Shown: positions 1-64,000 of the stretch, one piece after another
Layout of the letters: each line of letters begins with the position of its first letter
Position numbering within the stretch: position 1 is the stretch's first letter
Virus record (IMG/VR): IMGVR_UViG_3300046516_001816
Coordinates: 124,001 to 188,000 of that record
Length of the DNA stretch: 64,000 nt
Direction: 5' to 3' (one strand)
Notes under the pieces: model-generated
Seen by the model: only the letters and a program-made list of their open reading frames with translations
The model's database searches: none
Told to the model about the DNA's origin: nothing
Made by a program: the position numbers and the translations under genes

Positions 1-669
1 GGCTACTATTTGCAAGGCAATCAGTGGCATGTCTATCCGGCGTTGGACACCACGCGCTTTAACCAAAGCGAGACCACCCTTACGCTCATTAATCTCCCGC
101 AGAACAAGTTCTCAAATGTTGAGAGGACTTATCGCGTCTCAGGTGGAAACCTGGTGGTGATGGCGACTGGTAATGTGAAGTTCCGCGACCCGAGCAATCA
201 GCATCAGCTGAACGCCGGTAACGGGATTCGCTTTTCCGATGCCAGTAAGTTCATGGGCGGGTTTGTCGATGTGCTGAAAAATAAAGCACTCGCCTCACGG
301 GGTGGCAATAACAATGAGTTCGTGGGCTTTCAGCGACCCAATGGCAATAACAATGTGTCGCGCTCCACGAACCCTATTACGTCCAATTCCCTGGAAGAGT
401 ATTCCAAGGTTGCGCGGGCGATGGGCTCGGTGATTCAATTGGAGTGGCAGCATTCCAATCCCGATCTGATTACGCCCGGCTTGCCGACCGAGATTCTGTA
501 TATGGATCACGACACGATTCAGCAGCTCTCGGGTGTCGTGGTGGGCGTCCATCATTACACACATCTCATGGGGCAGGGCTTCTCGGCCATGCGGTATGGC
601 ACCGTCAGTACCATCGCTGTGTTTATCCAGCCTGCCGATCAATCCGGTTCTACCAATAGCACACCTTAA
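1..669 (+). CDS. 5'-truncated virion structural protein (phiKZ-like), hypothetical
   Basis: Frame 1 is open from base 1 (GYYLQGNQWHVYP...) to TAA 667-669; it precedes a run of structural-type genes. Family assignment is from context only. Confidence 0.6.
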   Translation, partial: GYYLQGNQWHVYPALDTTRFNQSETTLTLINLPQNKFSNVERTYRVSGGNLVVMATGNVKFRDPSNQHQLNAGNGIRFSDASKFMGGFVDVLKNKALASRGGNNNEFVGFQRPNGNNNVSRSTNPITSNSLEEYSKVARAMGSVIQLEWQHSNPDLITPGLPTEILYMDHDTIQQLSGVVVGVHHYTHLMGQGFSAMRYGTVSTIAVFIQPADQSGSTNSTP

Positions 670-680
670 GTGGAGTCAAT

Positions 681-1244
681 ATGTCTCTCGATTTGACCAA
701 GAGCGCAGCAGAGATTTTGCTGCAACAGATCAACGCTGATCTCGGCACCAGCTTCACGGCCGACCAAGTCACGTTCGGCCCCGTGATGAAGAATATGGAC
801 GCGGACTCCGGCACGTTCGAAGCCGCCGTGCAAATCACGGGTGTGCCGGGCGTGGGTCCGAATGGTACCGTCGTCTACAAGTACAACCGTATCGATCTGT
901 CGTCGATCTTCAACGGCGCCAACAGTTCCTACAGCGTGGACGGCGGCATCACCTACGCGCAGCTGCTCGCGAATATCAACGCTGCGATCGGCACGAACAT
1001 GTCGCTCTCGACGTTGCCGGATAACGACACGAACCAGCTTTACGTGCAAGGCGACGTTACGCCCACGCGCAAGATGCCGTTCCCGGCTCCGGGCAAGACG
1101 AGCGTGCAGTTCATTCTGACCGCCGATCCGAACTCGCTGATCTATAAGGGTGAAGCGATGCTCACCGCAGTGACCGCCAAGCAAAGCCTCGCGTCGTATT
1201 TCACAGCACCGTCGACGGGTCTGGCCTACACGGCGCCGGCCTAA
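681..1244 (+). CDS. Virion/baseplate-associated protein, phiKZ-like 'YxRIDL' family
   Basis: SD GGAG upstream. Motifs LLQQIN...TFGP...YKYNRIDL are shared with the ORFs at 1255, 2167 and 3130. Confidence 0.65.
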   Translation: MSLDLTKSAAEILLQQINADLGTSFTADQVTFGPVMKNMDADSGTFEAAVQITGVPGVGPNGTVVYKYNRIDLSSIFNGANSSYSVDGGITYAQLLANINAAIGTNMSLSTLPDNDTNQLYVQGDVTPTRKMPFPAPGKTSVQFILTADPNSLIYKGEAMLTAVTAKQSLASYFTAPSTGLAYTAPA

Positions 1245-1254
1245 GGAGTAAGCA

Positions 1255-1701
1255 ATGTCGCTCGCCCTAGACTTTACTCAGCCTGCGGCGAGCGTGCTGC
1301 TCGCCCAGATCAATTACGATAACGCCACGCAGATCACCCCGGACCAGTACCGGATTGATGAAGTCGCGGCGCTCTCGGATGGCTCGGGCTATAACACGAT
1401 TGTCTTTGTGTCCGGCACCCAGGGTGCGCAGTTCGAAGGCCAGGAGTACTTCAAGTACAACCGCATTGATATTGCGACGGTGCCGGGTGCGCGGACCAAG
1501 GTCTTCAATCGAGGTGCCGCGGTGCTGCTCTCGGACCTGTTGCCGCAGATTAATGCCGCGTGGTCCCTGAACCTCACCAAAGCGGACATCGTCAATGGCG
1601 TGTTGCCCGCCAGCCTCGATGGCAATCCCGTGGCGTTCTATATGCAGATGGCGCCCGGTGCAGTGTTGTGGAATAACCAAGTCGAAATCGGGATCCAGTA
1701 A
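1255..1701 (+). CDS. Virion/baseplate-associated protein, paralog of 681-1244
   Basis: SD AAGGAG; LLAQINYDN...YNTIVFV...YFKYNRIDI; LLPQINAAWSLNL. Confidence 0.65.
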   Translation: MSLALDFTQPAASVLLAQINYDNATQITPDQYRIDEVAALSDGSGYNTIVFVSGTQGAQFEGQEYFKYNRIDIATVPGARTKVFNRGAAVLLSDLLPQINAAWSLNLTKADIVNGVLPASLDGNPVAFYMQMAPGAVLWNNQVEIGIQ

Positions 1702-1838
1702 TGGAAGCAGAAGACGTTGAGGAGACAGCCCCACTTAAAAAGCATTGGACGGACGGATTGATCCGCTGCTGGTGGTGCATGCATTGGAAAGAAAAAGACG
1801 CGGTGTGTTGCGACCCTAGAGAGAAAGCGAACTTATAA
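1701..1838 (+). CDS. 45-aa Cys/Trp-rich small protein (not in ORF track)
   Basis: Hand translation MEAEDVEETAPLKKHWTDGLIRCWWCMHWKEKDAVCCDPREKANL*; TAATG overlaps at both ends (1699-1703, 1836-1840). Confidence 0.55.
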   Translation: MEAEDVEETAPLKKHWTDGLIRCWWCMHWKEKDAVCCDPREKANL

Positions 1839-2065
1839 TGAAAGCAAACGAAACCAGCATCAAGTTTAAATATGCCCTGTCCGCCGCCCTCGCCAATCCG
1901 GGTCATGACTATCCGGAAGACTTCGAACACGAGAACGGCATGTACATGAGCGTCTGTATTCGGACCGATTGTCGCCAGAAGTTTACCGGGGGCAAGTATC
2001 GCTTTATCTGTAATAAATGTAGTAGCAGCACCCCGAGTCAGCCGGTGAGTCAAGGGCTCCGGTAG
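1838..2065 (+). CDS. Small putative Zn-binding protein
   Basis: CIRTDC...CNKC Cys pairs; start coupled to the upstream stop via TAATG. Confidence 0.55.
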   Translation: MKANETSIKFKYALSAALANPGHDYPEDFEHENGMYMSVCIRTDCRQKFTGGKYRFICNKCSSSTPSQPVSQGLR

Positions 2066-2166
2066 CAAAAAAATACCCGAGCAGTATCCTATGAGAAGGA
2101 CTCAGCATTGGTCCCGCTGCCCTTTTCATTCCCCGAAAAAGACCCCCTCTTTCTTCAAGGCTTAAC

Positions 2167-3048
2167 ATGCAGATCAATGCTTCCCTGAGCGCCATCGGTA
2201 ATCTGTTGGCTCTCATTCAGGAATCGAACCCGAAGTTCGGCTCCGTCACGGAAGACCAGTTGTCTGTGGTCTCCGTTGCTGCACAAGCTGCCGACGCACA
2301 AGGCCGCAATGCAGTCGCAACGGTGTCGCTCGCCGGCTATCAAGACACGGCTGCTTTCCAGTACACGCGTCTGAGCCTCACGGACAACGTCGTGAACCCG
2401 TCGCTGTCGCTGTCGGTCGATCCGGCTACGATGAAGGCCGCTGACGTTCACGCTGCGGTGATCGGTGCACTCGCACTGCTCGACAGCGAAGTGAAAATCA
2501 GCTCCGACGCGTTCGCTGAAGACGGCTCGCTCGTCGCGCCGGCTGAAGGTCAATCGGCATCGGTCACGATCGCTGCCAACGCGAACTCGGTACTCTACGC
2601 CGACGGCGCAACCGTTGCCGTGTCGCTCGTGTTCCCGGCTCCGGCTGCACCGGTCGTTCCCTCGGTAGGCACGCTCGTGGACAACGCAGCACTGAACGGC
2701 TTCAACCCGGCGCAAGCTCCGGCTGAACAACCGGCTGCTCCGACGGACACCCCGGCAGCGCCCGCTGCTGACGGTCAAGCCCCGGCTGAGCAACCCGCCG
2801 ACCAACCGGCCGCTGACACGACCGTGACGTCGACGACCACCACGACGATTCCGGCTGACGGCACGCAACCGACGACCGAAACGGAAACGACGGTCGCCAC
2901 GGGTGACCAGCCGGCTCAGCCGGCAGCAGACGCTCCGGCAGCTGACACCCAACCGGCTTCGACGGAACCGGTTGCTGAAACGCCGGCTGCAACGGACGGC
3001 CAACCGGCTGCTCCGGCTGCTGACGAAACGCAAACGCCGGCTGCTTAA
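2167..3048 (+). CDS. Virion protein ('YxRxxL' family) with a long Pro/Ala/Thr/acidic disordered C-terminal tail
   Basis: N-terminal LIQESNP...FQYTRLSL; C-terminal PAEQPAA-type low complexity; strongly biased codons (GCT, CCG, GAA). Confidence 0.7.
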   Translation: MQINASLSAIGNLLALIQESNPKFGSVTEDQLSVVSVAAQAADAQGRNAVATVSLAGYQDTAAFQYTRLSLTDNVVNPSLSLSVDPATMKAADVHAAVIGALALLDSEVKISSDAFAEDGSLVAPAEGQSASVTIAANANSVLYADGATVAVSLVFPAPAAPVVPSVGTLVDNAALNGFNPAQAPAEQPAAPTDTPAAPAADGQAPAEQPADQPAADTTVTSTTTTTIPADGTQPTTETETTVATGDQPAQPAADAPAADTQPASTEPVAETPAATDGQPAAPAADETQTPAA

Positions 3049-3067
3049 GCAGGCTAAGCTGTAAACG

Positions 3068-3109
3068 AAGAGAGATCAGGGTGCAAACTCTGGTCTCTCT
3101 TTTATGCCG
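3068..3109 (+). terminator. Hairpin + TTTATGCCG element
   Basis: AAGAGAGATCAG / CTGGTCTCTCTT stem, then TATGCCG at 3103-3109. Confidence 0.75.
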
Positions 3110-3129
3110 TTCACTTTTCGAGAAAACTA

Positions 3130-3630
3130 ATGCATATCGATCCGACTTTGTCCGCTGCTGAAAATGTGATTGAACTGGTCACGAATCCGGCCCTAGGCTT
3201 GCCCGTTAACCCCGAGTATTTGGCAGTGGGCAAACCTATGCCGTATGATCCGGCCGCTACCGTTGCAATCAGTTCGGTCTATGGCAAAGGCTTGAATGTC
3301 GACGGCCTCAGCAGCAATACTGCCGTGGTGGTGTTTGAACGACCTTCGTTGGAAGACGTGACGGATGATGGCGTCAGCCAGTTAATCATTTATCGACGCG
3401 TGACACTGGCCCAAGCTATCTCACCCAAGGCCCCCAATGTCACCATGGCCCAGGATCTGAATGCTTCCGAGATTATGGCAGCCATTGCCAGTCAACTGGG
3501 TTTGATTTCCGAAGAGCTCTATTTCAATAGTCCCTCCCATGGGAATCCCGCCACTATCCAGATTGCCACCCTGGGCACGTCATTGGCGTACCTGATGAGC
3601 TTGCTCACGGTGAACGTTACGTACTCGTAA
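3130..3630 (+). CDS. Virion/baseplate-associated protein, 'YRRVTL' paralog
   Basis: VIELVTNP...VGKP...SNTAVVV...IIYRRVTL matches the family pattern of 681/1255/2167. Confidence 0.6.
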   Translation: MHIDPTLSAAENVIELVTNPALGLPVNPEYLAVGKPMPYDPAATVAISSVYGKGLNVDGLSSNTAVVVFERPSLEDVTDDGVSQLIIYRRVTLAQAISPKAPNVTMAQDLNASEIMAAIASQLGLISEELYFNSPSHGNPATIQIATLGTSLAYLMSLLTVNVTYS

Positions 3631-3638
3631 AAAACACG

Positions 3639-3673
3639 ATTCAAAGCGAAAATGGGCATATATCACGACTATG
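3639..3673 (+). promoter_or_regulatory. Bipartite phage promoter-like motif, copy 1 (probable early promoter)
   Basis: ATTCAAAGCGA-AAATGGGCAT-ATATCAC-GACTATG; same boxes and spacing as 5197-5231; the TATATCAC core resembles the phiKZ early promoter TATATTAC. Confidence 0.6.
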
Positions 3674-3725
3674 AGCATCCAGGTAAATTCACCTGTGCTT
3701 TTCTCATTAACGTAATGGAGTGATC

Positions 3726-3965
3726 ATGAGCGCTTTGAAAATTGCAGCAGGCGTCGCCGCTGGCGTCGTGGTAGGAGCAGGGGTGGTGGTCGCAGCCAAG
3801 AAGGGCCTCGAGTGGAACGAGCGTCGCAAGTTCGCCAAGCTCACGAGTGGCAATCCGCAAGCCGGCAACATCTTTTCGTTCATCGGCTCGAACGCGAAGA
3901 ACATGAACACCGCGCTCGGTCATGCACCGGTCGAGCAACCGCAGCAAAAGCAAGCCGCGCAGTAA
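3726..3965 (+). CDS. Small membrane-anchored hypothetical protein
   Basis: SD GGAG 5 nt before ATG 3726; hydrophobic IAAGVAAGVVVGAGVVVAA segment. Confidence 0.65.
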   Translation: MSALKIAAGVAAGVVVGAGVVVAAKKGLEWNERRKFAKLTSGNPQAGNIFSFIGSNAKNMNTALGHAPVEQPQQKQAAQ

Positions 3966-4032
3966 CCTCGTCGTCCCTCGTAGTCTAAACAACGCGTACA
4001 ACAAACTTAAACCAAGATAAGGAACCAACATC

Positions 4033-4755
4033 ATGTCGATCGTCAACCGTCTGCTGGGCCGTGCCAAGAAGTTCGAACGTAACTCGCTCAACGAGATCGT
4101 CGTCCTGGTGCACAAGGACGTACGTCATCACGCCCCCCATGGCTTTATCAACGTCACGCACCACGCTCAACGTATCAAGAACGCCCCGGTCGCGTTCGTG
4201 TTCCCGGATCTGCCGGCCGCGCCCGCGCTTACGCTGCGCCTGATGACGGATCTGTACGAAGCGCTGCACGCGCAGGGCTACATCCCGCATGAGCTCGTGT
4301 CCTATGGCACGATGCAGCCGATGTTCATCGCCGAGCACGCCTCCGATGACGCGTTCGTCATGGCTACGCCCGGTTTCGATCCCGTCGAATTCGCGCGTGC
4401 TCAGACGAATGCCGATCCTGCCGCGATTCCGCGTTCGCTGCTCAAGCAACATCCGGATCGTCGCCACGGCATGCATGTGGTCCAACCGGGTGAAGCCAGC
4501 TATGGCGAGCTGCTTGACGCGGTGCTCGTCAGCTTCAAGGCCCGCTGCGCGCGCTTCGATGAAGAAACGCGTGAAGTCGCAGCGATCCGTTTCGACCAGA
4601 TCATCAGTAACGGTGTGAACCGTAACGATAGCGTCGACGAAATCAAGGACCGCCTGGAAACGGCGCTGCAACAAATGCATGAAGACAACGCCGCGCGGCG
4701 TGAGCGTCAACAGCTCGCCGCTGGTCGCGTCGCAGGCGCCGTCACCAACGTCTAA
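4033..4755 (+). CDS. Hypothetical protein (240 aa)
   Basis: SD AAGGA, A-rich leader, phage-like codon usage; no recognised motif. Confidence 0.75.
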   Translation: MSIVNRLLGRAKKFERNSLNEIVVLVHKDVRHHAPHGFINVTHHAQRIKNAPVAFVFPDLPAAPALTLRLMTDLYEALHAQGYIPHELVSYGTMQPMFIAEHASDDAFVMATPGFDPVEFARAQTNADPAAIPRSLLKQHPDRRHGMHVVQPGEASYGELLDAVLVSFKARCARFDEETREVAAIRFDQIISNGVNRNDSVDEIKDRLETALQQMHEDNAARRERQQLAAGRVAGAVTNV

Positions 4756-4760
4756 GCTGA

Positions 4761-4797
4761 CGGCATAGGCGGGGAGCCTCAGTGCTCCCCTTTATTT
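4761..4797. terminator. Hairpin with + strand U-tract, preceded by an inverted TATGCCG (CGGCATA)
   Basis: GGGGAGC / GCTCCCC stem (4771-4790), then TTTATTT; CGGCATA at 4761-4767. Confidence 0.65.
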
Positions 4798-4825
4798 ATA
4801 ATTACATTAAACCAAGGAAACAATC

Positions 4826-5092
4826 ATGTTGCAAGAATTCGCAGATACGACCGTGCGTATTGGGGTCAACCCCATGATGGATCCCAAGCAATCACACGGC
4901 ATGGCCAACTATCGCCGCACCGATGGTAAGACGGGGACGGTGCATTTTCTCGTGGACCATCCCCGCCGTCTGAAGCATCCCACGGATGACGCCATCAACG
5001 ACGTCATCAAACAACTTCATCTGCTGGGCTACCCGGCAGTGTCGGTCACCGTCAAGACTGGGAAAATCAGCAAGGTGTTCCGTCCGCAGTAA
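4826..5092 (+). CDS. Hypothetical protein (88 aa)
   Basis: AAACCAAGGAAACAATC leader before ATG. Confidence 0.7.
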   Translation: MLQEFADTTVRIGVNPMMDPKQSHGMANYRRTDGKTGTVHFLVDHPRRLKHPTDDAINDVIKQLHLLGYPAVSVTVKTGKISKVFRPQ

Positions 5093-5131
5093 ACGCGTTC
5101 CTTAATCACTGACATGGGGTCGGTGATTTTT

Positions 5132-5169
5132 AAGAGGCCCACTTACCGATGGGTGAGCCTCTTTTTTTT
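5132..5169 (+). terminator. Intrinsic terminator
   Basis: AAGAGGC.CAC / GTG.GCCTCTT stem followed by a long T run. Confidence 0.7.
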
Positions 5170-5196
5170 GTTGGAAAGCATCGATACAAGGAAAAT

Positions 5197-5231
5197 ATTC
5201 AAAGCGAGAATAATCACATATCACTACAATG
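5197..5231 (+). promoter_or_regulatory. Bipartite phage promoter-like motif, copy 2
   Basis: ATTCAAAGCGA-GAATAATCAC-ATATCAC-TACAATG, immediately after a terminator. Confidence 0.6.
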
Positions 5232-5327
5232 TGAGTCTTGTGTTACTCAAATTTTAAGTCTCTTCTTTTGTTCTTTTTTACAGCGGCTTTTAATGCTGTG
5301 CATCCCCACTATCTTCAAGGAGCCACC

Positions 5328-5702
5328 ATGTCTGACGCAACGCACAACCCCGATGCTGCGCAGGCTGCTCAAGCTGCCATCCAACAACAACTCAAGCGTG
5401 ATGAACTGATGGCGAAGTTTGGCGTGCAAGCGCCGATCGCTTTCATGCGTCAGCTCGGCAACGCCCAGGTCCATACCGGTCAGCGTCCGTCGCCGCAAAC
5501 GCACATGCTGTCGTGGAAAGAAACCGGCAGCAACCACAAAGAAAAGAAGCTGTATGACGAACAGGTCGTGAGCGTGTTGCTCGACTATATCTTCATGCTC
5601 GAAGAACAACTCGCGATCGAGGCGGTGCAGTTCCGTCAGGATTCGATCTCGACGTTGATTGACAACCATCACCTGGACGGCTTTACGCCGGCACAACCGT
5701 GA
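5328..5702 (+). CDS. Hypothetical protein
   Basis: SD AAGGAG precedes ATG 5328 (MSDATHNP...), a better start than 5238. Confidence 0.7.
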   Translation: MSDATHNPDAAQAAQAAIQQQLKRDELMAKFGVQAPIAFMRQLGNAQVHTGQRPSPQTHMLSWKETGSNHKEKKLYDEQVVSVLLDYIFMLEEQLAIEAVQFRQDSISTLIDNHHLDGFTPAQP

Positions 5703-5881
5703 TTCATGCCCTGCACTTTGGTGGCTACTGGATCGGCATTGGCCTGATTAGTGCAGGCATGCTGGTGGTCAGCGGTGCCGAGATGTACCATTGGCGACGC
5801 CATCACAAGCGTCGTCGTCCCCTCTCCCTGGGTGAGCTCATCCAGACCAATGCGCTGAACGGTTTCGAGAAGCGTCAATAA
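5699..5881 (+). CDS. Small single-pass membrane protein
   Basis: GTGA overlap with the upstream stop; hydrophobic YWIGIGLISAGMLVVSG followed by a basic patch. Confidence 0.55.
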   Translation: MIHALHFGGYWIGIGLISAGMLVVSGAEMYHWRRHHKRRRPLSLGELIQTNALNGFEKRQ

Positions 5882-5905
5882 AACCTCTTTATAGAGAAAA
5901 CGAAC

Positions 5906-6850
5906 GTGAATAAAGATCACCCGAATTACATCAAGTACCCTTCGTTCATTCTTGGCGTCAATGCCGAAGTGATCAAGAAGATCCTCACGCCCAATGTGCT
6001 CGACGGGCAAAACACCTGGTATCTGAACGACGCCGGCGCGGACCATCTGTGGGAGCTCTCGGACGACAAGCCCAACAGCCCCCGCATCAACGGGCATCTC
6101 GTGATCCGTCGCCGCCAGGAACTGGAGAAGGATTCCTCGGTGCTGCAACTGCTGCCGTACACCATGATCGGCTGGGTGGACGAGCAAACCGGGGCGGTGA
6201 GCGTTTCGACGTATTACCGCAAGAAGGGCACGGGTGAAAACCGCATGGCGCAAGCCACGCACGGCAAGGACGCGGACGTGATGTCCTTCGGCTGGGGCGG
6301 GCATGTCGAGATGATCGACATCGCGTGGAAAGAAGACGGTGACCTCGATCTCGACCAGACGATCTTCAACAACATCGTTCGCGAGAAGGCCGAGGAATGT
6401 ATCTTCACCGATACGCGCACCAACAGCGAAGTCTCGATTCACGCGCTGCTCGATGATCACCCCCTGCGCCCGCAAGGCTATATCTACGACACGCGCAACG
6501 AAGTCGGCCAGCATCACTTGGCCATCGTCAACCTGCTCGTGTTGCCGGCGTATATCACCGTCACCAAGCGTGAAGCTGAACTCATGCAAGGCCCGGTGAT
6601 GACGCTCGAGGAACTGAACGCCAACATCGCGTCGTTCGAGCCGTGGTCGGAAATCATCGTGCGCTCGCATTACGTGAATGCCGCCGCGTTCCAGGAATCG
6701 GTGACAGCGCTCGCCGAGCAGCACAAGGAAGTCGACTACCACAAGCTCGCCCGTGCGGCGGGTCAAGCGGAGTCGCCGGCCGATACGCCGTCGAACGTCG
6801 TGCGCGAAGCGGTGCTGGATGCCGCCATCGTCAAAGAAACGGCCCAGTGA
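5906..6850 (+). CDS. Nudix/MutT-family phosphoesterase (COG4112, YmaB-like)
   Basis: LQLLPY, YYRKKGTGENRM, SFGWGGHVE, degenerate Nudix box REKAEE and NEVGQHHLAIV match the COG4112 pattern as I recall it. Confidence 0.7.
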   Translation: MNKDHPNYIKYPSFILGVNAEVIKKILTPNVLDGQNTWYLNDAGADHLWELSDDKPNSPRINGHLVIRRRQELEKDSSVLQLLPYTMIGWVDEQTGAVSVSTYYRKKGTGENRMAQATHGKDADVMSFGWGGHVEMIDIAWKEDGDLDLDQTIFNNIVREKAEECIFTDTRTNSEVSIHALLDDHPLRPQGYIYDTRNEVGQHHLAIVNLLVLPAYITVTKREAELMQGPVMTLEELNANIASFEPWSEIIVRSHYVNAAAFQESVTALAEQHKEVDYHKLARAAGQAESPADTPSNVVREAVLDAAIVKETAQ

Positions 6851-6887
6851 TCGGGTTCTGAAAACCACCTCCCTCGGTGGGACGGCA

Positions 6888-7301
6888 ATGCTATGTTTCA
6901 CCGAGGGCCTCCCCTTAGACCAGGGAGCGTATTGTTTAACCGGGGTTTGTATCGTGAGCGCGATACCGTTTTCAGAGCAAGACTGTTGCCGTAATTTCCA
7001 GCGTGCTTTATGGATGCTGAGAGAAAAAGAAAAGTTTCAACTGGTGTGTCGCTTCAAGCGTAGTCGAAGTGGTCACCTCATGCTCTACGTCTGGAAGTTT
7101 CCGGCGAGCATGAAACTCACTGCATCCATTGTTGAGGGTGTGGCGAAGCTGTTGAAGCCCGCTCGGATCTTTTCCGAGCTCGACGTGTTCGGTGTGGAAG
7201 AGGCCATCCACGAACCGGAAGACACGTTTGTGGAATGCGAAGTCCAGGACCTGATCCCCAATCATGTGTTCGATGCAGACGCATTTTACGAACGTATCTA
7301 G
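6888..7301 (+). CDS. Hypothetical protein
   Basis: ORF fills the gap between neighbours; ATG 6888 chosen. Confidence 0.55.
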   Translation: MLCFTEGLPLDQGAYCLTGVCIVSAIPFSEQDCCRNFQRALWMLREKEKFQLVCRFKRSRSGHLMLYVWKFPASMKLTASIVEGVAKLLKPARIFSELDVFGVEEAIHEPEDTFVECEVQDLIPNHVFDADAFYERI

Positions 7302-7321
7302 TCTACTACTAATAAACCGCC

Positions 7322-7768
7322 ATGTTCGTGCCAGGTCTAAAGAGTGTTGTTCAGTCCGCGATTGAGCAACGCAAATTTCTTACCAATGGACAAGCGCTGC
7401 CTGAGATTGATTTCAGCCAGCCGGTTCATCTCGAAATCACCGCCATTGATTCGGCCCACTTGGTCTCCATGATCCGGTGCACTGATGATACCGTCGTCGA
7501 CTTCGGAAAAGAGTACATGCGTGTCCTGTATTTGCAGATGACGCACGACTGCATCTTCCAGGACGCGGTGGTCGCGCTGTTGAGTGAAACCCCTGCATTG
7601 GCTGAGCTCCTGACGGGCATGAAGAAAGTCAGAGTCTCGATCACGGGCTACACGACGCGTGCCAAGCAAACCTTTCGCAAGCCAGTCCTTCGCAATCCCA
7701 ATGAGGGCAAACACATCCAGCATTGGAAAGTGAAGCTGGAAGACAGCGCCATTTTGGTAGCTGCCTAA
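7322..7768 (+). CDS. Hypothetical protein
   Basis: 148-aa ORF with an A-rich leader, ending just before a terminator. Confidence 0.65.
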   Translation: MFVPGLKSVVQSAIEQRKFLTNGQALPEIDFSQPVHLEITAIDSAHLVSMIRCTDDTVVDFGKEYMRVLYLQMTHDCIFQDAVVALLSETPALAELLTGMKKVRVSITGYTTRAKQTFRKPVLRNPNEGKHIQHWKVKLEDSAILVAA

Positions 7769-7787
7769 GAAGAACCATGGCCATACG

Positions 7788-7816
7788 AGCCCGGTCTCGA
7801 CCGGGCTTTTATGCCG
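7788..7816 (+). terminator. Hairpin + TTTATGCCG element
   Basis: AGCCCGGT-CTCG-ACCGGGCT, then TTTATGCCG. Confidence 0.75.
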
Positions 7817-7880
7817 TTTGTGTAGATTTTATTCCGCTGGTAAATCGGGTGAGTATCGTCTAATAAGGAGAAATGACCAA

Positions 7881-8546
7881 ATGAAGCAAGAGCACTACCC
7901 GGGCGCTTTTATCACCCTCGAAGGTCCGGATGGATCGGGGAAAACCAGTAATGTGGGTTACCTCGCAGAACAGTTTCGCGCGCTCGGTTATGACGTTGTG
8001 CTCACCCGTGAACCGGGCGGCTCCAAACTGGGCGAGGAACTTCGCGCATTGCTGTTGAGCAACTACATGCCGAAGATGGCCGAGTTGCTGTTGATGTATG
8101 CAGCGCGCGCGGATCATGTCGAACAACTGATTAAGCCCGCCCTGCGCGCCGGTAAGATTGTGATCAGTGATCGCTTTGCGGACTCGTCGTTTGCCTATCA
8201 GGGCATGGGGCGCGGGATGAAGGACGAAGTGCTGGCGATCGAAAAGCTGGTGCTGGGGGATTTTGAACCGAACTGGACGCTGTACTTTGACGTGACGCTG
8301 GACGAAAGCCTGAAGCGCCTGCAAGGCCGCACAGGTAAGTCTGATCGCTTCGATCAGGAAGAGTTCGCCTTCCGTGAAAAAGTCTGGCACGGCTATCGGG
8401 TGCGTTTTCTGAATCACATCGAGCGGATGGTGCAGATCGATGCGATGCAAGATCCGGAAGGCGTACGCAGTCAAGTGCGGGCCTGGGCCAACGGTTCATT
8501 CATGTACTGGCATACGGTCACCCGTCATGAGGCAGCGAATGTTTAA
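7881..8546 (+). CDS. tmk: Thymidylate kinase (dTMP kinase)
   Basis: P-loop FITLEGPDGSGKTS, TREPGG, DRFADSSFAYQG, DRFD; SD AAGGAG upstream. Confidence 0.95.
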   Translation: MKQEHYPGAFITLEGPDGSGKTSNVGYLAEQFRALGYDVVLTREPGGSKLGEELRALLLSNYMPKMAELLLMYAARADHVEQLIKPALRAGKIVISDRFADSSFAYQGMGRGMKDEVLAIEKLVLGDFEPNWTLYFDVTLDESLKRLQGRTGKSDRFDQEEFAFREKVWHGYRVRFLNHIERMVQIDAMQDPEGVRSQVRAWANGSFMYWHTVTRHEAANV

Positions 8547-9141
8547 CGGCACCTATGCAGTGAAGGTTAAACGGGGCCGTCGTCGGTACCAGCAGATTCA
8601 AGAGCACGTGCGGTACGTGGCGGGCAGTCGGCGTAAAGAAGCGCAGGAACGCCACGATAGACTGGTCGCCAACATCACGTGGCTCGCGCGCATTCGTAAA
8701 GAGCTCGGCAGTGCGGTGCCCGCAGACGAAACACCGTACGTCGACTATTCGATTTTCGAGCGCTATGCGAGTGAGCTCACGCCGGAGCAGCTGACGCGCG
8801 CACTCAAGTACTTGAAGGCGGATTTCGTCCCCGAGAAACTGTACAAGGTCACGTGGAATGGCTATCGCATGGTTCTGGAGTTCAGCGTTCTGGAATGGTT
8901 GCTCATTCGTTTGGCTATTATTGAGTCGGCTGAAAACAAAAAGAAGGAAGGCAGCATTCCGACGGCCTACTACGGTTTTCTTAGCAACGATGATTTCTTC
9001 TTTGACGAGACCCGGATTCGCAACCCTAACGGTGTGAATCACACGTCATGGGAGCTGGTGAAGCAAGCCAAAGAAGAAGTAAAGATTCCCGTACACCCAC
9101 AAGCCCCCGATTCGTGGTGGCGCAAGTATTTCACGCGATAA
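8539..9141 (+). CDS. Hypothetical protein
   Basis: ATG 8539 overlaps the tmk end; coding-like codon pattern. Confidence 0.65.
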   Translation: MFNGTYAVKVKRGRRRYQQIQEHVRYVAGSRRKEAQERHDRLVANITWLARIRKELGSAVPADETPYVDYSIFERYASELTPEQLTRALKYLKADFVPEKLYKVTWNGYRMVLEFSVLEWLLIRLAIIESAENKKKEGSIPTAYYGFLSNDDFFFDETRIRNPNGVNHTSWELVKQAKEEVKIPVHPQAPDSWWRKYFTR

Positions 9142-9149
9142 GGAGAAGT

Positions 9150-9629
9150 ATGGAACAGCAAGCGTACACGGGCAAGCTCACCCTGGGCAAAGACACGCAG
9201 ATCGCTCAGACTGTGACGTTCAATATGGCACGCCCCGAAACCCAGATGATGGTCATGTTTGGCATTGACCTCGCCAAGCCCCTCATCACCGTCTACCATG
9301 GTGATAACCAACCCATCGTCGAACTCTGGCGCGATGGCACGTGCAGTATCAAGAACATGGACTATCTGGACGAAGCCGCCCGGACGTTCTACAAGGCCGT
9401 GGCCTCGATTGTGAAGCAATACATGGACTATCCGGGCTGGGTCGTGCGCAAGGAAGGGGTGAGCGAATACCTTCAGATCGATGACGTCGGCATTAACGAA
9501 GTGCAGAAGGTTCATGAAGCGACGCATTTCGCACGCGAACGCGATGCAATGGCCGCGTGTCGGTCGGGCTATGAAGTCGTCCCCGCGGCCGAAGGCATGT
9601 TGTTCAGTCGCCTCGTGAGCCTGAGCTAG
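9150..9629 (+). CDS. Hypothetical protein
   Basis: SD AAGGAG before ATG 9150. Confidence 0.7.
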   Translation: MEQQAYTGKLTLGKDTQIAQTVTFNMARPETQMMVMFGIDLAKPLITVYHGDNQPIVELWRDGTCSIKNMDYLDEAARTFYKAVASIVKQYMDYPGWVVRKEGVSEYLQIDDVGINEVQKVHEATHFARERDAMAACRSGYEVVPAAEGMLFSRLVSLS

Positions 9630-9710
9630 TGCGTCAGGGGTGGAGACCTACTACCCGTGTCTCTCGCCACGGGTAGCTCACCATACGAAAGTTTGACCCA
9701 GAGGTGTGTG

Positions 9711-9962
9711 ATGAACACAGTTTCAAAAGTCATACCTAAAAGCCAGTTAAAACATGGTGCCTATTACGCGGGTACCTCGAACTCGGTAACGATTGCGCGC
9801 TGGAATGCGCATCAAGGCCTCTTCTTTGGTAAGCGCCAAAAAGGGGCCATCGTTGACTTTTTCACGCATCCTGAAGACAGTGTCGCAATGAGCGCATCCG
9901 ATACCTTTACCCCGGTTCAGGAAATCACCGCGCCCGCTATTCGTATCCCCATTTCTTACTAA
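9711..9962 (+). CDS. Small conserved-looking phage protein
   Basis: SD GAGG; LKHGAYYAG...IARWN...F...F.HPED...F.P pattern typical of small phage proteins. Confidence 0.65.
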   Translation: MNTVSKVIPKSQLKHGAYYAGTSNSVTIARWNAHQGLFFGKRQKGAIVDFFTHPEDSVAMSASDTFTPVQEITAPAIRIPISY

Positions 9963-9980
9963 TAAACCAAGGGAGTAGTT

Positions 9981-10442
9981 GTGGTACTGGATAAGAAAAA
10001 TGACGTCTATGTGGTCAAGCTGGGCACCATGGGCGAACAAGCCAATGCACAGATTATCTATAAGCCAACCTGGTTCTACGCGCACTTTCCAAGCCTGGAG
10101 CGCCGGATCCTGCATAACGACGTGATCAGCGAGCTCAACCCGATTCATCAGGGCCGCAATCTTGCCCTGCTTGAGCGCATTCGGGAAGACAACCAGTGCG
10201 CGATCATTCGCGCGGTGGGAACGCAGCTCGATACAGCGTCGGACCAGATTCATATCGTCGGTCACGTGGTGGCAACTGGCCCCCACTTTTCGACCGTCGA
10301 GCAGATGTTTGACATAGACCCCCAAGGGGAAAGTTGGGCGTTCCGTTTGCGGTGTTTGGTGCAGCCCCCCGACGAAGGCGCATCAAAGAAATTGGTTCCT
10401 GTGATTGAACGCCTGATCACCTGGGATTTACATACTCACTAA
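9981..10442 (+). CDS. Hypothetical protein
   Basis: SD AAGGGAG, GTG start. Confidence 0.65.
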   Translation: MVLDKKNDVYVVKLGTMGEQANAQIIYKPTWFYAHFPSLERRILHNDVISELNPIHQGRNLALLERIREDNQCAIIRAVGTQLDTASDQIHIVGHVVATGPHFSTVEQMFDIDPQGESWAFRLRCLVQPPDEGASKKLVPVIERLITWDLHTH

Positions 10443-10469
10443 CAAGAAACCAAACCAAGGAGTAGTACC

Positions 10470-10835
10470 ATGTATGATCGTAAAAAGCTGGAAGACATTT
10501 GTGAGCGACTGGCCGACCCGAAAGAGTACATGGGTGGTCGCGTGCCCCGAATTGCAGAAGACGCGATGAATCTGATTTTGCATATGGAGCGCAACGTCGA
10601 AGATCTCGTGCTCGTTGCCCCGACGTTCCCCGAGTTGATCGCCCGCACCAAGAAGCAGATCAACGACACCAAGCAGCCGGGTGAAGATCCGGTGGAAAGC
10701 TTTGAAGTGTCCGTGCCCAGCGGCATGGATGAAAAGCAGTTGGTGCCGCACGAGAAAGTTCCGGTGGGCTCCAAGCCCTATATGGAAGTGCTGCGCCTAC
10801 TCGCTGCGCGTCTGCGCCGAGAGAACCCATTCTAA
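10470..10835 (+). CDS. Hypothetical protein
   Basis: SD AAGGAG before ATG. Confidence 0.7.
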   Translation: MYDRKKLEDICERLADPKEYMGGRVPRIAEDAMNLILHMERNVEDLVLVAPTFPELIARTKKQINDTKQPGEDPVESFEVSVPSGMDEKQLVPHEKVPVGSKPYMEVLRLLAARLRRENPF

Positions 10836-10849
10836 TAAGGAAAACCCAA

Positions 10850-11215
10850 GTGAGCCACTTAAAACTGGTTAAGGCGGGGGAGCCCGCCCCGCAGTATCAC
10901 TGGCAGTTTCTCGGAGAAGGCTACATCATCCAGCCCACCACGGGCGAGCGTGCCAGTGGCGATCCAGTGGTGTTAGCTTTTAACTTGCCGTATGTTCAGG
11001 GTGAGCTGACGCGTTTCGCGCATAGCCGGGTCCGGGCGATTGCTATGACGCGCCTGAACTTAATCCTGCGCTATCGACTCGATGAGCTGAACAATCCGCC
11101 GCACTCGCCATTGTGGATTCCGGCCCTCGACCCGGACTGCACCATCGCATTGATGGAGTCGAGCGACGGCGAGATTTGGTACAGCACGACACCCCAGCCC
11201 CAGGTGGAATCGTGA
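10850..11215 (+). CDS. Hypothetical protein
   Basis: SD AAGGA, GTG start. Confidence 0.65.
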   Translation: MSHLKLVKAGEPAPQYHWQFLGEGYIIQPTTGERASGDPVVLAFNLPYVQGELTRFAHSRVRAIAMTRLNLILRYRLDELNNPPHSPLWIPALDPDCTIALMESSDGEIWYSTTPQPQVES

Positions 11216-11457
11216 TGCGCTCGGATGATATTGCCGCCATGGTGATCGGCTCCTGGGTGTTGTTCGCCGTGGTGTGCAGCCTCTTCTTTCTGGGTCTCCG
11301 CTACCGGCTCGGGCAAAAAAACCGTCTCGTAGGGTATCCGTATGCATACTACCAGCGGCGTAAGGCACGCTTGCGTCGTCGGTATGTCATCATCATGTTG
11401 ACCAGCATCTTGTTTGCCGTGACAGCGGACGCCGTGCTGGTCTTTACAAACAGTTAA
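11215..11457 (+). CDS. Two-TM membrane protein
   Basis: TGATG overlap; two hydrophobic helices flank an Arg-rich loop. Confidence 0.6.
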   Translation: MRSDDIAAMVIGSWVLFAVVCSLFFLGLRYRLGQKNRLVGYPYAYYQRRKARLRRRYVIIMLTSILFAVTADAVLVFTNS

Positions 11458-11475
11458 AACCAGGGTTAAAAACAA

Positions 11476-12549
11476 ATGTATCAGTTGCACAGTGTCGAAG
11501 AGCAATACATGGCCGCACTGAAGTCGATCCTCGTGACGGGCACCTGGCAGGAAAATCGCACGGGTATCGACTCCATCAAATCCCCGTTTCCGATTGTGAT
11601 CACGCATCGCATGGAAGAAGGCTATCCGGCCCTCACGGGTCGCAAGGCCCCGGTGAAGTCGGCGATCGCGGAGATGATCGGGTTCATGCGTGGTGTTACC
11701 TCGGCGGCAGACTTCCGAGCGCTCGGCTGCAAGTACTGGGATCAGAACGCCAACGAAAACACGCAGTGGCTCGCGAACCCGTTTCGTGAAGGCCCGGACG
11801 ATCTGGGCGATGTCTACGGTGCGCAGTGGCGCCGTTGGCCGGCGTATCAGTATTTCAAGAAGGGCGAGCTCAGCGACGCTGCGCGCGGCAAGCTTGATCG
11901 CGAAGGCTGGCAGGTAGTCGCCGATTCGTTCGACGTGACGGGCCAAGACGGCTGGGTGTATTTCAAAGAGATCGATCAGCTGGGTGACTGTGTGCGTACG
12001 ATCATCAACAACCCGAACGATCGTCGTATTCTGATGCATGCGTGGAACCCGGCCAAGCTCGGTCAGATCGCGCTGCCTGCGTGTCATCTGTTGTATCAGT
12101 TCGTGCCGACGGCGAAGACCAAAGAGCTCGCGCTCTCTGTGACGGTCCGCTCGAACGACATGCCGCTCGGCTGGCCCAGCAACATGATGGAGGCGGCGTT
12201 CTTGCTGCAAGTCGTCGCTCACCTCACCGGTTACACGCCGTCGTACGTGACGTTGATTTCCAACGACGCGCACATCTACGCGAACCAGCTCGACATGGTG
12301 GACGAGTATCTGTCGCGTGAAACACATCCGTTGCCCCGGCTGGTGATCAACGACCGGGTGCCAACGTTCGCGGACCACGTACTGACGGCCGAGCGAGCGA
12401 AGGAAGGTTTCCTCATGAACGAACTCACCGACGCGAAGCAACAAGCGGCGGAAGCGGTCGTGAAATGGCTGAACTGGATCGAGCCGAGCGATTTCACTCT
12501 GGACAACTATGTCCACGGCGAACCCATCAGCGCACCGATGGCGGTCTAA
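11476..12549 (+). CDS. thyA: Thymidylate synthase (dUMP-specific, Burkholderia-type long form)
   Basis: NRTG, YGAQW, WNP, catalytic LPACH, RSND, specificity Asn in PSN, DAHIY. Confidence 0.97.
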   Translation: MYQLHSVEEQYMAALKSILVTGTWQENRTGIDSIKSPFPIVITHRMEEGYPALTGRKAPVKSAIAEMIGFMRGVTSAADFRALGCKYWDQNANENTQWLANPFREGPDDLGDVYGAQWRRWPAYQYFKKGELSDAARGKLDREGWQVVADSFDVTGQDGWVYFKEIDQLGDCVRTIINNPNDRRILMHAWNPAKLGQIALPACHLLYQFVPTAKTKELALSVTVRSNDMPLGWPSNMMEAAFLLQVVAHLTGYTPSYVTLISNDAHIYANQLDMVDEYLSRETHPLPRLVINDRVPTFADHVLTAERAKEGFLMNELTDAKQQAAEAVVKWLNWIEPSDFTLDNYVHGEPISAPMAV

Positions 12550-12550
12550 G

Positions 12551-12934
12551 ATGGCACGTGACGGTACGGTAGGCGCACAGATTCTTGCCCTCTTTGAAGC
12601 GAAAGACGGCGAGCCGGCCAAACGGTTTACGCTCAATGAACTCTTTCGAGCACTGCCCGGGTCGCCGGAAAGCAGCATCAAGTCAGCCGTAAAGAGATTA
12701 CGGGGCGGGGACGGCTCGGAAAAGAAGTTGCGCGCAGTGGGCTATATGAGCCAGGCTACGGGCGCGGGGTTGCCCGAACCGATCCTTGAGCTGGGGAGCG
12801 AACCGGATGTGCCGCGTGAGGAGAAGTACGTGGTGCCGAACGATGAGCTCATTCGAAGACGAAAGGAGTTGCGACGCAAACAAGAAGAGCTAAGTCTCAA
12901 ACGCTCGTTGGAAGCGATCGACAACTACCTGTAA
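12551..12934 (+). CDS. Putative winged-helix DNA-binding protein (paralog 1)
   Basis: wHTH-like N-terminus, then LRAVGY...G.G.PEPILELGSEPDVP wing motif shared with 13349 and 13824. Confidence 0.5.
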   Translation: MARDGTVGAQILALFEAKDGEPAKRFTLNELFRALPGSPESSIKSAVKRLRGGDGSEKKLRAVGYMSQATGAGLPEPILELGSEPDVPREEKYVVPNDELIRRRKELRRKQEELSLKRSLEAIDNYL

Positions 12935-12937
12935 GTG

Positions 12938-12981
12938 GAGGGCTGTCCGGGCTTCGGCTCGGGCAGTCTTCTTTTATGCCG
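12938..12981 (+). terminator. Hairpin (cUUCGg) + TTTTATGCCG element
   Basis: GAGGGCTGTCCGGGC-TTCG-GCTCGGGCAGTCTTC, then TTTTATGCCG. Confidence 0.8.
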
Positions 12982-13013
12982 CTAAAACAACGACTTGGAT
13001 AAAGTTATTCACC

Positions 13014-13343
13014 ATGGTATCGTTTGACGGAGTAGGACAGAGTCGCATCGCGGACACATTGTCAGCGATTGCGAAGCTGTATGAGCAGGTTGAGCAGCAA
13101 ATTAATCAGGGCGTCTTATTGAGCCGTGACGAGATTGCTTTACTCAAAAACCTGGCTGGTACCCCTAAACACTTGCAGACACTCGAAATTGCCCGGCACC
13201 CTGAGATCAGTAACAATGATTTCGGCAAGCGCTGGGGCGTGAGTTATGCCCGCATCTCGCAGATCCGGCACGGCGACGTGGGTCGACGCAAGTACCAACT
13301 GACGGATCAATCGCCGCCGGCTTATCCGCTGAGGTTGTTTTAA
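13014..13343 (+). CDS. Putative HTH DNA-binding protein
   Basis: C-terminal ISNNDFGKRWGVSYARISQIRHG has HTH spacing (GVS...IS.I..G). Confidence 0.55.
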   Translation: MVSFDGVGQSRIADTLSAIAKLYEQVEQQINQGVLLSRDEIALLKNLAGTPKHLQTLEIARHPEISNNDFGKRWGVSYARISQIRHGDVGRRKYQLTDQSPPAYPLRLF

Positions 13344-13348
13344 TCCCA

Positions 13349-13921
13349 ATGAACTACAATCCAGGAGTCCTAAAGGGTCGCATCTATCAGGTGATCTTTG
13401 AACACGGCCCCATGACCTACGAGGCGTTACTGCGCTATATCCCGGACGCTTTAATTAAGAAGATCAAAGACTGTATTGTCAATGATCGATTCATGAATAA
13501 GTCCAATGGGAGAAAAGTGTTTCGGGTGGTAGCCTACGAAGCGCATCGGGGAACCGGTGGCTCCTTTCACCCGGTCATTGGGCTCGGTAACGAACCGGAC
13601 GAACCCCCACCTGTTGTGGAGAACGCGCACCTCGATGCTTCTCGTCGCTACGAAGCCACCAAAGGCAAAGTACAACGTGAGCGTCGCAAACGCGAACACC
13701 AGCAGGCCGAACAACGTGCAGCACTGGCCTTTGCGGGTTTGTTGGGCGCAGCGCCTCCGAAGCTGACCAATACCCTGCCAAGCCGTGTCCATCTAATACC
13801 AATAACAGCACCTAAACCTAAAAATGGCAATGGAAAGAAAGCTGCACAAAAGAATCTACAACCTGCTCAAGCGTCACGGCGCCCTGAGCAAGACCGCGTT
13901 GAAAGAGAAACTCTGTCCTGA
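13349..13921 (+). CDS. Putative winged-helix DNA-binding protein (paralog 2)
   Basis: RIYQVIFEHGPMT...FRVVAY...G.GGSFHPVIGLGNEPDEP. Confidence 0.55.
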   Translation: MNYNPGVLKGRIYQVIFEHGPMTYEALLRYIPDALIKKIKDCIVNDRFMNKSNGRKVFRVVAYEAHRGTGGSFHPVIGLGNEPDEPPPVVENAHLDASRRYEATKGKVQRERRKREHQQAEQRAALAFAGLLGAAPPKLTNTLPSRVHLIPITAPKPKNGNGKKAAQKNLQPAQASRRPEQDRVERETLS

Positions 13922-14384
13922 ATTCACGTACAAGTTTCTCACCGACACGTTGTTGCAAATGCGCGGTTTGGTGGATGGCATTCCTCGGGTCATCTATATC
14001 GAGGACTACGTGCGGCAAGTCGGCAAAGGCGGCAAAGCCTCGCCCGTCTATCGGATCGGTACGAAAGCCGATGAGCCGGAACCCACGCGCGATCGTGCGG
14101 AAGCGTTGCGTGAATACAACCGACGCTACCAAGCGAAACCAGAGGTCTACACCGAGCGGCTGGCGTATAATGCCGCCCGGCGTCGCAAGGTTACCCAGAA
14201 TAAACGTATCGAAAAGAACGCAGCGAAGAATGCATTTAGCCACTTGGTCTCACCGCCGACTCCCATCGTGCTCGAGGCCGTGTCGGTGCGGAAGGTCAAG
14301 ATTGACCACGACGAAGAATGGATTACCAACACTGAGAAGGCCATTCGACGTCGTAAGCATTCGTCGGCATGCGGTGCAGTGTAG
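13824..14384 (+). CDS. Putative winged-helix DNA-binding protein (paralog 3)
   Basis: RIYNLLKRHGALS...IYIEDY...GKGGKASPVYRIGTKADEP; overlaps the preceding gene by ~98 nt. Confidence 0.55.
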   Translation: MAMERKLHKRIYNLLKRHGALSKTALKEKLCPEFTYKFLTDTLLQMRGLVDGIPRVIYIEDYVRQVGKGGKASPVYRIGTKADEPEPTRDRAEALREYNRRYQAKPEVYTERLAYNAARRRKVTQNKRIEKNAAKNAFSHLVSPPTPIVLEAVSVRKVKIDHDEEWITNTEKAIRRRKHSSACGAV

Positions 14385-14387
14385 TAC

Positions 14388-14491
14388 CCTTTGTCCGTTC
14401 TACCTCTCAGGTCTCCTCGCGGACAAAGGAGGTTCCTCCCACCCCTGGCTACCACCTCCTCCAAGGGCGGGGGTGGGAGCTTTTTATGCCG
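14388..14491. ncRNA. Candidate structured RNA: two 10-bp hairpins with long pyrimidine-rich loops, ending in TTTTTATGCCG
   Basis: CCTTTGTCCG/CGGACAAAGG (14388-14429) and CTCCCACCCC/GGGGTGGGAG (14436-14479); loop 2 contains CACCTCCT. Confidence 0.4.
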
Positions 14492-14574
14492 TGAGTTTTC
14501 CATACTACGCAAAACAGTAAAGAAATACTGCCCATCGAATTAAGTGATGGTTAAATCAGACAAAAGGATGCGCA

Positions 14575-15816
14575 ATGAATAAACCGAATATGCAGGTACG
14601 GGGCAAGAAGAATCGCAACCAGGGACCACGCCCGGATGAAGAGCTGCAATCGCTTCTTCAGGGCAGCAATGCAGCAGTCGCTGAACGCGCCGGCGTGTCG
14701 GAAGCCGTCGCCGCAGAAGGTCGTGAAGAAGGCGCCGGTCACACGCAGGAAGAGATCGACCAGCTCTTCGATGCTGCGATTGACCACGCGGCTGACGTAC
14801 TGGGGGTGGAACCCGACCAGGTCGTCTTGACCCCGATCGGCGTCGATATGGGCAAGGAAGGCGCGGAACAATCGGTGGATTTGAACCAGCAGATCACCTT
14901 CTCGGCGAGCTTCGGTCAGGAGAGCCTCGCTGCGGCCTCTGAAGCCACCGCCAAGGCGTCCGTGAAGGATGCGGCTATGTCGGTAGAGGATGCGCTGGCA
15001 AGCCCGGAGAGCGCCGCTAATTTCCTCGGTGTGAATCTCTCCGATGTGGCGTTTTTCATGCCGGCATCGGAAGTTGAACGCATGCAAAAAGCACACGAGG
15101 CCGGCGTCATGGTCGCGATGTCCTGGGATGAGCTTCAGAAGTTCCGGATCGAAGTTGCGAATACGCAAGCATTCGATGTGTCGCCGGAAGCATTCGCTGC
15201 GCTCGGTGGCTATCCGATCGGTGGTAACAATCCGGGTGGCCTGGATCTGAATACACCGGAAGTCGACGAATACGCGGACAAGTACCTGGAGACGAATCTC
15301 AAGATCGTCATCACGCGCTTCCCGAAGGGCATGCCGGAAGCCGAGCAAGAAGAAATGCGCAAGCTCTTCACGGAAGATTTCCAGTCCGTGGTGGGTTTTC
15401 GCAGCGGCTTCGAGCTCCACGCGCCGGCGTCTGCTCCGAAGAACCTGATCAAGCTTACGCTCGAGCGCCCGAGCTCAGAGCCGGAATTCACCTGGCAGGA
15501 GCGCAAGAAGAAAGCCATCACGCGTTATTTCGATGCATGGGGTGTGCGCCTGGGGGGACAGGGCGTGACGGATGCCACCAGCTTCGACTTCTGGGCGCTG
15601 GAGATGGACGAAGGCGGCACCGAGTTGGTCGATGCCTGGAAGTGCACGAACATGTATCCGAAACGGCTGGGCGGTATCGATTCGCGAGCCATCGCCGATT
15701 GGCTTCCGAGCGACAGGAATACGTGGTTTATCTCGGCAACCTTGAGCGGGGAAGTCTCACGCTCGCAGTCGCTGTCGGCGGGTGCGCTCGAACACATCCA
15801 AGCGCAGGCGGTGTAA
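14575..15816 (+). CDS. Large acidic hypothetical protein (413 aa)
   Basis: Long ORF, SD AAGGA; disordered acidic N-terminal third; no motif recognised. Confidence 0.8.
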   Translation: MNKPNMQVRGKKNRNQGPRPDEELQSLLQGSNAAVAERAGVSEAVAAEGREEGAGHTQEEIDQLFDAAIDHAADVLGVEPDQVVLTPIGVDMGKEGAEQSVDLNQQITFSASFGQESLAAASEATAKASVKDAAMSVEDALASPESAANFLGVNLSDVAFFMPASEVERMQKAHEAGVMVAMSWDELQKFRIEVANTQAFDVSPEAFAALGGYPIGGNNPGGLDLNTPEVDEYADKYLETNLKIVITRFPKGMPEAEQEEMRKLFTEDFQSVVGFRSGFELHAPASAPKNLIKLTLERPSSEPEFTWQERKKKAITRYFDAWGVRLGGQGVTDATSFDFWALEMDEGGTELVDAWKCTNMYPKRLGGIDSRAIADWLPSDRNTWFISATLSGEVSRSQSLSAGALEHIQAQAV

Positions 15817-16170
15817 ATGCTGATCGACTTCCATTTGAGCTTCGGTGCAATGCTCTTTTGGTTGTTGGTCGGCCATGTCTACTTTGACTATGCAGGCCAG
15901 GGAGACTTCCTGGCCCTGATCAAAAACCATAACACAGAGCCAGGCAAGAACCTGTGGCACTGGGGCTTGCCGTCGCACGCACTTCTTCATGCCGGAAGTG
16001 TGGCGTTGTTTACAGGGTCCATCGGACTGGGCTTGACCGAAGCGGTCATCCACGCGCTGGTGGATAGATTGAAGTGTAACAACAAGATCTCGTACAACCT
16101 GGATCAAGTAGTGCATCTGCTGTGTAAGGTCGTATGGGCAGCAATCGCAGTCTTTCTGTGGAGGCAATAA
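15817..16170 (+). CDS. DUF3307-family membrane protein
   Basis: GHVYFDYAGQGDFLA..K, H...H, EAVIHALVDRLKC, DQVVHL signature. Confidence 0.8.
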   Translation: MLIDFHLSFGAMLFWLLVGHVYFDYAGQGDFLALIKNHNTEPGKNLWHWGLPSHALLHAGSVALFTGSIGLGLTEAVIHALVDRLKCNNKISYNLDQVVHLLCKVVWAAIAVFLWRQ

Positions 16171-16173
16171 GCT

Positions 16174-16503
16174 ATGGAAGTCATAGAAGGCGGCTCATCC
16201 TCAGACGAAGGGGTGATCAGTCGCATGCTGTTGTTGGGCGGGGATGAAGAGAGCGAGGATTTTCTGGCGGGCATGGATGCCGGGGTCATTCTCTTTCTTC
16301 TGAACGAGTGTAGAGTCAAGGGTGAGGATCCGGCCTCGCTCGACCCGTTACCGGCGTTTAAGTGTGCCAAGCCGGCCATTGAGAAGATTGCGAAGTATTG
16401 CGGTGTCTCGGTGACCTACATGGACATACTGGAGCCGGGCAATGAAGAGCGGGTGTTCTGTAAGTTCCAGAGCCTCCGGGGTCAGCTCTCACTCGTTTCA
16501 TAA
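16174..16503 (+). CDS. Hypothetical protein
   Basis: Fills the gap between neighbours in a tightly packed operon. Confidence 0.6.
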   Translation: MEVIEGGSSSDEGVISRMLLLGGDEESEDFLAGMDAGVILFLLNECRVKGEDPASLDPLPAFKCAKPAIEKIAKYCGVSVTYMDILEPGNEERVFCKFQSLRGQLSLVS

Positions 16504-16531
16504 CCGCAAGCTAGGACCGGAAACTTTAACA

Positions 16532-16996
16532 ATGACTAATAATCTCTTGGGCTGGCGTCAATATCGGGGCCGAATCATTCCACGCAGTACAGTCGAACAA
16601 GTCACCAAGAACTTTCGACCGTATGACACGCGCCTGAAACTGGGCGAGCACGTCAAGCTGCGTATCGATGATGCGGGTACGACCCAGTTCCTAGGTGCAG
16701 TTGTGGTAGACGTGGCACAGTCACACCGGAATGGTGCTACGTACGCACTCGCTTTCCCTGCTACCGTCGAGGGAGACTTCTACATTGTCGTCGATGGCTT
16801 CTCGGGCGCCGGGATGCAGTTGACTCACGACGAAAGTGCAGAAGCTTCAGGTATCTATACGGAAGCCGAGTACGCGCAGTACGAGTTGGAGAACGTGAAG
16901 TCGTCGCCGGCACCGCATCGTACCCTCAAGCTGGTGACGTCCGCGTTGGACGACACGAAGGTAGCGGCCGAGCAACTGGTTTCGAATCTACAATAA
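16532..16996 (+). CDS. Hypothetical protein
   Basis: ATG 16532 after AGGA; coding-like. Confidence 0.6.
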   Translation: MTNNLLGWRQYRGRIIPRSTVEQVTKNFRPYDTRLKLGEHVKLRIDDAGTTQFLGAVVVDVAQSHRNGATYALAFPATVEGDFYIVVDGFSGAGMQLTHDESAEASGIYTEAEYAQYELENVKSSPAPHRTLKLVTSALDDTKVAAEQLVSNLQ

Positions 16997-17013
16997 ACAA
17001 TAAAACCACGGCC

Positions 17014-17604
17014 ATGAGGCAGAAGAAAAAACACCCTGACTACGCCAGATGGCAGGCGATGCAGCAAAGGTGTTACCGTAAGAACTCACGCGACTATCCG
17101 CGATACGGTGGGCGCGGGATTGAAGTCTGTGAGGATTGGCGCCAGAGTAACAAAGAAGGCTTCTTTAACTTTGCGACCTGGCTTGAGCAGCAGCCCAACT
17201 ACGAGAAACTGCAAGGCGGTCACGTCTTCGCCCGCAAGGATGTGGATCAACACTACACACCCGGCAACTGTGAAATCGTGCCGTCGCGCATTGCAACACA
17301 ACGTAAGGGTACAACGCGCCTGAGCTTGGAGATCGTCGTTACAACTCGCAAGCTGCTCAAAGAGAAACCCGAGACTTCCCTCGATGACCTCATCACGGAG
17401 TATGGCTTCGGATCCAGAACGATTTGGTCCAACGCCTTACGAGGGAAGACTTGGCAAAACGCTGACTTGCTCGAAGCGCCGATTGGGGATCGATTGGCGT
17501 TTCGTGAAACACGTACGTTTAAGCATCGTCTTGAATCATTACCGCTACCTGAAGGAGTGCACGGTGAGTCTTACCCCGCCGAAGTCGAATGCAACGCCCT
17601 TTGA
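17014..17604 (+). CDS. HNH-related free-standing homing endonuclease family protein (possibly degenerate)
   Basis: RWQAMQQRCY...YPRYGGRGIEVCEDW...FFNF...RKDVDQHYTPGNC is the classic phage family pattern; C-terminal HTH-like segment. Confidence 0.75.
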   Translation: MRQKKKHPDYARWQAMQQRCYRKNSRDYPRYGGRGIEVCEDWRQSNKEGFFNFATWLEQQPNYEKLQGGHVFARKDVDQHYTPGNCEIVPSRIATQRKGTTRLSLEIVVTTRKLLKEKPETSLDDLITEYGFGSRTIWSNALRGKTWQNADLLEAPIGDRLAFRETRTFKHRLESLPLPEGVHGESYPAEVECNAL

Positions 17605-17620
17605 CCTACCGGCGATTGTG

Positions 17621-18061
17621 ATGAAGAAGGTCACGCGGGCCGAGTTCTTGCAGGAGCTCCGAGCGCGCATCAACAAGTGGTACATGCCCAGTGCAACGGG
17701 CGAAGTGCAGTACAACTCGAAGCCATCGTATCTGCGCCACCAGCATCCGTTTATCGAGGATGGTTGTTGGCCCAATGCATCGGCCTCGCATGATCAAAGC
17801 GGTTTTCTGGCTTTCGAGCGCTTCGGCACGACCCCCGAGGCACTGATCGTGGATGGTCAGTATGTGATCCCGCCCAAGGACATCTATTTGTGGCTGGATC
17901 TGTACCCGGTCTACATTCTGGTGAATCTCCAGAACGTGGATATCCGAGTCGCCGTATCGGAAGAGGGCTATCGTCTGAATTACCTGAAGTGGGACGACGA
18001 TGCGCAGGAGATCGCGCTCGATCGTTTCAAGCTGCAAAACGCGTTCGAATGTTACGTGTAA
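17621..18061 (+). CDS. Hypothetical protein
   Basis: ATG 17621 follows the HNH gene; ends before a hairpin. Confidence 0.6.
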   Translation: MKKVTRAEFLQELRARINKWYMPSATGEVQYNSKPSYLRHQHPFIEDGCWPNASASHDQSGFLAFERFGTTPEALIVDGQYVIPPKDIYLWLDLYPVYILVNLQNVDIRVAVSEEGYRLNYLKWDDDAQEIALDRFKLQNAFECYV

Positions 18062-18063
18062 GG

Positions 18064-18087
18064 GACGGGGGCTCCGGCTCCCGTTTG
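18064..18087 (+). terminator. Weak hairpin/terminator
   Basis: GACGGGGGC-TCCG-GCTCCCGTT, then a short T run. Confidence 0.45.
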
Positions 18088-18111
18088 TGCGACGAGACCA
18101 ACCCATAAATC

Positions 18112-18681
18112 ATGAACCACCTTGTAGTCGGCATCGGCTCAATTATCACGGCGGGCGTTACGGCGACCGCTGGCTGGACCTGGTATTACCTCAATCACTG
18201 CGTACGTCACCCGGACCTGGAGGGCGACGACAGCAGTGACGAAGAGATCGACGGTATTCCGATTAACGTGCCCGTCAGACGACGCGATCGTCTGCGTGCA
18301 TGGCTGCATCTGAGTCTGAAGGAAGACCGGGTGCCGGACATGAAGCTGTTGATTTATAGCGGTAACCAGCGCAACTGGAAACGGGTGCTGCATCCGCTGA
18401 AAGATTTGAAGGGACTACAAGAGAAGATCCTCGGGCCGGCGATTCGCCATCCCGATGGTCTGATCTATGGTGTTGGCTATGGGGGCCGACATCATCACTG
18501 TATCCGGTATATGCACAGCCTCGGCAAGGCTGGTATGGCGAACACCCACGATCAAGGTTTTGTGACGACCAGCGGCCGCTACGTGGACCGCATCGAAGGC
18601 CTGGCGATTGCGCAAGCAGGCCGGCAGATCGTGAAAAAGACGAACCCCGCCACGAAGTTGTTTTCAGAAGACCTGTGGTGA
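18112..18681 (+). CDS. N-terminal membrane anchor + conserved phage domain (QGFVTTSGRYVDR...LFSEDLW)
   Basis: Hydrophobic N-terminus; C-terminal AIR...RHHH...QGF.T..GRYVDR.E...IA...Q...LFSEDLW pattern, which I recall from many phage hypothetical proteins. Confidence 0.65.
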   Translation: MNHLVVGIGSIITAGVTATAGWTWYYLNHCVRHPDLEGDDSSDEEIDGIPINVPVRRRDRLRAWLHLSLKEDRVPDMKLLIYSGNQRNWKRVLHPLKDLKGLQEKILGPAIRHPDGLIYGVGYGGRHHHCIRYMHSLGKAGMANTHDQGFVTTSGRYVDRIEGLAIAQAGRQIVKKTNPATKLFSEDLW

Positions 18682-18739
18682 TATAAATCTACCGTGCTCC
18701 GCCATCATCTGGAAGAGTAAAACAATCGAGGTAAACGAA

Positions 18740-19825
18740 ATGAGTGAGCTTTACGAAGCCCTGAAAAACCGTCCGAGCGACACCAATCAGCAAGACATCG
18801 ACGCGATCGCCGCGGGGCTGCGCACCATGACGCAACACCTCGATAAGCTGCATCCGGAATTGAAAGGTATCTTCGGCAAGATCGTGCAATCCGTGGGGGT
18901 GCATCTGGATCGCCTACGTGACGCGCGCTTCAATGCGTACGAATCGTTTCTCGGCAAGGGTCCGATTGCCCGCAAGCTGCGCGAGCATATCGCGCTGCAA
19001 TCGTTCTTTGCGCCGCAAACCACCGCGCGCGGTCGGGATCTGGAGCGCTGGGTGGATGACGTCTTTAACAAGTATCCGACCAAGGACGAAGCGGAATTGA
19101 AGGAGCTGAAGGCATTCGTCGAGATGGCCGCGCCCCTCATGACGGGTCAGCAGCTGCCCGGACAGGAATTCACCGAGTTGCTAGCGGATGCAAAGATCAC
19201 GGATCAGAAGTCGGGCTTCTACGTCATCAAGGGAGCGGTGCTCGATCGCCACGTGATGGTGCTGACGGTGTCGACGCTCAGTGCGATGGATGGCATTAAG
19301 GCCTGCTACGTGTTGGAGCGCGGCCATGACGAGTATCTCCTGTTCTACCATCAGGAAGAGCAGGAGTGGTTCAAAGCCGATTACTCGTTTAGCTTCCAGC
19401 ATCTCACGAAGATGCTGCGTCGTGAGCTCGACGAAATCCTCAAGCCGTTGAATCTGTCGGCCCAGCCGGTGGACTTGCCGTTGGAACTGGCGAAGATTAC
19501 CGCGAAAGTGGATAGCATCTTCGATCAGCTCGGCGATCAGCGTGCACCGACGCCGCGCAGTATTGACAAGCTCATGCACGAGAAGGACCAAAGCGGGATC
19601 ACGTTGATCGTGAGTCCGAACTATCTGTGGAGCTTTACCGATACGCGCGGGGCTTACCCGAGCCGTGTCTACAAGTTCTATCAGAGCGTGGGCGGTGGGG
19701 TCCAGTCTGCGGAACCGACGGTGTTCAACGAGTTCAGCCGTCAGGTGATGGTGCGTTTTCTTAACACGGAACTCGATCGGATCGCGGACGCTCTGAAGGC
19801 GCCGGAACCCGTCACACAGGAGTAG
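18740..19825 (+). CDS. Hypothetical protein (361 aa)
   Basis: SD GAGG; long ORF, coding-like. Confidence 0.8.
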   Translation: MSELYEALKNRPSDTNQQDIDAIAAGLRTMTQHLDKLHPELKGIFGKIVQSVGVHLDRLRDARFNAYESFLGKGPIARKLREHIALQSFFAPQTTARGRDLERWVDDVFNKYPTKDEAELKELKAFVEMAAPLMTGQQLPGQEFTELLADAKITDQKSGFYVIKGAVLDRHVMVLTVSTLSAMDGIKACYVLERGHDEYLLFYHQEEQEWFKADYSFSFQHLTKMLRRELDEILKPLNLSAQPVDLPLELAKITAKVDSIFDQLGDQRAPTPRSIDKLMHEKDQSGITLIVSPNYLWSFTDTRGAYPSRVYKFYQSVGGGVQSAEPTVFNEFSRQVMVRFLNTELDRIADALKAPEPVTQE

Positions 19826-19830
19826 TTGCC

Positions 19831-20322
19831 ATGCAGCAGCACGGTAACGTTTTAGCGTACTATCGCGAAACCGATTTCATGAGCCACATGTATCGGTGCG
19901 AGTTTTACTATCGTGACATTCTGTTTAACCATGTCGAAAAATTTATCATGTACGGCAAAGCCATGGCCTTTCATGATTCCGACACGGCGCAGAAGATCAT
20001 TGACAACGACAGCCCCTACGAGTGTAAGACGCTCGGCAAGGCAGTCAAAGGTTTTGATCAAGGCATTTGGCAGTCGCAGTGGGCACCGCGGGTCGCCTAC
20101 GTGGGCAACCGCGAGAAGTATCGGCAGAACCCGAACCTCGCGGACTTGCTCAAGCAAACCGAGGCGCTGATTCTGGCCGAAGGCAGTTGGAACAAAGTGT
20201 GGGGCGCAGGCTTTGCGAAAGATGATCCCCGCATCGGTGAAGTCCATTTATGGCCAGGTGCAAACTTGGCCGGTAACACCTTGATGCGAGTCCGTAAAGA
20301 ACTCTTGACGGGTCTCTACTAA
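19831..20322 (+). CDS. NADAR (YbiA/DUF1768) family protein
   Basis: FMSHMY, VEKFIMYGKAMAF.D, KTLGKAVKGFD..IW, LKQT...LAEGS..KVWG.G, G.NLAG..LM.VR. Confidence 0.9.
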   Translation: MQQHGNVLAYYRETDFMSHMYRCEFYYRDILFNHVEKFIMYGKAMAFHDSDTAQKIIDNDSPYECKTLGKAVKGFDQGIWQSQWAPRVAYVGNREKYRQNPNLADLLKQTEALILAEGSWNKVWGAGFAKDDPRIGEVHLWPGANLAGNTLMRVRKELLTGLY

Positions 20323-20331
20323 ACCCCGAAA

Positions 20332-20361
20332 GGGGACGCCTAGGAAGCGTCCTCTTTTTTT
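20332..20361 (+). terminator. Intrinsic terminator
   Basis: GGGGACGC / GCGTCCTC stem followed by T7. Confidence 0.75.
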
Positions 20362-20382
20362 GCTTACAGCAGGCAGAACAAA

Positions 20383-21384
20383 ATGACAACTGATAACAAA
20401 AGCGCACTGGACATCGTTCACGGCCTGAGCGATGCTCACGAGGGTTCGATCATGCAGAACCGCCGGGCAGCTGAAAAGCGCATTCATGCGCACTACTACA
20501 CGGTCCACGATCGCTTCCATACGCTGCATGCGGAGAAGGCTAAGCGCGAACAAGAACAGACGAACGCCGCGAACGCCGGTTTCGTGCAACAAGTGGCCGT
20601 GTGGAAGGGTACGCTTGTCACGCCGTTCCAGCAGCCGGTTGCGAAGGTCGAGATGGGGTTCACCGCCCAGCGAATCGAGGAGGTCCTTCCGTGCCAGATC
20701 CAGGAAGAGACGGCGCCCCTCACGGGCTTCAAGAAGCGTTGGGCTGTGCTCATGCAGCTCGCGGGTCTGTTGAACGAATACACGGACCTGCTCAATGAAG
20801 AAGACGCCGAAGATCCGTCGGACCATGTGCAGGAAGGTCGCCGCGTCGCTCAGATGTTCGCCATCGCTGCGCTGGAAACCGCGCATGCCGCCGGCCTGGA
20901 TCTCGACATCGAACGTCGTCCGGTTGGTCACGCAATGGGGAGCTTCGTCTCAGCGATCATCATCGGTGAAACCAACAAGGTCTACCGCGCGCGGTTTGCC
21001 GCAGAAGCCGAAGCGAAGCACGCGCAGGCTGAACAAGAAGATCGAACGGCCATGGGTGAGCCGGACTGCACGTGTGCGAGCAATCCGCACGCCGAGAATT
21101 GCCCGGTGACTTACTTTGTGCGTGAACTCTTCGCGAACTCGGGCGAGTGTGCGCAAGCGCTCGTCGAGGAAGGCTCCAGCATTCCGTTCGGTGTGCTCGA
21201 TGAACTGCCGGCGGCGATCAACCCGTGTACGGAAACGCCGGCGATGTTGGCCAAGCGGATCGTGCTGGGCAAAGACGCTGAGCAGATCATCGTGCCGCAG
21301 GAGCCGTTTACGGAACCGGTGGCCATGGGTCATCCGTACCTGCCGTATCCGAGCAAAGAAGAAACGATGTACATCCCGGTGTAA
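20383..21384 (+). CDS. Hypothetical protein (333 aa)
   Basis: Long ORF, helical N-terminus; CTCASNPHAENC Cys/His cluster. Confidence 0.75.
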   Translation: MTTDNKSALDIVHGLSDAHEGSIMQNRRAAEKRIHAHYYTVHDRFHTLHAEKAKREQEQTNAANAGFVQQVAVWKGTLVTPFQQPVAKVEMGFTAQRIEEVLPCQIQEETAPLTGFKKRWAVLMQLAGLLNEYTDLLNEEDAEDPSDHVQEGRRVAQMFAIAALETAHAAGLDLDIERRPVGHAMGSFVSAIIIGETNKVYRARFAAEAEAKHAQAEQEDRTAMGEPDCTCASNPHAENCPVTYFVRELFANSGECAQALVEEGSSIPFGVLDELPAAINPCTETPAMLAKRIVLGKDAEQIIVPQEPFTEPVAMGHPYLPYPSKEETMYIPV

Positions 21385-21418
21385 GTGACCGGATCATACA
21401 GACCAAAAGGAAAGTAAA

Positions 21419-22540
21419 GTGAAGCGTCTTATTGCAGTGCTGGCTGTGCTGACCAGCTTCTCGGCCCACGCGAATCTCGTGGTGAAGATCGGGCACTCGG
21501 TGCCGCTGACTGGGGAGTCGGCGAATATGGGTAAGGACGACCAGAACGGGGGCGTGCTGGCCATCGAGGAGTTGAACAAGCAGGGCATTACCGTCAAGGG
21601 GCAAGCCGTGACGTTCGTGCTCGACTCGGAAGACAACGCCGCGGATCCGCGTACCGGCACGATGGTCGCACAAAAGCTCGTGGACTCCGGTGTGGTGGCG
21701 GTGATCGACGGTCAGCTCTCGTCGGTGGCGATTCCGGCCGCGTCGATTTACAAAGCCGCTGGCATTCCGCAGATTGCCAATGCTGCGTCCAACCCCGAGC
21801 TTACCAAGCTGGGGATTCAGTCGGTGTTCCGCATTGTGGGGACCGACGATCAGCAAGGACCCGCGTTGGCGCAGTACGCGATCAAGACGCTTCACTACAA
21901 GACCTTCGCCGTGCAGGACGATCAGACGGCGTATGGTCACGGACTAGCGGAGGCATTTGCCAGTGAGGTTACGAAACAAGGTGGCCGGGTGGTGTATCGC
22001 GGGGGCAATAGCAACAAGCAAGTCGACTTCAAGGCTATGCTTACCACGATCAAAGGCAAGAACCCCGACGCAATTTTCTACGCCGGGGAAGAAGCCACCA
22101 CGGCCCCCCTCTTTAAGCAAGCGATCGCGCTTGGACTCCAGTCCCAGTTTCTTACCGGTGACTCGGGTTGTGTGGACGAACTTGCCAAGCTCACAGGCAC
22201 TGCGGCTACGGATCGCCTTACCTGCGCAGAACCTGACACTGCTTTTTCTCTCATACCCCGGGGCACGGAGTTTGAGAAAGCGTACCGTACCCGTTTCCGT
22301 CAGTCCATTGTGGACTATGCGCCCTACACGTACGACGCGATCATGCTGATTGCGGATGCCATCAAGCGCGCGGACTCGACGACGCCCAGCGATATCACGC
22401 AGGCCTTGAAAGCGGCGAACTACGAAGGCATCACCGCCACAATGCAGTTCGATCCGTTCGGGGATCTGAAGCATCCGGTCGTCAGTATTTCGAAGTTTGT
22501 GAACGGGGTGAAGACACCGTTTCAGATTGTGAAGCCGTAA
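21419..22540 (+). CDS. Branched-chain amino-acid ABC transporter substrate-binding protein (LivK/LivJ/BraC-like), orphan
   Basis: Sec signal MKRLIAVLAVLTSFSAHA; VKIGH..PLTG..A..GKD..NG..LAIEELN, D.AADP, TDDQQGP, DDQTAYG.GLA, DF..MLT.IK..NPD, YAPYTYDA, FD..GDLK. Confidence 0.92.
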   Translation: MKRLIAVLAVLTSFSAHANLVVKIGHSVPLTGESANMGKDDQNGGVLAIEELNKQGITVKGQAVTFVLDSEDNAADPRTGTMVAQKLVDSGVVAVIDGQLSSVAIPAASIYKAAGIPQIANAASNPELTKLGIQSVFRIVGTDDQQGPALAQYAIKTLHYKTFAVQDDQTAYGHGLAEAFASEVTKQGGRVVYRGGNSNKQVDFKAMLTTIKGKNPDAIFYAGEEATTAPLFKQAIALGLQSQFLTGDSGCVDELAKLTGTAATDRLTCAEPDTAFSLIPRGTEFEKAYRTRFRQSIVDYAPYTYDAIMLIADAIKRADSTTPSDITQALKAANYEGITATMQFDPFGDLKHPVVSISKFVNGVKTPFQIVKP

Positions 22541-22547
22541 AGGAATC

Positions 22548-23129
22548 ATGAACAAGAAAAAGACTATCCTGTTTTTCACGGGGATCGGTCTCATGACCTG
22601 TGTCGGGCTGACGCTGATCATCAGCTCGTGCAGTCACGACGAGGCCGATATTCAACCGGTGCAGCAACAACCGGTGCAAGCGCAGTCAGCCTCGCAGACA
22701 CCAGCGCCTCAGATCATCGAGCGTGAGCGGATCGTGGAGCGCCACCACAGCGGGATCAATAGTTTCTTGCTGTGGCACTATCTATTTAGTCAGTCGAGCC
22801 CGACCCACACGGTGGAGTATCGTCCTGCGCCGCTGTATCATCCGCAGGCTCCGTCGACGGTCGTGCAGCAGAACGTCACTAACGTGACGGTGAACAAAAC
22901 GGTGAATGTCAATGCCAATGCTCCCTCTGCTTCTGCTGATTCTTCTAGTGGCAGTCCTGCGCGCCCGGTGGTATCGGCCCCGGCAAAGTCGTGGTGGGCC
23001 ACCCCCACGCAAGTCATGAAGGCGTCGACGGCTTACCCGAAGGCGCAAAATACCAATACGGGGAGCTACGCGGCGAAAACCGCCAGCTACTCCGGCTATA
23101 AACAAACTGTGAAGATAGGGAGAAGGTAA
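22548..23129 (+). CDS. Putative lipoprotein with low-complexity Ser/Pro/Ala tail
   Basis: Basic N-terminus, hydrophobic stretch, lipobox-like ISSC. Confidence 0.6.
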   Translation: MNKKKTILFFTGIGLMTCVGLTLIISSCSHDEADIQPVQQQPVQAQSASQTPAPQIIERERIVERHHSGINSFLLWHYLFSQSSPTHTVEYRPAPLYHPQAPSTVVQQNVTNVTVNKTVNVNANAPSASADSSSGSPARPVVSAPAKSWWATPTQVMKASTAYPKAQNTNTGSYAAKTASYSGYKQTVKIGRR

Positions 23130-24061
23130 TGGACAAGGTCCTGTGTGTCTATCACAAAGACTGCATTGACGGTTACGCGGCGGCCTGGGTGGTCGGGCAC
23201 GCGTGTGGCTTTGAGAACGTGGAGTTCGTCGCGGCGAACTACGGCGATGCGCTGCCAGTGTTGGAAGGCCGGGAAGTCTATATCGTCGATTTCAGCTACG
23301 ATCCGGCTGAGCTCTCCACCGATGACTTGAAGCAGATGGCGAAAGCCAAGCGCCTGGTCATGCTCGATCACCACGAGACGGCCTACGCGAACTGGAAAGA
23401 TGTCCCGTTGCTGGATCACTGGACTTTCCGTTACGAACCTGCGATGTCTGGGGTTGGGGTGGCATGGCGCTGGTTCTTTGGCGGCAACAAAGCGATGCCC
23501 ATGCCCTTGCAGTTGATTCAGGATCGCGACCTGTGGCAGTTCCAGCTGGAAGGCAGTCGCGAGTTTCATGCGGTGGCAGTGTCCTATGGACTCCTGCGAG
23601 AAGCGCCGACCGAGCACGGCTGGCTGGGTCAGCTGATCGAGGACACACCGTTCTGGTTGAATGGGCCGCCTTCGGATATTATCATGATCCAGGGCAAGGC
23701 GATCATTCGGGATCAGAAGAATCTGATTCAGACACTCTTGCAGCGCGCGCATCTGGTGAGCTGCCGGGGCTATGAAGTGCCGCTGTGTCAGGTGCCTTAC
23801 GACATGCGCTCGGACGCGGGCTTCTGGTTAAGCCTCAAGTATCCGTTCTCGATTACCTACGACGATGTCTGGTCCGATGGCGTGCGCAAGTATTCGTTTC
23901 GCTCGAACAAGAAGACCGGTATCGACGTGATGAAAGTCACGCAACCCTGGGGCGGCGGTGGTCACAAGCACGCCTCGGGCTTTACGGTACCGATTGATCT
24001 GCCGTTCCCTTTTCTTGCAGTGCAGGGACGTCAGTTGAAGCTGGATTTTGAAGACAAGTAA
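23129..24061 (+). CDS. DHH/DHHA1 phosphoesterase (NrnB/nanoRNase-like)
   Basis: YHKDCIDG, IVDFS, LDHHET, DRDLW, GGGGHKHASGF. Confidence 0.9.
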   Translation: MDKVLCVYHKDCIDGYAAAWVVGHACGFENVEFVAANYGDALPVLEGREVYIVDFSYDPAELSTDDLKQMAKAKRLVMLDHHETAYANWKDVPLLDHWTFRYEPAMSGVGVAWRWFFGGNKAMPMPLQLIQDRDLWQFQLEGSREFHAVAVSYGLLREAPTEHGWLGQLIEDTPFWLNGPPSDIIMIQGKAIIRDQKNLIQTLLQRAHLVSCRGYEVPLCQVPYDMRSDAGFWLSLKYPFSITYDDVWSDGVRKYSFRSNKKTGIDVMKVTQPWGGGGHKHASGFTVPIDLPFPFLAVQGRQLKLDFEDK

Positions 24062-24261
24062 TGATCAACGATCAAGAGGATGTAGCATCCGGTTGCATTG
24101 GAGTGTGCTCCACGCTGTTTGATCCCGTCTGCAAGGGCTGCGGACGGACCCAAGCCGACGTGGACAACTGGGTCTGGATGAGTCGCGACGAGAAACTCGC
24201 CGCGGTTCAGAAGGCCGAGCAAGCAGGCACCGCAATGCGCTTTCAGAAACCGCCTTTTTAG
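24061..24261 (+). CDS. DUF1289 family small Cys-cluster protein
   Basis: SGCIGVCS...CKGCGRT..DV.NW..MS.DEK. Confidence 0.85.
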   Translation: MINDQEDVASGCIGVCSTLFDPVCKGCGRTQADVDNWVWMSRDEKLAAVQKAEQAGTAMRFQKPPF

Positions 24262-24272
24262 GATTAGGTATC

Positions 24273-24554
24273 ATGTTCGTGTTGTGTAGCTATCGCCGCA
24301 GCCTCGGGAACAAGCCGGAGTACTATCAACCGTTAGCCGCCGACGGTTTGATCCCAGGAATAACCAAGAAACGCGTGGAAGCTAAGCAGTTCGAAAGTCG
24401 CGCTGAAGCAGCGCTAGCCATTCCGGGCTTTCAGTTGCTCAAGTGTGAACAAGCTAAACGCATTCGCGCGCGGTACCAAGCGTGCTTTGGTGAGAATCCC
24501 TTTCACCAGCCGGACCCGATCCTGGTCGAGCCGGTTCATCTTGCGTTAATGTAA
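24273..24554 (+). CDS. Hypothetical protein
   Basis: SD AGGA/AGGT; ends before a terminator. Confidence 0.6.
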   Translation: MFVLCSYRRSLGNKPEYYQPLAADGLIPGITKKRVEAKQFESRAEAALAIPGFQLLKCEQAKRIRARYQACFGENPFHQPDPILVEPVHLALM

Positions 24555-24557
24555 CTT

Positions 24558-24592
24558 AGAGCCCCGGGCCGCGCGCTCGGGGCTTTATGCCG
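24558..24592 (+). terminator. Hairpin + TTTATGCCG element
   Basis: AGAGCCCCGGGC / GCTCGGGGCTTT stem. Confidence 0.75.
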
Positions 24593-24598
24593 GAATTT

Positions 24599-24602
24599 TA
24601 TG
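24599..24602 (+). promoter_or_regulatory. Putative late promoter TATG
   Basis: Second TATG, 25 nt before ATG 24627; phiKZ late promoters have a TATG consensus. Confidence 0.45.
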
Positions 24603-24626
24603 GACCTTCTCTTTTAAGGATAGATC

Positions 24627-25886
24627 ATGTCGGACGGACTCGCCGCCCTCACCCAGAACTTACAAGCCGACATGCTGTCGGTGGCCGACTCAGCCTCTAA
24701 AGCGGAGACGAGTGCCAAGGACGCTGTGGCCAGCCAGGAGGCCGCGTACGCCGCTGCGCAAAGCGCCAGTACCAGTGCCGCCGGTGTCACCCAAGCGGCT
24801 GCTAGCAGCCTTACCAACGCGAACCAGGCCCAGTATTGGGCGGGCGTCGCTCAAGCCGTCAATGCGATCAAGGCCAGCTTCGATCCGGTGAGCCGCAGTG
24901 TGCTGATTGCCCTCTCTAATGCGAATCTCACAGCCCGATTTCCAGTGGGGCAAGCTGGCATTCTGGGCAATGTCGGACACGGTGCGGGACAGCATTATTT
25001 CGAAGTCACCTTTGTGTCGGGCAGCGCGAGCAGTAACTGTTCGATTGGGGTGGCGCCGAAAAAGCAAGACCTCAACAGTCAGATTGGCTACAACGACAAT
25101 AGCTCGGGCTCGATTGCAGCCTTCCAGAATTCCGGCAACATTTATAGCAGCGCCTCTAAGCTAGCGACCACGGATAGTTTCGGCACGGCCGGTGCGGTGG
25201 TGGGTGTCGCGGTGGATTCGGATAAGAACCTGGTCTGGATTCGCGTGAATAACGGACACTGGAATGGCAATCCGAGTGCGGATCCGGTCGAAGGGGTGGT
25301 GGGTTTGCCGATTCGCTTTACGGGCGCTGTGTACCCGGCGATGGCCACCGACGTGGTCTCGACGTATACCGCGAACTTCAACGGTCCGTTTGCCAACACC
25401 ATTCCTACGGGCTACAACGCCTGGGGGGCGGACGCGTTTCAGTATGTCGTACCGCTCGCGACCAAAGACACGCCGGGGGTGGCGTCCTTTGGTGAAGGCC
25501 TGGCGGTCGATGCGCAAGGTAATGTGACGGCCAGTGTCTATTACGATCTGGCCACCACGCAAGGCTGGGACACGATGACACTCGATCTCAGCACCCCGCA
25601 GCCGCTCTATCACCTGGTGCTGAATGCGACACAAGCGTCGTTGGCCTTTGCGAATCTGAATCTGCCCGCGGGTAAGGCGCTGCGCTTTACGCTCTACGTC
25701 GAACAGGGCACGGGGGCGAATACGATCACCCAGTGGGACAGCCGGATTCAGTGGTGCACGGGCTCGGGTCAGGCTCCGGTGCTGGCGTTTGCCAAGGGCG
25801 CACGCAATGTGTTTGAATTTGAAACCATCGACGGCGTAAGCTTCGCGGGCTACTACGTCGGTCAACTGAACGCGAGCGGTGCGTAA
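24627..25886 (+). CDS. Fibre protein: short Ala/Ser shaft + SPRY/B30.2-like domain + C-terminal fibre-tip domain
   Basis: GQHYFEV...CSIGVA...VVGVAVDSDKNLVWIRVNNG.W (SPRY); TLDLS...FTLYVEQGTGANTITQWDS.IQW (common phage tip domain). Confidence 0.75.
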   Translation: MSDGLAALTQNLQADMLSVADSASKAETSAKDAVASQEAAYAAAQSASTSAAGVTQAAASSLTNANQAQYWAGVAQAVNAIKASFDPVSRSVLIALSNANLTARFPVGQAGILGNVGHGAGQHYFEVTFVSGSASSNCSIGVAPKKQDLNSQIGYNDNSSGSIAAFQNSGNIYSSASKLATTDSFGTAGAVVGVAVDSDKNLVWIRVNNGHWNGNPSADPVEGVVGLPIRFTGAVYPAMATDVVSTYTANFNGPFANTIPTGYNAWGADAFQYVVPLATKDTPGVASFGEGLAVDAQGNVTASVYYDLATTQGWDTMTLDLSTPQPLYHLVLNATQASLAFANLNLPAGKALRFTLYVEQGTGANTITQWDSRIQWCTGSGQAPVLAFAKGARNVFEFETIDGVSFAGYYVGQLNASGA

Positions 25887-25895
25887 GGAGTCAGT

Positions 25896-28640
25896 ATGTT
25901 ATCGAGTCTTCGCGTAGGACATAGTAGCGAACAACAAAACGCGCTCTCGATCATCCACGGGTTTAATAACTTTCTCGAACGCAAGACCGGGGACGTGGAT
26001 GACAATGGCGACAACGTGGTAGGGGCATTTGTCATCAATAACGAAGGCATGCTCTGCAACAACTTGCACTTCGAAGGCGGTCCGCAAGACTATACGCCCA
26101 CGCAGTGCTCGACCACCGAAGGGCAGTCGCTGTTGATCCTGGGTTACTACTATCTGTGGAAGGGCACGGGCAATCCGGTGTGGCTGCAAAAAGCCGAGCA
26201 GTACTTTGACTGTTATGTGAGGTACTTCTATGGCACCGCGCCCGTTCCCAACCCGCCCGCGATCTATCGCGCCAACTGGATTATGAACGGCAAGAATCCG
26301 TTTATGGTCTATGGTCCGCCCAATCCGCTCAGCGCGCAAAGCCCCGGCTTCTATGGCGAGCCGATTCAGTTCACCAATGGCGTGGGGGTGATTCCGGCCG
26401 GTGGGACGACCTTTGGCGACAAGCTGGTGAAGGTGTATCAGATCTTTACTGGGAAGTTTGCCTACGACTCCGTGCGTGCCGGTCCGGCCCATGGGGGCAC
26501 GTCCTATACGTTCCAGTCGTTTATGGCGACCAACGGAGCGTGGGATAAGAAGTACAACAGCACGACGATGTCAGCGAACACGGCGGTTGGGACCATCATC
26601 CTGGATGACACGTCCTTCACCGGTACGCTGTCGGTGAGTTACGTCATCGAGTCCGCCAATATCATCGGGCGCAACCAGCCGTTTGACGTCTGGCCGACCT
26701 GGCGTACCCTCCAACCCGACGAGTTGGGTAACGCCATTGATGCCGAGCAGTGGTTCACCGAAGCCGCGTTGTTGCTGTATAAGGCAACGGGCAATCCGCT
26801 GTATAACCAGATCTATCAGTGCGGGCTGCTGACCTGTCTGGATGCGACGGTGGTGGATGACGTGACGTATTACTTCCAGAAAGAAGCGACGTCGGTGGAT
26901 CCGTGTGACTACGGTATCTCCTACTGGTGGAACTATACGCCGACCAATAGCATCGCAACCATCAGTCGGAATGCGGACGGCTATATCGTTGCCACCAAGA
27001 CAGCGGAGACGGGGGATCACCTCGGGACCTTTGCGCTGGAACAGATTGCGGTGTTCAACCAGATTGGCCCGAACACGTCCATCAACAATACGTTCTCGAT
27101 TGATAGCCCGACAGCCCGGATTGACTTCTACACGTATATCCAGTCGGCCGTCGATGCGCCCACTGGGGTGAAGTATCGCTACTCGTTGCCGCAAGGGAAC
27201 TGGAGCCAGATGCAGACGGTGAACGTACCCTTTAACAAGATGATTGCCACGACTAAAGCGGATGGGTCGGAGCTCATTATGTTGGATGGGGCGAACTTTG
27301 CGACCTGGGGCACGGCGACCGCTGTGAGTACCTACGAGACGTTTACGCTTAATGGTCAGGTCTACTCGGACTATGTCTGTACGGCCACGTGTCCGGATAA
27401 TAACTCGGGACTCGCCGCTGGGTTCTGGTTGTTGCAGACCACGACCCAGTCGATTGCCCCGCTCACCTACAAGTCCATCTCCGGCACGATGTATGTGGTG
27501 TTGAAAGACGCGCTGGGCGTGAACTACTGGTATGCGTTGCCGCACGCCGATGACTGGACTACGATCAATCTGACCTGGGATATGTTTACGCTGGTGCCCT
27601 ATCAGAGCGGTACGCCTTCGCCGACGCCGACCCCGCAAGCGGCGATGACGCAGATTGAGTTCGAGACCAATAACAGTGCGGCGACCATCCAGACGTATTG
27701 TTGGGGCGCTGTTCCCACGGTCTATCATCCGAATGGCGAGTGGTCCACGCAGTGGTTCTTGCATGCAAGCGACAGTTCAGCGTTCACTTGGTTGGTCGGG
27801 GATGTGGTGATTCAGAATCAGGCGAATCAACCGTTTAAGTATACGCCGGGCGTGGTGCCGTTTTCCAATCAGTATTCGCCGTCCTTGCGTCGTAATGAGT
27901 TCTGGCGCGGCACGCCCTATTCGGGGTATCAGTATCCGGTGAACTGGCTGTATGCGACGCTGCCCGACTATTACGAGAACGTGATTCAGTTCTACTGGGA
28001 CTGTCAGCAGGCGTATCGCAACGAGATCGGGGTGTTGGGTCCGTTCATGCCGGCTTACGTCTGGCCACGGTATGACAACCTAGGGGAAGGACCGATTGAA
28101 AGCTTTGCGTTTGGCTCCGATCAACCCCAACCCTGGGCGGGCTATGAGCCACGCGGTTTCTTCTCCGCGTGTCATTTGTGGGCCGAGCTGGTGCGCCAGC
28201 ATAAGCCCGTCAATCCGAAGCTCGTCCAAGTCTGTCAGAACTACGCCGGGTATCTGTTGCAATTCCAGAAGACACACAACGGGTTGACGCCGTCGGTGTT
28301 TCCCCGGACTGCACCGCCGTATAACGACGGTTGGGATGCCGACCCCGAGCAAAGCAATCCGGACCACGTCGGACATATGACAGGGCTCTGGTTGGCAGGC
28401 TGTGTGGAGATGTTGAATGCGGGGGACAAGAGCGGCATTCCGCAGAAGGTCATCAAGTACTTGCTGCAAGAGCTCGAGAATACCTACGTGATTCGCAGTG
28501 ACGCCGAGTCGGACATGAATGGCTCGTTTTCACCTTGGGCAGGCGGCCGGATGTTCTACGGCTTCTGGGCAGGGGAGATCTTCCGGGGGTTGGGACTGTA
28601 CCTCGAATGGCTGAACAAAGGCAACAGTATTAACGCTTAA
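25896..28640 (+). CDS. Virion-associated glycoside hydrolase, GH8-like (alpha/alpha)6 barrel with inserted beta domains
   Basis: STTEGQSLLILGY (cf. GH8 TSEGQSY) and GNAIDAEQWFTEAALLL (cf. N.ASDGD.W.A..LL). Confidence 0.6.
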   Translation: MLSSLRVGHSSEQQNALSIIHGFNNFLERKTGDVDDNGDNVVGAFVINNEGMLCNNLHFEGGPQDYTPTQCSTTEGQSLLILGYYYLWKGTGNPVWLQKAEQYFDCYVRYFYGTAPVPNPPAIYRANWIMNGKNPFMVYGPPNPLSAQSPGFYGEPIQFTNGVGVIPAGGTTFGDKLVKVYQIFTGKFAYDSVRAGPAHGGTSYTFQSFMATNGAWDKKYNSTTMSANTAVGTIILDDTSFTGTLSVSYVIESANIIGRNQPFDVWPTWRTLQPDELGNAIDAEQWFTEAALLLYKATGNPLYNQIYQCGLLTCLDATVVDDVTYYFQKEATSVDPCDYGISYWWNYTPTNSIATISRNADGYIVATKTAETGDHLGTFALEQIAVFNQIGPNTSINNTFSIDSPTARIDFYTYIQSAVDAPTGVKYRYSLPQGNWSQMQTVNVPFNKMIATTKADGSELIMLDGANFATWGTATAVSTYETFTLNGQVYSDYVCTATCPDNNSGLAAGFWLLQTTTQSIAPLTYKSISGTMYVVLKDALGVNYWYALPHADDWTTINLTWDMFTLVPYQSGTPSPTPTPQAAMTQIEFETNNSAATIQTYCWGAVPTVYHPNGEWSTQWFLHASDSSAFTWLVGDVVIQNQANQPFKYTPGVVPFSNQYSPSLRRNEFWRGTPYSGYQYPVNWLYATLPDYYENVIQFYWDCQQAYRNEIGVLGPFMPAYVWPRYDNLGEGPIESFAFGSDQPQPWAGYEPRGFFSACHLWAELVRQHKPVNPKLVQVCQNYAGYLLQFQKTHNGLTPSVFPRTAPPYNDGWDADPEQSNPDHVGHMTGLWLAGCVEMLNAGDKSGIPQKVIKYLLQELENTYVIRSDAESDMNGSFSPWAGGRMFYGFWAGEIFRGLGLYLEWLNKGNSINA

Positions 28641-28647
28641 ACATACG

Positions 28648-28676
28648 GGGCGGGCTTCGGCTCGCCCTATATGCCG
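28648..28676 (+). terminator. Hairpin (cUUCGg) + TATATGCCG element
   Basis: GGGCGGGC-TTCG-GCTCGCCC-TATATGCCG. Confidence 0.65.
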
Positions 28677-28697
28677 TCTAATATTTTTTGGCCATTT

Positions 28698-28701
28698 TAT
28701 G
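28698..28701 (+). promoter_or_regulatory. Putative late promoter TATG
   Basis: ATTTTATG, 31 nt before ATG 28732. Confidence 0.45.
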
Positions 28702-28731
28702 CATGTCTCAACCACCATAAAAGGGCTCACT

Positions 28732-30348
28732 ATGTCAGACGGTACTACTCCTGGCTCGGATGGGATCAGCGCAGCCGCCACCGCGTTGGCTCAAGAAATG
28801 TCGAATTCCTTGTCGGAGTTCATCGATGGCGTGGTAGCCAACGTCAATCAAGACACGATCGCCAATGCGCAAGCCAGTGCGGCCGCGGCCGCTGCGTCCG
28901 CGACGGCTGCTGCCTCATCCGCCTCTCAGGCTTCTCAAGCGTCGACGACGTCGGCGGCTAACTCCGGTTCCTCGGGTCAAAGCGCGACCTGGGCATCCCA
29001 ATCCGCGACGGCTGCGGCGGCTGCCGCGGCTGAATCCCTGGCTGCCCAACAAGCGGCCAATCAAAGCTACGCCAACACGCAAGCGGCACTCGCTGCCTTT
29101 CAAGCGACGGCCACCGCGTTGACGGGTTTCATGACCACGTACAAGACGTACTTCCTGGGGGCGGGCGCGGCTGACCCCACGCAAGACGGCAATGGCAACT
29201 CGCTGCGCGAAGGGGCCATGTACGAGAACACAACGAGCCACAAAATCCGGGTCTACTCGGGCACCCAGTGGAACGATATCGACTACACGATCCAGGCTCA
29301 ACTCGCTGCCGCTACGGCGTCCGCTACGGCGGCTGCGAGCTCCGCCACTGCCGCCGCGGGTTCCGCGACGGCCGCCGGTGCTTCGGCGACGTTGTCCCAG
29401 AACTGGGCCTCGCAAGCCTCGGGCGTAGTGAACGGTACGAGCTCGCTCTCGGCTAAGCAATACGCCGGTAATGCGGCGACCTCGGCGACCAACGCGGCAT
29501 CGTCCGCGACCGCAGCGGCTGCTTCCGCGACGGCCGCGGCAGGCTCGGCCACGCAAGCGCAAACGTCGGCTGCCACCGCGACCTCCCAAGCCACCTCGGC
29601 GTCGGGTTCGGCTACCGCTGCTTCGGGTTCCGCTACAGCGGCATCCACGTCGGCGGGTAACGCATCCACGTCGGCCACGGCGGCTAGTACTTCGGCAACC
29701 AACGCAGCCAATAGTGCCACGGCCGCCGCGGGTTCGGCGACGGCGGCTGCGACGTCGGCTACAAATGCGTCGAACAGTGCAGCGAGCATCGGCGCGTTCG
29801 GTGTGCTCTCAGGCATCGTGTCAGTGACCAACAACAAGAACCTGACGAGTGCGGACTACGGGAAGATGTACGAGATCCCGTCGGGCTCGGCAGGCGGCTA
29901 CTCGATTGCCGCGCCTGCGGTGGTCGCAGGCGACACCGGTAAATGCTTCGGGATCTGCAACCGCTCCACGGGTGCGGTCACAGTCACGACGGGGGCGAAG
30001 TTCTTCAGCTCCTACGGCTCGAACGTAGCAACGGTGACGATCCCGCCGAATTCGACGGTGATCTTCCAGCAAGACGGTACGAACTTCAACGGCATTGCAG
30101 GCTCGGGGGCCATCGGTAGCACCCTGGTGCCGACCAACGCAGCCCAACCGGGTCAATGGGAGGCGCTCGCGCCGACGGGTCCGGCAGGGGGTGCGACGTT
30201 TGTGTTGCCGGGGGACGCTACGCAACAATGGGCCTACTTCGTGGCCAATGGTTCGCAGCAAGCCGCAGGCGTGGGTGCGGGTGGTTCGGGCGTGTTGGGT
30301 CCGTTCACGTCCAGCAATCCGGTGGGGTTCTGCTGGCGCATCGGTTAA
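28732..30348 (+). CDS. Tail-fibre protein with Stf-like Ala/Ser/Thr coiled-coil shaft, one knob domain and a C-terminal tip
   Basis: SATAAAG heptads; FLGAGAADPTQD...GAMYENT knob; ATG 28732 after AAGGG. Confidence 0.85.
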   Translation: MSDGTTPGSDGISAAATALAQEMSNSLSEFIDGVVANVNQDTIANAQASAAAAAASATAAASSASQASQASTTSAANSGSSGQSATWASQSATAAAAAAAESLAAQQAANQSYANTQAALAAFQATATALTGFMTTYKTYFLGAGAADPTQDGNGNSLREGAMYENTTSHKIRVYSGTQWNDIDYTIQAQLAAATASATAAASSATAAAGSATAAGASATLSQNWASQASGVVNGTSSLSAKQYAGNAATSATNAASSATAAAASATAAAGSATQAQTSAATATSQATSASGSATAASGSATAASTSAGNASTSATAASTSATNAANSATAAAGSATAAATSATNASNSAASIGAFGVLSGIVSVTNNKNLTSADYGKMYEIPSGSAGGYSIAAPAVVAGDTGKCFGICNRSTGAVTVTTGAKFFSSYGSNVATVTIPPNSTVIFQQDGTNFNGIAGSGAIGSTLVPTNAAQPGQWEALAPTGPAGGATFVLPGDATQQWAYFVANGSQQAAGVGAGGSGVLGPFTSSNPVGFCWRIG

Positions 30349-30366
30349 AAACGCATGCTTTTCGTG

Positions 30367-30393
30367 GGGAGCCTTCGGGCTCCCTTTTATTTT
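30367..30393 (+). terminator. Intrinsic terminator (cUUCGg)
   Basis: GGGAGCC-TTCG-GGCTCCC-TTTTATTTT. Confidence 0.8.
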
Positions 30394-30411
30394 GTCTTCA
30401 GGGGTTAAGAC

Positions 30412-31431
30412 ATGGCGGACGGAACGAATCCCGATACCGTACTTACGACCGCGGATTTCTTAGCGGATGTGGCGGCGGTGGCACGACAGTCAGGCTGGGC
30501 AGACCAGTGTGCGACGTCAGCCGCAGCGTCGGCGGCGCAAGCTGAGCTGATTCTCGAACAGATTCTGGGATTGGTGGGCAGTGGTGAGAACTCGGGTCTT
30601 TTGGCCCAGATTCAAGAGGTGGCAAATTCGGCCAGTCAGGCGGCCGCGTCAGCGAGCGCTGCGGCAGCCAGTGCTGCGGCGGCGGCCGCCAGTGTAACCA
30701 GTGCAGCTGCTAAGGTGGGCGATGCCAGCACTCAGGCGAGTAATGCGTCGACGTCTGCAAATGCTGCCGCGGCTTCAGCAACAGCAGCAGCCAACAGTGC
30801 GACTCAAGCAGCAGCGTCCGCCACCGCGGCCAGTGCAGCTTCAGGGTCGGCTACCAGTGCGTCGAACTTTGCGACTGCTGCACAAGCGTCGGCTACAGCA
30901 GCGAACAATTCTGCGACCGCAGCGGCGTCGAGTGCTGCGCAAGCGCAAACCAGCGCCACAGCAGCCCAGACACAAGCTTCGGCTTCTCAGACCAGCGCCA
31001 CGGCCTCCGCAGGCTCCGCGTCGGCGGCCGCGGCTTCGGCGAGTCAGGCCTCGACGGCTGCGGCATCTATTGCGGGTGTCGGACTGAAGTATTTGATCAC
31101 GGCGACCTTGACGGGTACGCTGTCCGCCTCGGAAATCATTCCGTGTCCCGTGACAGTGGCGATTACCTTACCGACGAATCTGTCGGGCTCGCAATTCACG
31201 GCGATCAATAGTGCCACCGCAGCGGTGATTCTGACGCTCTTCCATAACTCGGGGGGCACGTCAACCCCGATTGGGACGGTGACGTTTGCTGCTGGGGCGA
31301 CCAACGGTACCGTGACCTTCACGAATCCCGTGGTCTTTGCCGCCGGCGACTTGCTGGTGATCACGACCCCGAGCACGGCCGATTCGACTTTGGCAAATAT
31401 TGCCATTGGGATTGTCGGCTCGGTGAACTAA
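30412..31431 (+). CDS. Fibre shaft protein with C-terminal adaptor domain (cassette A)
   Basis: Ala/Ser/Thr heptads; C-terminal ...IGTVTFAAGATNGTV...VFAAGDLLVI matches the end of 48296-54367. Confidence 0.85.
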   Translation: MADGTNPDTVLTTADFLADVAAVARQSGWADQCATSAAASAAQAELILEQILGLVGSGENSGLLAQIQEVANSASQAAASASAAAASAAAAAASVTSAAAKVGDASTQASNASTSANAAAASATAAANSATQAAASATAASAASGSATSASNFATAAQASATAANNSATAAASSAAQAQTSATAAQTQASASQTSATASAGSASAAAASASQASTAAASIAGVGLKYLITATLTGTLSASEIIPCPVTVAITLPTNLSGSQFTAINSATAAVILTLFHNSGGTSTPIGTVTFAAGATNGTVTFTNPVVFAAGDLLVITTPSTADSTLANIAIGIVGSVN

Positions 31432-31441
31432 GGAGATCAAG

Positions 31442-32542
31442 ATGGCTTTGTTGTTTTGTGACGGGTTTGATATTTACACCAAAGTCTCGGAGCTCACGGG
31501 TAAGGGCTGGCAGGGCGCGGCGGGCAGCCAGACACTCAATGCGAGTATTGCCCTGTCTGCTTCAGGCAGTCCCTACGGTGGACAATGCATTATCATCGGT
31601 CCCACCGCGAACGGGGTATCGATGTATAAACCCGGGGTGTTTACCTATGCCAATGGCTATACCTTGAACTGTGCGTATATGTACAAGCACACGGGTGGAT
31701 TCCCGAGTCAAAATGAGGGCTCGACGAACGTGGGGGGTTTGCTGCTGCTCGGCTACGATCAGCCCATCGCTGGGCAGTCCGATAGTCGCACGCTGCTCAG
31801 TGTGAATACCACAGGCAAGTTGACCTTTATGCCTTTCGGCGGCAATACGCTGAATGCGACCACGGGCAATATCAATCTTTGCGATGGCGTGTATCACTGG
31901 ATTGAAATGCAGGTGGTACTCACTACTGCGGCGACAGGTTCGGTTAAAGTGTATGTAGATGGGGTATTGGATTTAAACCTCACGAATCTTATCACCGTCA
32001 GCTCCGGCACACCGCAGGGTGAAGTAGGCTTTGGTAGCACGTCCAATAACGGAGCGTTTAGCGTCACGGATTATTACGATGATGTGGTGATGTGGGACAA
32101 TACCGGCACAACGTTCAATACCTTTCCCATTGGTCCGCAACGCATCTATACAGCCACACCCAATGCCGCTGGTGCGCTGTCGCAGTTTACCCCGAGCGCA
32201 GGGGCGAACTACGCGGTGGCTGCGCAGGCGTATTCGGGCGCGGCGTATTTGACAGCCACGGCTGCTGGGCAATCCGATCTGTATGCGACGACCGGACTCG
32301 GGGGCGCGACACCCTCGCAGATTAACGCGGTGGCGGTGAACACCTATGCCAATAATCCGGCAGCGGGATTTCGTAAGCTTCAGAATCTACTGCAATCGAA
32401 GGGCGTCACGGTCTCCGGTCCTTCTTATCAGCTCACTGCCAGCAGTGTGGGCTATCAGACGATTTTTCACACCGATAGCAGCGGCGCGGCGTGGACCACC
32501 ACCACGGTGGCGGGCATGCAGGTGGGCGTGGGAGCAGTGTAA
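31442..32542 (+). CDS. Lectin-like (LamG/ConA-like + jelly-roll) virion head protein (cassette A)
   Basis: N-terminal LFCDGFD; HWIEMQV...VKVYVDG...YYDDVVMWD; C-terminal GAAWT motif; paralog of 54380-62366. Confidence 0.7.
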   Translation: MALLFCDGFDIYTKVSELTGKGWQGAAGSQTLNASIALSASGSPYGGQCIIIGPTANGVSMYKPGVFTYANGYTLNCAYMYKHTGGFPSQNEGSTNVGGLLLLGYDQPIAGQSDSRTLLSVNTTGKLTFMPFGGNTLNATTGNINLCDGVYHWIEMQVVLTTAATGSVKVYVDGVLDLNLTNLITVSSGTPQGEVGFGSTSNNGAFSVTDYYDDVVMWDNTGTTFNTFPIGPQRIYTATPNAAGALSQFTPSAGANYAVAAQAYSGAAYLTATAAGQSDLYATTGLGGATPSQINAVAVNTYANNPAAGFRKLQNLLQSKGVTVSGPSYQLTASSVGYQTIFHTDSSGAAWTTTTVAGMQVGVGAV

Positions 32543-32778
32543 TGGCGACGGATTCCGTAGTCGTGGTGAAGAACTATGCGGAGCTTATTACCGGGGCCTC
32601 GTATAGCTACAGTGCCCATATTCTGAAGTCCTACGCGGATGTGGTTACCCAGCGTGCGCAGTTCCCTTATCAGGCTGCGGTGAGCAAACTCTATGTGGAA
32701 ATTGTCGCGAGTGTTGCACTCACCGTCGGTCCGCCTAAACGACGGATCGTCAAGACGCAGTTGATTCGTGCGCGGTAA
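32542..32778 (+). CDS. Small protein with 3 tandem beta-strand repeats (cassette A scaffold candidate)
   Basis: TAATG coupling; VVVKNYAELIT / HILKSYADVVT / AVSKLYVEIVA. Confidence 0.7.
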   Translation: MATDSVVVVKNYAELITGASYSYSAHILKSYADVVTQRAQFPYQAAVSKLYVEIVASVALTVGPPKRRIVKTQLIRAR

Positions 32779-32781
32779 AGG

Positions 32782-32812
32782 AGCCAGGGGGCAACCCCTG
32801 GCTTTTATGCCG
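32782..32812 (+). terminator. Hairpin (GNRA) + TTTATGCCG element
   Basis: AGCCAGGGG-GCAA-CCCCTGGCT-TTTATGCCG. Confidence 0.8.
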
Positions 32813-32818
32813 GCATTT

Positions 32819-32822
32819 TATG
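32819..32822 (+). promoter_or_regulatory. Putative late promoter TATG
   Basis: ATTTTATG directly after the terminator element. Confidence 0.4.
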
Positions 32823-32826
32823 ATCT

Positions 32827-32985
32827 ATGGTTCTTCTACTGGATGCCCACATGCGCCCTATAAAGTCTCTGGCAACTCTGATGAAACTCATTCGAGAACA
32901 ACAACAAAGACTCTATGGACAGCAGCCTCGCGTGCCGGAGCTGCTCAAGCCGCAAGCACCACCCGACAAGGATAAAGGGAAATGA
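32827..32985 (+). CDS. 52-aa hypothetical protein (not in ORF track)
   Basis: Hand translation MVLLLDAHMRPIKSLATLMKLIREQQQRLYGQQPRVPELLKPQAPPDKDKGK*; ATGA overlap with 32982. Confidence 0.55.
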   Translation: MVLLLDAHMRPIKSLATLMKLIREQQQRLYGQQPRVPELLKPQAPPDKDKGK

Positions 32986-33716
32986 GTGATACACCGGATG
33001 GCGCAAGCGCAGCGCAGCTGGCTGCGGGCAACGCCCAGTCTTACATGAACAATGCGCAGTCCTATGCCACGCAAGCAAGCAGTGCAGCAGCGACCGCCAG
33101 CAGTGCCGCTTTGGCCGCCACGCATACGGCCGATGCCCTCTCCCAGCAACTTGCGATTGTGATGGCCTTGCTCGCCGGTACCAGTCCTGAGCTCGGTGCG
33201 CTCGAAGACACCGACGCCGTGGGTATTGGGCGAGAAGGTCAGTTGTATAATGCCCCGTACAGTGTGCTACGAGATTTGATTCGGGCAGGACGGCTGGACG
33301 CGACCAATAACTTAAGTGACGTCGAAGATAGTGCAGCAGCGCTAGCGAACCTGGGTGGCGTGGCGAGTAGCTCGATCAAGTCCTCCATGGTCACTAATCA
33401 GACCACCAGCGAAACCGTCTCGTGTTCCTTTAGCTTTACACCGGGCACCGATGGGTTTCTGTCGATCATCGCGCAAGGTGGCTCAGCAGGGACGACCTCA
33501 CCGGCGGTGGAACTTGTCATCAGTGTCGCGAAGTCCGTGGGTGCGACGCTCTTGAACAGTGACTGCAATGGCAACGGCACGTATAACCTCGCAGTTTTCA
33601 CGGCGCAGTTCATGGTGAAAAAGGGTGTCCCGGTGACCTTGACCTTGACCCAGACCGCTCCGCCCGGCACGAACACGAACAATCTGTCGGCCTTCTTCAT
33701 CTACTTGCCGAACTAA
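32982..33716 (+). CDS. Short fibre protein (Ala/Ser shaft, LDATNNLSDV collar motif, C-terminal beta-sandwich)
   Basis: AQSYATQASSAAA shaft; LDATNNLSDV...AALANLG motif typical of tail fibres. Confidence 0.75.
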   Translation: MSDTPDGASAAQLAAGNAQSYMNNAQSYATQASSAAATASSAALAATHTADALSQQLAIVMALLAGTSPELGALEDTDAVGIGREGQLYNAPYSVLRDLIRAGRLDATNNLSDVEDSAAALANLGGVASSSIKSSMVTNQTTSETVSCSFSFTPGTDGFLSIIAQGGSAGTTSPAVELVISVAKSVGATLLNSDCNGNGTYNLAVFTAQFMVKKGVPVTLTLTQTAPPGTNTNNLSAFFIYLPN

Positions 33717-33718
33717 AT

Positions 33719-34471
33719 ATGACCGTCGATATTCAAGCACTCGCGCTCGCGCAGCGCACCACGTATTACTTCATGGCTGAGGGTGGCGTCGGGATCACCC
33801 CGGACGGCACCGTGCCCGAAGGCGCCGTGCCCTGTACCCAGGCGCAGTATCAGAATCCCAATCAGTACTTCATCGACTACTCCACTACGCCACCGTCGAT
33901 TAAGAGTGTTGACGTCGCGACCTCGTTGCAGCTCGCCCAATCCAAGCAGATCATGGCGCTCGCTGCGTCCTGTTCGAATGCAATCTATTCGGGCTATCGG
34001 TCCCTGGCGCTCGGCAGTGCCCATCTGTATCCGGCCAAGGCTACTGACCAGATGAACATGCTCTCGTCACTGGTGGCAGGGCTGGGCAGTGTGGTGTTCG
34101 ATGCCGATGACTGGGAACCCAATACGAACTATGTCGAAGGACAAGTCGTCTGGAAGAAAAAGCAACTTTACCAGGTGATGCGTAATGGGCGAAGCGGGGC
34201 ACAAGAGCCCCTGTGGCCACAGAGTCTCACTGCCCCCGCGGTCGATGGCACGGTGCTGTGGGCGTTGTGGTACACGCCCTTCTGGTGTGAAGATCTGTCA
34301 ACGAATCCGGGGAGTTGGGCATTTCGCCCGCACACGTTGCGCCAGATCTGGCAAGTCGGCAAGGATGCCAAAGAGGCTGTGCTGGAGGAGATGGGCATGA
34401 ACACCTTGCTTGTCGCTCAAGTCATGGCGGCGAAAACCGTTGAAGCTGTGGAGGCTGTGAAATGGCCCTGA
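33719..34471 (+). CDS. Tail-fibre assembly-type protein (DUF4376-like) with an inserted CBM5/12-like module
   Basis: AQSKQI..L...C..AI..G...SALG..H.Y.....DQ.N...FWC.D...W.FRPHT..QI..VG.D; insert WEPNT.Y..G..V...LY...G.SG..EP.W...DGTV.W. Confidence 0.7.
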   Translation: MTVDIQALALAQRTTYYFMAEGGVGITPDGTVPEGAVPCTQAQYQNPNQYFIDYSTTPPSIKSVDVATSLQLAQSKQIMALAASCSNAIYSGYRSLALGSAHLYPAKATDQMNMLSSLVAGLGSVVFDADDWEPNTNYVEGQVVWKKKQLYQVMRNGRSGAQEPLWPQSLTAPAVDGTVLWALWYTPFWCEDLSTNPGSWAFRPHTLRQIWQVGKDAKEAVLEEMGMNTLLVAQVMAAKTVEAVEAVKWP

Positions 34472-34905
34472 AGTTTGCTTTTAAGAAGAACCCGACCGCC
34501 CTTAAGGACAGGTTGATCTGCCTGTGGCGTCACGGGCATTACTACCATTCGGAAGTCATCCTCGCGGAGAATCCGGATGGGACGTACACGATTGCCTCGT
34601 CGGTCCCCGGCGTGGGGGTGCGCACCGCGTACAACCAAACGCTCTCGGCTGATGAGTGGGATATCCTGGACGGTCCGGGGGATCCGGTGCGTGCGGCGGC
34701 CTGGTTCACCGCGCACGACGGCGAAGCCTACGACTGGTTCGGACTGCTCGGTTTCTTTATGAGCCCGATCAAGGACGTGGCGAAGAAGAAGTGGTGGTGC
34801 ACCAATGCAGATATGGAAGCGGCGGGCATGACGCAAGAAAGCTGGCGTTATGATCCGAACCTGCTGGCTGCCACCCTGCGTAATCTCGCGCTCGTTCCGG
34901 CGTAA
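34462..34905 (+). CDS. Permuted papain-like (YaeF/YiiX, NlpC/P60-related) amidase-like protein
   Basis: His motif GHYYHSEV precedes YDWFGLLG and the Cys motif KWWCT (circularly permuted order). Confidence 0.7.
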   Translation: MALKFAFKKNPTALKDRLICLWRHGHYYHSEVILAENPDGTYTIASSVPGVGVRTAYNQTLSADEWDILDGPGDPVRAAAWFTAHDGEAYDWFGLLGFFMSPIKDVAKKKWWCTNADMEAAGMTQESWRYDPNLLAATLRNLALVPA

Positions 34906-34910
34906 TTAAG

Positions 34911-34939
34911 GGGTCGCCTTCGGGCGGCCCTTTATGCCG
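34911..34939 (+). terminator. Hairpin (cUUCGg) + TTTATGCCG element
   Basis: GGGTCGCC-TTCG-GGCGGCCC-TTTATGCCG. Confidence 0.8.
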
Positions 34940-34946
34940 CGAATTC

Positions 34947-34950
34947 TATG
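34947..34950 (+). promoter_or_regulatory. Putative late promoter TATG
   Basis: 23 nt before ATG 34973; the leader GACCTTCCTCT resembles the one at 24603. Confidence 0.45.
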
Positions 34951-34972
34951 ACCTTCCTCTCAGGAGAACAGA

Positions 34973-35512
34973 ATGAGCACGAAAACACAAGCGCAGGCAT
35001 TGAACGATGACGTTTCTGCGCTCGCCAATCAAATCTCCGGTATGGCCACGGGCTTGGGTGGCGTAGCGGCTGCTGACCTTGATGCCAAAGCGCAAGCCTC
35101 CGCAGCCGCTGCCAGTGCAAGCGCCGCTGCGGCGAGCGCGACCACAGCCAGTACCCAAGCCACCAATGCTTCCAACTCGGCCACCGCTGCCGCTGGCTCA
35201 GCTACCAGTGCCAGCTCCTCCGCTTCCAGTGCGACGCTGAGCGCCTCCGCGGCTTCCACGTCTGCCACCAACGCGGGTAATTCTGCCACCGCTGCTGCCG
35301 GTTCAGCGACCTCGGCTTCCGGCAGTGCCAGTACCGCTTCCACGCAAGCTGGCAATGCGGCGACGAGCGCTACAGCGGCGAGTAACTCCGCGAGTGCTGC
35401 CGCGGCTTCCGCCGCTGCTGCCTCGACTACGGCGAACTCCATTCCCCATATGACCATTTCGTCAGCGGCACCGTCCGGTGGCAACAGTGGTGATCTCTGG
35501 TATCAAATCTAA
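34973..35512 (+). CDS. Short fibre shaft ending in a tip-docking motif
   Basis: Heptad shaft; C-terminal ISSAAPSGGNSGDLWYQI. Confidence 0.8.
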   Translation: MSTKTQAQALNDDVSALANQISGMATGLGGVAAADLDAKAQASAAAASASAAAASATTASTQATNASNSATAAAGSATSASSSASSATLSASAASTSATNAGNSATAAAGSATSASGSASTASTQAGNAATSATAASNSASAAAASAAAASTTANSIPHMTISSAAPSGGNSGDLWYQI

Positions 35513-35514
35513 TC

Positions 35515-36195
35515 ATGGCCGCGTTCAGCAACCAAGGCGGGACCTGGAAAGAAGTCAAAGCGATCAGCGCGAACAACGGGGGAGTCTGGACGCCGGTGAA
35601 GAAAGCGTTTGTCAATAACGGCGGGACCTGGCAACAGTTTTATGGCAACCACACGTTCACGCTCTACTCACTGGGCTTGAATCAGAATCTGTTACCTGCC
35701 GGCAATCGCGGACTGTGGGTGGATGGCGCGCACACGTTCACCTCGTCGCGCTCGTACAGCCTGATCCAGTTTGATAAGTACGGCAATGTCTTGTCGAATG
35801 TCGTCTACGACGTTTTTTCCGATAGCGGTAACGCGAATACGGTCAATGGCGACGCGATGGCGGCGGCACTCAATGCAATGCCCTCGGGTCGACTCTTTGC
35901 GATTTGCACGTATGACGAACCTCAGACGAGTCGTCTGGAAAGTAATCTCTTGACCGCCATGCAGAATGTCGGGGCGACCAGTGCGCTGTATGGGTCAGGC
36001 AATAGTAACTTCGGGTATCGCTCAGCGTATCTCCTGCTCGGGCAAGTCGGGCGCGCGGCCTATGTGGAAAAGCAGCGCGGTGTTACGATCACCCAAGCAG
36101 ATAGCTCCCAAGGCGATTACAACGCAGCGTTAGAATTCACCTTCGGGATCACGGACAATGCCTTTGTGAACATTACAGAGGTGGTTGGTAATTAA
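35515..36195 (+). CDS. Fibre-tip adhesin with GGxW repeats and an ILEI/PANDER (GG) domain
   Basis: GGTWKEV...GGVWTPV...GGTWQQF; YDVF....AMAAALNAMP.G...ICTYDEP...LL.AM..VGA....YRSAYLLLG. Confidence 0.75.
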   Translation: MAAFSNQGGTWKEVKAISANNGGVWTPVKKAFVNNGGTWQQFYGNHTFTLYSLGLNQNLLPAGNRGLWVDGAHTFTSSRSYSLIQFDKYGNVLSNVVYDVFSDSGNANTVNGDAMAAALNAMPSGRLFAICTYDEPQTSRLESNLLTAMQNVGATSALYGSGNSNFGYRSAYLLLGQVGRAAYVEKQRGVTITQADSSQGDYNAALEFTFGITDNAFVNITEVVGN

Positions 36196-36206
36196 TAGGA
36201 CTCATC

Positions 36207-36971
36207 ATGTCAGCGGGATCTCCCCAACAACAACTGGCCACTAGCGTCACGACTCTGGCAAATGAGATCGCCAGCTTGGCGGGCGGCTTTTCGGCGATCG
36301 CGCTGGATGATCAGGATGCCACTGCCCAAGCCACGGCGGCGGCCGCGTCCGCAACCAGTGCGAGTACCAGTGCGACGACAGCGACGACTCAAGCAGGCAA
36401 TGCAGCCACCAGTGCGAGCAGCGCGAGTACTTATGCCTCGAATGCTGCCGGTTCGGCCACCGCTGCGGGCAACAGCGCAACCGCAGCCGCGAATTCAGCG
36501 ACTACGGCGTCTAACAGTGCGAGTGCTGCATCCACGTCAGCGTCAACCGCGTCGACTGCGGCCAGCAATGCGTCGACTGCCGCGACCAATGCGCAAGCTG
36601 CGTTAAACCGCATGAATGCCGCCGCGGTCGCCCCCGTGGTCGCCGCAGGTGCACACGGGTATTCGGTACCCTCGGGTGGCAACTACACGGTCAGTGCGTC
36701 CTTTACCGCACCGGCCAACGGCTGGGTAGTGGGCTACGGGCACGTCAACCTGTCCAGCCAGTCGACGTCGAGTCTGACGTTCAACCTGTATATCAACGGC
36801 AACAATATGTCGGGGGACGCAACCCTCCTGACCCAGCAGCATATGGGCGTGTTGTATGTGTCAGCTGGCACCGTCGTGACGATTCAGCTGACCTGCAATA
36901 ACACGGGTGGTGCAGCGGGTCCGGCGATGACACCGTATGTCGGTGGCTTCTTTGTACCGGCTTCGTTGTAA
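36207..36971 (+). CDS. Short fibre with C-terminal beta-sandwich (paralog pair with 36981)
   Basis: Heptad shaft; ASFTAPANGWV...LYINGNN..GD.T...QHMG.LYV.AGT.V.I. Confidence 0.8.
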   Translation: MSAGSPQQQLATSVTTLANEIASLAGGFSAIALDDQDATAQATAAAASATSASTSATTATTQAGNAATSASSASTYASNAAGSATAAGNSATAAANSATTASNSASAASTSASTASTAASNASTAATNAQAALNRMNAAAVAPVVAAGAHGYSVPSGGNYTVSASFTAPANGWVVGYGHVNLSSQSTSSLTFNLYINGNNMSGDATLLTQQHMGVLYVSAGTVVTIQLTCNNTGGAAGPAMTPYVGGFFVPASL

Positions 36972-36980
36972 GGAGGCCGT

Positions 36981-37715
36981 ATGAATGAACTCGATCGGAT
37001 GAATCAGGCATTGACCAATCTGGTCACCGCCTTTAACAGTAAGACCTCGGGCAGTCAAACACCGAACGCCGCCTTGGCAGCGGCCCGAGCGTCTGCGCAA
37101 GCCGCTTCAGCCAGTGCAGCGACCGCTTCCACCCAGGCGGGGAATGCGACCAACAGTGCGCAAGCCGCGTCGACCTCGAAGACCAACGCGAGTAATTCTG
37201 CTACGGCCGCCGCCACCTCCGCGACGAATGCCGCGAATAGTGCAACGGCCGCCGCTGGCAGTGTCACCGCCGCGGGCAACAGTGCGAGTGCCGCCGCGAC
37301 CAGTGCCACCAATGCAGGCAATTCGAACACGGCTGCTCAAGGCTATAACAACCGCGTGCAGACATTGCAGCAAGTGTCGCCAGTCGCCACGGGTGGACCG
37401 ACCACCACCGGTGCAGCGAGTACGACGTGGAACTGTAATGCCTCGTTCACCGCACCCTGCAATGGCTGGGTCTTTGCCATTGGTTCGTTTAACCTGTATC
37501 AGCCGCCTGCTTCCGGTTATCAATGTAACCTGTTTATCAACGGCAACAACGTGGGCAGTGACACGACGGCTCAGAGTCAGAAGCATATGGGTTCGATCTA
37601 TGTGGCAGCGGGTACGGCGGTATCGATTACGATGCAGGCCGTGTCTCAATCGACTGCACCTGGACAAGGCGGAACGTTGCATGTGCTTGCGTTCTTTATT
37701 CCGGCCACCGCTTAA
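36981..37715 (+). CDS. Short fibre with C-terminal beta-sandwich (paralog of 36207)
   Basis: SD AAGGAGG; ASFTAPCNGWV...LFINGNN.G.DT...KHMG.IYVAAGT.V.I. Confidence 0.8.
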   Translation: MNELDRMNQALTNLVTAFNSKTSGSQTPNAALAAARASAQAASASAATASTQAGNATNSAQAASTSKTNASNSATAAATSATNAANSATAAAGSVTAAGNSASAAATSATNAGNSNTAAQGYNNRVQTLQQVSPVATGGPTTTGAASTTWNCNASFTAPCNGWVFAIGSFNLYQPPASGYQCNLFINGNNVGSDTTAQSQKHMGSIYVAAGTAVSITMQAVSQSTAPGQGGTLHVLAFFIPATA

Positions 37716-37724
37716 GAGACTATT

Positions 37725-38891
37725 ATGGATGCAGCAAGTCAACTGAACAAAAATATCTCCGACCTGGCCAACGAGATCTCGAGCATGGCGCCGGGCCTGA
37801 GAAGCACCGCCTCGTCCGATCTCGCAGCCAGTGCTTCAGCCACCGCAGCGGCGACCAGTGAAACCAATGCTGCGGCGTCGGCCTCAGCTGCTGCGGCGTC
37901 CGCCACTAATGCGGGTAACAGCGCAACGAGTGCCAGTAACTATGCGGGCACCGCCACGACAGCAGCCACGCAAGCCCAGTCGTATGCGAGCGGCGCGTAT
38001 ACCTCCGAAACCAATGCCGGTAATTCGGCGACTGCGGCTGCCGGCTCGGCAACGGCCGCTGCCACCAGCGCAGGCAATGCCGCGACGAGTGCCAGCCAAG
38101 CCTTGACCAATGCCAGCAGTGCCGCAACGGCTGCGAGTACCGCCAGTCTGGCTGCCACCAATGCAGCGACCGCTGCCCAGACCGCAATCGCTGCGATGTC
38201 GACCTTGCGTCGGGGCTTTCGTTGGTTTCCGAATGGCAACGCGGGGAGTGGTCAGTCAGACGGTGTGCTGTATGCGACCGGTACATGTACGTATCACGGC
38301 ATTGCCACCGGCGGGACGGACTTCCAATCGAATAGTGAATACCATTCGTTTGTCTCCAACACCGGGACCTACAACACCGGAGGGATGCAATCCAATGAAC
38401 CGGCGGTGCGGATGGCTTCGGGGAATTTCGGCGGCTTTATCTACGAGTCGATCTTCAACTTCGCGTTTGTACCAGGCACGTGCGGACGCTTTGGCGTGAC
38501 CACTAATGGGACAGACGGCTACAGTAACTTCGGTGGCACCCGCACCGGCGTAGTCGTGGGTTGGAATGACGATGCGCTGGGGAGTTCACCCTTCCAACTG
38601 ATGTCAGCCGATGGCACCAATGACACGATTACTGCGGCGACCGTCGGTACGTTAGCTGATGCCGGTACCTATGCCTTGCGCATTGAATCGCGTTCGACCG
38701 GCTGTCTGGTGACGTTGAAGAATCTGGATACGGGCGTGGTGATCTTCAATAAGCAACCCGTGACGACCACGTTGCCTCCTAATACTGAAGCACTCTATGG
38801 TGCAGCCTTGGTCGGTACGTTGGCCACCACGGGCAACGTCTCGATGAATCTCTTTGCAATGTCGACCGTCCCTTTGCCGATTCTCTATTGA
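37725..38891 (+). CDS. Fibre with heptad shaft and C-terminal ConA/lectin-like beta domain
   Basis: N-terminal ISDLANEISSMA shared with 34973/36207; Gly/Thr/aromatic beta-rich C-terminal ~220 aa. Confidence 0.8.
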   Translation: MDAASQLNKNISDLANEISSMAPGLRSTASSDLAASASATAAATSETNAAASASAAAASATNAGNSATSASNYAGTATTAATQAQSYASGAYTSETNAGNSATAAAGSATAAATSAGNAATSASQALTNASSAATAASTASLAATNAATAAQTAIAAMSTLRRGFRWFPNGNAGSGQSDGVLYATGTCTYHGIATGGTDFQSNSEYHSFVSNTGTYNTGGMQSNEPAVRMASGNFGGFIYESIFNFAFVPGTCGRFGVTTNGTDGYSNFGGTRTGVVVGWNDDALGSSPFQLMSADGTNDTITAATVGTLADAGTYALRIESRSTGCLVTLKNLDTGVVIFNKQPVTTTLPPNTEALYGAALVGTLATTGNVSMNLFAMSTVPLPILY

Positions 38892-38899
38892 GTATAGAG

Positions 38900-38927
38900 G
38901 GAGAGCTTCGGCTCTCCTTTTATGCCG
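38900..38927 (+). terminator. Hairpin (cUUCGg) + TTTTATGCCG element
   Basis: GGAGAGC-TTCG-GCTCTCC-TTTTATGCCG. Confidence 0.8.
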
Positions 38928-38946
38928 TCGGTTTTTCTTGAAATGC

Positions 38947-38950
38947 TATG
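38947..38950 (+). promoter_or_regulatory. Putative late promoter TATG
   Basis: 36 nt before ATG 38986. Confidence 0.4.
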
Positions 38951-38985
38951 TATTCAGTCTCTAAGCAGTCTCTAAGGGTGTCGAT

Positions 38986-41900
38986 ATGAGCGACTTGTCA
39001 AAGAAGTTAGAGGACGAACTGAGCTTGCTGCTGGACTCGATTTCGGGTCTGACAGGCGCAATTGAAACGGTCAGTACCGGCACGACCGGCGAGACGCTTC
39101 AGCAACTCGTGGACACTGCGACCACGCAAGCCAATGACTCCGCCACCAGTGCTGCGCAAGCGGCGACGATTCAACTTGAAATCCAGAACAGTATTCTGGC
39201 CGCGCAAACGGCTGACCTGAATGCCGCGACGGGTGCAGCGAATGCAGCGATCGCCGCTAGTAACTCGTTGACCTATTCGCAAAACGCGGGTAACAGTGCG
39301 ACAGCCGCTGCTGGTAGTGCCACAGCGGCTGCCACGAGTGCCACCTCGGCGGCGTCGGCAGCGACGTCGGCCAACAACGCCGCGAACAATGCCATTGCGT
39401 TGGCTTCGTCGTGGGCGAGTGTCTGGTTGGGTCAACACACGGCCGATCCGACGCTGGATAACAGCGGTGGGGCCTTGATCAGTGGTGCGATGTACATGAA
39501 CACCACGACCACGCCTCCGCACCTGCGGATCTATTTGAATGGTGCGTGGCAAGATCAGGATGCTGATGCGATTGCTGCAACGCAGGCAGCCCAAGCTTCC
39601 GCAACGCAAGCCTCGATGAGTGCATCGACTGCTAGCACGCAAGCCACGAACGCAGCTGCCTCAGCCACGGCTGCGGCCAATAGCGCAACTGCTGCGGCTA
39701 CCAGCGAGACCAATGCGGCGGCTTCCGCAACGTCCGCTGCCAGCAGTGCGAGTAACATTGCAGGTCAGATTGCAGCAGCCACCACCCAAGCTGGTAACGC
39801 CAGCGGAAGTGCCACGAACGCAGCCACAAGCGCCAGTGCGGCTGCTGCCAGTGCGACGGCAGCGGCCGGTTCGGCCAGCGATGCAGCCACAAGCGCTACC
39901 GGTGCAGGCACGCAGGCCAGTGCAGCAGCGTCCTCAGCAACGGCTTCGAGTAATTCAGCGAATGCTGCGAATACATCGGCTTCGAGCGCAGCCGGGTCGG
40001 CTACTGATGCTGCAACATCTGCCACGAACGCCAGCAATAGCGCAACCGCCGCGGCTTCGTCGGCAAGTGATGCTTCGTCCAGTGCGGGAATTGCCACTAC
40101 GAAGGCAGGGGTAGCGACGACGCAAGCGGGCAACGCTTCGACTTCTGCTAGCAATGCTGCGACGTCTGCTTCTGCGGCAGCGGGTTCAGCCACGGCCGCA
40201 GGGACATCCGCTACCAACGCAGCTAATTCCGCGAGCGCAGCGGCCGCGAGTGCTTCGGATGCGGATACTCAAGCTGCGACGGCAGCGACCCAAGCAACCA
40301 ATGCCGGTACGTCCGCCACCGCGGCCGCAGGCAGCGCAACCGCTGCGGCTACGTCAGCGACGAATGCAGGTAACTCGGCGACAGCAGCGGCTGCTTCTCA
40401 GAGCGCTGCCCACACGAGTGAACTGAATGCAGCGACGTCGGCCACCACGGCAGGAACGCAAGCGACCAATGCTTCGGGAAGTGCTACCGCAGCAGCAGCG
40501 TCTGCTACGGCTGCTGCTACCAGCGAAACGAATGCGGGTAATAGCGCGAGCGCAGCAGCAGGTTCGGCGACAGCGGCCGCAGGGTCCGCCAGTGCAGCAA
40601 GTACGTCAGCTGGCAATGCGGCGGCGTCTGCCACCACAGCAACGAACGCAGCGAATGCAGCCACGGCGTTGTATCACTCATGGGGTCAGATGTGGTTGGG
40701 TGAATTCACGACCAACCCGACGCAGGACAATCAAGGCGGTGCACTGGTTAGTGGTGCGCAGTATTTGAATACGTCCACCACGCCTCCTCAGGTGATGATC
40801 TACCTGAATGGCGCATGGGGTCCGTTGGATGCGGATGCGCAAGCGGCTACGCAAGCGGCACAGACCTCGGCTTCACAAGCTGCTGCGAGTGCGACGACTG
40901 CAAGTAATCAGGCGAGCACCGCGACGACGCAAGCGGGTAATGCGAGCACATCTGCGACGAATGCAGCCAACTCCGCCACCGCCGCAGCGGGCAGTGCGTC
41001 AGCTGCGTCGACGTCGGCGGGCAATGCAAGTAGTAGTGCTACAGCCGCCGCGGGTAGTGCGACTGCGGCCAGCGGTTCGGCCACGACGGCTTCAACCCAA
41101 GCTACAAACGCCGGTAACTCGGCTACTGCTGCTGCGGGTTCTGCAACCGCCGCGAGTACGTCCGCCACCAATGCTAGCACCAGTGCGACTACCGCACAGA
41201 ACTGGGCCTCCCAGGGTAGTGGGACGGTGGATGGAACGAGTTATTCAGCGAAGTACTACGCTAACCAGGCGGGTATCAGCGCAACGAATGCAGCGAGCTC
41301 GGCCTCGGCCGCAGCCACCTCTGAAACTAATGCAGCGGCTTCGGCCACAACTGCCTCCAATCAAGCAACCACGGCAACCACTCAAGCCGGCAATGCCAGT
41401 AGTTCGGCCTCTGCTGCGAGTACGAGTGCGACCAATGCGGCAAGTTCCGCTACGGCCGCGTCCGGGTCTGCAACAACTGCGAGTACCCAAGCCACGAATG
41501 CGTCTAACAGCGCAACGCTGGCTCAGAATTGGGCTTCTCAACCGTCCGGTGTGGTCGGCGGCACGAGTAGTTATTCTGCGGTGTACTATGCCAATCAAGC
41601 CAGCGCTTCAGCCACGGCTGCATCGACCAGTGCGTCGAATGCTTCGGGCTCTGCTAGTGCGGCAGCGTCCTCAGCGACCGCGGCCAGCAATAGCGCAAGC
41701 GCGGCAGCAACCAACCAAACCAACTCAGCCAATAGCGCCACGAGTGCGTCAGGGAGTGCCGGCTCGGCTGCGACCAGTGCAACGAACGCGAGTAACTCCG
41801 CCACCGCTGCCTCGACGTCTGCGACGAACGCCAGTACCTCCGCGACCAATGCGGCGAACTCCGCCACGGCCGCCGCGACCTCGGCGACCAATGCTTCAAA

Positions 41901-44900
41901 CAGTGCCACGGCAGCCCAGACTGCGGCCACCACGGCGCAGAATGTCCAGATCGGTTTGAATACGATCACGACACTCAGCAAGACCGGTGGTACGTATTCA
42001 CTCACGACAGCCGAATACAACAACGGCATCATCATTGTCAATGGGACGCTCACCAGTCCCCTGATTCTGGTGGTCCCGGCGACCTCGCATCCGTTCATTC
42101 TGGACAATGCCACGACGGGTGCCTACTCGCTGACGGTGAAGATGACGGGTGGTTCGGCGCAAGTCACGGTCGCTCAGGGCAACTCGAACCAGTTGTTCTG
42201 TGATGGTAGCACGGGCGTGTATTCTGTCTCGTCCGTGTCCGGTCTGCAATTCAACGCAGTCAAGGCCATCAGCAGCGCAACCAATGCGCTGACGAACCTG
42301 TACCAGGGTGCGTACACGCCGATGAGCAACGGCGGTGGCACGACCTATGCTGTCACCTTGCCGCAAGGCTCGACGATGGGTGTAGGCGGGGCGGTGTTCC
42401 TCGATGCGATCTCGGGCAAATGGAGTGTGGCTCCGTACAGTGGCGACACGGCGGACTTCGGTGCTTCGTTTGCGATGGGTCCGGTCGACAAAGCCATGTT
42501 TACGTGGAATGGCTCGAGCTGGCGTACGACGTTGTATTCCAACCAGGCCTCCCCGGTATTCAGTCAGTCGCTGACGGTACCGGTTGCGTATATCACCGGT
42601 CGTGCGGTGATAGGTGGGGTGACGGACGACGGCACGACAGCAGTGCAAGCTACGTCGGGACGCTTTACGTCGAGCCTGACGGTCCCGACGATGACGGCTG
42701 GGGACAACAGCCTGAACGCTGCGAACACGGCCTATGTGGTCACGGCGATCAACAACCTGATTGGCGGAGCACCGTCGGCCCTGAACACGCTGAAGGAACT
42801 GGCGGACGCAATCAATGATGACGCGAGCTATGCCGCGAGTATCACAACGCAGCTGGGCACGAAAGCCTCCCTGTCGGGCGCAAACTTCACGGGTGCGGTG
42901 ACGGCTACGGCACTGACCTCGACCACAGGGGTGGTGAATGCTTACGGCTACAGCGGCAGCAATAGCAAGGGCGTGATCTATTTCACCCAGGACGGCACGC
43001 GTTACCTGTACTACGATGGTTCGCAATACAATCTGCCGGGGGCTTCGCTCCTGATCAACGGCAGTGCGGCATGGACGGCGGCGACGTTTAATCCGGCGAA
43101 CTATGCAGCGCTGGCAGGTGCAGCGGCCTTTGGCGGAGCAGTCACCGGCACAGCGGCGACCTATGCGCTCAGAGCCACCAACGGAGCAGGCACAGGCCAG
43201 ACCACCATCGGCCTGAATGCCGTGGGTGCCGCAACCGATGCGAAGAACTGGGAAGTGATCATGGGCTCGGACCAGTCCTTCGGGATTCGGACGATCAATG
43301 ATGCTTACTCGGCGTCTAACTACGCGTTGCAGGTGTATCGCTCAGGCTATGCGATTACCACCATGCGCATCATGGGCAGTGGCGGTCGGACGTTGATCGG
43401 CACGGGTACACAGGTGTCGGATGACGGCGCCACCAACGTACAGGTGGGTGCAGGTCTGCGGGTGCAGCGTACGAGCTCCAGCGGGCAGGCGATCAGTTTG
43501 ATGCCGGCCCCGTTGAATACGGTCTCGGGCAGCAATCTGTCGGATAACTATATCACGTCGTACTCGGCCACGGGTAATGCCAAGTCGCTGGTGTTGAATG
43601 CGACCACGGATACGGCGGACACTGCATCGACAGCGGGTAACGTGTCGCTGATGCTTCAGGTCATGAGCACCACGGCGCTGGCGGTAACAAGCACGCGCAA
43701 CGTGATCATTGGATCGAGCACGGACGACGGCAGTGGCAATATCTTGCAGGTGCGGGGTGGACTGGGCATCATTGGGAACGGTAAGGGCATCACGTTCCCG
43801 GACGGTACGGTGCAGAACACGGCTTATTGCGTGACGGCCCCGACGGTGATGTCGTATACGCCAGCTAACGGGGTAAGTACGTTTAGCTGTCAGCCGTACG
43901 GTGTTGGTTTGGTGCAGGTGTTCGAAAACGGTGCGCTCATTACCGAGTACACCGCTACCACGGGCAACAGCATTACTCTTAACACCGCCGCCAATGGTCG
44001 CACGCAGTACACGGTGGTGAGTGGGGTGTTGTTCCAGGCCTCCAACGTGTTGCAGCCAGCTGTGTCAGTCGTCAATCCGACGGTGGGTACGACCACGCTG
44101 ACCTTGCCGGTGAGCACCCCAGTGGGCTATCTCTGGATCTTCCAGGGTGGGGCATGGCTGGTGCCGGGTCAGGACTTTACGTTCAATGGTGGTACGTCGG
44201 TGACCTTGACCGCTGCCACGACTCAGTCGTCGGATTCGTTCACGCTGGTAATGTTGCAGCCGGTGTCGTTTGCCAATACGGCGACGCAGTCCAACGTGCA
44301 AGCCGCACAGCTCACCTTTGCGGCGGACACAGGGGTCGCGAACGCTTATGCGGTCGCCTACATTCCGGCGGTGAGTACGCCGACCAACGGCATGCAGTTG
44401 TCGTTCTTTGCGAATGTGGCTAACACGGGCGCCTCGACACTGACCTGTAATGGCGGGACGGCTTATCCGATCTACGGCAATGGTCATGCAGCCTTGACAG
44501 GTGGCGAAATTGTTGCCAACGGTTTCGTGGAAGTGACCTTCAGTTCGGTGCTGGGTGGCTGGATCTTGATGGAGTGTACAGGGGGCTCGCAGCAGATCGC
44601 GAAGAACCTCAACTTCGCCGGCACGGGTAATCGCATTACGGGGGATTTGAGTAATGCAACGGTCGCGAACCGCCTGCTGGTCCAGTCCTCGACGGTAAAC
44701 GGCAACAGTGTGTTGGGGATTGTGCCTAATGGGACCTCGACGACTTCCGCCATAAACGTCTACGGCGGCTCGGATCTGGTGAACTACTCGCTGGGTCAGA
44801 TGGCAAATTACGGTACCGACCTTCGTTTTCAAGCCGTACAGGCTGGTACAGGTAGCTACCTACCGCTGACGTTTTACACGAGCGGCGCGGAACGCATGCG

Positions 44901-45579
44901 CGTCACACCGGCGGGTCTCGTAGGCATCAATGCTACGGGTCCCAGTATCGCCGGCACCCGACTGATGGTGAAAGCCACTGCTGCCGAATGGCCAGCGGAA
45001 ATTGCCAACACCAACACCAACGGCGTAGCAGGCGGGCTGTTGCTGATGCAGGTGTTTCAGACGAACTCGCAGTATGTGCAGTTCTTCTACGGCGCGGGTA
45101 CCATCGTGGGTTCTATTACCACCAATGGTTCGTCGACGGCGTATGGTACAACGTCGGACTATCGCCTGAAGGAAAACGTCAAGCCGTTGCAAGGTGCGCT
45201 CCAACGCGTCATGCAAGCCAAGCCCATTCGGTATAACTTTAAGACTGATGAGACCAAGACGCAAGTCGATGGTTTCCTCGCTCACGAGTTGGCGGAAGTC
45301 ATTCCGGAAGCCGTAGTGGGTGAGAAGGACAAGGTGACGTACCGGCCGGTACTGCGTGAAGGCCATGATCCGAAGGACATTCATCCCCACGACGTGTTGG
45401 ATCTGGAAGAGCACGTCGAGGCTCAGATCGTAGATCATTCGAAGATGGTGCCGTTGTTGACCGCCGCCTTGCAAGAGGCGAATGTTGAGATCGAGCAGCT
45501 CAAGAAGGATCGGGACATTCTGCGCAAGCAGATGGATGAGATGATGCAGCAGATGAAACTGCTGATGCAAAAGCACTAA
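38986..45579 (+). CDS. Long tail fibre (2197 aa): coiled-coil shaft, 2 knob domains, collar motifs, C-terminal peptidase S74 intramolecular chaperone
   Basis: Heptads to ~aa 985; APSALNTLKELADAIN.D..YA collar; DTGVANAY module; TSDYRLKENV...GFLAHEL..VIPEAV (S74). Confidence 0.92.
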   Translation: MSDLSKKLEDELSLLLDSISGLTGAIETVSTGTTGETLQQLVDTATTQANDSATSAAQAATIQLEIQNSILAAQTADLNAATGAANAAIAASNSLTYSQNAGNSATAAAGSATAAATSATSAASAATSANNAANNAIALASSWASVWLGQHTADPTLDNSGGALISGAMYMNTTTTPPHLRIYLNGAWQDQDADAIAATQAAQASATQASMSASTASTQATNAAASATAAANSATAAATSETNAAASATSAASSASNIAGQIAAATTQAGNASGSATNAATSASAAAASATAAAGSASDAATSATGAGTQASAAASSATASSNSANAANTSASSAAGSATDAATSATNASNSATAAASSASDASSSAGIATTKAGVATTQAGNASTSASNAATSASAAAGSATAAGTSATNAANSASAAAASASDADTQAATAATQATNAGTSATAAAGSATAAATSATNAGNSATAAAASQSAAHTSELNAATSATTAGTQATNASGSATAAAASATAAATSETNAGNSASAAAGSATAAAGSASAASTSAGNAAASATTATNAANAATALYHSWGQMWLGEFTTNPTQDNQGGALVSGAQYLNTSTTPPQVMIYLNGAWGPLDADAQAATQAAQTSASQAAASATTASNQASTATTQAGNASTSATNAANSATAAAGSASAASTSAGNASSSATAAAGSATAASGSATTASTQATNAGNSATAAAGSATAASTSATNASTSATTAQNWASQGSGTVDGTSYSAKYYANQAGISATNAASSASAAATSETNAAASATTASNQATTATTQAGNASSSASAASTSATNAASSATAASGSATTASTQATNASNSATLAQNWASQPSGVVGGTSSYSAVYYANQASASATAASTSASNASGSASAAASSATAASNSASAAATNQTNSANSATSASGSAGSAATSATNASNSATAASTSATNASTSATNAANSATAAATSATNASNSATAAQTAATTAQNVQIGLNTITTLSKTGGTYSLTTAEYNNGIIIVNGTLTSPLILVVPATSHPFILDNATTGAYSLTVKMTGGSAQVTVAQGNSNQLFCDGSTGVYSVSSVSGLQFNAVKAISSATNALTNLYQGAYTPMSNGGGTTYAVTLPQGSTMGVGGAVFLDAISGKWSVAPYSGDTADFGASFAMGPVDKAMFTWNGSSWRTTLYSNQASPVFSQSLTVPVAYITGRAVIGGVTDDGTTAVQATSGRFTSSLTVPTMTAGDNSLNAANTAYVVTAINNLIGGAPSALNTLKELADAINDDASYAASITTQLGTKASLSGANFTGAVTATALTSTTGVVNAYGYSGSNSKGVIYFTQDGTRYLYYDGSQYNLPGASLLINGSAAWTAATFNPANYAALAGAAAFGGAVTGTAATYALRATNGAGTGQTTIGLNAVGAATDAKNWEVIMGSDQSFGIRTINDAYSASNYALQVYRSGYAITTMRIMGSGGRTLIGTGTQVSDDGATNVQVGAGLRVQRTSSSGQAISLMPAPLNTVSGSNLSDNYITSYSATGNAKSLVLNATTDTADTASTAGNVSLMLQVMSTTALAVTSTRNVIIGSSTDDGSGNILQVRGGLGIIGNGKGITFPDGTVQNTAYCVTAPTVMSYTPANGVSTFSCQPYGVGLVQVFENGALITEYTATTGNSITLNTAANGRTQYTVVSGVLFQASNVLQPAVSVVNPTVGTTTLTLPVSTPVGYLWIFQGGAWLVPGQDFTFNGGTSVTLTAATTQSSDSFTLVMLQPVSFANTATQSNVQAAQLTFAADTGVANAYAVAYIPAVSTPTNGMQLSFFANVANTGASTLTCNGGTAYPIYGNGHAALTGGEIVANGFVEVTFSSVLGGWILMECTGGSQQIAKNLNFAGTGNRITGDLSNATVANRLLVQSSTVNGNSVLGIVPNGTSTTSAINVYGGSDLVNYSLGQMANYGTDLRFQAVQAGTGSYLPLTFYTSGAERMRVTPAGLVGINATGPSIAGTRLMVKATAAEWPAEIANTNTNGVAGGLLLMQVFQTNSQYVQFFYGAGTIVGSITTNGSSTAYGTTSDYRLKENVKPLQGALQRVMQAKPIRYNFKTDETKTQVDGFLAHELAEVIPEAVVGEKDKVTYRPVLREGHDPKDIHPHDVLDLEEHVEAQIVDHSKMVPLLTAALQEANVEIEQLKKDRDILRKQMDEMMQQMKLLMQKH

Positions 45580-45585
45580 GCTTAC

Positions 45586-45613
45586 GGCCTCCCTGCGGGG
45601 AGGCCTTCTTTTT
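45586..45613 (+). terminator. Intrinsic terminator
   Basis: GGCCTCCC-TGCG-GGGAGGCC-TTCTTTTT. Confidence 0.75.
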
Positions 45614-45631
45614 CTGTATTAGGAGTCAATC

Positions 45632-47053
45632 ATGGTCATGAGTGTACGGGAAGCTCTGGCTCGCGTTGTGGATATTTTTGGTCCGCAGGCGTCTTGGGAC
45701 CCGACGAAGATGTACGGTAATGTGATGGTGTCCCCCAGCGGAAACCTCGTGATTCACAATACCGTGGATGACGGCAGTGGTGCTACCGTGCAGGTGACCG
45801 GTCAAGTCAAGACACAATCTTTGGCGATTGATTACGGGACCAACTACAGCACGTTGTATTTCAATAACACCAATAAAAATCGCTGGACCATCTACAAAGA
45901 AAATACCACGGAGTCAGGTAGCAATGCAGGGTCCAACTTTGGGTTAAACGCGGTGGCCGACGACGGCACGATCCAGACGCAGGTGATCGGGATTAACCGT
46001 GCTTCGTTTTTGACGACCTTTTACAAAAGTCTGTCGATTCTTGGCAACGTCTCAACAGCAGGCTATATCACACAGCAAGTCACGGCGGCCACTGACTGCA
46101 TTAACTTCATGAGCGCGCCGAACGCTCACTATAAAGGGATTTATTTTCAGACTTCAGGATCGGCGCGGTGGCTGATTATGTCGGACAATACGTCCGAGAG
46201 CGGGAGCAACGCAGGATCCAACTTTTATTTGGGTCGTTATAGCGACAGCGGGACCTGGATTGATAACGTCATTCAGATTACACGCTCCAATGCACTGACG
46301 ACCTTTACAGGGGCCTTGCAATCGACGAACATTGGCTCCGGCACCGGAGTCTATCGTGCCACCGGGGATAACGGTACCAGCTGGGGTAACTGGAACGGCT
46401 CCAGTACGACTTCCTTGCAAGTGGATTGCGCCAACCCGCAGTCAGCGTATATGGGTCTGCGCTGGACGCAGTGGGGTAGTCGTCACCTTGCGGCTATTTC
46501 TGGGTACGCGGGTGGCTCCACCAGCAGCACCTGTATGATCAACTTCGCTTTTGGTAGTAATGCGAACAGCCACATGTTCTACGATGGCGGCACGGCCACC
46601 TTTGCCGGTGCGCTCACGCAGAACTCGGACTATCGCATTAAGACCAATGTCGCTGCGATGGAACCGGCTGAAGTATTGGCGCGCGTGCTGAAGCTGCAAC
46701 CGAAGGAGTATGACCGCCACGATCATGAACATCACCTGCATGGTCGTCAAGCCGGCTTTATCGCGCATGAGGTTCAGGAACACTTTCCGCTGCTGGTGAA
46801 GGGCGAGAAAGACGCGATGAAAAAGGTGAAGCGCCAGATCGGCGACACGACCGTCTATGAACCCGGGAAGGAACCGGAAGACTATGAGCCCCCGGTCGAA
46901 GTCGAAGAGATGGTACCTGATCTTCAGTCGGTGAACTACATTGCGCTGGGTCCCTATCTCGTATCGGCGATCCAGGCGTTGAATGACAAGATCGATGCGC
47001 AGGCGAATGAGATCGTTGCATTGAAAGCCGCTCTTAAGGCGAAGGAGGCATAA
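45632..47053 (+). CDS. Tail-fibre tip/spike protein with peptidase S74 chaperone
   Basis: SD AGGAG; two RW.....T.ESGSNAGSNF repeats; NSDYRIKTNV...GFIAHEVQEHFP. Confidence 0.88.
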   Translation: MVMSVREALARVVDIFGPQASWDPTKMYGNVMVSPSGNLVIHNTVDDGSGATVQVTGQVKTQSLAIDYGTNYSTLYFNNTNKNRWTIYKENTTESGSNAGSNFGLNAVADDGTIQTQVIGINRASFLTTFYKSLSILGNVSTAGYITQQVTAATDCINFMSAPNAHYKGIYFQTSGSARWLIMSDNTSESGSNAGSNFYLGRYSDSGTWIDNVIQITRSNALTTFTGALQSTNIGSGTGVYRATGDNGTSWGNWNGSSTTSLQVDCANPQSAYMGLRWTQWGSRHLAAISGYAGGSTSSTCMINFAFGSNANSHMFYDGGTATFAGALTQNSDYRIKTNVAAMEPAEVLARVLKLQPKEYDRHDHEHHLHGRQAGFIAHEVQEHFPLLVKGEKDAMKKVKRQIGDTTVYEPGKEPEDYEPPVEVEEMVPDLQSVNYIALGPYLVSAIQALNDKIDAQANEIVALKAALKAKEA

Positions 47054-48207
47054 TGGCCACAGTTGCACAGATGTTAGCTCGTGTCATTGACCTCTTTGGT
47101 CCTGCGGGTACAGCAGACCCCACGAAGCTCTATGGCCGTTTGATGGTCAGCCCCAACGGGAATGTCTTGGTTGGTAAGACGACCGATGACGCTACCCATG
47201 ACTTCCAGGTTCAGGGCAATAGTCAATTTACCGGTACCCTGGGGGTCAGTGGCAATGTCACCCTGAGTGCTACTGCTCAGCGAATCACGGGCGACTACAG
47301 TAATGGCACCCTGGCTAGTCGCGTGCTGTTTCAAACATCCGCGGCCAATAGCAATACGTCCGTGGGTGCAGTGCCCAGCGGCTCAGGCACCGGGGGGAAC
47401 TTCACCATTTTCTCTACGCCTGATCCGACTAATTCGTCGTATTGTCAGATCGGGGTGACCGCAGGGGGATGGGCTTCACTGGTGGCCGGTGCGGCGGGCA
47501 CCGGTACACTTTTGCCGCTTTCGTTTAATACCGGCGGCGCATTACGCTGGCAGATCACCACGTCGGGTCAGTTTATGTACACCACCACCGCGGCGGGTTT
47601 GGGTGGGTATGTCAACGCCCTCTGGCAGATCAATACTACCAATAACACGGTGCGTGGCTGCGTGCAAGGTCACGCCAACGGTCAGGGCTACGGCATTGTG
47701 TTTGTGAATGGTAATGAGCAAGCCACGACCACCCAGGCCTGTGTGTTTGTTAATACCAGTGGCTCGGCGGTGGGTTCTATCACTGCCAGTACCTCCGCCA
47801 CGGCGTTTAACACGACTTCAGACTACCGCCTCAAAGACAATGTGGTGAAGTTGGATCGCGCGCTGGATACGGTGATGAAGCTGCGACCCGTGCGCTACAC
47901 GTTTAACCATGTGCCGAAGGAAGATCGTCATCTCGTGCATGAGGGTTTTATCGCGCACGAGTTGCAGGAATATGTCCCTCACGCCGTGCACGGCAAGAAG
48001 GACGAAGTCTGGCATAACCTCAAGCTGCGGAAAGGCCACGATCCGAAGAACATCAAGCATGAGGATGTGCTCGACGTCGAAGAGGAAATGGTCATCCAGC
48101 AAGTGGACTATTCCAAGGTGGTGCCACTACTGACCGCAGCGTTGCAAGAAGCGATCACGGAAATTCAATCACTGAAGGAACGTGTCGCTGAGTTGGAAGC
48201 GAAGTAA
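47053..48207 (+). CDS. Tail-fibre tip/spike protein with peptidase S74 chaperone
   Basis: SD AAGGAGG, TAATG coupling; N-terminus like 45632; TSDYRLKDNV...GFIAHELQE.VP. Confidence 0.88.
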   Translation: MATVAQMLARVIDLFGPAGTADPTKLYGRLMVSPNGNVLVGKTTDDATHDFQVQGNSQFTGTLGVSGNVTLSATAQRITGDYSNGTLASRVLFQTSAANSNTSVGAVPSGSGTGGNFTIFSTPDPTNSSYCQIGVTAGGWASLVAGAAGTGTLLPLSFNTGGALRWQITTSGQFMYTTTAAGLGGYVNALWQINTTNNTVRGCVQGHANGQGYGIVFVNGNEQATTTQACVFVNTSGSAVGSITASTSATAFNTTSDYRLKDNVVKLDRALDTVMKLRPVRYTFNHVPKEDRHLVHEGFIAHELQEYVPHAVHGKKDEVWHNLKLRKGHDPKNIKHEDVLDVEEEMVIQQVDYSKVVPLLTAALQEAITEIQSLKERVAELEAK

Positions 48208-48212
48208 CTAAG

Positions 48213-48241
48213 GCCCGGGCTTCGGCTCGGGCTTTATGCCC
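48213..48241 (+). terminator. Hairpin (cUUCGg) + TTTATGCCC element
   Basis: GCCCGGGC-TTCG-GCTCGGGC-TTTATGCCC. Confidence 0.75.
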
Positions 48242-48267
48242 TTTAGGCAATTTTGGCTGGCGAATCG

Positions 48268-48271
48268 TATG
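48268..48271 (+). promoter_or_regulatory. Putative late promoter TATG
   Basis: 25 nt before ATG 48296. Confidence 0.4.
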
Positions 48272-48295
48272 TGACTTTCTAATCTGGGATAAATC

Positions 48296-51200
48296 ATGAC
48301 CGGCAATGTAGATCATCTTACTCACCTCAAGGGTGAAGTGGAACAGCTGGTAGATACGGTGGATGGTCTGGGGGTTGCGTTTAACTTGGCCACGGGTGGA
48401 GACATTGCTGTCTATGCCCAGCAAGCACTCGCAAATGCCGGTCAGGCTCAGACGGCATCAGCAGCCGCGTCCCAGTCCGCTACTACAGCTACTGCCGCTG
48501 CCACACAAACGGCACAAGACGTGATCAACGCCAATGCGGCGGCGACACAGGCCGCGGCTTCCGCAGGCAATGCCGCACAGTCGGCATCGACCGCGGTATC
48601 AGCACAACTCTCGGCGAGCTCCAGCGCAAGCGCAGCATCCAACTCGGCCATTGCCGCGGCGAACTCGGCTTCGACCATGGCCGCATCAGTAACCGCCGCA
48701 GGCAACAGCGCAGCGGCTGCTCACACCAGCGAAACCAATGCCGCGACTTCGGCTAGCGCTGCGCAGTCATCCGCAGCTCAGGTTACGGCGCTGTATAACG
48801 CCTGGGGTCAAGTCTTCCTGGGTGAATTCCCGTCAGATCCCACGCTGGATAATCAAGGCAATGCGCTCATCGATGGCGCGATGTATTTGAACACCACCGA
48901 AGTCCCGCCTGCGATCCGAATCTATACGGCGGGTAAGTGGCAGGACATGGATGAACAGGGCGTGCTGGCATCACAAGCCGCGCAGACTTCGGCTCAGCAA
49001 GCCGCCACGTCGTCCAGTGCAGCCCAGACCTTTGCCGGTACCGCAGCCACCAACGCGGCGGCTGCTAGCACGTCAGCTAATGCAGCAGCGACTTCGGCTA
49101 CGACAGCGTCTGATCTTGCCGGACAAGCAGCGACGTCCGCGACCAATGCGTCTGATTCGGAAATCGCGGCCGCGTCCAGCGCTACGGAAGCAGATGCAGC
49201 GGCAGCGTTGGCGCAAGACTGGGCTTCTAAGTCAGACGGTACGGTGGGTGGGACGGAATTCTTTTCGGCTGCTCACTATGCGCAGGAGGCGGATGCAGCG
49301 AACACCGCGGTGCAAAGCTCGATCTCCAATGCAGCTGCTTTGGGTGGAGCAGCTGCTACGTCGGCCACGCAAGCTGCATCCAGTGCAACTGCGGCTGCTA
49401 CGTCGGCTTCGCAGGCTTCGGGTTCGGCGACAGCCGCCGGTGTCAGTGCAGGTAATGCTGCTAACAGCGCTGCGGCGGCGCAGGCTTCTCAATCGGCAGC
49501 CGCGACCAGTGAAACCAATGCAGCGACGAGTGCGACGCATGCGGCTACCTCCGAAACGAATGCTGCGGCCAGTGCAACGTCGGCCAGTGCAGCGGACACG
49601 GATGCCAAAGCGCAAGCGACCAGTGCCACGACGGCTGCGCAATTGGCAGAAGACTGGGCGACGAAGACGAGTGCCACAGTAGACGGGGTGGAGTATTCGG
49701 CCAAGTACTACGCGAACCAAGCTGTAGCAGCAGACACGGATGCTCAGGCAAAGGCTGCTACGGCTGCAACGTCAGCGACCACCGCTACGACACAAGCCAC
49801 CAATGCTACCAGCAGCGCCACCTTGGCTCAGCAATGGGCAACGAGTGCAACGCTGGTGGCATCGACTGATTATTCGGCGAAGTATTACGCCAATGCAGCA
49901 GGTTCGTCGGCGACTGCCGCTGCAAACAGTGCGTCCTCGATTGCCGCGACGGCCACGGCTGTTGCAGCGAATGCCGCGCTGGCCGCCGCGTGGGCGTCGC
50001 AAGAATCGGGTACGGTGAATGGGACCACGTATTACTCGGCACTGTACTACGCGCTTCAAGCAGCGAATGCCGATACGGATGCTCAAACGCAGGCCACCAA
50101 TGCAGCGACGAGTGCTACGGCAGCTGCCTCCAGCGCTACAAATGCCGCAACATCGGCAAGCAGTCTTCAAAGTGCACTGGCTTCGTTTAGTGCATTGTTC
50201 CTGGGCCCTCATTCCACTCCGCCGACCGTAGACAACCAAGGCAACCCGTTGATCACCGGTGCGCAGTACATGGATTCGTCACAGAGTCCGCCGGTACTGA
50301 ATGAATGGACGGGCTCGGCTTGGGTGGCTGTCTCCAACGATGCTTCGGGCAACGCTCAACTTGCGGCGACTCAAGCGCAGGCGGCAGCGACTTCGGCATC
50401 AGGGAGTGCATCGGCGGCTTCGACGAGCGAATCGAATGCAAGTACTTCCGCCACTAATGCAGCAAATTCTGCAACTGCTGCTGCATCTTCCGCTTCTGCC
50501 AGTGCTGGTAGTGCTACTGCTGCTCAAACGGCTGCTAGCGCCGCACAAGCCGCTGACACGGATGCGACAACGCAAGCAACTAATGCGGGAGCATCTGCAA
50601 CAAGCGCAGCAGGCAGTGCAAGTGCAGCAGGAACTTCAGCAGGTCAGGCAACTGATGCAGCAGCACTTGCTCAAGCTTGGGCAAGCCAGGCAAGCGGAAA
50701 TGTAAACGGTACCGCGTTTGCGTCGGCATTGCAGTATGCGCAACAGGCTTCTAGCTCGGCCACCAGTGCGAGCACGGCAGTAACGCAGTCGCAAGCCAAT
50801 GCAACCCTGGCTCAATCGTGGGCCTCGCAGACCTCGGGTAAGGTCAATAGCAGCAACTATTACTCGGCGTATTACTACGCGACGCAGGCCGCGACGAGTG
50901 CTACTGCCGCTGGCACGAGTGCGACCACAGCTAGCACCGCAGCCACCTCCGCTACAGCGAGTCAAACCGCTGCGGCGACGTCCGCCACCAACGCCGCAGG
51001 CAGCGCGACGACGGCACAAACCGCCGCCACGACGGCGACGAATCAAGCAGCAGCAGCGAGTGCTTCGGCAAGTGCAGCAGCTGCTAGTGATACGGATGCG
51101 ACCACTCAGGCGAGTAATGCAGCAGCCTCGGCAACCACGGCCAGTAATGCCGCGACAACCGCCAGCGCTGCGGCGACCACCGCTACCACACAGGCGACTG

Positions 51201-54200
51201 CTGCGGCACAATCGGCAACGCAAGCAGCAGCATCGGCTACGGCCGCAGCGAGCTCAGCTACCAGTGCAGCATCGAGTGCCACCGCGGCAGCTGCGTCGGC
51301 GACAACGGCTAGCACTCAGGCAGGGAATGCCTCGACCTCGGCAACGAACGCAGCGAATTCTGCTGCTTCTATTCTGGGGCAGACGGGCACGAACCTCGCA
51401 CAAGTGCAAGCCATTCAGGCGCAGTTGAATGCAGCACTGGCGAGTTTTGGTTCCGTGTGGCTGGGTCAGCAAACCAGCGATCCGACGGTGGACTTGAACC
51501 ATCAGCCGATTGCCAATGGAGCGATGTACCAAAATACGTCGACCACGCCACCGGTGATTCGGATCTATGAAGGGGGAGTGTGGCAGGATTGGGATTTGCA
51601 AGGCGAGCAGGCGATGGCCAATGCAACCCTGGCGGCTTCCCAAGCTGCGCAGTCGGCGACCGCTTCGGCCACCAGTGCCCAGACATCGGCCACGGCTGCC
51701 AACACGGCCCTGACGGCGATGAATGCGGCACAGGCAGCCCAGACGGCTGCGCAAAGTGCAGACAGCGACGCAACGACTCAGGCCACCGCAGCAGCCGGGT
51801 CTGCCACCGCAGCAGATGGTTCGGCGCAGCAGGCAGAGTACTTCATGAACCAGGCGATTGCTTGGGCGACCTCGGATAGTGCCAACATTAACTTTTCGAA
51901 TCGGGGTTCGGCGTATTACTACGCGAGCGTAGCGTATAACTACTACGTCGCGATTCAGAACCTGAATTCGAGTGCAGGGACGAGTGCGACCAACGCGGCG
52001 AATAGTGCTAGCGCCGCAGCCGCTTCGTTGTCGTCGATTAACACGCAGTTGTCGCAGTCGGCAGCGAGTGCAACGGCCGCCGCCGCGTCGGCAGCGGATG
52101 CTGCGTCGAGTGCAGGTAACGCCAGCGCATCGGCTTCTGCTTCGGCCAATAGTGCAGCTACGTCGGCTACGCAGTCGTCTAATGCGTCCACGGCAGCGGC
52201 GAATGCCAACAACTCTGCGAATCAAGCGGCCACGAGTGCAACAGCGTCTGCACAATCAGCCACCGATGCGTCGACCTCTGCGTCTCAGGCAGCGGCTTAC
52301 CTGAACGACGTGACGAACCACACGGGTGATGCGTCTCAGTATTCGGCGCTGGCTCAGTCGTGGGCGTCGCAAGGCAGCGGCACGGTAGACGGGACCAGTT
52401 ACTCGGCCTACTACTATGCCAATCAAGCGGGCGTGTCGGCGACGAACGCAGGCAATAGTGCAGCAGGGGCCAGTAGCAGTGCGACTGCGGCAGCGGGCTC
52501 GGAAACGAACTCGGCAGCGTCAGCTGCGTTGGCACAGGCTTGGGCTAGCCAAGGTTCGGGCGTGGTCAATGGGACGAGTAGTTATTCGGCCTTCTACTAC
52601 GCTCAAGCGGCGGCGACGTCAGCGACCAGTGCAGCGAACGCTGTCACCACGGGTAGTCAGTATGTGACGTTGGCAGCTTCATGGGCTTCGCAAGCGACGG
52701 GTAATGTGGATGGTTCGCAATACAAGTCCGCCTTCCAGTACGCTACGCTGGCAGCCGCTTCGCAGCAGACGGCGAGCACCGCAGCGACGAATGCAGCCGG
52801 TAGCGCCACAGCTGCCGCTAGCAGTGCCACCGCAGCGGCCGGTTCGGCGAGTTCAGCAGCGACGTCGCTGGCCAGTCTCCAGGCAGCGTATGCGTCCTTT
52901 ACCAGCACTTGGTTGGGACCGTACAGCACGCCGCCTACCCAGACACCGACGGGTGGGGTGTTGACGATTGGTGCGCAGTACGAAGACACCAGTCAGACTC
53001 CGCCGGTAGTGATGACGTGGGATGGGTCGGTATGGAATCCGCCGAGTGCTGCGGATGCGAGTGCCTCGGCGAACGTCACGTTGGCCGCGGCTCAAGCGCA
53101 GTCTGCCGCAGGTACAGCCGCGACGTCCGCTTCGAATGCGTCGAGCTCAGAAACCAATGCCGCAGCTTCGGCGTCGGCCGCAGCTGCGTCGGCTTCGGCA
53201 GCTGATGCATCCAACACGGCGACCACTGCCAATGCCGCGTTGGCCCAAGCGTGGGCGAGCCAAACGTCTGGGAAAGTGAATGGTACGCAGTCGTATTCCG
53301 CGTACTACTACATGCTTCAGGCGCAGTCAGCTCTGAATAGTGTCCAGGCCTCGCAGACGGACGTGGATGCCAAACAAACGCAGGCAGACGCGAGTGCGTC
53401 CCTTGCCATGGCGTGGGCGTCGCAAAGCACGGGCGTGGTGAACAATACGCAGTACTATTCGGCGTATTACTACGCACAGCAGGCGCTGTCGGCTAACACC
53501 TCGGCTCAGTCAGCGCTGACGACGATTCAAGCAGCAGTGGCGCAGGCTCAAACTGCGGCCACCCAAGCGACCAATCTCGTGTCAGGCCCGAGCGGGTCGG
53601 CTAACTACTACTCGACGCAAGCGGCGAACTCCGCCACGACCGCGAGTACGGCAGCTACCAATGCACAAACCAGTGCATCGGCTGCGGCGACGTCTGCCGC
53701 GAATGCAGCTGCCGCAGCACAACAGGTGTTGACTAATTCGAATGCAGCCAGTACCAGTGCAACGAATGCGTCGAACAGTGCAACTGCTGCGGCAGGTAGT
53801 GCCACAGCTGCGCAGGGGAGCGCCACGGCAGCGAATACGTCAAAGACTAATGCAGCTACGTCAGCGACCGCTGCCGCAGGCAGTGCCAGTGCTGCTGCGG
53901 GGTCCGCCACGCAAGCGGCCAATAGTGCCACGTCCGCTACCAGTAGTGCGACCGCTGCCAGTAGTTCGGCCACGGCAGCGGCCGCCAGTGCCGCTAAGGC
54001 GCTGGTCAACGCGCGGATCTCGTGCTCCGTCACGGGTAATCCGAACGTGTTTCAAGAAGTGAAGTATCCGTTTGCGGGCGACACCTGTACGTTTGATACG
54101 AACTTTGGGCCTTCCGCAGCCATCTGTACGTTTATGGAAGGCACGAGTGCGACGGTGAATGTGTTGGCGTATAACGCGGCTCACCCGACTGGGGTGGTCG

Positions 54201-54367
54201 TGGGCACGCTCACGTTCACGCAAACGACAGGCAATAGCGGCACGGGTGTGTTTAGTTCAGTCTCGAGTACGACGACGGTGTTTAATCCGGGTGACACGAT
54301 TTCGTTGTTGCCGGTGAGCACCAATCTCGCCTCGATGGCTGTGACGTTTAAGGGTAGCTACAGTTAA
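48296..54367 (+). CDS. Very long fibre shaft (2023 aa) with 4 knob domains, 12 WAS..YSA.YYA knuckles and a C-terminal adaptor domain (cassette B)
   Basis: Ala/Ser/Thr heptads throughout; C-terminal VGTLTFTQ...VFNPGDTISL matches the end of 30412. Confidence 0.9.
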   Translation: MTGNVDHLTHLKGEVEQLVDTVDGLGVAFNLATGGDIAVYAQQALANAGQAQTASAAASQSATTATAAATQTAQDVINANAAATQAAASAGNAAQSASTAVSAQLSASSSASAASNSAIAAANSASTMAASVTAAGNSAAAAHTSETNAATSASAAQSSAAQVTALYNAWGQVFLGEFPSDPTLDNQGNALIDGAMYLNTTEVPPAIRIYTAGKWQDMDEQGVLASQAAQTSAQQAATSSSAAQTFAGTAATNAAAASTSANAAATSATTASDLAGQAATSATNASDSEIAAASSATEADAAAALAQDWASKSDGTVGGTEFFSAAHYAQEADAANTAVQSSISNAAALGGAAATSATQAASSATAAATSASQASGSATAAGVSAGNAANSAAAAQASQSAAATSETNAATSATHAATSETNAAASATSASAADTDAKAQATSATTAAQLAEDWATKTSATVDGVEYSAKYYANQAVAADTDAQAKAATAATSATTATTQATNATSSATLAQQWATSATLVASTDYSAKYYANAAGSSATAAANSASSIAATATAVAANAALAAAWASQESGTVNGTTYYSALYYALQAANADTDAQTQATNAATSATAAASSATNAATSASSLQSALASFSALFLGPHSTPPTVDNQGNPLITGAQYMDSSQSPPVLNEWTGSAWVAVSNDASGNAQLAATQAQAAATSASGSASAASTSESNASTSATNAANSATAAASSASASAGSATAAQTAASAAQAADTDATTQATNAGASATSAAGSASAAGTSAGQATDAAALAQAWASQASGNVNGTAFASALQYAQQASSSATSASTAVTQSQANATLAQSWASQTSGKVNSSNYYSAYYYATQAATSATAAGTSATTASTAATSATASQTAAATSATNAAGSATTAQTAATTATNQAAAASASASAAAASDTDATTQASNAAASATTASNAATTASAAATTATTQATAAAQSATQAAASATAAASSATSAASSATAAAASATTASTQAGNASTSATNAANSAASILGQTGTNLAQVQAIQAQLNAALASFGSVWLGQQTSDPTVDLNHQPIANGAMYQNTSTTPPVIRIYEGGVWQDWDLQGEQAMANATLAASQAAQSATASATSAQTSATAANTALTAMNAAQAAQTAAQSADSDATTQATAAAGSATAADGSAQQAEYFMNQAIAWATSDSANINFSNRGSAYYYASVAYNYYVAIQNLNSSAGTSATNAANSASAAAASLSSINTQLSQSAASATAAAASAADAASSAGNASASASASANSAATSATQSSNASTAAANANNSANQAATSATASAQSATDASTSASQAAAYLNDVTNHTGDASQYSALAQSWASQGSGTVDGTSYSAYYYANQAGVSATNAGNSAAGASSSATAAAGSETNSAASAALAQAWASQGSGVVNGTSSYSAFYYAQAAATSATSAANAVTTGSQYVTLAASWASQATGNVDGSQYKSAFQYATLAAASQQTASTAATNAAGSATAAASSATAAAGSASSAATSLASLQAAYASFTSTWLGPYSTPPTQTPTGGVLTIGAQYEDTSQTPPVVMTWDGSVWNPPSAADASASANVTLAAAQAQSAAGTAATSASNASSSETNAAASASAAAASASAADASNTATTANAALAQAWASQTSGKVNGTQSYSAYYYMLQAQSALNSVQASQTDVDAKQTQADASASLAMAWASQSTGVVNNTQYYSAYYYAQQALSANTSAQSALTTIQAAVAQAQTAATQATNLVSGPSGSANYYSTQAANSATTASTAATNAQTSASAAATSAANAAAAAQQVLTNSNAASTSATNASNSATAAAGSATAAQGSATAANTSKTNAATSATAAAGSASAAAGSATQAANSATSATSSATAASSSATAAAASAAKALVNARISCSVTGNPNVFQEVKYPFAGDTCTFDTNFGPSAAICTFMEGTSATVNVLAYNAAHPTGVVVGTLTFTQTTGNSGTGVFSSVSSTTTVFNPGDTISLLPVSTNLASMAVTFKGSYS

Positions 54368-54379
54368 AGGAAATGAGCG

Positions 54380-55501
54380 ATGAGCGCCACTCCGCAGTTT
54401 ATCGTCGGTGCTGAAGGTCTGGATCTCTATGCAGCCGGCGTCCTGGGGAATAAGTTCCCTTGGTTCCAGACCAATGCGACCTACCAAGGTCAAGTAGTAG
54501 CAGGCGCGGGCGTGTTCGGCGGCAATGGCCTCTCGTTCGCTGTAGCGGCAGCCAATCAGTCGGGCATGGAGTACCAGTTCCCCTCCACCATGCAGGTGAT
54601 GAAAAATCAGGTGGCAGCAGGGGGCAAAGGTGCATTTGGAGTGTGTGGGTGGGTTAAAATCGGCACCCCGGTGGCAACAGGGACCGATATTCTGTTAGCA
54701 CTGGGGTCGTCGGCTAATCCGGCGGCAGCCTTGCCTTTGCTGGGGCTGAACAACGCCACCGCGAGTGGGTTGAGTTTGGTGCTGCCGTCGACCACGGCCA
54801 ATCTGGTGTCGGCACCGCACTTGCTTGCCATTAACCCGAATAGCGCGTTGTGGGTCGGGGTGTATTTTTCGTACACGCCGAACGCGAATGGGACACTGAC
54901 CGGCACACTGTGTCTGTCGGGCTCAGGCATCTACCAGGATGTGCCGATTACCTTTAGTACCGATATCTTTACCGCGGGGCAGTTGTGTAACCGTCTGCGC
55001 TTTTACTCCGGGGTGGTGGCACCCTGGACGCTGGATGACATGATCATTCATGCGGTCTCGAATGCAGACACGCTCTGGCCCGCGCCGACGACGCTGAACC
55101 CGGAAGTGATTCCGCAGTATCTGCCGCGTCAAATCTCGCTGGCCACTGCCACGGGTCCGGGCAGTAAGGCGGACATGACGCCCTCGGGCAGCGAACCAAA
55201 CTGGCAATCGGCGACCGATCAAACGGGCGCGAATTCCGTGATTGCCACCGCCATTAACCAGACGGACACGTATAAGTGGAGTACGACGGCCACGGATATC
55301 AAAGCCGTGGTCTACCGAGGTCAGAGTGAGAAGTACAGTCAGTTGAGCGCTGTGCAGTTGGTGGGCGCGACCCAGAGCACGATGGGCTTGACCGAAGCGG
55401 GGCCGAATGATTTCATTGGCATTTCCGAAAACGACGGCGCGGCGCAGTGGACGGCGACCTCAGTGGCAGCGGCTGAGTTCGGTCAGACCTCGCATAACTA
55501 A
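54380..55501 (+). CDS. Lectin-like virion head protein, short type (paralog of 31442)
   Basis: SD AAGGA; GAEGLDLY N-terminus; WTLDDMII; C-terminal GAAQWTATSV. Confidence 0.7.
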   Translation: MSATPQFIVGAEGLDLYAAGVLGNKFPWFQTNATYQGQVVAGAGVFGGNGLSFAVAAANQSGMEYQFPSTMQVMKNQVAAGGKGAFGVCGWVKIGTPVATGTDILLALGSSANPAAALPLLGLNNATASGLSLVLPSTTANLVSAPHLLAINPNSALWVGVYFSYTPNANGTLTGTLCLSGSGIYQDVPITFSTDIFTAGQLCNRLRFYSGVVAPWTLDDMIIHAVSNADTLWPAPTTLNPEVIPQYLPRQISLATATGPGSKADMTPSGSEPNWQSATDQTGANSVIATAINQTDTYKWSTTATDIKAVVYRGQSEKYSQLSAVQLVGATQSTMGLTEAGPNDFIGISENDGAAQWTATSVAAAEFGQTSHN

Positions 55502-55509
55502 GGATTATC

Positions 55510-57795
55510 ATGACCGCTTTATTGATGGAAGGGTTTGAGAGCGTCATTGACACGCCGGACCTGACGAACCGCGGATGGAAGATGTCCAGCATGGCGTCGT
55601 CGAATGGCGCCAATACCATGACCTTGCCTTCGCGCACGGGCATGCCGGGTAGAGGATTGTTTTTGCGGGGCCCGTACAACTCTAATACGACCAACCTGCC
55701 GTTTGCCAATGCGGTGGATTTCGGGATGCTCGATACCGGTGCGTCCATTTATAGTCTCTGGCAGTCAGGCGGATTTTGTTTGGGCGTGAATGCCGTGTTT
55801 AACAAGGCGAACATGGTCCAGATCGCGAACTACATGACGCGTCAGATCGTGTACGATGGAGCGCAGTACTACTGGGCCCTGGGTCAGGACAATAGCAATG
55901 TGTGGCGGGTGTACTACTCCACGGACTTGCAGAACTGGACACAGACAACCATCACGCCCGGCAGCGCTGCCTTGGGTTCATCGATTACGGTGATCGGCAG
56001 CGGACCGAGCGCCACCGTGATTGTCGGAGGGTTTCTCATCAGCACCACGGCTGCGTTTTACTACTCGACCAATATGGGACTGGCCTGGACGGCGAGTAAC
56101 GCCACCGGGATCTCGGGCTCCAAGACAGTGATCGCCACGGGCAACGTCAACACTCCCATTATGTTCGGGGCCCAGCCCAGTAGTGGCGCGAACGGCGTTT
56201 TCTATCTGAGCAGTGTGTCAGGCGCGCCGGTGCAGGTGGCAGGCTTGGCGCTCACGGCCTCGAGCACGTATAACTCGGGTAACTCCAAGTTGGTGAATGG
56301 GATAGCGTGCTTTATCGCCTCCTCGGGTACAACGTCCCCGGCCGCCTTGACGACTAATGCGTCTATCGTGGCATGCTGTCCGGTGTCCAAAGACATGACG
56401 ATAGCGGCCAACTATACGTTGACGCCTTCGCTGGCGCATCAGTTGGCCGATATCACGTTCCTCAATAACACGTGGATCGCTGTAGGGCATGGCGGGATTT
56501 ATACGTCCCCCAATAGTGGTACGGTGGGTGCGCCGGCGGGCCCGACTGCTGCGTGGTCGACGGCACTGGCGGTGACACAAAACGGCGGCGTGTATTCGAT
56601 CGATACGAACGGTACGGTGGCCGTGGCCGTGGGTAATGATAACGTGAGCTCGGTAATTCCGGCCATCTATACGTCGACCGATGGCGTGAGTTGGGCGAAA
56701 CAGAATCGTCTTACCTTCACCACCGCCAACAACGTCGCGAACACGCAGCCGTTTACCAACGTCTTCTGGGACGGTCATCAGTTTGTGCTGACGGGTGGTG
56801 TGAGTAATAGCGTGGTGGCGACTTCACCGGATGGTTTTCAGTGGACGCCGCAGTACGTGCCCGACTACACGGAGTCGTCGGGGGGGTCCGTGGCCTCGAT
56901 GCTGGGTGTGTATTCCGGTGTGATGAACGCCGGCGCGTGGGTCGGTGCAAGTCAGGCCGCGGGCGGTTTTGCTCCGTGGACGACGGGGGCGGCCGCCCAA
57001 TGTGGGGTGGGACTGTTAGCCGGTCCAGTCAGTAATGGCGCCCGCAACGTGAGTGCCTGGTTGGTACCTGGCGGGACGACGACGAGCGCGATCGTAGCCA
57101 TTTCCTCGATGAGTGCCGCGGTACCGACCAACCCGTTGTCGCACTACTACGAGCTGATTGCCACGGCCACCGCGAGTGTGAACACCTTTACGTTCCAGCT
57201 CGCCATTGATGGCGTCGTGCAACCGGCACTCAGTCCGCCCGTTCAGTTTGCGGCCACGGGCGACACCACCGGTGCGTCGCATCTGATTTTCAACCTTCCG
57301 CGCTCAGGCAACTGGGTGATGGTGGATGACCTTTATTTGACGAACTTCTCAGGCTCAAATAACGTGGGTCAACTGGGTGTCACCAGTGTGTTGCCGTGGG
57401 TGCCCTCCAGTGATGTACAGGCGCAGTATAACCGAACGGCGGGATCGTCTAACGCCTCGCAAGTCGTGGGTCCGCTCTCCAATGCTCAGACGAGCGTTAA
57501 TGCTCAAGCGGTGGGGGCGAAGGATATCTACGGCATGACCACTAGCGTGCCAGTCGGCTATCGCGTGCGCGCCATGCAGGCAGAAGCCTACTTTTCGAAG
57601 TTTGGTGCCACGGGGGCAGCCGCAACGGTCGGCATTGTCAGTAACGGCGCGGAAAGCGATTCGGCGCAAGCGAACGCGGCGACTAGCACGCCCGTGTATG
57701 CCTCGGTCCTGTGCGACACCGATCCGAAGACGGGTGCTGCCTGGACGGTAGCGGCTGCACAGGCGGCGGAGATTGCGATCGTCAAAGCAACTTAA
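55510..57795 (+). CDS. Lectin-like virion head protein with inserted beta-propeller (long type 1)
   Basis: MEGFE N-terminus; YSTDL..WT, STNMG..W, STDG..W, SPDG..W (BNR/Asp-box-like) repeats; DPKTGAAWT C-terminus. Confidence 0.8.
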   Translation: MTALLMEGFESVIDTPDLTNRGWKMSSMASSNGANTMTLPSRTGMPGRGLFLRGPYNSNTTNLPFANAVDFGMLDTGASIYSLWQSGGFCLGVNAVFNKANMVQIANYMTRQIVYDGAQYYWALGQDNSNVWRVYYSTDLQNWTQTTITPGSAALGSSITVIGSGPSATVIVGGFLISTTAAFYYSTNMGLAWTASNATGISGSKTVIATGNVNTPIMFGAQPSSGANGVFYLSSVSGAPVQVAGLALTASSTYNSGNSKLVNGIACFIASSGTTSPAALTTNASIVACCPVSKDMTIAANYTLTPSLAHQLADITFLNNTWIAVGHGGIYTSPNSGTVGAPAGPTAAWSTALAVTQNGGVYSIDTNGTVAVAVGNDNVSSVIPAIYTSTDGVSWAKQNRLTFTTANNVANTQPFTNVFWDGHQFVLTGGVSNSVVATSPDGFQWTPQYVPDYTESSGGSVASMLGVYSGVMNAGAWVGASQAAGGFAPWTTGAAAQCGVGLLAGPVSNGARNVSAWLVPGGTTTSAIVAISSMSAAVPTNPLSHYYELIATATASVNTFTFQLAIDGVVQPALSPPVQFAATGDTTGASHLIFNLPRSGNWVMVDDLYLTNFSGSNNVGQLGVTSVLPWVPSSDVQAQYNRTAGSSNASQVVGPLSNAQTSVNAQAVGAKDIYGMTTSVPVGYRVRAMQAEAYFSKFGATGAAATVGIVSNGAESDSAQANAATSTPVYASVLCDTDPKTGAAWTVAAAQAAEIAIVKAT

Positions 57796-57809
57796 GTGAG
57801 TAAAAGATC

Positions 57810-60071
57810 ATGACCTGTGTGTTAACAGAAGGATTTGAGTCCGTCCTCGATGATACGGATGTGGTGCGTCGCGGCTGGGTGCGCCCGAGCGCTGTCACCT
57901 TGAGTGGAGCTGGGACACTGGGGATGCCTGCACGGACGGGACAACCAGGTCGTGGTCTACTCTTGCGCGGACCGTATTATAGTGCCGGTGGCTTACCTAA
58001 TGCCACTAGCGCGATAGCGGACTTCGGGATGCTCAATACGGGCAAGAGTATCTACAGCCTCTGGCAGGCCGGTGGGTTTGTAGCGGGTTTTAGTGCAGCA
58101 TTCAATAGCTATCCGCACACGACTCAGCTGCAAGTAGCCGCACCCGATACCCAGCAGATCGTCTATGACGGCGCCCAGTATTACTGGGCCATTGGGCAGA
58201 TCTATTCGAGTTCGACCAACGTCGTGATGTATTCGACCGATCTGGTGAACTGGACCCCGTGTGGGGCCCAGCCGACCCTGCTTCAGAACGCAGTGATCCA
58301 AGTGATCGGTAGCGGACCCAACGCCACGATCATTCTCGGTAATAAGAGCGGCGTGTCGCCGATGGTGCCTTCCTACAGCACCAATATGGGATCGAGTTGG
58401 AGCACGATGGCTATCGGTGCCTCGGATAATATCAAGAAGATTCTGCCGGCTGCCGGCCCGTCTTCCGCGCCGTATATTGCCGTTGGCTACTATCCGGGTA
58501 ACGGATTTCGATTGTGGAGTTATGCGTCGCTTTCGGCTACCCCGACTTTGATCACAGGAGCGAACGTGACGGGGACCGTGACGTATGGTACCGCATGGGC
58601 ACGGGTGAGTAATGGCTTCTATGTGGTCTGCGGGATGTCGATGGCAGCGTCCGGCACTGCGCCAGCGGCGGGGTCCTCGTTCGTGTGGTATTGCCCGACC
58701 AGTGTGGACCCAACGGTCGGCAGTAACTGGGTAGCGCTGACAAGCGCCAGCACGAACTATTTCAATGACGGTATCTACTTCAACAATCGTTTTGTGATGG
58801 TGGGGTATAACGGCATCTATTGGAATGGGGCGGCGAGCAATAACACCTGGATCAATGCGCTCACAACAGGTACTGCTTCGGTGTACTCGATTGCCTCCAA
58901 TGGTTCCATGCTGGTCGCAGTCGGCCAGGATCCGGTGAACACCACGTTGCCGGCGATTTGGACCTCCCCAGACGGGATGACCTGGACCAAGCAGAACAAG
59001 CTGATTCTGTCCAACGCCGGAGGCAATGGCAACAATACGATGTTTTCGAATATCTATTGGGATGGGGCGCGCTGGGTGTTGACCGGCGGCGTGAATTGCA
59101 ATGTGATCGCCACCTCGACGGACGCCGTTACCTGGACGCCGCTCTATTACCCGGATTATCCGGAAACGGGCGTTACGGCGGGCTCCATGCTGGGTGTGTT
59201 TTCAGGAACCCTCAACGCCGCTAACAATATATTTACGCCGTGGTCAGCGACCACAGGAGTGGTGGGGCTCGGGGTAAACGCGACCCCGGTCTCCAGTCTG
59301 AATCGGGCGCTCAATGGTGCGACCGTGACCGGGGCAAACACGATTAGCAATATTGCGCCGGCGACGACGGTCTTTACGACCAATGTGGTCGGCCCGCAAC
59401 CCGTGGGTCAGCTCACGCACTACTACGAGCTCATTGCGACGGCGACGGCTTCTCAGAATACTTTCACCGTTCAGTGGGCGCTTGATGGGGTGATCCAACC
59501 GGGCGTGATTGGGACGATTCTCTTTGCCGGCGCAGCCGACACCGGCTCAGCGCAGCTCTGTCTGAATCTGCCGCGCAGCGGGGCGTTTGTCATGATTGAT
59601 GACATTTATGTCAACACCATGAATGGCTCGAGCAATGTCGGGCAGCTCGGACCGGTCAGTGTGTTCCCTTGGACGCCAACGTCGGACACGCAGGCGCAGA
59701 TGACCGCGTCGCTTGCGGGCTCCCACGCTGCACAAATTGCAGGTCCGCTGTCCACCAACACGGGTTCGCTCTCGACGTATGTGCAAGGCACGAAAGACAT
59801 CTATGCCACGAGAGAGTCCATCCCAGCGGGCTTTACGATTAAGGCTGTTTCAGCAGAGGCGATCTTCACCAAGAACGGCACGATTGGGGGCGCGGGTAAC
59901 GTCGGGATCACCAGCAACGGGCACGAAGTCGATTCGACCGCGGTGTCCGCGCCGGTGGCCAATACGTATTACTTCGCCTCGGTGCTCTTGGAGACGGATC
60001 CCAACACGGGCCTGGCGTGGACCAAGACAGCGCTGGATCTCGCGGGTATTACCGTGAGCAAAACGAATTAA
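57810..60071 (+). CDS. Lectin-like virion head protein with inserted beta-propeller (long type 2)
   Basis: TEGFE; same motif order as 55510; DPNTGLAWT. Confidence 0.8.
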   Translation: MTCVLTEGFESVLDDTDVVRRGWVRPSAVTLSGAGTLGMPARTGQPGRGLLLRGPYYSAGGLPNATSAIADFGMLNTGKSIYSLWQAGGFVAGFSAAFNSYPHTTQLQVAAPDTQQIVYDGAQYYWAIGQIYSSSTNVVMYSTDLVNWTPCGAQPTLLQNAVIQVIGSGPNATIILGNKSGVSPMVPSYSTNMGSSWSTMAIGASDNIKKILPAAGPSSAPYIAVGYYPGNGFRLWSYASLSATPTLITGANVTGTVTYGTAWARVSNGFYVVCGMSMAASGTAPAAGSSFVWYCPTSVDPTVGSNWVALTSASTNYFNDGIYFNNRFVMVGYNGIYWNGAASNNTWINALTTGTASVYSIASNGSMLVAVGQDPVNTTLPAIWTSPDGMTWTKQNKLILSNAGGNGNNTMFSNIYWDGARWVLTGGVNCNVIATSTDAVTWTPLYYPDYPETGVTAGSMLGVFSGTLNAANNIFTPWSATTGVVGLGVNATPVSSLNRALNGATVTGANTISNIAPATTVFTTNVVGPQPVGQLTHYYELIATATASQNTFTVQWALDGVIQPGVIGTILFAGAADTGSAQLCLNLPRSGAFVMIDDIYVNTMNGSSNVGQLGPVSVFPWTPTSDTQAQMTASLAGSHAAQIAGPLSTNTGSLSTYVQGTKDIYATRESIPAGFTIKAVSAEAIFTKNGTIGGAGNVGITSNGHEVDSTAVSAPVANTYYFASVLLETDPNTGLAWTKTALDLAGITVSKTN

Positions 60072-60080
60072 GGAAGCGTC

Positions 60081-62366
60081 ATGACTTTACAGTACATGGA
60101 AGGGTTTGAGACGGTCGTCGATTATTCCGACTGGACCAAGCGAGGCTGGTTCAATAGTGTTAACCCCAGCATTGCGGGTAACTCCGTGGCGGGGCTGCCT
60201 TCGCGTACCGGCACCGTAGGGCGGGGTCTGATGCTCAAGGGTCCGTATGCGGGCAACGCCAGCTTGCCGCTCGCGGTGGCGAGTACGTCTGACTTTGGCA
60301 TGTATCCGCTGGGTAAGAGTATCAATAGCCTCTGGCAAGCCGGGGGTTTTGTGCTCGGGGTCAATGCGACCTTTAACAAAGTCAACAAACAGGAAATCGC
60401 GGCGTGGTGTCCGAATCAGATCTGTTACGACGGCGCCCAGTATTATTGGGCGGTTTGTGTCAATAACGCGGGCGCGGTTCAGGTCTGTTACTCGACGGAC
60501 CTGATGACCTGGACGCCTACCGTTACACAGCCAGCGGGACTGGGGCTCCTTTCGACGATTGCCGTCTCGGGCAGCGGCGCCACCGCCACCGTGGTGGTGG
60601 GTCACTACCAGTCGCAGCAGAATTCTTTTCCGGTCTTTACCACCAATATGGGATTGAACTGGAGCAACGGTACCACGCTGGCCGGCGCCACGATTCTGCG
60701 CATTTTCCCGTCAGGCAATCCGACCACTCCGTGGGCTTACGTCGCTCAGGTTGGCACCGCGGTAGAATGCGGGGTGTTCTCGGGCGGGTTAACAGGTACC
60801 GCTAACACGTTGTCGACGACAACCTTTAGCAATTACGGCCAGGCAGGCTATCCGTATGCGATTGGTAACGGTAAGCTCGTCAATGGCGTGGTGTGTATGC
60901 TGGGGACCCTGACGGGCAATGCCGTGCCTAGCACGCTGGGTTCAACGGGTCAATATTTCTGGACGTGTAACAACACGCTCGATATGACCGTGGCGGCTAA
61001 CTGGAAACAGAGCGCCAATACGATATTAGGATACTTTCAGGACATTACGTTCTTTAACAACAGGTGGTATGCCGTGGCCGGCGGGGGTATTCTGAGCGCG
61101 CCTCAAACTGGCACGGCGCAAGTACCTCAAGGGCCGACGGCTGCCTGGGCGGCGGTTGTCAACTTTGGCAATAACGGGTATTGGCTTAACTCCATCGACA
61201 CGAACGGTTCGATCATGGTGGCGGTGGGGTCCGATAACGTTAATGTCAACTACGGCGCGATCTGGACTTCCACAGACGGCGTGAGCTGGACCAAGGCAAA
61301 TCGTTTCCCGGGTGGGGTGGGCGGTATTCAGGCTGGCGGCGTGGGCGGGTTCACGAATGTTTTCTGGGATGGTCGACAGTTTGTATTAACCGGGGGTCCG
61401 AATCAGAATCTGATCGCCGTGTCGCCGGACGGTCTGAACTGGAATCCGCTTTACTATCCGGATTACGCCGAAAGTGTCGTCCCTACTTGTGCGTCCATCT
61501 TTGGACTGTATTCCGGTACGGTCAATGGTTCGGGCTTGTATGTACCCTGGTCCGTCGCCAGTGGTACGTTTTGCGCCGTCGGCATAAACGCATCGGCGCA
61601 ATCCAACGGCACGCGCACGGTCACCAACTACCTGGTGACGGCCTATAGTACACCAACTGCCACGGCGACAGCGTCGGCCGCGGTCTCTACAGCGCAGCTC
61701 TCGCACTACTACGAGCTGATTGCCACCGCAGGCGCCACGGCGAATTCGTTTACGTTCCAGCTGGCGATTGACGGCGTGATTGTCCCCAACACGAGTGCAG
61801 CGTGGTCATTCGCTCCGTCGGCCGACACCGGTACGCAGATGGCGTATTTGAACTTGCCACGCAATGGTAACTTCGTGATGCTGGACGACATTTACCTCAC
61901 GGACTTTGTGGCGGATCCGTTGGGTAACACTGGTCAACTGGGGATTGTCAATATCATCGGCGGGCAACCGAGCTCGGATGCAGCCGTGCAGTTCACTCAG
62001 CAGGGCACGGCGGCGTCTCATGCTGCCCAGCTGGCGGGGGCGTTGTCCAATTCGGAAGGCGGGGCGTACACCTACACGGTGGGCGCGAAAGATACCTACA
62101 ACGCCACGATACCGATCCCGGCGAACTACAAGATCCAAGCAGTCCAGGTCGAGGCGTATTTCACGCGCTACGGCAACTCGGGTGCCAATGCATCGGTGGG
62201 GATTCTGAGCGGTACGCACGAAGTGGATTCGCCGGCTGTATCGGCGATGAGTGCGACGGTCCCGTCGTATGCGAGCTTGATGCAAAACGTGGATCCGAAT
62301 ACCGGCGCCCAGTGGACGATTGCGGGCCTTCAGGCAGCGAAGCTGACGATCAATAAGCTGACCTAA
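60081..62366 (+). CDS. Lectin-like virion head protein with inserted beta-propeller (long type 3)
   Basis: MEGFE; same motif order; DPNTGAQWT. Confidence 0.8.
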   Translation: MTLQYMEGFETVVDYSDWTKRGWFNSVNPSIAGNSVAGLPSRTGTVGRGLMLKGPYAGNASLPLAVASTSDFGMYPLGKSINSLWQAGGFVLGVNATFNKVNKQEIAAWCPNQICYDGAQYYWAVCVNNAGAVQVCYSTDLMTWTPTVTQPAGLGLLSTIAVSGSGATATVVVGHYQSQQNSFPVFTTNMGLNWSNGTTLAGATILRIFPSGNPTTPWAYVAQVGTAVECGVFSGGLTGTANTLSTTTFSNYGQAGYPYAIGNGKLVNGVVCMLGTLTGNAVPSTLGSTGQYFWTCNNTLDMTVAANWKQSANTILGYFQDITFFNNRWYAVAGGGILSAPQTGTAQVPQGPTAAWAAVVNFGNNGYWLNSIDTNGSIMVAVGSDNVNVNYGAIWTSTDGVSWTKANRFPGGVGGIQAGGVGGFTNVFWDGRQFVLTGGPNQNLIAVSPDGLNWNPLYYPDYAESVVPTCASIFGLYSGTVNGSGLYVPWSVASGTFCAVGINASAQSNGTRTVTNYLVTAYSTPTATATASAAVSTAQLSHYYELIATAGATANSFTFQLAIDGVIVPNTSAAWSFAPSADTGTQMAYLNLPRNGNFVMLDDIYLTDFVADPLGNTGQLGIVNIIGGQPSSDAAVQFTQQGTAASHAAQLAGALSNSEGGAYTYTVGAKDTYNATIPIPANYKIQAVQVEAYFTRYGNSGANASVGILSGTHEVDSPAVSAMSATVPSYASLMQNVDPNTGAQWTIAGLQAAKLTINKLT

Positions 62367-62376
62367 GGAGGCGGGT

Positions 62377-62991
62377 ATGACCACAGGTGTATACGCCCAA
62401 GGGGTCAATGGCCAGTATCTTGCCCAGCAGATCACCTCCGTGCGCATTGGCGGGGTGAATGGACAAGTGCTGGCGCAGTTTTCCCCGAAGTCGGTAAAGA
62501 CGCGTGCGACTAACGGTCAGATGTTGGTGTCAGCCCCCAGTGCCATTAATGTCCAGGCAGTCAATGGTCAGGTACTGGCGTATCGGTCAGGCGTGAAAGC
62601 ATCAGGCGCCGGCATACAGGTGATGACCAAAGCCAAAGGTGCGGTGATTTCACAAGGCGTCGGCGTCCAGGTACTGCTGAAGCAGCCGGGGGGTGTGGAA
62701 GTCATTCGTGCTAACATGCAGGTGTTGGTGCGTTCACGCTCTGCAATGCAAGCCCAGGCTGTGGGCGGGCAGATGCTGGTGAGTAAGCTGCTGGATGTGC
62801 GTACGACCCAAGTCATGATGGAAGTGATTGGGGAAGTGCCGCCATACTTACCGGTCACTGGGGTGAACCTGGAAGTCATCGGGGCAGGGTTCCCGGCGGC
62901 TCCCCTGAAGCAAGTGACGCTCGAAGTGATTGGCGCCACGACCCTTCCGTACCAGAGCCCTGGACAGACGGTCACGTGGTGGAGCAGCTAA
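62377..62991 (+). CDS. Protein of 11 tandem ~17-aa beta-strand repeats (cassette B scaffold candidate)
   Basis: SD AAGGAGG; repeats such as GVNGQYLA, GVNGQVLA, AVNGQVLA, GVGVQVLL, QVMMEVIG, GVNLEVIG, QVTLEVIG. Confidence 0.8.
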   Translation: MTTGVYAQGVNGQYLAQQITSVRIGGVNGQVLAQFSPKSVKTRATNGQMLVSAPSAINVQAVNGQVLAYRSGVKASGAGIQVMTKAKGAVISQGVGVQVLLKQPGGVEVIRANMQVLVRSRSAMQAQAVGGQMLVSKLLDVRTTQVMMEVIGEVPPYLPVTGVNLEVIGAGFPAAPLKQVTLEVIGATTLPYQSPGQTVTWWSS

Positions 62992-63099
62992 GCAAAATTT
63001 ACTGTCCACCGGTATCCTCTGGAGAAGGGATCGGGGAAGTTTGAGCCCTCGAGCATCGCTGGTTGCTTCTCTGTTTCTTTCATGAGAAACGTCATTAGA

Positions 63100-63131
63100 C
63101 CCACGCCCTTTGCCGGGTGTGGGCCTTTTTT
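63100..63131 (+). terminator. Intrinsic terminator
   Basis: CCCACGCCC / GGGTGTGGG stem, then CCTTTTTT. Confidence 0.65.
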
Positions 63132-63160
63132 CCCTCAATTGCCTTTTCAGGACTATTTTG

Positions 63161-63550
63161 ATGAGTTATCATCCCGGCGCGATTTTGATGGACCTGCATC
63201 CCGCGATTCGTAAACTGCAAGACCGGGTGCTCATTGAAATGGAAGTTGCGTGTTCAGACGACGGTGCGGCGTATTTTACCGACCAGTTAATCGAAGACGT
63301 AGTGTCCTGTATCGATCAAGAAAATATGGCGATGAGTTGTTTGTATGACTACGCCGATCGCCAGAAGCAATCCCTGCTCGATTGTGGTCGAGACGCAGAA
63401 GCCCAGCGCATGGCCAGCGAGATTGTGGACTTTGGTCGTGACCTGATTAATAACTTCAAGGAGCATCGCGTCTACGAGAACGGACAGCTGAACTACGTCT
63501 TCTCGGGACGCTGTGCGAGTAAGACCTTGATCTTATCGCGGTACTGTTAA
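63161..63550 (+). CDS. Hypothetical protein (jumbo-phage type)
   Basis: AGGA before ATG 63161; acidic helical protein. Confidence 0.65.
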   Translation: MSYHPGAILMDLHPAIRKLQDRVLIEMEVACSDDGAAYFTDQLIEDVVSCIDQENMAMSCLYDYADRQKQSLLDCGRDAEAQRMASEIVDFGRDLINNFKEHRVYENGQLNYVFSGRCASKTLILSRYC

Positions 63551-63564
63551 ATTAAGAAAAACCA

Positions 63565-64000
63565 ATGCGAAAAAACTACATAGAACGAATGATCGCTGCC
63601 TCGGGACCGAACGGGCAGCATCCGCTGGTATTGTTCTCAGGCGGCATGGATTCCACCATGCTCTTGCAAGAGCTCCTGCAATCGATGCACGTGTACACCT
63701 TTTACGTAGAAGCCAATCAGCACCCGCACAAGGTGACGCGCGAACGGGAAGCGCGAGACAATCTGCGTCGCATGTTTTACGATCGTTACGATTACGGCAT
63801 TCAGGACGACTTTGAATTCGAGCTGAACGAGGTGTTTGTCCAGACCAACAACTATGCGATGGTGCAACCGATCAGCTGGTTGACCGCAGCCCTGATTAAG
63901 TTTGATCCGTCGCGGCACTCGGGCGTGGCGATTGGCTATTTGCTGGGCGATCAAGCCCCAGCGTTTCGTCGGGAGATGGAAGACTTCTGGCGTTCAGGCT
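63565..64000 (+). CDS. queC: 3'-truncated QueC-like PP-loop ATPase (7-cyano-7-deazaguanine synthase family)
   Basis: Hand translation MRKNYIERMIAASGPNGQHPLVLFSGGMDSTMLL...; PP-loop SGGMDS; frame open to the window end. Confidence 0.7.
   Translation, partial: MRKNYIERMIAASGPNGQHPLVLFSGGMDSTMLLQELLQSMHVYTFYVEANQHPHKVTREREARDNLRRMFYDRYDYGIQDDFEFELNEVFVQTNNYAMVQPISWLTAALIKFDPSRHSGVAIGYLLGDQAPAFRREMEDFWRSG

What the first reader, a model, noticed from the sequence alone, without database searches (positions are those of the whole stretch)
21419..22540. Orphan host-derived LivK-like periplasmic binding protein with an altered pocket
Seen: full-length secreted SBP with no permease or ATPase gene nearby. 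Relative to Burkholderia-type homologs as I recall them (VVGHLNSG, SPSATNP, YGG, GDG), the ligand-contact segments read IDGQLSS, ANAASNP, YAGEE and GDSG. Inference: the phage captured a host SBP and changed its specificity. Possible roles are boosting uptake through the host Liv permease, sequestering an amino-acid or signal ligand, jamming a periplasmic sensor, or blocking a receptor pathway (superinfection exclusion).
Basis: partly seen in the sequence, partly recalled or inferred. Interest (0 to 1): 0.6.

Follow-up and report, generated by a model that had tools for sequence, protein, structure and literature searches.

The report
Jumbo-phage amino-acid binding protein, retuned pocket
A 285-kb uncultured jumbo phage carries an intact, secreted amino-acid-type binding protein captured long ago from Burkholderia-like bacteria; related phages keep it under strong selection, and it probably plugs into the host's own amino-acid transporter, much as cyanophage PstS does for phosphate.

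Summary
Window 21419-22540 (+) encodes a 373-aa Peripla_BP_6 binding protein (SBP) with a Sec-type signal peptide. It lies in a 284,983-bp virus record that has no HAAT permease and no ABC ATPase above cut-off.

- **Origin:** 18 phage-type SBPs from at least three uncultured jumbo-phage lineages form one long-stemmed clade. Its sister is a Paraburkholderia subfamily that is itself orphan and sits beside a diaminopropionate ammonia-lyase.
- **Pocket:** the alpha-amino-acid anchor residues are kept. The side-chain-lining positions differ from LivJ/K. Some of these differences are shared with the bacterial sister subfamily and some are phage-specific.
- **Selection:** in the window's clade, 34 of 35 pocket-loop positions are invariant, against 58% elsewhere. 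dN/dS is 0.05-0.19. The SBP is the best conserved gene of its neighbourhood.
- **Docking:** a model places it in canonical two-lobe geometry on a Paraburkholderia LivH/LivM pair (score 0.66, best control 0.42).

Best reading: an auxiliary uptake gene for a polar or cationic small amino acid, analogous to cyanophage PstS. Ligand, host and expression are untested. A sensing or exclusion role, perhaps with the adjacent lipoprotein, is not excluded. Interest is moderate.

The parts
20328..20358 (+). Terminator-like hairpin (12-bp stem, then a T run) that closes the upstream NADAR gene. The unit P0121-SBP-lipoprotein-DHH begins after it.
20383..21384 (+). 333-aa acidic protein of unknown function (P0121), the first gene of the unit. 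A gene of 304-404 aa occupies the same position in clade-A relatives, but tblastn found no similarity to it.
   Evidence: no Pfam, PHROG or NCBIfam hit
21407..21411 (+). Shine-Dalgarno-like AAGGA, 7 nt before the GTG start
21419..22540 (+). SBP coding sequence: 373 aa plus stop, Peripla_BP_6 / HAAT-type periplasmic binding protein (P0001)
21419..21472 (+). Predicted Sec signal peptide, residues 1-18, with an A-H-A cleavage motif conserved across clade A
   Evidence: read from the sequence; no predictor run
21707..21724 (+). Pocket loop D97-G98-Q99-L100-S101-S102 (LivJ positions 75-80). S101 is the conserved anchor Ser79. G75D, H76G and E77Q are specific to clade A.
21776..21796 (+). Pocket loop A120-N-A-A-S124-N-P126 (LivJ positions 98-104). 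T102S is fixed in all phage copies.
22079..22093 (+). Loop Y221-A-G-E224-E225 (LivJ positions 199-203). E at position 202 replaces the LivJ Tyr. G200A and D203E are fixed in all phage copies.
22157..22168 (+). Loop G247-D248-S249-G250 (LivJ positions 225-228). D248 is the conserved acid that aligns to LivJ/K Glu226. G227S is fixed in all phage copies against G in 102 of 102 bacterial relatives.
22313..22318 (+). D299-Y300 (LivJ positions 275-276). Asp replaces a hydrophobic residue in all phage copies, next to the conserved pocket Tyr.
22548..23129 (+). 193-aa predicted lipoprotein (P0122): an I-S-S-C lipobox followed by a Q/P/S-rich region. It starts 8 nt after the SBP stop. It is conserved downstream of the SBP in clade-A relatives (36% identity) but absent from the P0014 contig.
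23129..24061 (+). DHH-type phosphoesterase (phrog_4771), the last recognisable gene of the unit. A 61%-identical homolog follows the SBP on the P0014 contig.

Best explanation
The gene is a phage auxiliary uptake gene. Steps 1 and 5 rest on direct results. Steps 2 to 4 are inferred.

1. **Shown: the protein is intact.** It is a complete HAAT-type (LivJ/LivK-like fold) solute-binding protein.
2. **Inferred from the signal peptide and an invariant Cys251/Cys269 pair: export.** During infection it is sent to the host periplasm by the Sec pathway.
3. **Inferred from conserved anchor residues: ligand class.** It closes around an alpha-amino-acid-type ligand held by Ser101, Ser124, Tyr172 and Asp248. 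The side-chain pocket is M37, Q99, L100, A123, E224 and Y300, with D97 and D299 nearby. That pocket suits a small polar or cationic amino acid better than Leu, Ile or Val. The nearest bacterial subfamily is genetically tied to a 2,3-diaminopropionate ammonia-lyase.
4. **Inferred, with support from a docking model: delivery.** The loaded protein docks one lobe on each membrane subunit of the host's own LivHM/BraDE-type permease. It thereby adds uptake capacity or a new substrate preference while the phage builds a 285-kb genome and its virions.
5. **Shown: origin.** The gene was captured once from a Burkholderiaceae-like bacterium. It then diversified within, and probably moved between, jumbo-phage lineages.
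For: **Family and fold.** Pfam Peripla_BP_6 gives E = 4e-49. The AF2 model has pLDDT 90.8 and is in a closed form, with TM 0.87/0.93 to liganded Atu2422 structures 3ip5 and 3ipc.

**Anchor residues.** Those aligned to LivJ Ser79, Thr102, Tyr150, Glu226 and Phe276 are S, S, Y, D and Y. They are invariant in clade A. The LivJ contact list comes from PMC6983066.

**Selection.**
- In clade A, 34 of 35 pocket-loop positions are invariant, against 179 of 308 elsewhere (p = 5e-7).
- Pairwise dN/dS within the phage clades is 0.05-0.19.
- The SBP is 71-76% identical among clade-A phages, while neighbouring genes are 26-64%.
- It is 56-58% identical between clades A and B. The only other detectable homologs there are 24-32% identical.

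**Genome content.** The 285-kb genome has no permease and no ABC ATPase above cut-off.

**Bacterial relatives.** They are nearly all orphans that must share a permease encoded elsewhere. Only 1 of 21 loci has livH/livM within the fetched flanks.

**Docking model.** The mature SBP was modelled on Paraburkholderia fungorum LivH and LivM. The score was 0.66 and the best of 3 controls 0.42. That mark was reached by 51 of 78 solved complexes and 2 of 108 mismatched pairs. The runs agree in at least 95% of contacts and the partner's pLDDT is at least 74. Lobe 1 sits on LivM and lobe 2 on LivH.

**Precedent.** Cyanophage PstS integrates into the host PstCA transporter and raises phosphate uptake (bioRxiv 10.1101/2021.07.20.453049).
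Against: - No ligand, expression or uptake data exist, and the host is unknown.
- No sequencing run was listed for the locus, and no close relative was found among cultured phages.
- The docking pass used a proxy permease from a bacterium that is not shown to be the host. It used three chains, unlike the calibration. It may reflect family likeness only.
- The predicted interface is no better conserved than the rest of the protein: 57% against 48% identity to the bacterial consensus, p = 0.13. It also contains phage-specific replacements of residues invariant in bacteria (N197, Q201, E225, A229).
- The phage encodes no enzyme that would obviously use an imported diamino or other amino acid. It has no PALP enzyme, no Orn/Arg decarboxylase and no Asn synthase.
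- A conserved lipoprotein gene next door hints at an envelope function other than nutrition.
Confidence: 0.5

Rival explanations
1. Envelope module for exclusion or receptor masking. The secreted SBP, alone or with the adjacent lipoprotein, occupies or modifies a periplasmic or outer-membrane component. It might jam the permease or a receptor so that other phages, bacteriocins or a second copy of the same phage cannot use it.
For: A lipoprotein gene (lipobox I-S-S-C) starts 8 nt after the SBP stop. It is conserved behind the SBP in clade-A relatives L002, L005 and L064. Phage-specific replacements of residues invariant in bacteria fall in the predicted permease-facing surface, which could mean non-productive docking. 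From general knowledge, known exclusion proteins such as T5 Llp are periplasm-facing lipoproteins.
Against: The lipoprotein is missing from the P0014 contig and from clade-B phages, yet the SBP is kept there. The ligand-binding loops are frozen (34 of 35 invariant), which a pure blocker would not need. There is no PADLOC or PHROG exclusion-family hit.
Confidence: 0.17
2. Ligand sequestration or signal interference. The SBP binds a periplasmic amino-acid-like signal and either withholds it from a host sensor or presents it to an SBP-dependent chemoreceptor or sensor kinase. This would reprogram host behaviour without any transport.
For: The binding pocket is intact and strongly conserved. The phage has no transporter parts. 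SBP-dependent sensor kinases are documented in Pseudomonas (PMC11113362, abstract seen). The bacterial sister subfamily sits in a regulated catabolic trio with an Lrp/AsnC regulator.
Against: No sensor partner is identifiable. Stoichiometric sequestration is costly. The docking model on LivH/LivM passes its controls. Both permease-facing helices keep many invariant residues (K39, D76, P77, T81, Q85, K200, D203, T209, K212, Q234).
Confidence: 0.15
3. Neutral passenger gene (moron) or decaying host fragment with no role for the phage.
For: No function has been shown. The gene sits at a point where downstream gene order varies between relatives.
Against: The frame is full-length in 18 variants. 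dN/dS is 0.05-0.19 and the gene is the best conserved in its region. It is retained in at least three phage lineages. Its GC content has adjusted to each phage, for example 51% in a 48% GC phage.
Confidence: 0.04
4. The contig is bacterial or chimeric, and the SBP belongs to a bacterial chromosome whose transporter lies elsewhere.
For: The closest named homologs are bacterial.
Against: The record is a 285-kb virus record rated 100% complete by CheckV. Tail, tail-fibre and other phage genes lie on both sides on one strand. The same synteny appears on independent contigs from JGI, ENA and Logan samples. Identity to any bacterial protein is at most 51%.
Confidence: 0.01

Closest known systems
Cyanophage PstS (phosphate-binding protein of T4-like cyanophages such as P-SSM2)
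   Same: A phage carries only the periplasmic binding component of an ABC importer and relies on the host's membrane and ATPase parts. The protein is host-derived, full-length and exported. For PstS, integration with host PstCA and higher uptake after infection were shown (bioRxiv 10.1101/2021.07.20.453049).
   Different: The SBP class and substrate differ (phosphate, not an amino acid). PstS keeps the host's specificity, whereas this clade has a derived pocket. The host and ecological driver are known for PstS (phosphorus limitation) and unknown here. Nothing has been tested experimentally here.
E. coli / Salmonella LivJ and LivK (high-affinity branched-chain amino-acid binding proteins)
   Same: The fold and family are shared (E = 1e-40 to 1e-37 to 1usg and 1z15). 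So are the anchor residues for the amino-acid backbone (Ser79, Thr/Ser102, Tyr150, acid at 226). Several SBPs share one LivHMGF permease.
   Different: Identity is only about 28-30%. NCBIfam PRK15404 scores 193 bits against a cut-off of 477. The hydrophobic side-chain pocket (Y/W18, L77, C78, Y202) reads M, Q, L, E here. This protein is not an ortholog.
Paraburkholderia orphan SBP subfamily next to diaminopropionate ammonia-lyase (P0019, P0022, L013)
   Same: It is the nearest bacterial relative (49-51% identity, sister clade with SH-aLRT 99). It is also encoded without a permease. It shares S80, M/L78, E202 and an acidic or polar residue at position 77.
   Different: The bacterial proteins carry S76-D77, T102, G200, G227 and a hydrophobic residue at 275. 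They sit in an AsnC - lyase - SBP trio in three species. The phage proteins carry H76-E77 or G76-Q77, S102, A200, S227 and D275. The phage has no such lyase.
Agrobacterium Atu2422 (binding protein for GABA and short-side-chain amino acids)
   Same: It is the best solved-structure match by sequence (E = 1e-41) and by fold (TM 0.87/0.93). It shows that the residue at position 77 governs side-chain selectivity in this family. That point rests on the F77A mutant entry 3ipc and on my own recollection of Planamente et al. 2010, a paper not held here.
   Different: Atu2422 has Phe at position 77. The phage protein has Gln there, or Glu in clade B. Identity is 29%. Atu2422 works with a known cognate Bra transporter.
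'livK' entries in viral AMG catalogues from metagenomes
   Same: LivK-type genes on viral contigs have been listed as auxiliary genes (PMC9948696).
   Different: That report is a one-line KEGG assignment with no phylogeny, pocket analysis or context, and it concerns viruses predicted to infect Gammaproteobacteria. No homolog above 33% identity exists in 50,697 GenBank phage records. The hits there are host-DNA fragments, mis-filed bacterial records or short gut contigs.

Membership tests
HAAT-type class I periplasmic solute-binding proteins (Pfam Peripla_BP_6, PF13458) | Profile match above the curated cut-off over the whole domain | tested here: met
   168.4 bits against a cut-off of 31.7, residues 22-346
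HAAT-type class I periplasmic solute-binding proteins (Pfam Peripla_BP_6, PF13458) | Two-lobe Venus-flytrap fold with a hinge | tested here: met
   AF2 pLDDT 90.8 and pTM 0.87. Foldseek TM 0.85-0.93 to liganded LivJ, LivK and Atu2422 structures
HAAT-type class I periplasmic solute-binding proteins (Pfam Peripla_BP_6, PF13458) | N-terminal export signal | tested here: met
   Residues 1-18 have K-R, a hydrophobic core and A-H-A, conserved in clade A. P0017 has an L-A-G-C lipobox instead. This was read from the sequence; no predictor was run.
HAAT-type class I periplasmic solute-binding proteins (Pfam Peripla_BP_6, PF13458) | Residues that hold the alpha-carboxylate and alpha-ammonium of an amino acid (LivJ Ser79, Thr102, Tyr150, Glu226) | tested here: met
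   S101, S124, Y172 and D248, invariant in all 13 clade-A sequences
HAAT-type class I periplasmic solute-binding proteins (Pfam Peripla_BP_6, PF13458) | Actual ligand binding and delivery to a permease | not testable with these tools
   Only a docking model is available: 0.66 against a best control of 0.42
LivJ/LivK high-affinity branched-chain amino-acid binding proteins (NCBIfam NF011933) | Score at or above the family cut-off | tested here: not met
   192.6 bits against a cut-off of 477
LivJ/LivK high-affinity branched-chain amino-acid binding proteins (NCBIfam NF011933) | Hydrophobic side-chain pocket (Y/W18, L77, C78, Y202, F/Y276) | tested here: not met
   The residues are M37, Q99, L100, E224 and Y300 (contact list from PMC6983066)
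LivJ/LivK high-affinity branched-chain amino-acid binding proteins (NCBIfam NF011933) | Gene linked to livHMGF | tested here: not met
   No BPD_transp_2 family match and no ABC_tran above cut-off in the 285-kb genome
Phage-borne SBP auxiliary genes (cyanophage PstS principle) | Encoded in a bona fide phage genome that lacks the rest of the transporter | tested here: met
Phage-borne SBP auxiliary genes (cyanophage PstS principle) | Kept intact under purifying selection in related phages | tested here: met
   dN/dS 0.05-0.19. 18 intact variants in at least 3 lineages. Pocket loops 34 of 35 invariant
Phage-borne SBP auxiliary genes (cyanophage PstS principle) | Host encodes a matching permease on which the phage protein docks | tested here: inconclusive
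   The host is unknown. The proxy test on P. fungorum LivH/LivM passes (0.66 against 0.42). The predicted interface is not more conserved than the rest of the protein (p = 0.13).
Phage-borne SBP auxiliary genes (cyanophage PstS principle) | Expressed during infection and raises uptake | not testable with these tools
   No sequencing run was listed and there is no cultured phage or host
Paraburkholderia diaminopropionate-lyase-linked SBP subfamily | Pocket signature V18, S76, D77, M78, T102, G227 and adjacency to AsnC plus diaminopropionate ammonia-lyase | tested here: not met
   The phage has M18, G76, Q77, L78, S102 and S227. No PALP enzyme is in the genome. It is a sister group, not a member.

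The most novel reading that the evidence does not exclude
The phage clade may no longer be a nutrient-uptake protein. It may have been turned into a periplasmic sensor or blocker. It would bind a diamino-acid-like or cell-wall-derived ligand with its acid-rich pocket (E224, D248, D97, D299). Together with the co-conserved lipoprotein, it would report or alter the state of the host envelope, for example for superinfection exclusion or lysis timing. The phage-specific replacements on the permease-facing surface would then reflect a new partner.
Probability: 0.15. Interest if true: 0.7.

Novelty: new variant of a known kind. Interest (0 to 1): 0.42.

Why it matters
Phage-borne binding proteins that hijack host ABC importers are established only for phosphate (cyanophage PstS). 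This is a well-defined, selection-maintained clade of amino-acid-type binding proteins in soil-type (Burkholderiaceae-linked) jumbo phages, and its binding pocket has been re-tuned and then frozen.

If it works as proposed, large phages manipulate host nitrogen or amino-acid acquisition, and not only phosphorus. A phage could also add a new substrate preference to a host transporter by supplying just one soluble part.

The clade also gives a natural series for studying how specificity evolves in this protein family, which is widely used for biosensors: canonical, then the Paraburkholderia sister, then phage clade B, then phage clade A. The link between the bacterial sister subfamily and diaminopropionate ammonia-lyase is a testable lead to a new ligand class for HAAT binding proteins.

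Tried and rejected
**Searches that found nothing**
- Megablast of 8 kb around the gene against GenBank phages: no match.
- tblastn of the tail-tube-like protein: no match.
- The baseplate-like 914-aa protein and the 2197-aa fibre gave only distant hits of 30-42% across many hosts, so no lineage or host could be assigned.
- Two IMG/VR scans, one with the single protein and one with the phage-clade alignment, found no relatives other than possibly withheld own records.
- The genome-contig scan found only Burkholderiaceae at 49% identity or less, plus distant Actinomycetota. No phage-type copy sits in any bacterial genome bin, so it gave no host clue.
- The look-up of sequencing runs: none was listed.
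- PADLOC: no hit for the SBP, P0121, the lipoprotein or DHH.
- The Atu2422 structure paper (PMC2943279) is not held. Statements about Phe77 therefore rest on the PDB entry titles and on my own knowledge.

**Searches of the phage genome for a downstream enzyme**
- A PALP enzyme, an Orn/Arg decarboxylase and an Asn synthase were looked for. All are absent.

**Statistical tests that were inconclusive**
- Enrichment of phage-fixed changes in pocket loops: 5 of 18 changes fall in 17 of 131 conserved columns, p = 0.059.
- Extra conservation of the predicted permease-facing surface: 57% against 48%, p = 0.13.

**Ideas rejected**
- That the thioredoxin next to the clade-B SBP is a periplasmic folding partner. 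It has no signal peptide and looks like cytoplasmic TrxA.
- My first reading of the phmmer alignment, that the acid at LivK position 226 was lost. The MAFFT alignment shows D248 aligned to Glu226.

The large profile search (search of protein representatives) was not run. The word search and the family scans had settled the family, and no claim here rests on absence of relatives.
Full report
**What is there.** Window 21419-22540 (+) is an open frame of 373 codons. It starts at a GTG, with an AAGGA ribosome-binding site 7 nt upstream. Homologs start at the same place with M-K-R.
- Residues 1-18 (K-R, a hydrophobic core, then A-H-A before N19) look like a Sec signal peptide. I read this from the sequence and ran no predictor.
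- The rest matches Pfam Peripla_BP_6 at 168 bits against a cut-off of 31.7.
- It matches the LivJ/LivK NCBIfam model at only 193 bits against a cut-off of 477.
- The AlphaFold2 model built on 59 homologs is confident (pLDDT 90.8, pTM 0.87). It is a closed two-lobe binding protein. Its closest solved structures are liganded Atu2422, LivJ and LivK types, with TM up to 0.87/0.93.
- The closest sequence match among solved structures is Atu2422 at E = 1e-41, followed by LivK and LivJ.
- Two cysteines, C251 and C269, are invariant in all 59 aligned homologs. This fits a periplasmic disulfide.

**Is it really an orphan in a phage?** Yes.
- The window is bases 124001-188000 of a 284,983-bp virus record that CheckV rates 100% complete.
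- That genome has one Peripla_BP_6 gene and no BPD_transp_2 permease. Its only ABC_tran signal is a sub-threshold 20.6-bit hit inside an 858-aa frame 130 kb away.
- Genes on both sides lie on the same strand. They include a NADAR protein, a DHH phosphoesterase, tail-fibre proteins and a 914-aa tail protein (phrog_2871, E = 4e-219).
- The genome carries four tRNA genes.
- It has no close relative among 50,697 GenBank phage records.

- All four strings are present: IDGQLSS at residues 96-102, ANAASNP at 120-126, YAGEE at 221-225 and GDSG at 247-250.

**Relatives and origin.**
- The word search returned 13 metagenomic proteins at 64-83% identity and four at 55-58%. Bacterial proteins from Paraburkholderia, Trinickia, Caballeronia, Burkholderia and Cupriavidus follow at 51% or less.
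- The 71-83% group is clade A (P0001-P0013). It lies on contigs of 37-327 kb. They repeat the window's upstream gene order: tail-tube-like protein, DUF3307, T4_Y16D, a 359-aa protein, NADAR, a 304-404-aa protein, then the SBP.
- P0014 (64%) lies on a 3.3-kb contig. There the SBP is followed by a small protein and a DHH phosphoesterase 61% identical to the window's. It therefore belongs to a relative of this phage.
- The 55-58% group is clade B (P0015-P0018). It lies in a different jumbo-phage context on contigs up to 327 kb: DUF8224, a DHFR/LysM-containing protein of 623-685 aa, the SBP, a thioredoxin and Peptidase_S80.
- In that clade-B neighbourhood, only the DHFR domain (31-32%) and the Peptidase_S80-like protein (24-30%) have detectable homologs in the window's genome. 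The SBP is 56-58% identical.
- A maximum-likelihood tree was built with IQ-TREE (quick search, LG+C20) on 63 rows, with Salmonella LivJ and LivK as outgroup. It puts all 18 phage-type proteins in one clade (SH-aLRT 100) on a stem of 0.72 substitutions per site.
- That clade is sister (SH-aLRT 99) to a Paraburkholderia group (P0019, P0020, P0022, P0026, P0028). The whole is nested among Burkholderiaceae SBPs.
- A scan of one genome per prokaryotic species found nothing closer than 49% identity, all of it Burkholderiaceae.
- The gene's GC and GC3 follow each phage's own composition, for example a 51% GC gene in a 48% GC locus.
- I conclude there was one old capture from a Burkholderiaceae-like donor, followed by long residence in phages. 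The contrast between SBP identity and the identity of other shared genes suggests later movement between phage lineages. Unusually strong constraint could also explain it.

**The pocket.** I aligned the family to Salmonella LivJ and LivK (taken from locus L007) and used mature LivJ numbering. The contact list comes from PMC6983066: Tyr18, Leu77, Cys78, Ser79, Ala100, Ala101, Thr102, Ala103, Tyr150, Tyr202 and Phe276. Glu226 is added from my own knowledge of the LivJ and LivK structures.
- The residues that hold the amino-acid backbone are kept: S101, S124 (a Thr-to-Ser change), Y172, D248 and Y300. My first impression from the phmmer alignment, that the acid was lost, was wrong. D248 aligns to Glu226.
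- The side-chain-lining positions are not those of LivJ/K: M37 for Y/W18, Q99 for L77, L100 for C78 and E224 for Y202.
- The changes come in steps:

| Group | Positions 75-80 | Around 100-104 | Around 199-208 | Around 225-230 |
|---|---|---|---|---|
| Canonical Burkholderiaceae | G-H-[L/I]-N-S-G | S-P-S-A-T-N-P | Y-G-G-[M/S]-D | G-D-G |
| Paraburkholderia sister | G-S-D-M-S-S | G-A-T at 100-102 | E at 202 | G-D-G |
| Phage clade B and P0014 | G-H-E-M-S-S | S102 | A200, E203 | S227; D275 |
| Phage clade A | D-G-Q-L-S-S | A100, S102 | A200, E203 | S227, G228; D275 |

- So part of the 'altered pocket' is shared with a non-canonical bacterial subfamily and was probably inherited from it. Part is common to all phage copies, and part is specific to the window's clade.

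**How unusual are the pocket changes?**
- 131 columns are at least 95% conserved in 102 bacterial relatives. Of these, 18 are replaced and fixed in clade A.
- Five of the 18 fall in the 17 conserved columns that lie in the six pocket-forming loops. The odds ratio is 3.2 and the one-sided p is 0.059.
- The pocket is therefore only weakly over-represented among the changes. The whole protein has diverged.

**Is the new pocket maintained?** Yes, and strongly.
- Within clade A, 34 of 35 pocket-loop positions are invariant, against 179 of 308 elsewhere (p = 5e-7).
- Pairwise dN/dS within the phage clades is 0.05-0.19, with synonymous sites near saturation.
- The SBP is 71-76% identical among clade-A phages, while flanking genes are 26-64%.
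- A decaying or neutral passenger is thus excluded. Ligand binding is very likely still the selected property.

**A clue to the ligand class.**
- In three Paraburkholderia species, the sister SBP sits in a conserved trio within otherwise different surroundings. The trio is an Lrp/AsnC-type regulator, a divergently transcribed 408-411-aa PLP enzyme and the SBP.
- The PLP enzyme scores 500 bits on the diaminopropionate ammonia-lyase equivalog, against a cut-off of 276.
- That association, together with D77 and E202, suggests the sister subfamily binds 2,3-diaminopropionate or a similar small polar or cationic amino acid. This is an inference.
- The phage proteins keep E202 and carry E77 or Q77. 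They add D275 in all phage copies, and D75 in clade A. A polar or cationic small amino acid is therefore more likely than Leu, Ile or Val.
- The phage genome encodes no PALP enzyme, no Orn/Arg decarboxylase and no Asn synthase. Any imported compound would feed host metabolism.

**Is 'orphan' meaningful?**
- I examined 21 Burkholderiaceae loci with flanks of up to 8 kb each side, some shorter. Only one (L019, P. fungorum) has livH/livM. There a canonical SBP-livHMGF operon lies 2.4 kb from the orphan paralog.
- Orphan SBPs that share a permease encoded elsewhere are therefore the rule in this family. That makes it plausible for a phage copy to use the host's permease.

**Docking test.**
- I modelled the mature phage SBP (residues 23-373) with P. 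fungorum LivH (3-308) and LivM (22-364). The termini were trimmed only to fit the size limit.
- The score was 0.66 and the best of three controls was 0.42. That mark was reached by 51 of 78 solved complexes and 2 of 108 mismatched pairs. The runs agree in at least 95% of contacts, and the partner's pLDDT is at least 74.
- Lobe 1 (helices 77-89 and 101-113) sits on LivM. Lobe 2 (helices 204-214 and 225-237) sits on LivH. This is the canonical geometry.
- Caveats:
  - The job had three chains, unlike the calibration.
  - P. fungorum is a proxy and not the known host.
  - A pass for a family member shows likeness, not that this copy binds.
- The predicted interface is 57% identical to the bacterial consensus, against 48% for the rest of the protein (p = 0.13).
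- The interface holds many invariant residues. It also holds phage-specific replacements of positions invariant in bacteria (N197, Q201, E225, A229). These could mean adaptation to a different host permease, or a different partner altogether.

**Neighbours.**
- A strong terminator-like hairpin at 20328-20358 precedes a unit of four genes: an unknown 333-aa protein, the SBP, a 193-aa predicted lipoprotein that starts 8 nt after the SBP stop, and a DHH phosphoesterase.
- The lipoprotein, with its conserved lipobox, follows the SBP in clade-A relatives. It is absent from the P0014 contig and from clade B.
- No family or defence-library hit explains the lipoprotein.

**Verdict.**
- The most likely function is an auxiliary uptake gene that works like cyanophage PstS, in a different SBP class and with a re-tuned, frozen pocket (confidence about 0.5).
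- An exclusion or blocking role (0.17) and a sequestration or signalling role (0.15) remain open.
- LivK-type genes have been listed in viral AMG catalogues (PMC9948696). I found no analysis of such a clade.
- GenBank phages hold no homolog above 33% identity. The hits there are host fragments, mis-filed bacterial records or short gut contigs.
- I rate it a new variant of a known kind, of moderate interest.

Noticed in passing
window 22548-23129 (+); also L002:7397-8023, L005:7411-7938, L064:11142-11753: A predicted lipoprotein (lipobox I/V-S/H/A-S/G-C) with a long Q/P/S-rich region lies directly downstream of the SBP. It is conserved at about 36% identity in clade-A relatives, has no family hit, and is absent from the P0014 contig and from clade B.
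   Followed up: partly
window 19831-20322 (+): A NADAR-domain protein scores Pfam 107 bits, NCBIfam ribofla_fusion N-glycosidase 94 bits (cut-off 73.7) and PADLOC candidate PDC-M42C at E = 2e-34. It is 63-64% identical in clade-A relatives. In a phage this may be a counter-defence enzyme that removes ADP-ribose marks.
   Followed up: no
P0002, P0010, P0011, P0012 (for example L005:6001-7146): Four clade-A variants carry a 25-35-residue hydrophobic, Ala/Ile/Pro-rich insert right after the A-H-A signal-peptidase motif and before the mature domain. It may be a tether or linker. The gene call for P0012 also seems to start too late and cuts off the signal peptide.
   Followed up: no
L009:5484-9146, L011:3836-7182, L013:5750-9116 (Paraburkholderia): A conserved trio of an Lrp/AsnC regulator, a diaminopropionate ammonia-lyase and an orphan HAAT SBP occurs in three species within differing surroundings. 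This suggests an uncharacterised diaminopropionate-type (or similar) uptake and catabolism module.
   Followed up: partly
window 38986-45579 (+) and 48296-54367 (+): Two giant ORFs of 2197 and 2023 aa. The C-terminal ~300 residues (1865-2174) of the first match tail-fibre or 'chaperone of endosialidase' regions of many unrelated phages at 30-42% identity. They are probably giant tail fibres.
   Followed up: partly
window 23129-24061 (+); L063:2533-3288: A DHH-family phosphoesterase (phrog_4771 at E = 1.5e-59; Pfam DHH only 19.8 bits, below cut-off) follows the SBP unit. It is 61% identical on the P0014 contig. Its substrate is unknown and could be a nucleotide second messenger.
   Followed up: no
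L006:3893-5950, L008:5911-7947, L010:3337-5208: Clade-B jumbo phages carry a 623-685-aa protein directly upstream of their SBP. It has an N-terminal dihydrofolate reductase domain, a long extension of unknown function and weak LysM signals. Only the DHFR part has a homolog in the window's genome (G000 C1:130095-130736).
   Followed up: no
G000 C1:215728-216781 (outside the window): A cluster of four tRNA genes (Tyr-GTA, Asn-GTT, Thr-CGT, Gln-TTG) in the phage genome.
   Followed up: no
phage collection records AFYI01000003.1, AGRM01000003.1, OR845870.1, OR845566.1: The 'phages' collection holds mis-filed Salmonella whole-genome shotgun contigs and 1.5-2 kb 'Escherichia phage' records that are simply host livJ/livK DNA. 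They can create false 'phage LivK' hits.
   Followed up: partly

What the first reader, a model, noticed from the sequence alone, without database searches (positions are those of the whole stretch)
24627..54367. A bouquet of ten Stf-like fibre shafts of graded length with a related N-terminal anchor helix
Seen: ten genes (24627, 28732, 30412, 32982, 34973, 36207, 36981, 37725, 38986, 48296) contain Ala/Ser/Thr heptad shafts (SATAAAG-SATAAAT-SATNAAN) from ~50 to ~1900 aa, each with its own C-terminal module (SPRY, docking motif, paired beta-sandwiches, ConA-like, S74 fibre, adaptor). Several start with a similar helix: VSALANQISGMATG, VTTLANEIASLAGG, ISDLANEISSMAPG, more weakly LSLLLDSISGLTGA and VEQLVDTVDGLGVA. 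Known: lambda Stf has similar SASAA..TSETNA coiled-coil shafts. Inference: many different fibres plug into a common hub and reach different distances; at ~0.15 nm per residue the longest could approach ~280 nm. This fits a 'hairy' virion.
Basis: partly seen in the sequence, partly recalled or inferred. Interest (0 to 1): 0.65.

Follow-up and report, generated by a model that had tools for sequence, protein, structure and literature searches.

The report
Coiled-coil fibre island in jumbo phage
An uncultivated phiKZ-like giant phage carries a 38-kb block of genes for about ten thin coiled-coil fibres of very different lengths with different binding tips, but only three of them share a real common N-terminal piece, so the single "common hub" idea is only partly supported.

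Summary
All ten ORFs exist on the + strand. Eight carry strong Ala/Ser/Thr heptads (lag-7 identity about 0.5 against 0.2 background) and two carry only about 40 residues of them. No other gene in the 285-kb genome has such a shaft. Shaft spans run from about 40 to about 1870 residues.

C-terminal modules differ:
- SPRY and Peptidase_S74 are confirmed by Pfam.
- 36207 and 36981 share a jelly-roll tip.
- 37725 is lectin/ConA-like at lead level only.

The 34973 "docking motif" is the best-supported point. Its last 13 residues, in three copies, are predicted to clamp the three GGxW repeats of the next gene's ILEI-domain tip (ipSAE 0.74, best control 0.13). This gene pair and its 2-nt junction recur in five phages.

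The N-terminal "anchor" is significant for only three genes (34973, 36207, 37725). It forms a 38-residue module, conserved in three related metagenomic contigs, that stays constant while tips are swapped. The giants and 36981 do not join it in profile searches.

The genome is a phiKZ-like IMG/VR virus record. Seven cultured relatives lack these shafts. Virion location is untested. I rate it a new variant of a known kind.

The parts
24584..24591 (+). GC hairpin followed by TTTATGCC, 43 nt upstream of 24627. It is one of six such elements in the island; the others start at 28668, 32804, 34931, 38919 and 48233. Candidate terminator plus promoter unit.
   Evidence: (family D13). The genome holds 44 copies, mostly 3-110 nt upstream of gene starts.
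24627..25886 (+). Fibre 1, 419 aa: short Stf-like coil (about residues 28-68), SPRY domain (122-242), C-terminal tail-fibre domain (296-412).
   Evidence: Pfam SPRY E 2.3e-8. phrog_10080, and phrog_9017/7760 'tail fiber protein'..
25896..28640 (+). 914-aa tail protein without a shaft (phrog_2871 family). Possible distal partner of fibre 1.
   Evidence: phrog_2871 E 4e-219. About 32% identity to tail proteins of Rosemountvirus-like Salmonella/Escherichia phages.
28732..30348 (+). Fibre 2, 538 aa: helices, one beta 'knot' (141-180), one W-A motif, heptad shaft to about 358, beta C-terminal domain.
   Evidence: AF2 secondary structure from a low-confidence model. Ortholog in L033 at 64% identity.
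30412..31431 (+). Fibre 3, 339 aa: shaft about 65-226, C-terminal domain of phrog_7049 (tail fiber protein).
31442..32542 (+). 366-aa phrog_2448 protein. A short paralog of the C-terminal part of the three ~755-aa proteins further downstream.
   Evidence: phrog_2448 E 2e-26, full length.
32982..33716 (+). Fibre 4, 244 aa: about 40-residue Ala/Ser/Gln coil and a unique C-terminal domain.
   Evidence: Orthologs in L033 (60%) and L034.
33719..34905 (+). Two conserved accessory genes: 33719-34471 (phrog_1348 'tail fiber protein') and 34462-34905. Candidate assembly or adaptor factors.
   Evidence: Conserved in L033, L034, L035 and partly in FLC9.
34973..35512 (+). Fibre 5, 179 aa: N-terminal 38-aa module, pure heptad shaft, no tip. 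It ends in the docking strand ...SSAAPSGGNSGDLWYQI.
   Evidence: The C-terminal strand is conserved in FLC9 gp228, L033, L034 and L035.
35515..36195 (+). Separately encoded tip, 226 aa: three N-terminal GGxWxxV repeats plus an ILEI domain. It starts 2 nt after the stop codon of 34973.
   Evidence: Pfam ILEI E 2e-8. phrog_36019 E 1e-60. The junction TAA-TC-ATG type is conserved in five phages. Complex model ipSAE 0.74 against best control 0.13.
36207..36971 (+). Fibre 6, 254 aa: N-terminal module, helix 6-139, jelly-roll tip 144-251.
   Evidence: AF2 mean pLDDT 83. Foldseek matches to GOLD, CBM35, C1q/BclA and lambda gpJ C-terminal folds. Four 254-aa homologs at 54-81% identity.
36981..37715 (+). 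Fibre 7, 244 aa: its own N-terminus, shaft about 22-122, tip paralogous to that of 36207.
37725..38891 (+). Fibre 8, 388 aa: N-terminal module, shaft about 19-163, lectin/ConA-like tip 160-388.
   Evidence: Atlas structure look-alikes are DUF2793 phage fibre tips and legume-lectin-like proteins. The tip is swapped in relatives while the N-terminus is kept.
38986..45579 (+). Giant fibre 9, 2197 aa: shaft about 41-988 with two knots and two W-A motifs, a ~1000-aa beta-rich distal part, and a Peptidase_S74 intramolecular chaperone (2057-2110).
45632..48207 (+). Two short S74-bearing fibre proteins (473 and 384 aa) with a shared N-terminus of their own and no heptad shaft.
   Evidence: Pfam Peptidase_S74 E 8e-10 and 1e-11. 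Many tail-fibre PHROGs.
48296..54367 (+). Giant fibre 10, 2023 aa: shaft about 43-1911 with at least 3 knots caught by the pattern and 9 W-A motifs, plus a small ~120-aa beta C-terminal domain.
   Evidence: The L033 ortholog is 60% identical over the C-terminal half.
54380..62991 (+). Downstream genes without shafts: 373 aa; three ~755-aa paralogs (phrog_30887 + phrog_2448, probably beta-propeller-bearing); 204 aa. Candidate distal partners of fibre 10.
   Evidence: Same gene order in L033.

Best explanation
What it is: window 24.6-63.0 kb is an accessory host-recognition island of a phiKZ-like jumbo phage. It encodes a set of modular fibres.

How each fibre is built: each has a parallel, probably trimeric, alpha-helical coiled coil. 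Its core is made of Ala at the two heptad core positions and its surface is almost charge-free (Ser/Thr/Asn/Gly). The number of heptads sets the reach, from about 6 nm to at most about 280 nm. In the long fibres, small beta 'knots' and W-A motifs interrupt the helix.

How specificity is supplied: either by a variable C-terminal binding module fused to the shaft (SPRY, jelly-roll, lectin-like, or a long beta fibre with an S74 chaperone), or by a separately encoded tip. In the clearest case, the three C-terminal strands of the tipless shaft 34973 each pair with one of the three GGxW repeats at the N-terminus of a single ILEI-domain protein (35515). This would be a trimer-to-monomer joint.

How the fibres attach: three short fibres (34973, 36207, 37725) share a clade-specific 38-residue N-terminal module. 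It is probably their common attachment piece, kept constant while tips are exchanged. The other seven have unrelated N-termini, so they must attach at other sites or onto one another.

Shown: the repeats, the domains, the shared module in three genes, synteny, and the predicted docking.

Inferred: the trimer state, presence in the virion, the point of attachment, and receptor binding.
For: Heptads and Ala core.

Long-helix model with beta-sandwich tip. Jelly-roll matches including C1q/BclA and lambda gpJ.

Tail-fibre PHROG matches. SPRY, S74 and ILEI by Pfam above the curated cut-offs.

Genome identity: phiKZ-like by PHROGs and by 46% identity to Burkholderia phage FLC9 in a core virion protein.

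Docking joint:
- ipSAE 0.74 against a best control of 0.13. This mark was reached by 51 of 78 solved complexes and 2 of 108 mismatched pairs.
- The runs agree in at least 97% of contacts and partner pLDDT is at least 89.
- Residues 167-179 of each shaft copy touch tip residues 1-9, 11-23 and 25-37.
- The pair, the C-terminal strand and the 2-nt junction are conserved in FLC9, L033, L034 and L035, even though FLC9's shaft uses a different repeat.

N-terminal module:
- The strict motif occurs only in three genes.
- jackhmmer converges on 11-12 members in four phages, and a 12-sequence alignment was built.
- At the same locus position the N-terminal 26-37 residues are kept (44-57% identity) while three different tips are used.
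- In 1.84 billion representatives, only this clade shows the module at the N-terminus.

Transcription units: six hairpin + TTTATGCC elements each precede a shaft gene.

Intact orthologs in the same order in three independent metagenomic contigs argue for function.
Against: - There are no virion proteomics, micrographs or expression data. The genome is an uncultivated record, and no sequencing run was listed.
- The trimeric state is inferred, not tested. An all-Ala core is unusual for stable parallel trimers.
- The complex test was calibrated on single-chain pairs, not on a 3:1 assembly, and shows confidence rather than binding.
- The N-terminal module is not more conserved between orthologs than the rest of the protein, so shared ancestry by duplication could explain it without an anchoring role.
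- The AF2 model of 28732 is of low confidence (mean pLDDT 49), so the nature of the knots is only tentatively beta.
- The island is not next to the phiKZ-type baseplate fibre paralogs, which lie at genome 265-273 kb.
Confidence: 0.6

Rival explanations
1. One reading: all ten fibres plug into one common hub through a related N-terminal anchor helix and radiate as a bouquet.
For: - All ten start with a short helix-prone segment directly followed by the shaft, with no globular N-terminal domain.
- A hand-made loose pattern matches six of them at residues 11-16 and nothing else in 379,084 residues of six-frame translation.
- 38986 is the best non-seed N-terminus against the three-gene profile (rank 4 of 563 scored N-termini).
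- 38986 aligns collinearly with 37725 from residue 4 (E 2e-4).
Against: - The loose pattern was written from the sequences it then finds, so the test is circular.
- Profile and iterative searches do not link 38986, 48296 or 36981 to the module; the 38986 match scores only 4.0 bits (E 2.2).
- Even the L033 ortholog of 48296 has a diverged N-terminus that jackhmmer does not find.
- The six-sequence profile fails on FLC9's fibres.
- Four genes have a different M-S-D-G type start.
Confidence: 0.12
2. A branched composite: the two giant fibres are stalks, and the short fibres and tip proteins attach along or at the end of them (for example at the knots or the small C-terminal domain of 48296). This would resemble the hyperbranched fibres of RaK2/phiKp24 or the multi-part T4 long fibre, rather than ten independent fibres.
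For: - One joint between separately encoded parts is already supported.
- The giants carry seven or more knots in all.
- 48296 ends in a small domain and is followed by five shaft-less genes in conserved order.
- 38986 is followed by two short S74 fibres with a shared N-terminus of their own.
- Branched fibres are known in jumbo phages (PMC13282480).
Against: - No T4 gp10-like branching domain was seen in the Pfam or PHROG hits.
- hhalign between the C-termini of 30412 and 48296 is inconclusive (probability 25%).
Confidence: 0.2
3. The fibres are hairs on the capsid or along the tail sheath, as in the 'hairy Myoviridae' or the head fibres of PTm1. They would mediate loose, reversible adhesion rather than acting as baseplate receptor-binding fibres.
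For: - The island lies far from the phiKZ-type baseplate fibre paralogs.
- The fibres lack conventional N-terminal baseplate-attachment domains.
- Hair-like appendages are documented in other jumbo phages (PMC6143709; PMC13282480).
- The ILEI tip has weak relatives in Y3/AD1-type hairy phages.
Against: - The genome is phiKZ-like, not of the Y3/Lu11 or Rak2 lineages.
- The hair proteins of those phages were not identified in the passages I read.
- 38986 resembles long tail fibres with an S74 chaperone.
Confidence: 0.15
4. Most of the genes are not virion parts. They would be a reservoir of cassettes for recombination, or non-structural secreted or adhesive proteins.
For: Repetitive shafts could serve as recombination substrates. 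Tips are exchanged between relatives.
Against: - DNA copies of the repeat are only 60-76% identical, with no long identical tracts.
- Every gene is intact and closely spaced after the preceding gene or element; six promoter-like elements each precede a shaft gene.
- Orthologs stay intact and in the same order in three other contigs.
- Homology is to virion fibre families.
Confidence: 0.05

Closest known systems
Lambda side tail fibre Stf (orf-401/orf-314) and P2 gpH-type fibres
   Same: Both have an Ala-rich 7-residue repeat with Ser/Thr/Asn around an Ala core. In lambda orf-401 residues 116-387, lag-7 identity is 0.32 against 0.16. Both have a variable distal tip.
   Different: - Lambda's shaft is 18% charged, while these shafts are 0-2.5% charged.
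- Sequence similarity is compositional only (17 bits with bias 122).
- Stf has a ~110-residue N-terminal domain before the shaft, whereas these fibres start the helix at about residue 6-15.
- Here there are ten such genes, with shafts of up to about 1870 residues.
Fibres with a C-terminal intramolecular chaperone (Peptidase_S74; endosialidase and T5 pb1 type)
   Same: 38986, 45632 and 47053 carry the S74 domain above Pfam's cut-off. That 38986 has the layout of a long fibre with a cleavable chaperone rests on my knowledge of the family.
   Different: Here the S74 fibre is preceded by about 950 residues of Ala-core heptads with knots. Self-cleavage was not tested.
T4 long tail fibre joints (gp34 trimer, gp35 monomer, gp36 trimer)
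   Same: A monomeric protein joined to a trimeric fibre segment encoded by the neighbouring gene. The T4 stoichiometry is from my own knowledge. The 3:1 model here is.
   Different: No sequence relation was seen. Here the joint is predicted to be three C-terminal strands of the shaft, each paired with one of three tandem GGxW repeats, and the monomer is the ILEI-domain tip itself.
Multi-fibre systems with a conserved N-terminal anchor and swapped receptor-binding parts (K1-5/SP6, CBA120, RaK2/phiKp24)
   Same: Several receptor-binding proteins in one virion. A constant N-terminus with exchangeable tips, seen here for the 37725-position gene in four phages. Branched fibres in jumbo phages are described in PMC13282480.
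   Different: - The constant part here is only 38 residues of helix-prone sequence, not a folded anchor domain.
- It is shared by three of ten genes.
- It is confined to this clade.
Accessory fibre locus of Burkholderia phage FLC9 (gp228, gp227, gp220, gp218, next to a QueC-like gene)
   Same: Syntenic locus containing:
- the same shaft-dock + ILEI-tip pair;
- a fibre with the 36207-type tip (46% identity);
- a 33719 relative.

   Different: FLC9 has about three short fibres built on an 11-residue SEATTRANADT-type repeat and no Ala-core heptad shafts. The island here is several-fold expanded.

Membership tests
Stf-type Ala-rich heptad fibre shafts | Seven-residue periodicity with small (Ala) residues at the two core positions | tested here: met
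   Lag-7 identity 0.41-0.57. Two near-invariant Ala positions 3/4 apart. The same pattern is present in lambda orf-401.
Stf-type Ala-rich heptad fibre shafts | Detectable sequence homology to lambda Stf | tested here: inconclusive
   phmmer of the 37725 shaft against orf-401 gives 17 bits with bias 122, which is compositional. PHROG tail-fibre families do match the shafts.
Stf-type Ala-rich heptad fibre shafts | Folded N-terminal tail-attachment domain before the shaft | tested here: not met
   The helix starts at residue 6 in the 36207 model. All ten genes go from a short N-terminus straight into the shaft. Lambda has about 110 residues first.
Peptidase_S74 chaperone fibres | S74 domain near the C-terminus | tested here: met
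   38986 residues 2057-2110, E 4.5e-10, 40.1 bits against a cut-off of 22. Also present in 45632 and 47053.
Peptidase_S74 chaperone fibres | Autoproteolytic release of the chaperone after trimer folding | not testable with these tools
   Needs protein expression.
phiKZ-like jumbo phages | Core virion and replication proteins of the group | tested here: met
   phrog_3184, 3430, 3248, 3004, 3222, 3011 and 2163 at E 1e-57 to 0. The best relatives are FLC9, FLC4-3B, RP12 and RSL2.
phiKZ-like jumbo phages | Nucleus shell protein and split multisubunit RNA polymerases | not tested
   Not looked for, because it is outside the question.
'Hairy Myoviridae' (Lu11, CBB, Y3, AD1) | Hair-like appendages seen on particles | not testable with these tools
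   The genome is an uncultivated IMG/VR record.
'Hairy Myoviridae' (Lu11, CBB, Y3, AD1) | Kinship with the Y3/Lu11 or Rak2 lineages | tested here: not met
   The closest relatives are phiKZ-like Burkholderia, Ralstonia and Xanthomonas phages. Only the ILEI tip has weak hits in Y3/AD1-type phages.
Multi-RBP sets with a shared N-terminal anchor | Several receptor-binding proteins of one phage share a conserved N-terminal segment | tested here: inconclusive
   Met for three of ten genes. Not met for the other seven.
Multi-RBP sets with a shared N-terminal anchor | The N-terminus is kept while the C-terminal binding domain is exchanged between relatives | tested here: met
   At the 37725 position in four phages, residues 1-26/37 are 44-57% identical and three unrelated tips are used.
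Two-gene fibre (shaft plus separately encoded tip) | Conserved adjacency and a predicted interface that beats controls | tested here: met
   The pair and its 2-nt junction occur in five phages. ipSAE 0.74 against 0.13.

The most novel reading that the evidence does not exclude
An uncultivated phiKZ-like phage clade has enlarged a small accessory fibre locus into a 38-kb arsenal with three unusual features:
- about ten nearly charge-free, Ala-core coiled-coil fibres that reach from a few nm to more than the tail length;
- a clade-specific 38-residue N-terminal plug that lets tips be swapped on a constant base;
- an undescribed fibre joint in which the three C-terminal strands of a trimeric shaft clamp three tandem GGxW repeats of one ILEI-domain tip.
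Probability: 0.3. Interest if true: 0.65.

Novelty: new variant of a known kind. Interest (0 to 1): 0.5.

Why it matters
- Little is established about how phiKZ-like phages recognise their hosts beyond the baseplate fibres. An island of ten length-graded fibres would give such a phage many receptor options at different distances from the cell.
- The nearly uncharged Ala-core heptad is a minimal and very long coiled-coil design. It would be of interest to structural biologists and protein engineers.
- The 34973-35515 joint and the 38-residue module are concrete, testable handles for swapping tips on phage fibres.
- None of this is shown to be on the virion yet.

Tried and rejected
- Megablast of 22 kb against 50,697 phage records: no match.
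- tblastn of the 34973 shaft and of a knot segment: no match, probably because of the low-complexity filter and the short query.
- Sequence search of solved structures with a short fibre, a shaft segment and the distal part of 38986: nothing useful. The only hits were E 0.037 and 0.0017 to unrelated or marginal chains.
- Profile of the three strong N-termini against the whole genome in six frames: it finds only itself.
- Profile of all six proposed helices against FLC9: the fibres are not among the top hits. I had seen a likeness by eye in FLC9 gp228 and gp220 and dropped it as unsupported.
- jackhmmer from each of the other N-termini (38986, 48296, 36981, 28732, 24627): at most the gene's own ortholog; 48296 and 24627 found none.
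- hhalign of the C-terminal domains of 48296 and 30412: probability 25%, inconclusive.
- AF2 of 28732: mean pLDDT 49. I used it only for secondary structure and did not send it to fold search.
- IMG/VR scan with 36207: one unrelated small phage, whose fibre matched through the shaft only.
- Sequencing runs: none was listed.
- Paper search for the genome length: none found. Paper search for alanine-rich coiled-coil tail fibres: none found.


Full report
**Setting.** The window is bases 124,001-188,000 of a single-contig genome of 284,983 bp with 56.7% G+C. It is held as an IMG/VR virus record that CheckV rates 100% complete. Large genes outside the window match PHROG families typical of phiKZ-like jumbo phages: phrog_3184, 3430, 3248, 3004, 3222, DNA polymerase phrog_3011 and terminase phrog_2. 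Four paralogs of the phrog_2163 fibre/baseplate family lie at genome 265-273 kb. By a 989-aa core virion protein, the nearest held relative is Burkholderia phage FLC9 (46% identity). Ralstonia phages FLC4-3B and RP12 and Xanthomonas phage LucasX follow at about 38%. No nucleotide-level relative exists among 50,697 phage records, and no paper was found for this genome.

**The observation.**
- The repeat is a true heptad. Identity at lags 7, 14 and 21 is 0.41-0.57 against about 0.2 elsewhere.
- Two positions spaced 3 and 4 apart are almost always Ala, and the first is preceded by Ser.
- At the DNA level, copies are spaced by multiples of 21 nt but are only 60-76% identical. There are therefore no recent duplications or long recombination tracts.
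- A strict scan of all 318 called genes finds eight such genes, all in the window.
- 24627 and 32982 carry only about 40 Ala/Ser/Thr-rich residues.
- Shaft spans are about 41, 39, 101, 108, 139, 145, 162, 320, 950 and 1870 residues.
- In the long shafts the helix is interrupted. Conserved ~42-residue 'knots' occur once in 28732, twice in 38986 and at least three times in 48296. W-A...YSA..Y motifs also occur.
- A low-confidence AF2 model of 28732 places short strands at the knot and a loop at the W-A motif.

**What the proteins are.**
- The shafts match many PHROG families annotated as tail fibre proteins. For example, phrog_38058 scores E 1e-48 to 1e-56 on the giants.
- AlphaFold with five homologs models 36207 as one helix from residue 6 to 139 (pLDDT up to 96) followed by a beta-sandwich. 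This sandwich resembles GOLD, CBM35, C1q/BclA and lambda gpJ C-terminal jelly rolls.
- The tip of 36981 is a paralog of the 36207 tip.
- Pfam confirms SPRY in 24627 and Peptidase_S74 in 38986. It also finds S74 in the two shaft-less fibres 45632 and 47053, and ILEI in 35515.
- The tip of 37725 has lectin-like and phage-fibre-tip look-alikes in the ESM Atlas, which is a lead only.
- No other pair of C-terminal modules is similar by BLAST.
- Lambda Stf (orf-401) does have the same kind of heptad. It differs in being 18% charged against 0-2.5% here, in sharing only composition, and in having a ~110-residue N-terminal domain that these fibres lack.

**The N-terminal helix.**
- Three genes (34973, 36207, 37725) share a specific motif found nowhere else in 379,084 residues of six-frame translation, with none expected in shuffles.
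- 34973 and 37725 find each other at E about 2e-3.
- I obtained relatives by searching the tip of 36207. This gave four 254-aa homologs on three metagenomic contigs: L033 (47 kb, JGI), L034 and L035. These carry the same island in the same order at roughly 55-80% identity.
- jackhmmer from the first 34 residues of 34973 was run over all six-frame ORFs of this genome, FLC9 and the three contigs (850,954 residues). It converges on 11-12 sequences, exactly the three orthologous groups. They align as a 38-residue module.
- In 1.84 billion representative proteins, the profile finds the module at the N-terminus only in this clade. The other hits are unrelated repeats.
- At the 37725 position the four phages keep the first 26-37 residues (44-57% identity) but carry three unrelated tips. 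This is what one expects of a constant, virion-proximal piece.
- By contrast, 38986, 48296 and 36981 are not linked to the module by any profile. Among the other N-termini, 38986, 36981 and 28732 find only their own ortholog and 48296 and 24627 find none. A profile of all six proposed helices does not find FLC9's fibres.
- Separately, five of the ten genes begin M-[SA]-D, against three of the other ~308 genes.

**A two-gene fibre.**
- 34973 has no tip and ends in a short strand...SGGNSGDLWYQI. The next gene starts 2 nt after its stop codon and opens with three GGxWxxV repeats before an ILEI domain.
- The same C-terminal strand, the same repeats and the same stop-NN-ATG junction occur in FLC9 (gp228/gp227), L033, L034 and L035. 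This holds although FLC9's shaft is built from a different 11-residue repeat.
- Three copies of residues 125-179 of 34973 were folded with one copy of 35515. The result was ipSAE 0.74, 0.74 and 0.71 against a best control of 0.13. This mark was reached by 51 of 78 solved complexes and 2 of 108 mismatched pairs. The runs agree in at least 97% of contacts and partner pLDDT is at least 89.
- Residues 167-179 of each shaft copy touch tip residues 1-9, 11-23 and 25-37.
- This supports binding but does not prove it. The job also differs from the calibration set, which used single-chain pairs.
- It suggests a trimer-to-monomer joint, and it shows that not all ten genes are stand-alone fibres.

**Organisation.**
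- Six copies of a GC-rich hairpin followed by T[AT]TATGCC lie 23-67 nt upstream of the next called ORF. Five precede a shaft gene directly (24627, 28732, 34973, 38986, 48296). The sixth precedes a 52-aa ORF that abuts 32982.
- The genome holds 44 such elements, mostly just upstream of genes.
- They probably end one transcript and start the next. From memory, phiKZ late promoters carry a TATG motif; this link is an inference.
- The island is preceded by non-structural genes (thymidylate kinase, DHH phosphoesterase, a periplasmic binding protein) and followed by a QueC-like gene.
- FLC9 has a small syntenic version next to its QueC-like gene, with about three short fibres.
- A shaft query that finds 11 places in this genome finds none in FLC9, RSL2, FLC4-3B, RP12, LucasX, RSL1 or RsoM2USA.
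- The Ala-core bouquet is therefore specific to this uncultivated clade among the relatives examined.

**Interpretation.**
- The best reading is an expanded accessory host-recognition island of modular coiled-coil fibres.
- A real common N-terminal piece exists for three short fibres. At least one joint exists between separately encoded parts.
- The single-hub bouquet for all ten is not supported.
- A branched assembly on the giant fibres, or hairs on the capsid or sheath, remain open. Hair-like and branched appendages are documented in other jumbo phages (PMC6143709; PMC13282480).
- Virion presence, oligomeric state and attachment site are inferred, not shown.

**Verdict.** It is a new variant of a known kind, of moderate interest.

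Noticed in passing
window 24584, 28668, 32804, 34931, 38919, 48233, and genome-wide: A GC-rich hairpin, often with a TTCG loop, is followed at once by T[AT]TATGCC. There are 31 copies on the + strand and 13 on the - strand of the genome, mostly 3-110 nt upstream of gene starts. It is a candidate terminator + promoter unit of the phage's own RNA polymerase.
   Followed up: partly
window 21419-22540: A phage-encoded periplasmic binding protein with a signal peptide (Pfam Peripla_BP_6, E 4e-49). The best genome hit is 41% identical to a Quisquiliibacterium (Burkholderiales) MAG, which is a weak hint at the host group. A likely lipoprotein gene follows at 22548-23129.
   Followed up: partly
window 55510-57795, 57810-60071, 60081-62366 (and 31442-32542): Three ~755-aa paralogs (phrog_30887 with a phrog_2448 C-terminal part) and one 366-aa short form. 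Atlas structure look-alikes are BNR/DUF6242 beta-propellers. Homologs occur in Ralstonia phages RSL1 and RsoM2USA and in Burkholderia phages BcepSaruman/Sauron.
   Followed up: partly
window 24627, 28732, 30412, 32982, 38986 (first codons): Five of the ten fibre genes begin M-[SA]-D (MSDG, MADG, MSDT, MSDL), against three of about 308 other genes. The same start is seen in their orthologs in L033-L035. Its meaning is unknown.
   Followed up: partly
window 35510-35517 and the same junction in L015, L033, L034, L035: The stop codon of the shaft gene and the ATG of the tip gene are separated by exactly 2 nt (TAA/TGA, TC or TT, ATG) in all five phages. This suggests translational coupling of the two halves of the fibre.
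   Followed up: partly
L015:13694-15859 (Burkholderia phage FLC9 gp240): A 721-aa protein with a signal peptide, long Ala-rich repeats and a C-terminal end typical of YadA-type trimeric autotransporter adhesins. This is an unusual gene for a phage. The judgement is by eye only.
   Followed up: no
L034:2274-3011 and FLC9 gp226 (L015:20718-21449): A ~245-aa protein with a GHSLGA lipase/esterase-like motif sits inside the fibre locus in two relatives. It is absent at that place in the window.
   Followed up: no
window 63565-64000 (continues beyond the window): A QueC-like gene (phrog_1550) lies directly after the island, 51% identical to FLC9's. It hints at 7-deazaguanine DNA modification.
   Followed up: no

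What the first reader, a model, noticed from the sequence alone, without database searches (positions are those of the whole stretch)
25896..28640. GH8-like glycosidase embedded in the fibre operon, with catalytic motifs split by large inserts
Seen: STTEGQSLLILGY (Glu codon 26118-26120) and GNAIDAEQWFTEAALLL (Asp codon 26739-26741), a helical C-terminus, and long aromatic beta-rich inserts between them. Known: GH8 enzymes such as BcsZ cellulase and chitosanases have TSEGQSY (catalytic acid Glu) and N.ASDGD.W.A motifs. Inference: a virion-borne glucanase/depolymerase for cellulose-like or other beta-glycan matrix, co-transcribed with the SPRY fibre. Most phage depolymerases are beta-helices, so an (alpha/alpha)6 one is less usual.
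Basis: partly seen in the sequence, partly recalled or inferred. Interest (0 to 1): 0.62.

Follow-up and report, generated by a model that had tools for sequence, protein, structure and literature searches.

The report
Phage tail GH8-like glycosidase barrel
This jumbo-phage gene encodes a tail protein built on a cellulase-like (alpha/alpha)6 barrel with sugar-binding-type inserts.

Summary
E75 and D282, plus E284, are invariant in 65 homologues, some only 23% identical. A confident AlphaFold2 model (pLDDT 88) has an (alpha/alpha)6 barrel made of three separate segments, split by two beta inserts. The barrel's best solved matches are GH126 (Z 32), GH105, GH8 (Z 24-26), GH76 and GH48 (Z 22). The larger insert consists of CBM-like jelly rolls.

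By sequence it belongs to no CAZy-type family: Pfam and NCBIfam give no hit, and a profile comparison with GH8 reaches only P about 0.015. The GH8a base position and the GH126 arginine are not conserved.

It is a member of phrog_2871 "tail protein", found in 540 phage records and many prophages. A Loughboroughvirus homologue (phage S144) is a virion protein by mass spectrometry.

In P2-like prophages the family lies between baseplate gpI and fibre gpH. In Serratia it is fused to gpI. Elsewhere a small fibre-tip protein usually precedes it.

Most likely it is a baseplate-borne glycosidase. Its substrate is unknown. Its whole-length conservation across hosts argues against a host-specific, cellulose-type depolymerase.

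The parts
24627..25886 (+). Upstream 419-aa fibre protein. It has a SPRY domain (residues 122-242) and a C-terminal fibre-tip domain (about residues 296-412, nt about 25512-25862).
   Evidence: Pfam SPRY, E 2e-8. PHROG tail-fibre families match residues 296-412. The C-terminal domain is 32% identical to BP63 gp28 (E 1e-13) and also matches the rV5 222-aa protein (E 7e-8); both lie directly upstream of the homologue. The same domain lies directly upstream in 20 of 27 unfused bacterial loci. The Atlas names it PF26209 Phage_phiTE_241_C, which is a lead only.
25885..25890 (+). AAGGAG ribosome-binding site, overlapping the upstream stop codon TAA at 25884-25886.
   Evidence: Read directly from the sequence.
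25896..28640 (+). 914-aa tail protein (P0001), a member of phrog_2871.
   Evidence: ORF. phrog_2871, E 4e-219. Model pLDDT 88.2, pTM 0.83.
25896..26249 (+). Barrel segment 1 (residues 1-118): helices 2-29, 74-91 and 94-111. It carries TTEGQS with the invariant E75 (codon 26118-26120).
26250..26702 (+). Insert 1 (residues 119-269), all-beta. It is as conserved as the barrel. Its fold was not searched on its own.
   Evidence: DSSP strands 129-264. Mean conservation 0.54 against 0.55 for the barrel.
26703..26861 (+). Barrel segment 2 (residues 270-322): helices 281-298 and 301-317. It carries N279-A-x-D282-A-E284-x-W286 (D282 codon 26739-26741, E284 codon 26745-26747).
26862..27896 (+). Insert 2 (residues 323-667): CBM-like beta-sandwich (jelly-roll) domains, probably two with one nested in the other. 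This is the least conserved part.
   Evidence: Separate model pLDDT 91.3. VIA-align Z 10-13 to CIA30, CBM4/11/22/27/29 and the hyaluronan-binding module, with about 135-160 residues aligned. The Foldseek top hit is the tandem CBM22-1/CBM22-2. Conservation 0.44.
27897..28640 (+). Barrel segment 3 (residues 668-914, plus stop): helices 690-711, 750-767, 774-793, 826-841, 848-863 and 890-907. Conserved residues include W723, R725, D727, Y750, R753, H827 and E894.
   Evidence: An Atlas GH48-flavoured cluster matches residues 673-896 with TM 0.81.
28699..30348 (+). Downstream 549-aa tail-fibre gene, the last gene before the terminator.
   Evidence: PHROG tail-fibre families.
30366..30395 (+). Intrinsic terminator-like hairpin (8-bp stem, 6 GC pairs, TTCG loop) followed by a T-run. 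It is the likely 3' end of the three-gene unit.

Best explanation
P0001 is a virion tail, probably baseplate-periphery, protein of a 285-kb jumbo phage. Its core is an (alpha/alpha)6 barrel distantly related to the inverting glycoside-hydrolase clan GH-M and its look-alike GH126.

The barrel is assembled from three sequence segments. Two beta-rich inserts sit in the long loops that precede inner helices. The larger insert consists of CBM-like jelly rolls. The inserts therefore lie on the face of the barrel where the conserved polar residues lie.

E75, in T-T-E-G-Q-S, is the likely general acid. D282 and E284, in N-A-x-D-A-E-x-W, correspond to the GH8 ASDGD pair that holds the -1 sugar. The catalytic base is not identified; D727 and E894 are candidates.

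The protein is made together with a short fibre protein that ends in a conserved tip domain, and it probably rides on the baseplate rim. There it would bind and cut a surface polysaccharide during adsorption.

Shown: the ORF, the motifs and their invariance, the fold, family membership, gene order, the gpI fusion in relatives, and virion presence of a homologue. Inferred: catalytic activity, residue roles, geometry of the cleft, position in this phage's virion, and any substrate.
For: Fold: the whole model has pLDDT 88.2. VIA-align over 48,161 chains gives 3ren_B (GH126) Z 32.0, rmsd 2.8, 327 of 332 residues aligned; GH105 27.4; GH8 4q2b 26.2, 6g00 25.1 and 1h12 24.1; PssZ 24.5; GH76 25.9; GH48 22.1. 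An Atlas GH8 cluster has TM 0.78 over residues 13-904.

Motifs: E75, Q77, D282 and E284 are invariant in 65 homologues. A barrel-only profile against 19 GH8 sequences gives one colinear alignment of 279 columns. In it TTEGQS pairs with SEGQ, and N-A-I-D-A-E-Q-W pairs with N-A-S-D-G-D-L-W. Its score of 26.3 exceeds the reversed control (19.2) and all 15 block shuffles (highest 25.5).

One conserved face: 17 residues at 95% conservation or more lie within -3 to +4 of the starts of helices 74, 281, 750, 826 and 890. Only 3 lie at the starts of their hairpin-partner helices.

Virion and baseplate: phrog_2871 'tail', E 4e-219. S144 ORF17 was detected by virion MS and called a hydrolase by HHpred. 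In rV5 the homologue follows the baseplate genes and precedes a fibre gene. The Pseudomonas prophage order is V-W-J-I-partner-homologue-H-sheath-tube. Serratia prophages fuse Tail_P2_I (E 6e-52) to it.

The insert is CBM-like.
Against: No enzymatic activity is known for any member. Sequence similarity to GH8 is marginal: no Pfam hit even at E 10 on the separate segments, and hhalign P 0.015. The GH8a base position (Y-D-A-x-R) aligns to a variable column. No coordinates were available, so the claim of a shared cleft rests on topology. The same fold also occurs in epimerases, unsaturated glucuronyl hydrolases and terpene cyclases, with Z 17-27. The own genome has no Pfam-detectable Baseplate_J or Tail_P2_I, so the baseplate position in this phage is extrapolated. 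The complex test with the partner gave no verdict.
Confidence: 0.55

Rival explanations
1. It is a structural baseplate or fibre-docking protein whose barrel only binds glycan, like a lectin or receptor-binding protein, or merely scaffolds the fibres. It has no catalysis. On this view the invariant residues serve binding or folding.
For: The whole length, inserts included, is conserved like a structural part. In P2-like prophages it sits at, or is fused to, the gpI wedge position next to the fibre gene. No catalytic base could be assigned. Databases annotate it as tail or tail-fibre protein.
Against: The exact acid motif T-[ST]-E-G-Q and the D-x-[DE] pair of GH8 are invariant over 65 sequences. 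That conservation is hard to explain by binding alone. HHpred on the S144 homologue also suggested a hydrolase.
Confidence: 0.22
2. This is the first reader's reading: a host-specific depolymerase for cellulose-like or other beta-glycan matrix, carried on a fibre.
For: GH8-like motifs and fold. CBM-like inserts. The gene lies in a fibre gene block.
Against: Depolymerase and receptor-binding domains normally vary and are swapped between phages. Here the barrel and insert 1 are conserved across phages and prophages of many genera with different capsules and O-antigens. Nothing tested points to cellulose. Solved structural neighbours act on mannan, xylan, alpha-glucan, Listeria EPS and unsaturated uronides alike.
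Confidence: 0.13
3. It is an enzyme for a glycan shared by many Gram-negative hosts, such as LPS core, ECA-like polymers, PNAG or peptidoglycan. Such a target would explain the broad conservation.
For: The family is conserved across Proteobacteria-infecting phages. The BASEL study argues that the conserved glycan-hydrolysing fibre parts of Vequintavirinae probably target conserved glycans (PMC8594841).
Against: There is no direct evidence. A peripheral baseplate protein would not reach peptidoglycan. ECA is confined to Enterobacterales, while the family also occurs in Burkholderia, Pseudomonas and Vibrio phages. The deacetylase fibre discussed in that paper is a different protein.
Confidence: 0.1

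Closest known systems
phrog_2871 'tail protein' family: Salmonella phage BP63 gp29, S144 ORF17, the rV5 865-aa tail protein, the phAPEC8/phi92-group and Seoulvirus homologues, and Yersinia phiR8-01 'Tail protein I'
   Same: Full-length homology at 24-33% identity over 95-99% of the protein, with the same invariant residues. The location is in tail or fibre gene blocks. A small upstream gene carries the same C-terminal domain.
   Different: This copy is from a 285-kb jumbo phage. Its closest relatives (61-74%) are on Burkholderia and Paraburkholderia contigs. Its upstream partner carries an extra SPRY domain. It has no gpI domain of its own.
GH126 (CPF_2247, PDB 3REN; PssZ, PDB 6R2M)
   Same: Best solved structural match: Z 32.0, rmsd 2.8, 327 of 332 residues aligned. 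It shares the Glu and Asp machinery common to GH8, GH48 and GH126 (PMC7479077).
   Different: There is no sequence hit. The GH126-specific Arg three residues after the Asp is absent: column 285 has Q/E/V/L/T and never R in 65 sequences. GH126 enzymes are single-domain proteins, whereas this one has two large inserts.
GH8 (BcsZ-type endoglucanases, xylanases, chitosanases; Pfam PF01270)
   Same: (alpha/alpha)6 fold with Z 24-26. Colinear motif matches to T-S-E-G-Q and N-A-S-D-G-D-x-W.
   Different: No PF01270 hit. hhalign reaches only P 0.015. The Asp of the Y-D-A-x-R base motif is not conserved. It carries about 500 residues of inserts and works in a virion.
GH48 cellobiohydrolases (clan GH-M)
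   Same: Barrel similarity: 5bv9 Z 22.1; Cel48F is the best-TM Foldseek hit; an Atlas GH48-flavoured cluster has TM 0.81 over residues 673-896.
   Different: No sequence similarity was detected. The inserts differ in place and kind.
Beta-helix tailspike depolymerases (P22, CBA120, K1F type)
   Same: A virion-borne enzyme that would cut surface glycan during adsorption.
   Different: An entirely different fold. This protein has no beta-helix and no obvious trimerising stalk, and it is conserved rather than swapped between hosts.

Membership tests
phrog_2871 (phage tail protein) | Significant full-length match to the family profile | tested here: met
   E 4.1e-219; residues 10-910 match profile positions 117-1043.
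phrog_2871 (phage tail protein) | Presence in the virion | not testable with these tools
   Known only for the homologue S144 ORF17, by ESI-MS/MS (PMC7432712).
GH8 (CAZy; Pfam PF01270) | (alpha/alpha)6 barrel | tested here: met
   Z 26.2 (4q2b), 25.1 (6g00), 24.1 (1h12), 23.4 (5gy3, 6vc5). Atlas GH8 cluster TM 0.78.
GH8 (CAZy; Pfam PF01270) | Significant sequence similarity to the family model | tested here: not met
   No Pfam hit at E up to 1 on the whole protein or up to 10 on the segments. Barrel-only hhalign against 19 GH8 sequences gives E 0.015, barely above shuffles.
GH8 (CAZy; Pfam PF01270) | General-acid Glu in the [ST]-E-G-Q motif at a helix start | tested here: met
   T73-T74-E75-G76-Q77; E75 and Q77 are invariant. 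It aligns to the GH8 SEGQ and sits at the start of helix 74-91. Its role as the acid is inferred from the family.
GH8 (CAZy; Pfam PF01270) | A-[ST]-D-[AG]-D signature | tested here: met
   N279-A-I-D282-A-E284-Q-W286 aligns to N-A-S-D-G-D-L-W. The second acid is Glu rather than Asp, in all 65 sequences.
GH8 (CAZy; Pfam PF01270) | Catalytic base Asp in the Y-D-A-x-R motif (GH8a type) | tested here: not met
   The aligned stretch is G-F-F-S-A-C-H-L, family consensus R-A-F-x-x-A-x-R. The Asp column is variable. This part of the alignment has low confidence.
GH126 | Closest three-dimensional similarity to CPF_2247 | tested here: met
   3ren_B Z 32.0, rmsd 2.8, 327 of 332 residues aligned; 4.6 Z units above the next family.
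GH126 | Family-specific Arg139, three residues after the Asp (CSR-3) | tested here: not met
   Column 285 has Q 27, E 26, V 5, L 4, T 3 and no Arg. The definition comes from PMC7479077. The test assumes that D282 equals Asp136.
GH126 | Tyr194 and Tyr307 equivalents | not testable with these tools
   No residue-level structural alignment or GH126 sequence was available.
Active glycoside hydrolase of any family | Two carboxylates 6-11 A apart in one cleft, and measurable hydrolysis | not testable with these tools
Only the topology argument is available.
P2 gpI-type baseplate wedge protein | Tail_P2_I domain (PF09684) | tested here: not met
   Absent from P0001 and from the whole 285-kb genome. 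It is fused to the homologue in nine prophage loci, eight labelled Serratia and one Pseudomonas lundensis.

The most novel reading that the evidence does not exclude
The family is a new, unclassified glycoside-hydrolase family, a distant sister of GH8, GH48 and GH126. It would form a standard enzymatic module of the myovirus baseplate rim, from P2-like prophages to jumbo phages. Its catalytic barrel is flanked by built-in CBM-like domains, and it would cut a glycan common to many Gram-negative envelopes rather than a strain-specific capsule.
Probability: 0.3. Interest if true: 0.6.

Novelty: new member of a known kind. Interest (0 to 1): 0.42.

Why it matters
The family sits in about 1% of sequenced phages, including therapy-relevant rV5-, phi92-, phAPEC8- and Rosemountvirus-type phages, and in many prophages. 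It has no Pfam, NCBIfam or CAZy home and no assay. If it is active, it would be a conserved baseplate enzyme rather than a swappable depolymerase. That would bear on how these broad-host-range myoviruses cross surface glycans, and it would add a new GH family. For this window alone it is a sound functional annotation.

Tried and rejected
- Pfam on the whole protein and on five segments: nothing significant. The only hit was a sub-threshold GH76 match, E 0.007, on residues 48-112.
- NCBIfam: nothing.
- PDB by sequence, single protein and profile: only a GH76 helix-repeat match at E 0.17.
- Megablast of 12 kb against phages: no match.
- The search for related loci with the single protein: nothing. 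The alignment query then found 39 loci.
- Foldseek on the whole model is dominated by the beta inserts (Cry, Vip3 and CBM hits with TM about 0.1). Only Cel48F was informative. VIA-align was needed.
- hhalign with the full-length profile breaks at the inserts, so a barrel-only profile was used.
- Idea that this is the Vequintavirinae 'deacetylase' fibre homologous to N4 gp64 (PMC8594841): rejected. N4 gp64 shows no similarity to A1 or to the rV5 homologue.
- Idea that the upstream partner is a gpI homologue: rejected.
- Complex prediction of P0001 residues 7-914 with partner residues 328-419: no verdict. It is not evidence either way.
- Baseplate_J and Tail_P2_I were not found in the own genome.
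- The papers on phiTE, RBPseg and SD286 gp38 held nothing on this protein.
- Model coordinates are not exposed, so no distance between E75 and D282 could be computed.
Full report
**Observation.** The window is bases 124001-188000 of a 284,983-base virus record that CheckV rates as complete, so it comes from a jumbo phage.
- The ORF at 25896-28640 (+) is open for 914 aa.
- An AAGGAG site at 25885-25890 overlaps the stop codon of the upstream gene.
- STTEGQSLLILGY is residues 72-84, with the E75 codon at 26118-26120. GNAIDAEQWFTEAALLL is residues 278-294, with the D282 codon at 26739-26741.
- The word search returned 84 relatives. The closest (61-74% identity) are hypothetical proteins on Burkholderia and Paraburkholderia contigs. 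The rest are phage and prophage proteins at 23-44%.
- In a 65-sequence alignment (A1), only 29 of 914 columns are invariant. E75, Q77, D282 and E284 are among them. The motifs are therefore real, conserved features.

**Fold.**
- AlphaFold2 on A1 gave a confident model: pLDDT 88.2, pTM 0.83.
- It has eleven long helices: 2-29, 74-91, 94-111, 281-298, 301-317, 690-711, 750-767, 774-793, 826-841, 848-863 and 890-907. Two all-beta stretches (about 119-269 and 323-667) separate them.
- Foldseek on the whole model was swamped by the beta parts. Only Cel48F (GH48) gave a meaningful TM-score.
- VIA-align against 48,161 representative chains settled the fold:

| Match | Family | Z |
|---|---|---|
| 3ren_B (CPF_2247) | GH126 | 32.0 (rmsd 2.8, 327 of 332 residues aligned) |
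| 4xuv | GH105 | 27.4 |
| 4q2b / 6g00 / 1h12 | GH8 | 26.2 / 25.1 / 24.1 |
| YteR | GH105 | 26.0 |
| 6shm | GH76 | 25.9 |
| PssZ | GH126 | 24.5 |
| 5bv9 | GH48 | 22.1 |

- The Atlas search agreed: a GH8 cluster at TM 0.78 over residues 13-904, and a GH48-flavoured cluster at TM 0.81 over residues 673-896.

**Inserts.**
- Insert 2 was modelled alone (A2, pLDDT 91.3).
- It matches CBM-type beta-sandwiches: CIA30, CBM4/11/22/27/29 and a hyaluronan-binding module, with Z 10-13 and about 135-160 residues aligned. One set of matches spans residues 4-322 of the insert and another spans 135-287.
- Foldseek's top hit is a tandem CBM22 pair.
- This fits two jelly rolls, one nested in the other.
- Insert 1 is all-beta and as conserved as the barrel, but it was not searched alone.

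**Relation to GH families.**
- Sequence tools see no family: Pfam and NCBIfam give nothing, and PDB by profile gives only a GH76 helix repeat at E 0.17.
- I collected 19 proteobacterial GH8 sequences through PF01270 genome searches and compared profiles.
- With the inserts removed, hhalign gives one colinear alignment of 279 columns, E 0.015. TTEGQS falls on the GH8 SEGQ, and N-A-I-D-A-E-Q-W falls on N-A-S-D-G-D-L-W.
- The score of 26.3 beats the reversed control (19.2) and all 15 block shuffles (highest 25.5), but only narrowly.
- From my own knowledge of GH8, not tested here: the SEGQ Glu is the proton donor, and the first Asp of ASDGD holds the -1 sugar.
- The GH8a base Asp (Y-D-A-x-R) aligns to a variable column.
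- The Arg that defines GH126, three residues after the Asp (PMC7479077), is absent in all 65 sequences.
- The protein is thus GH8/GH126-like in fold and acid-side motifs but does not meet the sequence criteria of either family.

**One conserved face (inference).**
- No coordinates were exposed, so I used topology.
- Seventeen residues at 95% conservation or more lie within -3 to +4 of the starts of helices 74, 281, 750, 826 and 890. They are T73, T74, E75, Q77, N279, D282, E284, W747, G749, Y750, R753, H827, M828, G889, F890, G893 and E894.
- Only three lie at the starts of the hairpin-partner helices.
- In (alpha/alpha)6 enzymes the N-termini of the inner helices and the long loops before them form the active site. 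The two inserts occupy exactly such loops.
- This fits a single conserved cleft flanked by the CBM-like domains. It does not prove it.

**What the family is in phages.**
- P0001 matches phrog_2871 'tail protein' at E 4e-219.
- tblastn finds homologues in 540 of 50,697 phage records, 515 of them near full length. They include Rosemountvirus, phAPEC8 and rV5 relatives, and Vibrio and Erwinia phages. Isolated listed records include a 368-kb Escherichia jumbo phage and about 240-kb Salmonella phages. Two records already say 'glycosyl hydrolase' or 'glycosidase superfamily'.
- In phage S144 the homologue ORF17 is a virion protein by mass spectrometry, and HHpred suggested a hydrolase (PMC7432712).
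- BFVD shows the same fold in fibre proteins of Klebsiella, Alteromonas and Pseudomonas phages.
- An (alpha/alpha)6 tail enzyme is therefore under-annotated rather than rare.

**Place in the tail.**
- In rV5 the homologue follows the tape-measure and baseplate genes and precedes a 1272-aa fibre gene.
- Scanning bacterial genomes with A1 gave 39 prophage loci.
- In a Pseudomonas prophage the gene order is spike V, W (gp25), J, I (Tail_P2_I), a 175-aa protein, the 950-aa homologue, fibre H, sheath, tube.
- In nine prophage loci (eight labelled Serratia, one Pseudomonas lundensis) the homologue is fused to an N-terminal Tail_P2_I domain (E 6e-52). The product is 1097 aa and lies between J and H.
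- This places the family at the baseplate rim, next to the fibre attachment site.
- The own genome has a single copy and no Pfam-detectable J or I. The position in this phage is therefore extrapolated.

**Conserved partner.**
- The gene just upstream in the window (24627-25886) has a SPRY domain and a C-terminal domain of about 90-120 aa.
- That C-terminal domain is homologous to BP63 gp28 (E 1e-13) and to the rV5 222-aa protein (E 7e-8). Both are encoded directly upstream of the homologue.
- The same domain is encoded directly upstream in 20 of the 27 unfused bacterial loci (E 1e-5 to 2e-18).
- The Atlas names the domain Phage_phiTE_241_C, a fibre-tip domain (a lead only).
- A two-gene module this stable suggests that the two proteins work together. 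The complex prediction gave no verdict.

**Transcription.** The two genes are 9 nt apart with no terminator between them. The first strong terminator is at 30366-30385, after the next fibre gene. This is consistent with co-transcription but does not prove it.

**Function.**
- Best reading (0.55): a baseplate-borne glycosidase with E75 as the acid and built-in CBM-like domains, cutting a surface glycan during adsorption.
- The substrate is open. Barrel and insert 1 are conserved across hosts with unrelated capsules and O-antigens, and insert 2 is more variable. This speaks against a strain-specific depolymerase. It fits either a shared glycan or a conserved catalytic core with variable binding surfaces.
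- The BASEL authors made a similar point for the conserved glycan-hydrolysing fibre parts of Vequintavirinae (PMC8594841). The deacetylase fibre they link to N4 gp64 is a different protein.

**Verdict.**
- This is a new member of a known but uncharacterised phage tail-protein family.
- Interest is moderate. The value lies in the fold-and-motif assignment, the gpI fusion and the conserved partner, which together make the family's function directly testable.

Noticed in passing
window 21419-22540 (+): A 373-aa periplasmic solute-binding protein (Peripla_BP_6, E 4e-49; ANF_receptor, E 3e-30) is encoded in a phage genome just upstream of the fibre block. This is unusual cargo.
   Followed up: no
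window 23129-24061 (+): A DHH-family phosphoesterase (phrog_4771, E 1.5e-59) lies between the binding-protein gene and the fibre genes.
   Followed up: no
window 37725-62991 (+): A very large fibre island. It holds two giant fibre genes (38986-45579, 2197 aa; 48296-54367, 2023 aa), several shorter fibre genes, and three tandem paralogues of 753-761 aa (55510-57795, 57810-60071, 60081-62366; phrog_30887). The C-terminal part of those paralogues (phrog_2448) also occurs in 31442-32542.
   Followed up: partly
L026 9464-12757 and eight other prophage loci (L015, L017, L019-L022, L024, L027; eight labelled Serratia, L027 Pseudomonas lundensis): The family is fused to an N-terminal P2 gpI baseplate domain (1097 aa), in the canonical V-W-J-I-H order. 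In these loci the small upstream partner gene is missing.
   Followed up: yes
L006 8801-14410 (Pseudomonas lini prophage): Here gpI, a 175-aa protein with the conserved tip domain, the 950-aa homologue and the gpH-type fibre are separate consecutive genes. This shows the unfused arrangement inside a P2-like tail cluster.
   Followed up: yes
window 24627-25886, residues about 296-412: By Atlas features and shape, the C-terminal domain of the SPRY fibre resembles PF26209 (Phage_phiTE_241_C). That domain also ends collagen-repeat, Mtd_N and Tail_spike_N fibre proteins. The local Pfam scan did not report it.
   Followed up: partly
whole genome G000: No Pfam Baseplate_J or Tail_P2_I match was found anywhere in the 285-kb genome, so its baseplate wedge proteins are too divergent for these models.
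   Followed up: partly
phage collection records MG065645, MG065661, MG065676 and others: Records labelled 'Campylobacter phage' carry homologues whose scores and matched ranges are almost the same as those of coliphages of the rV5 and phAPEC8 groups. The host labels may be unreliable.
   Followed up: no
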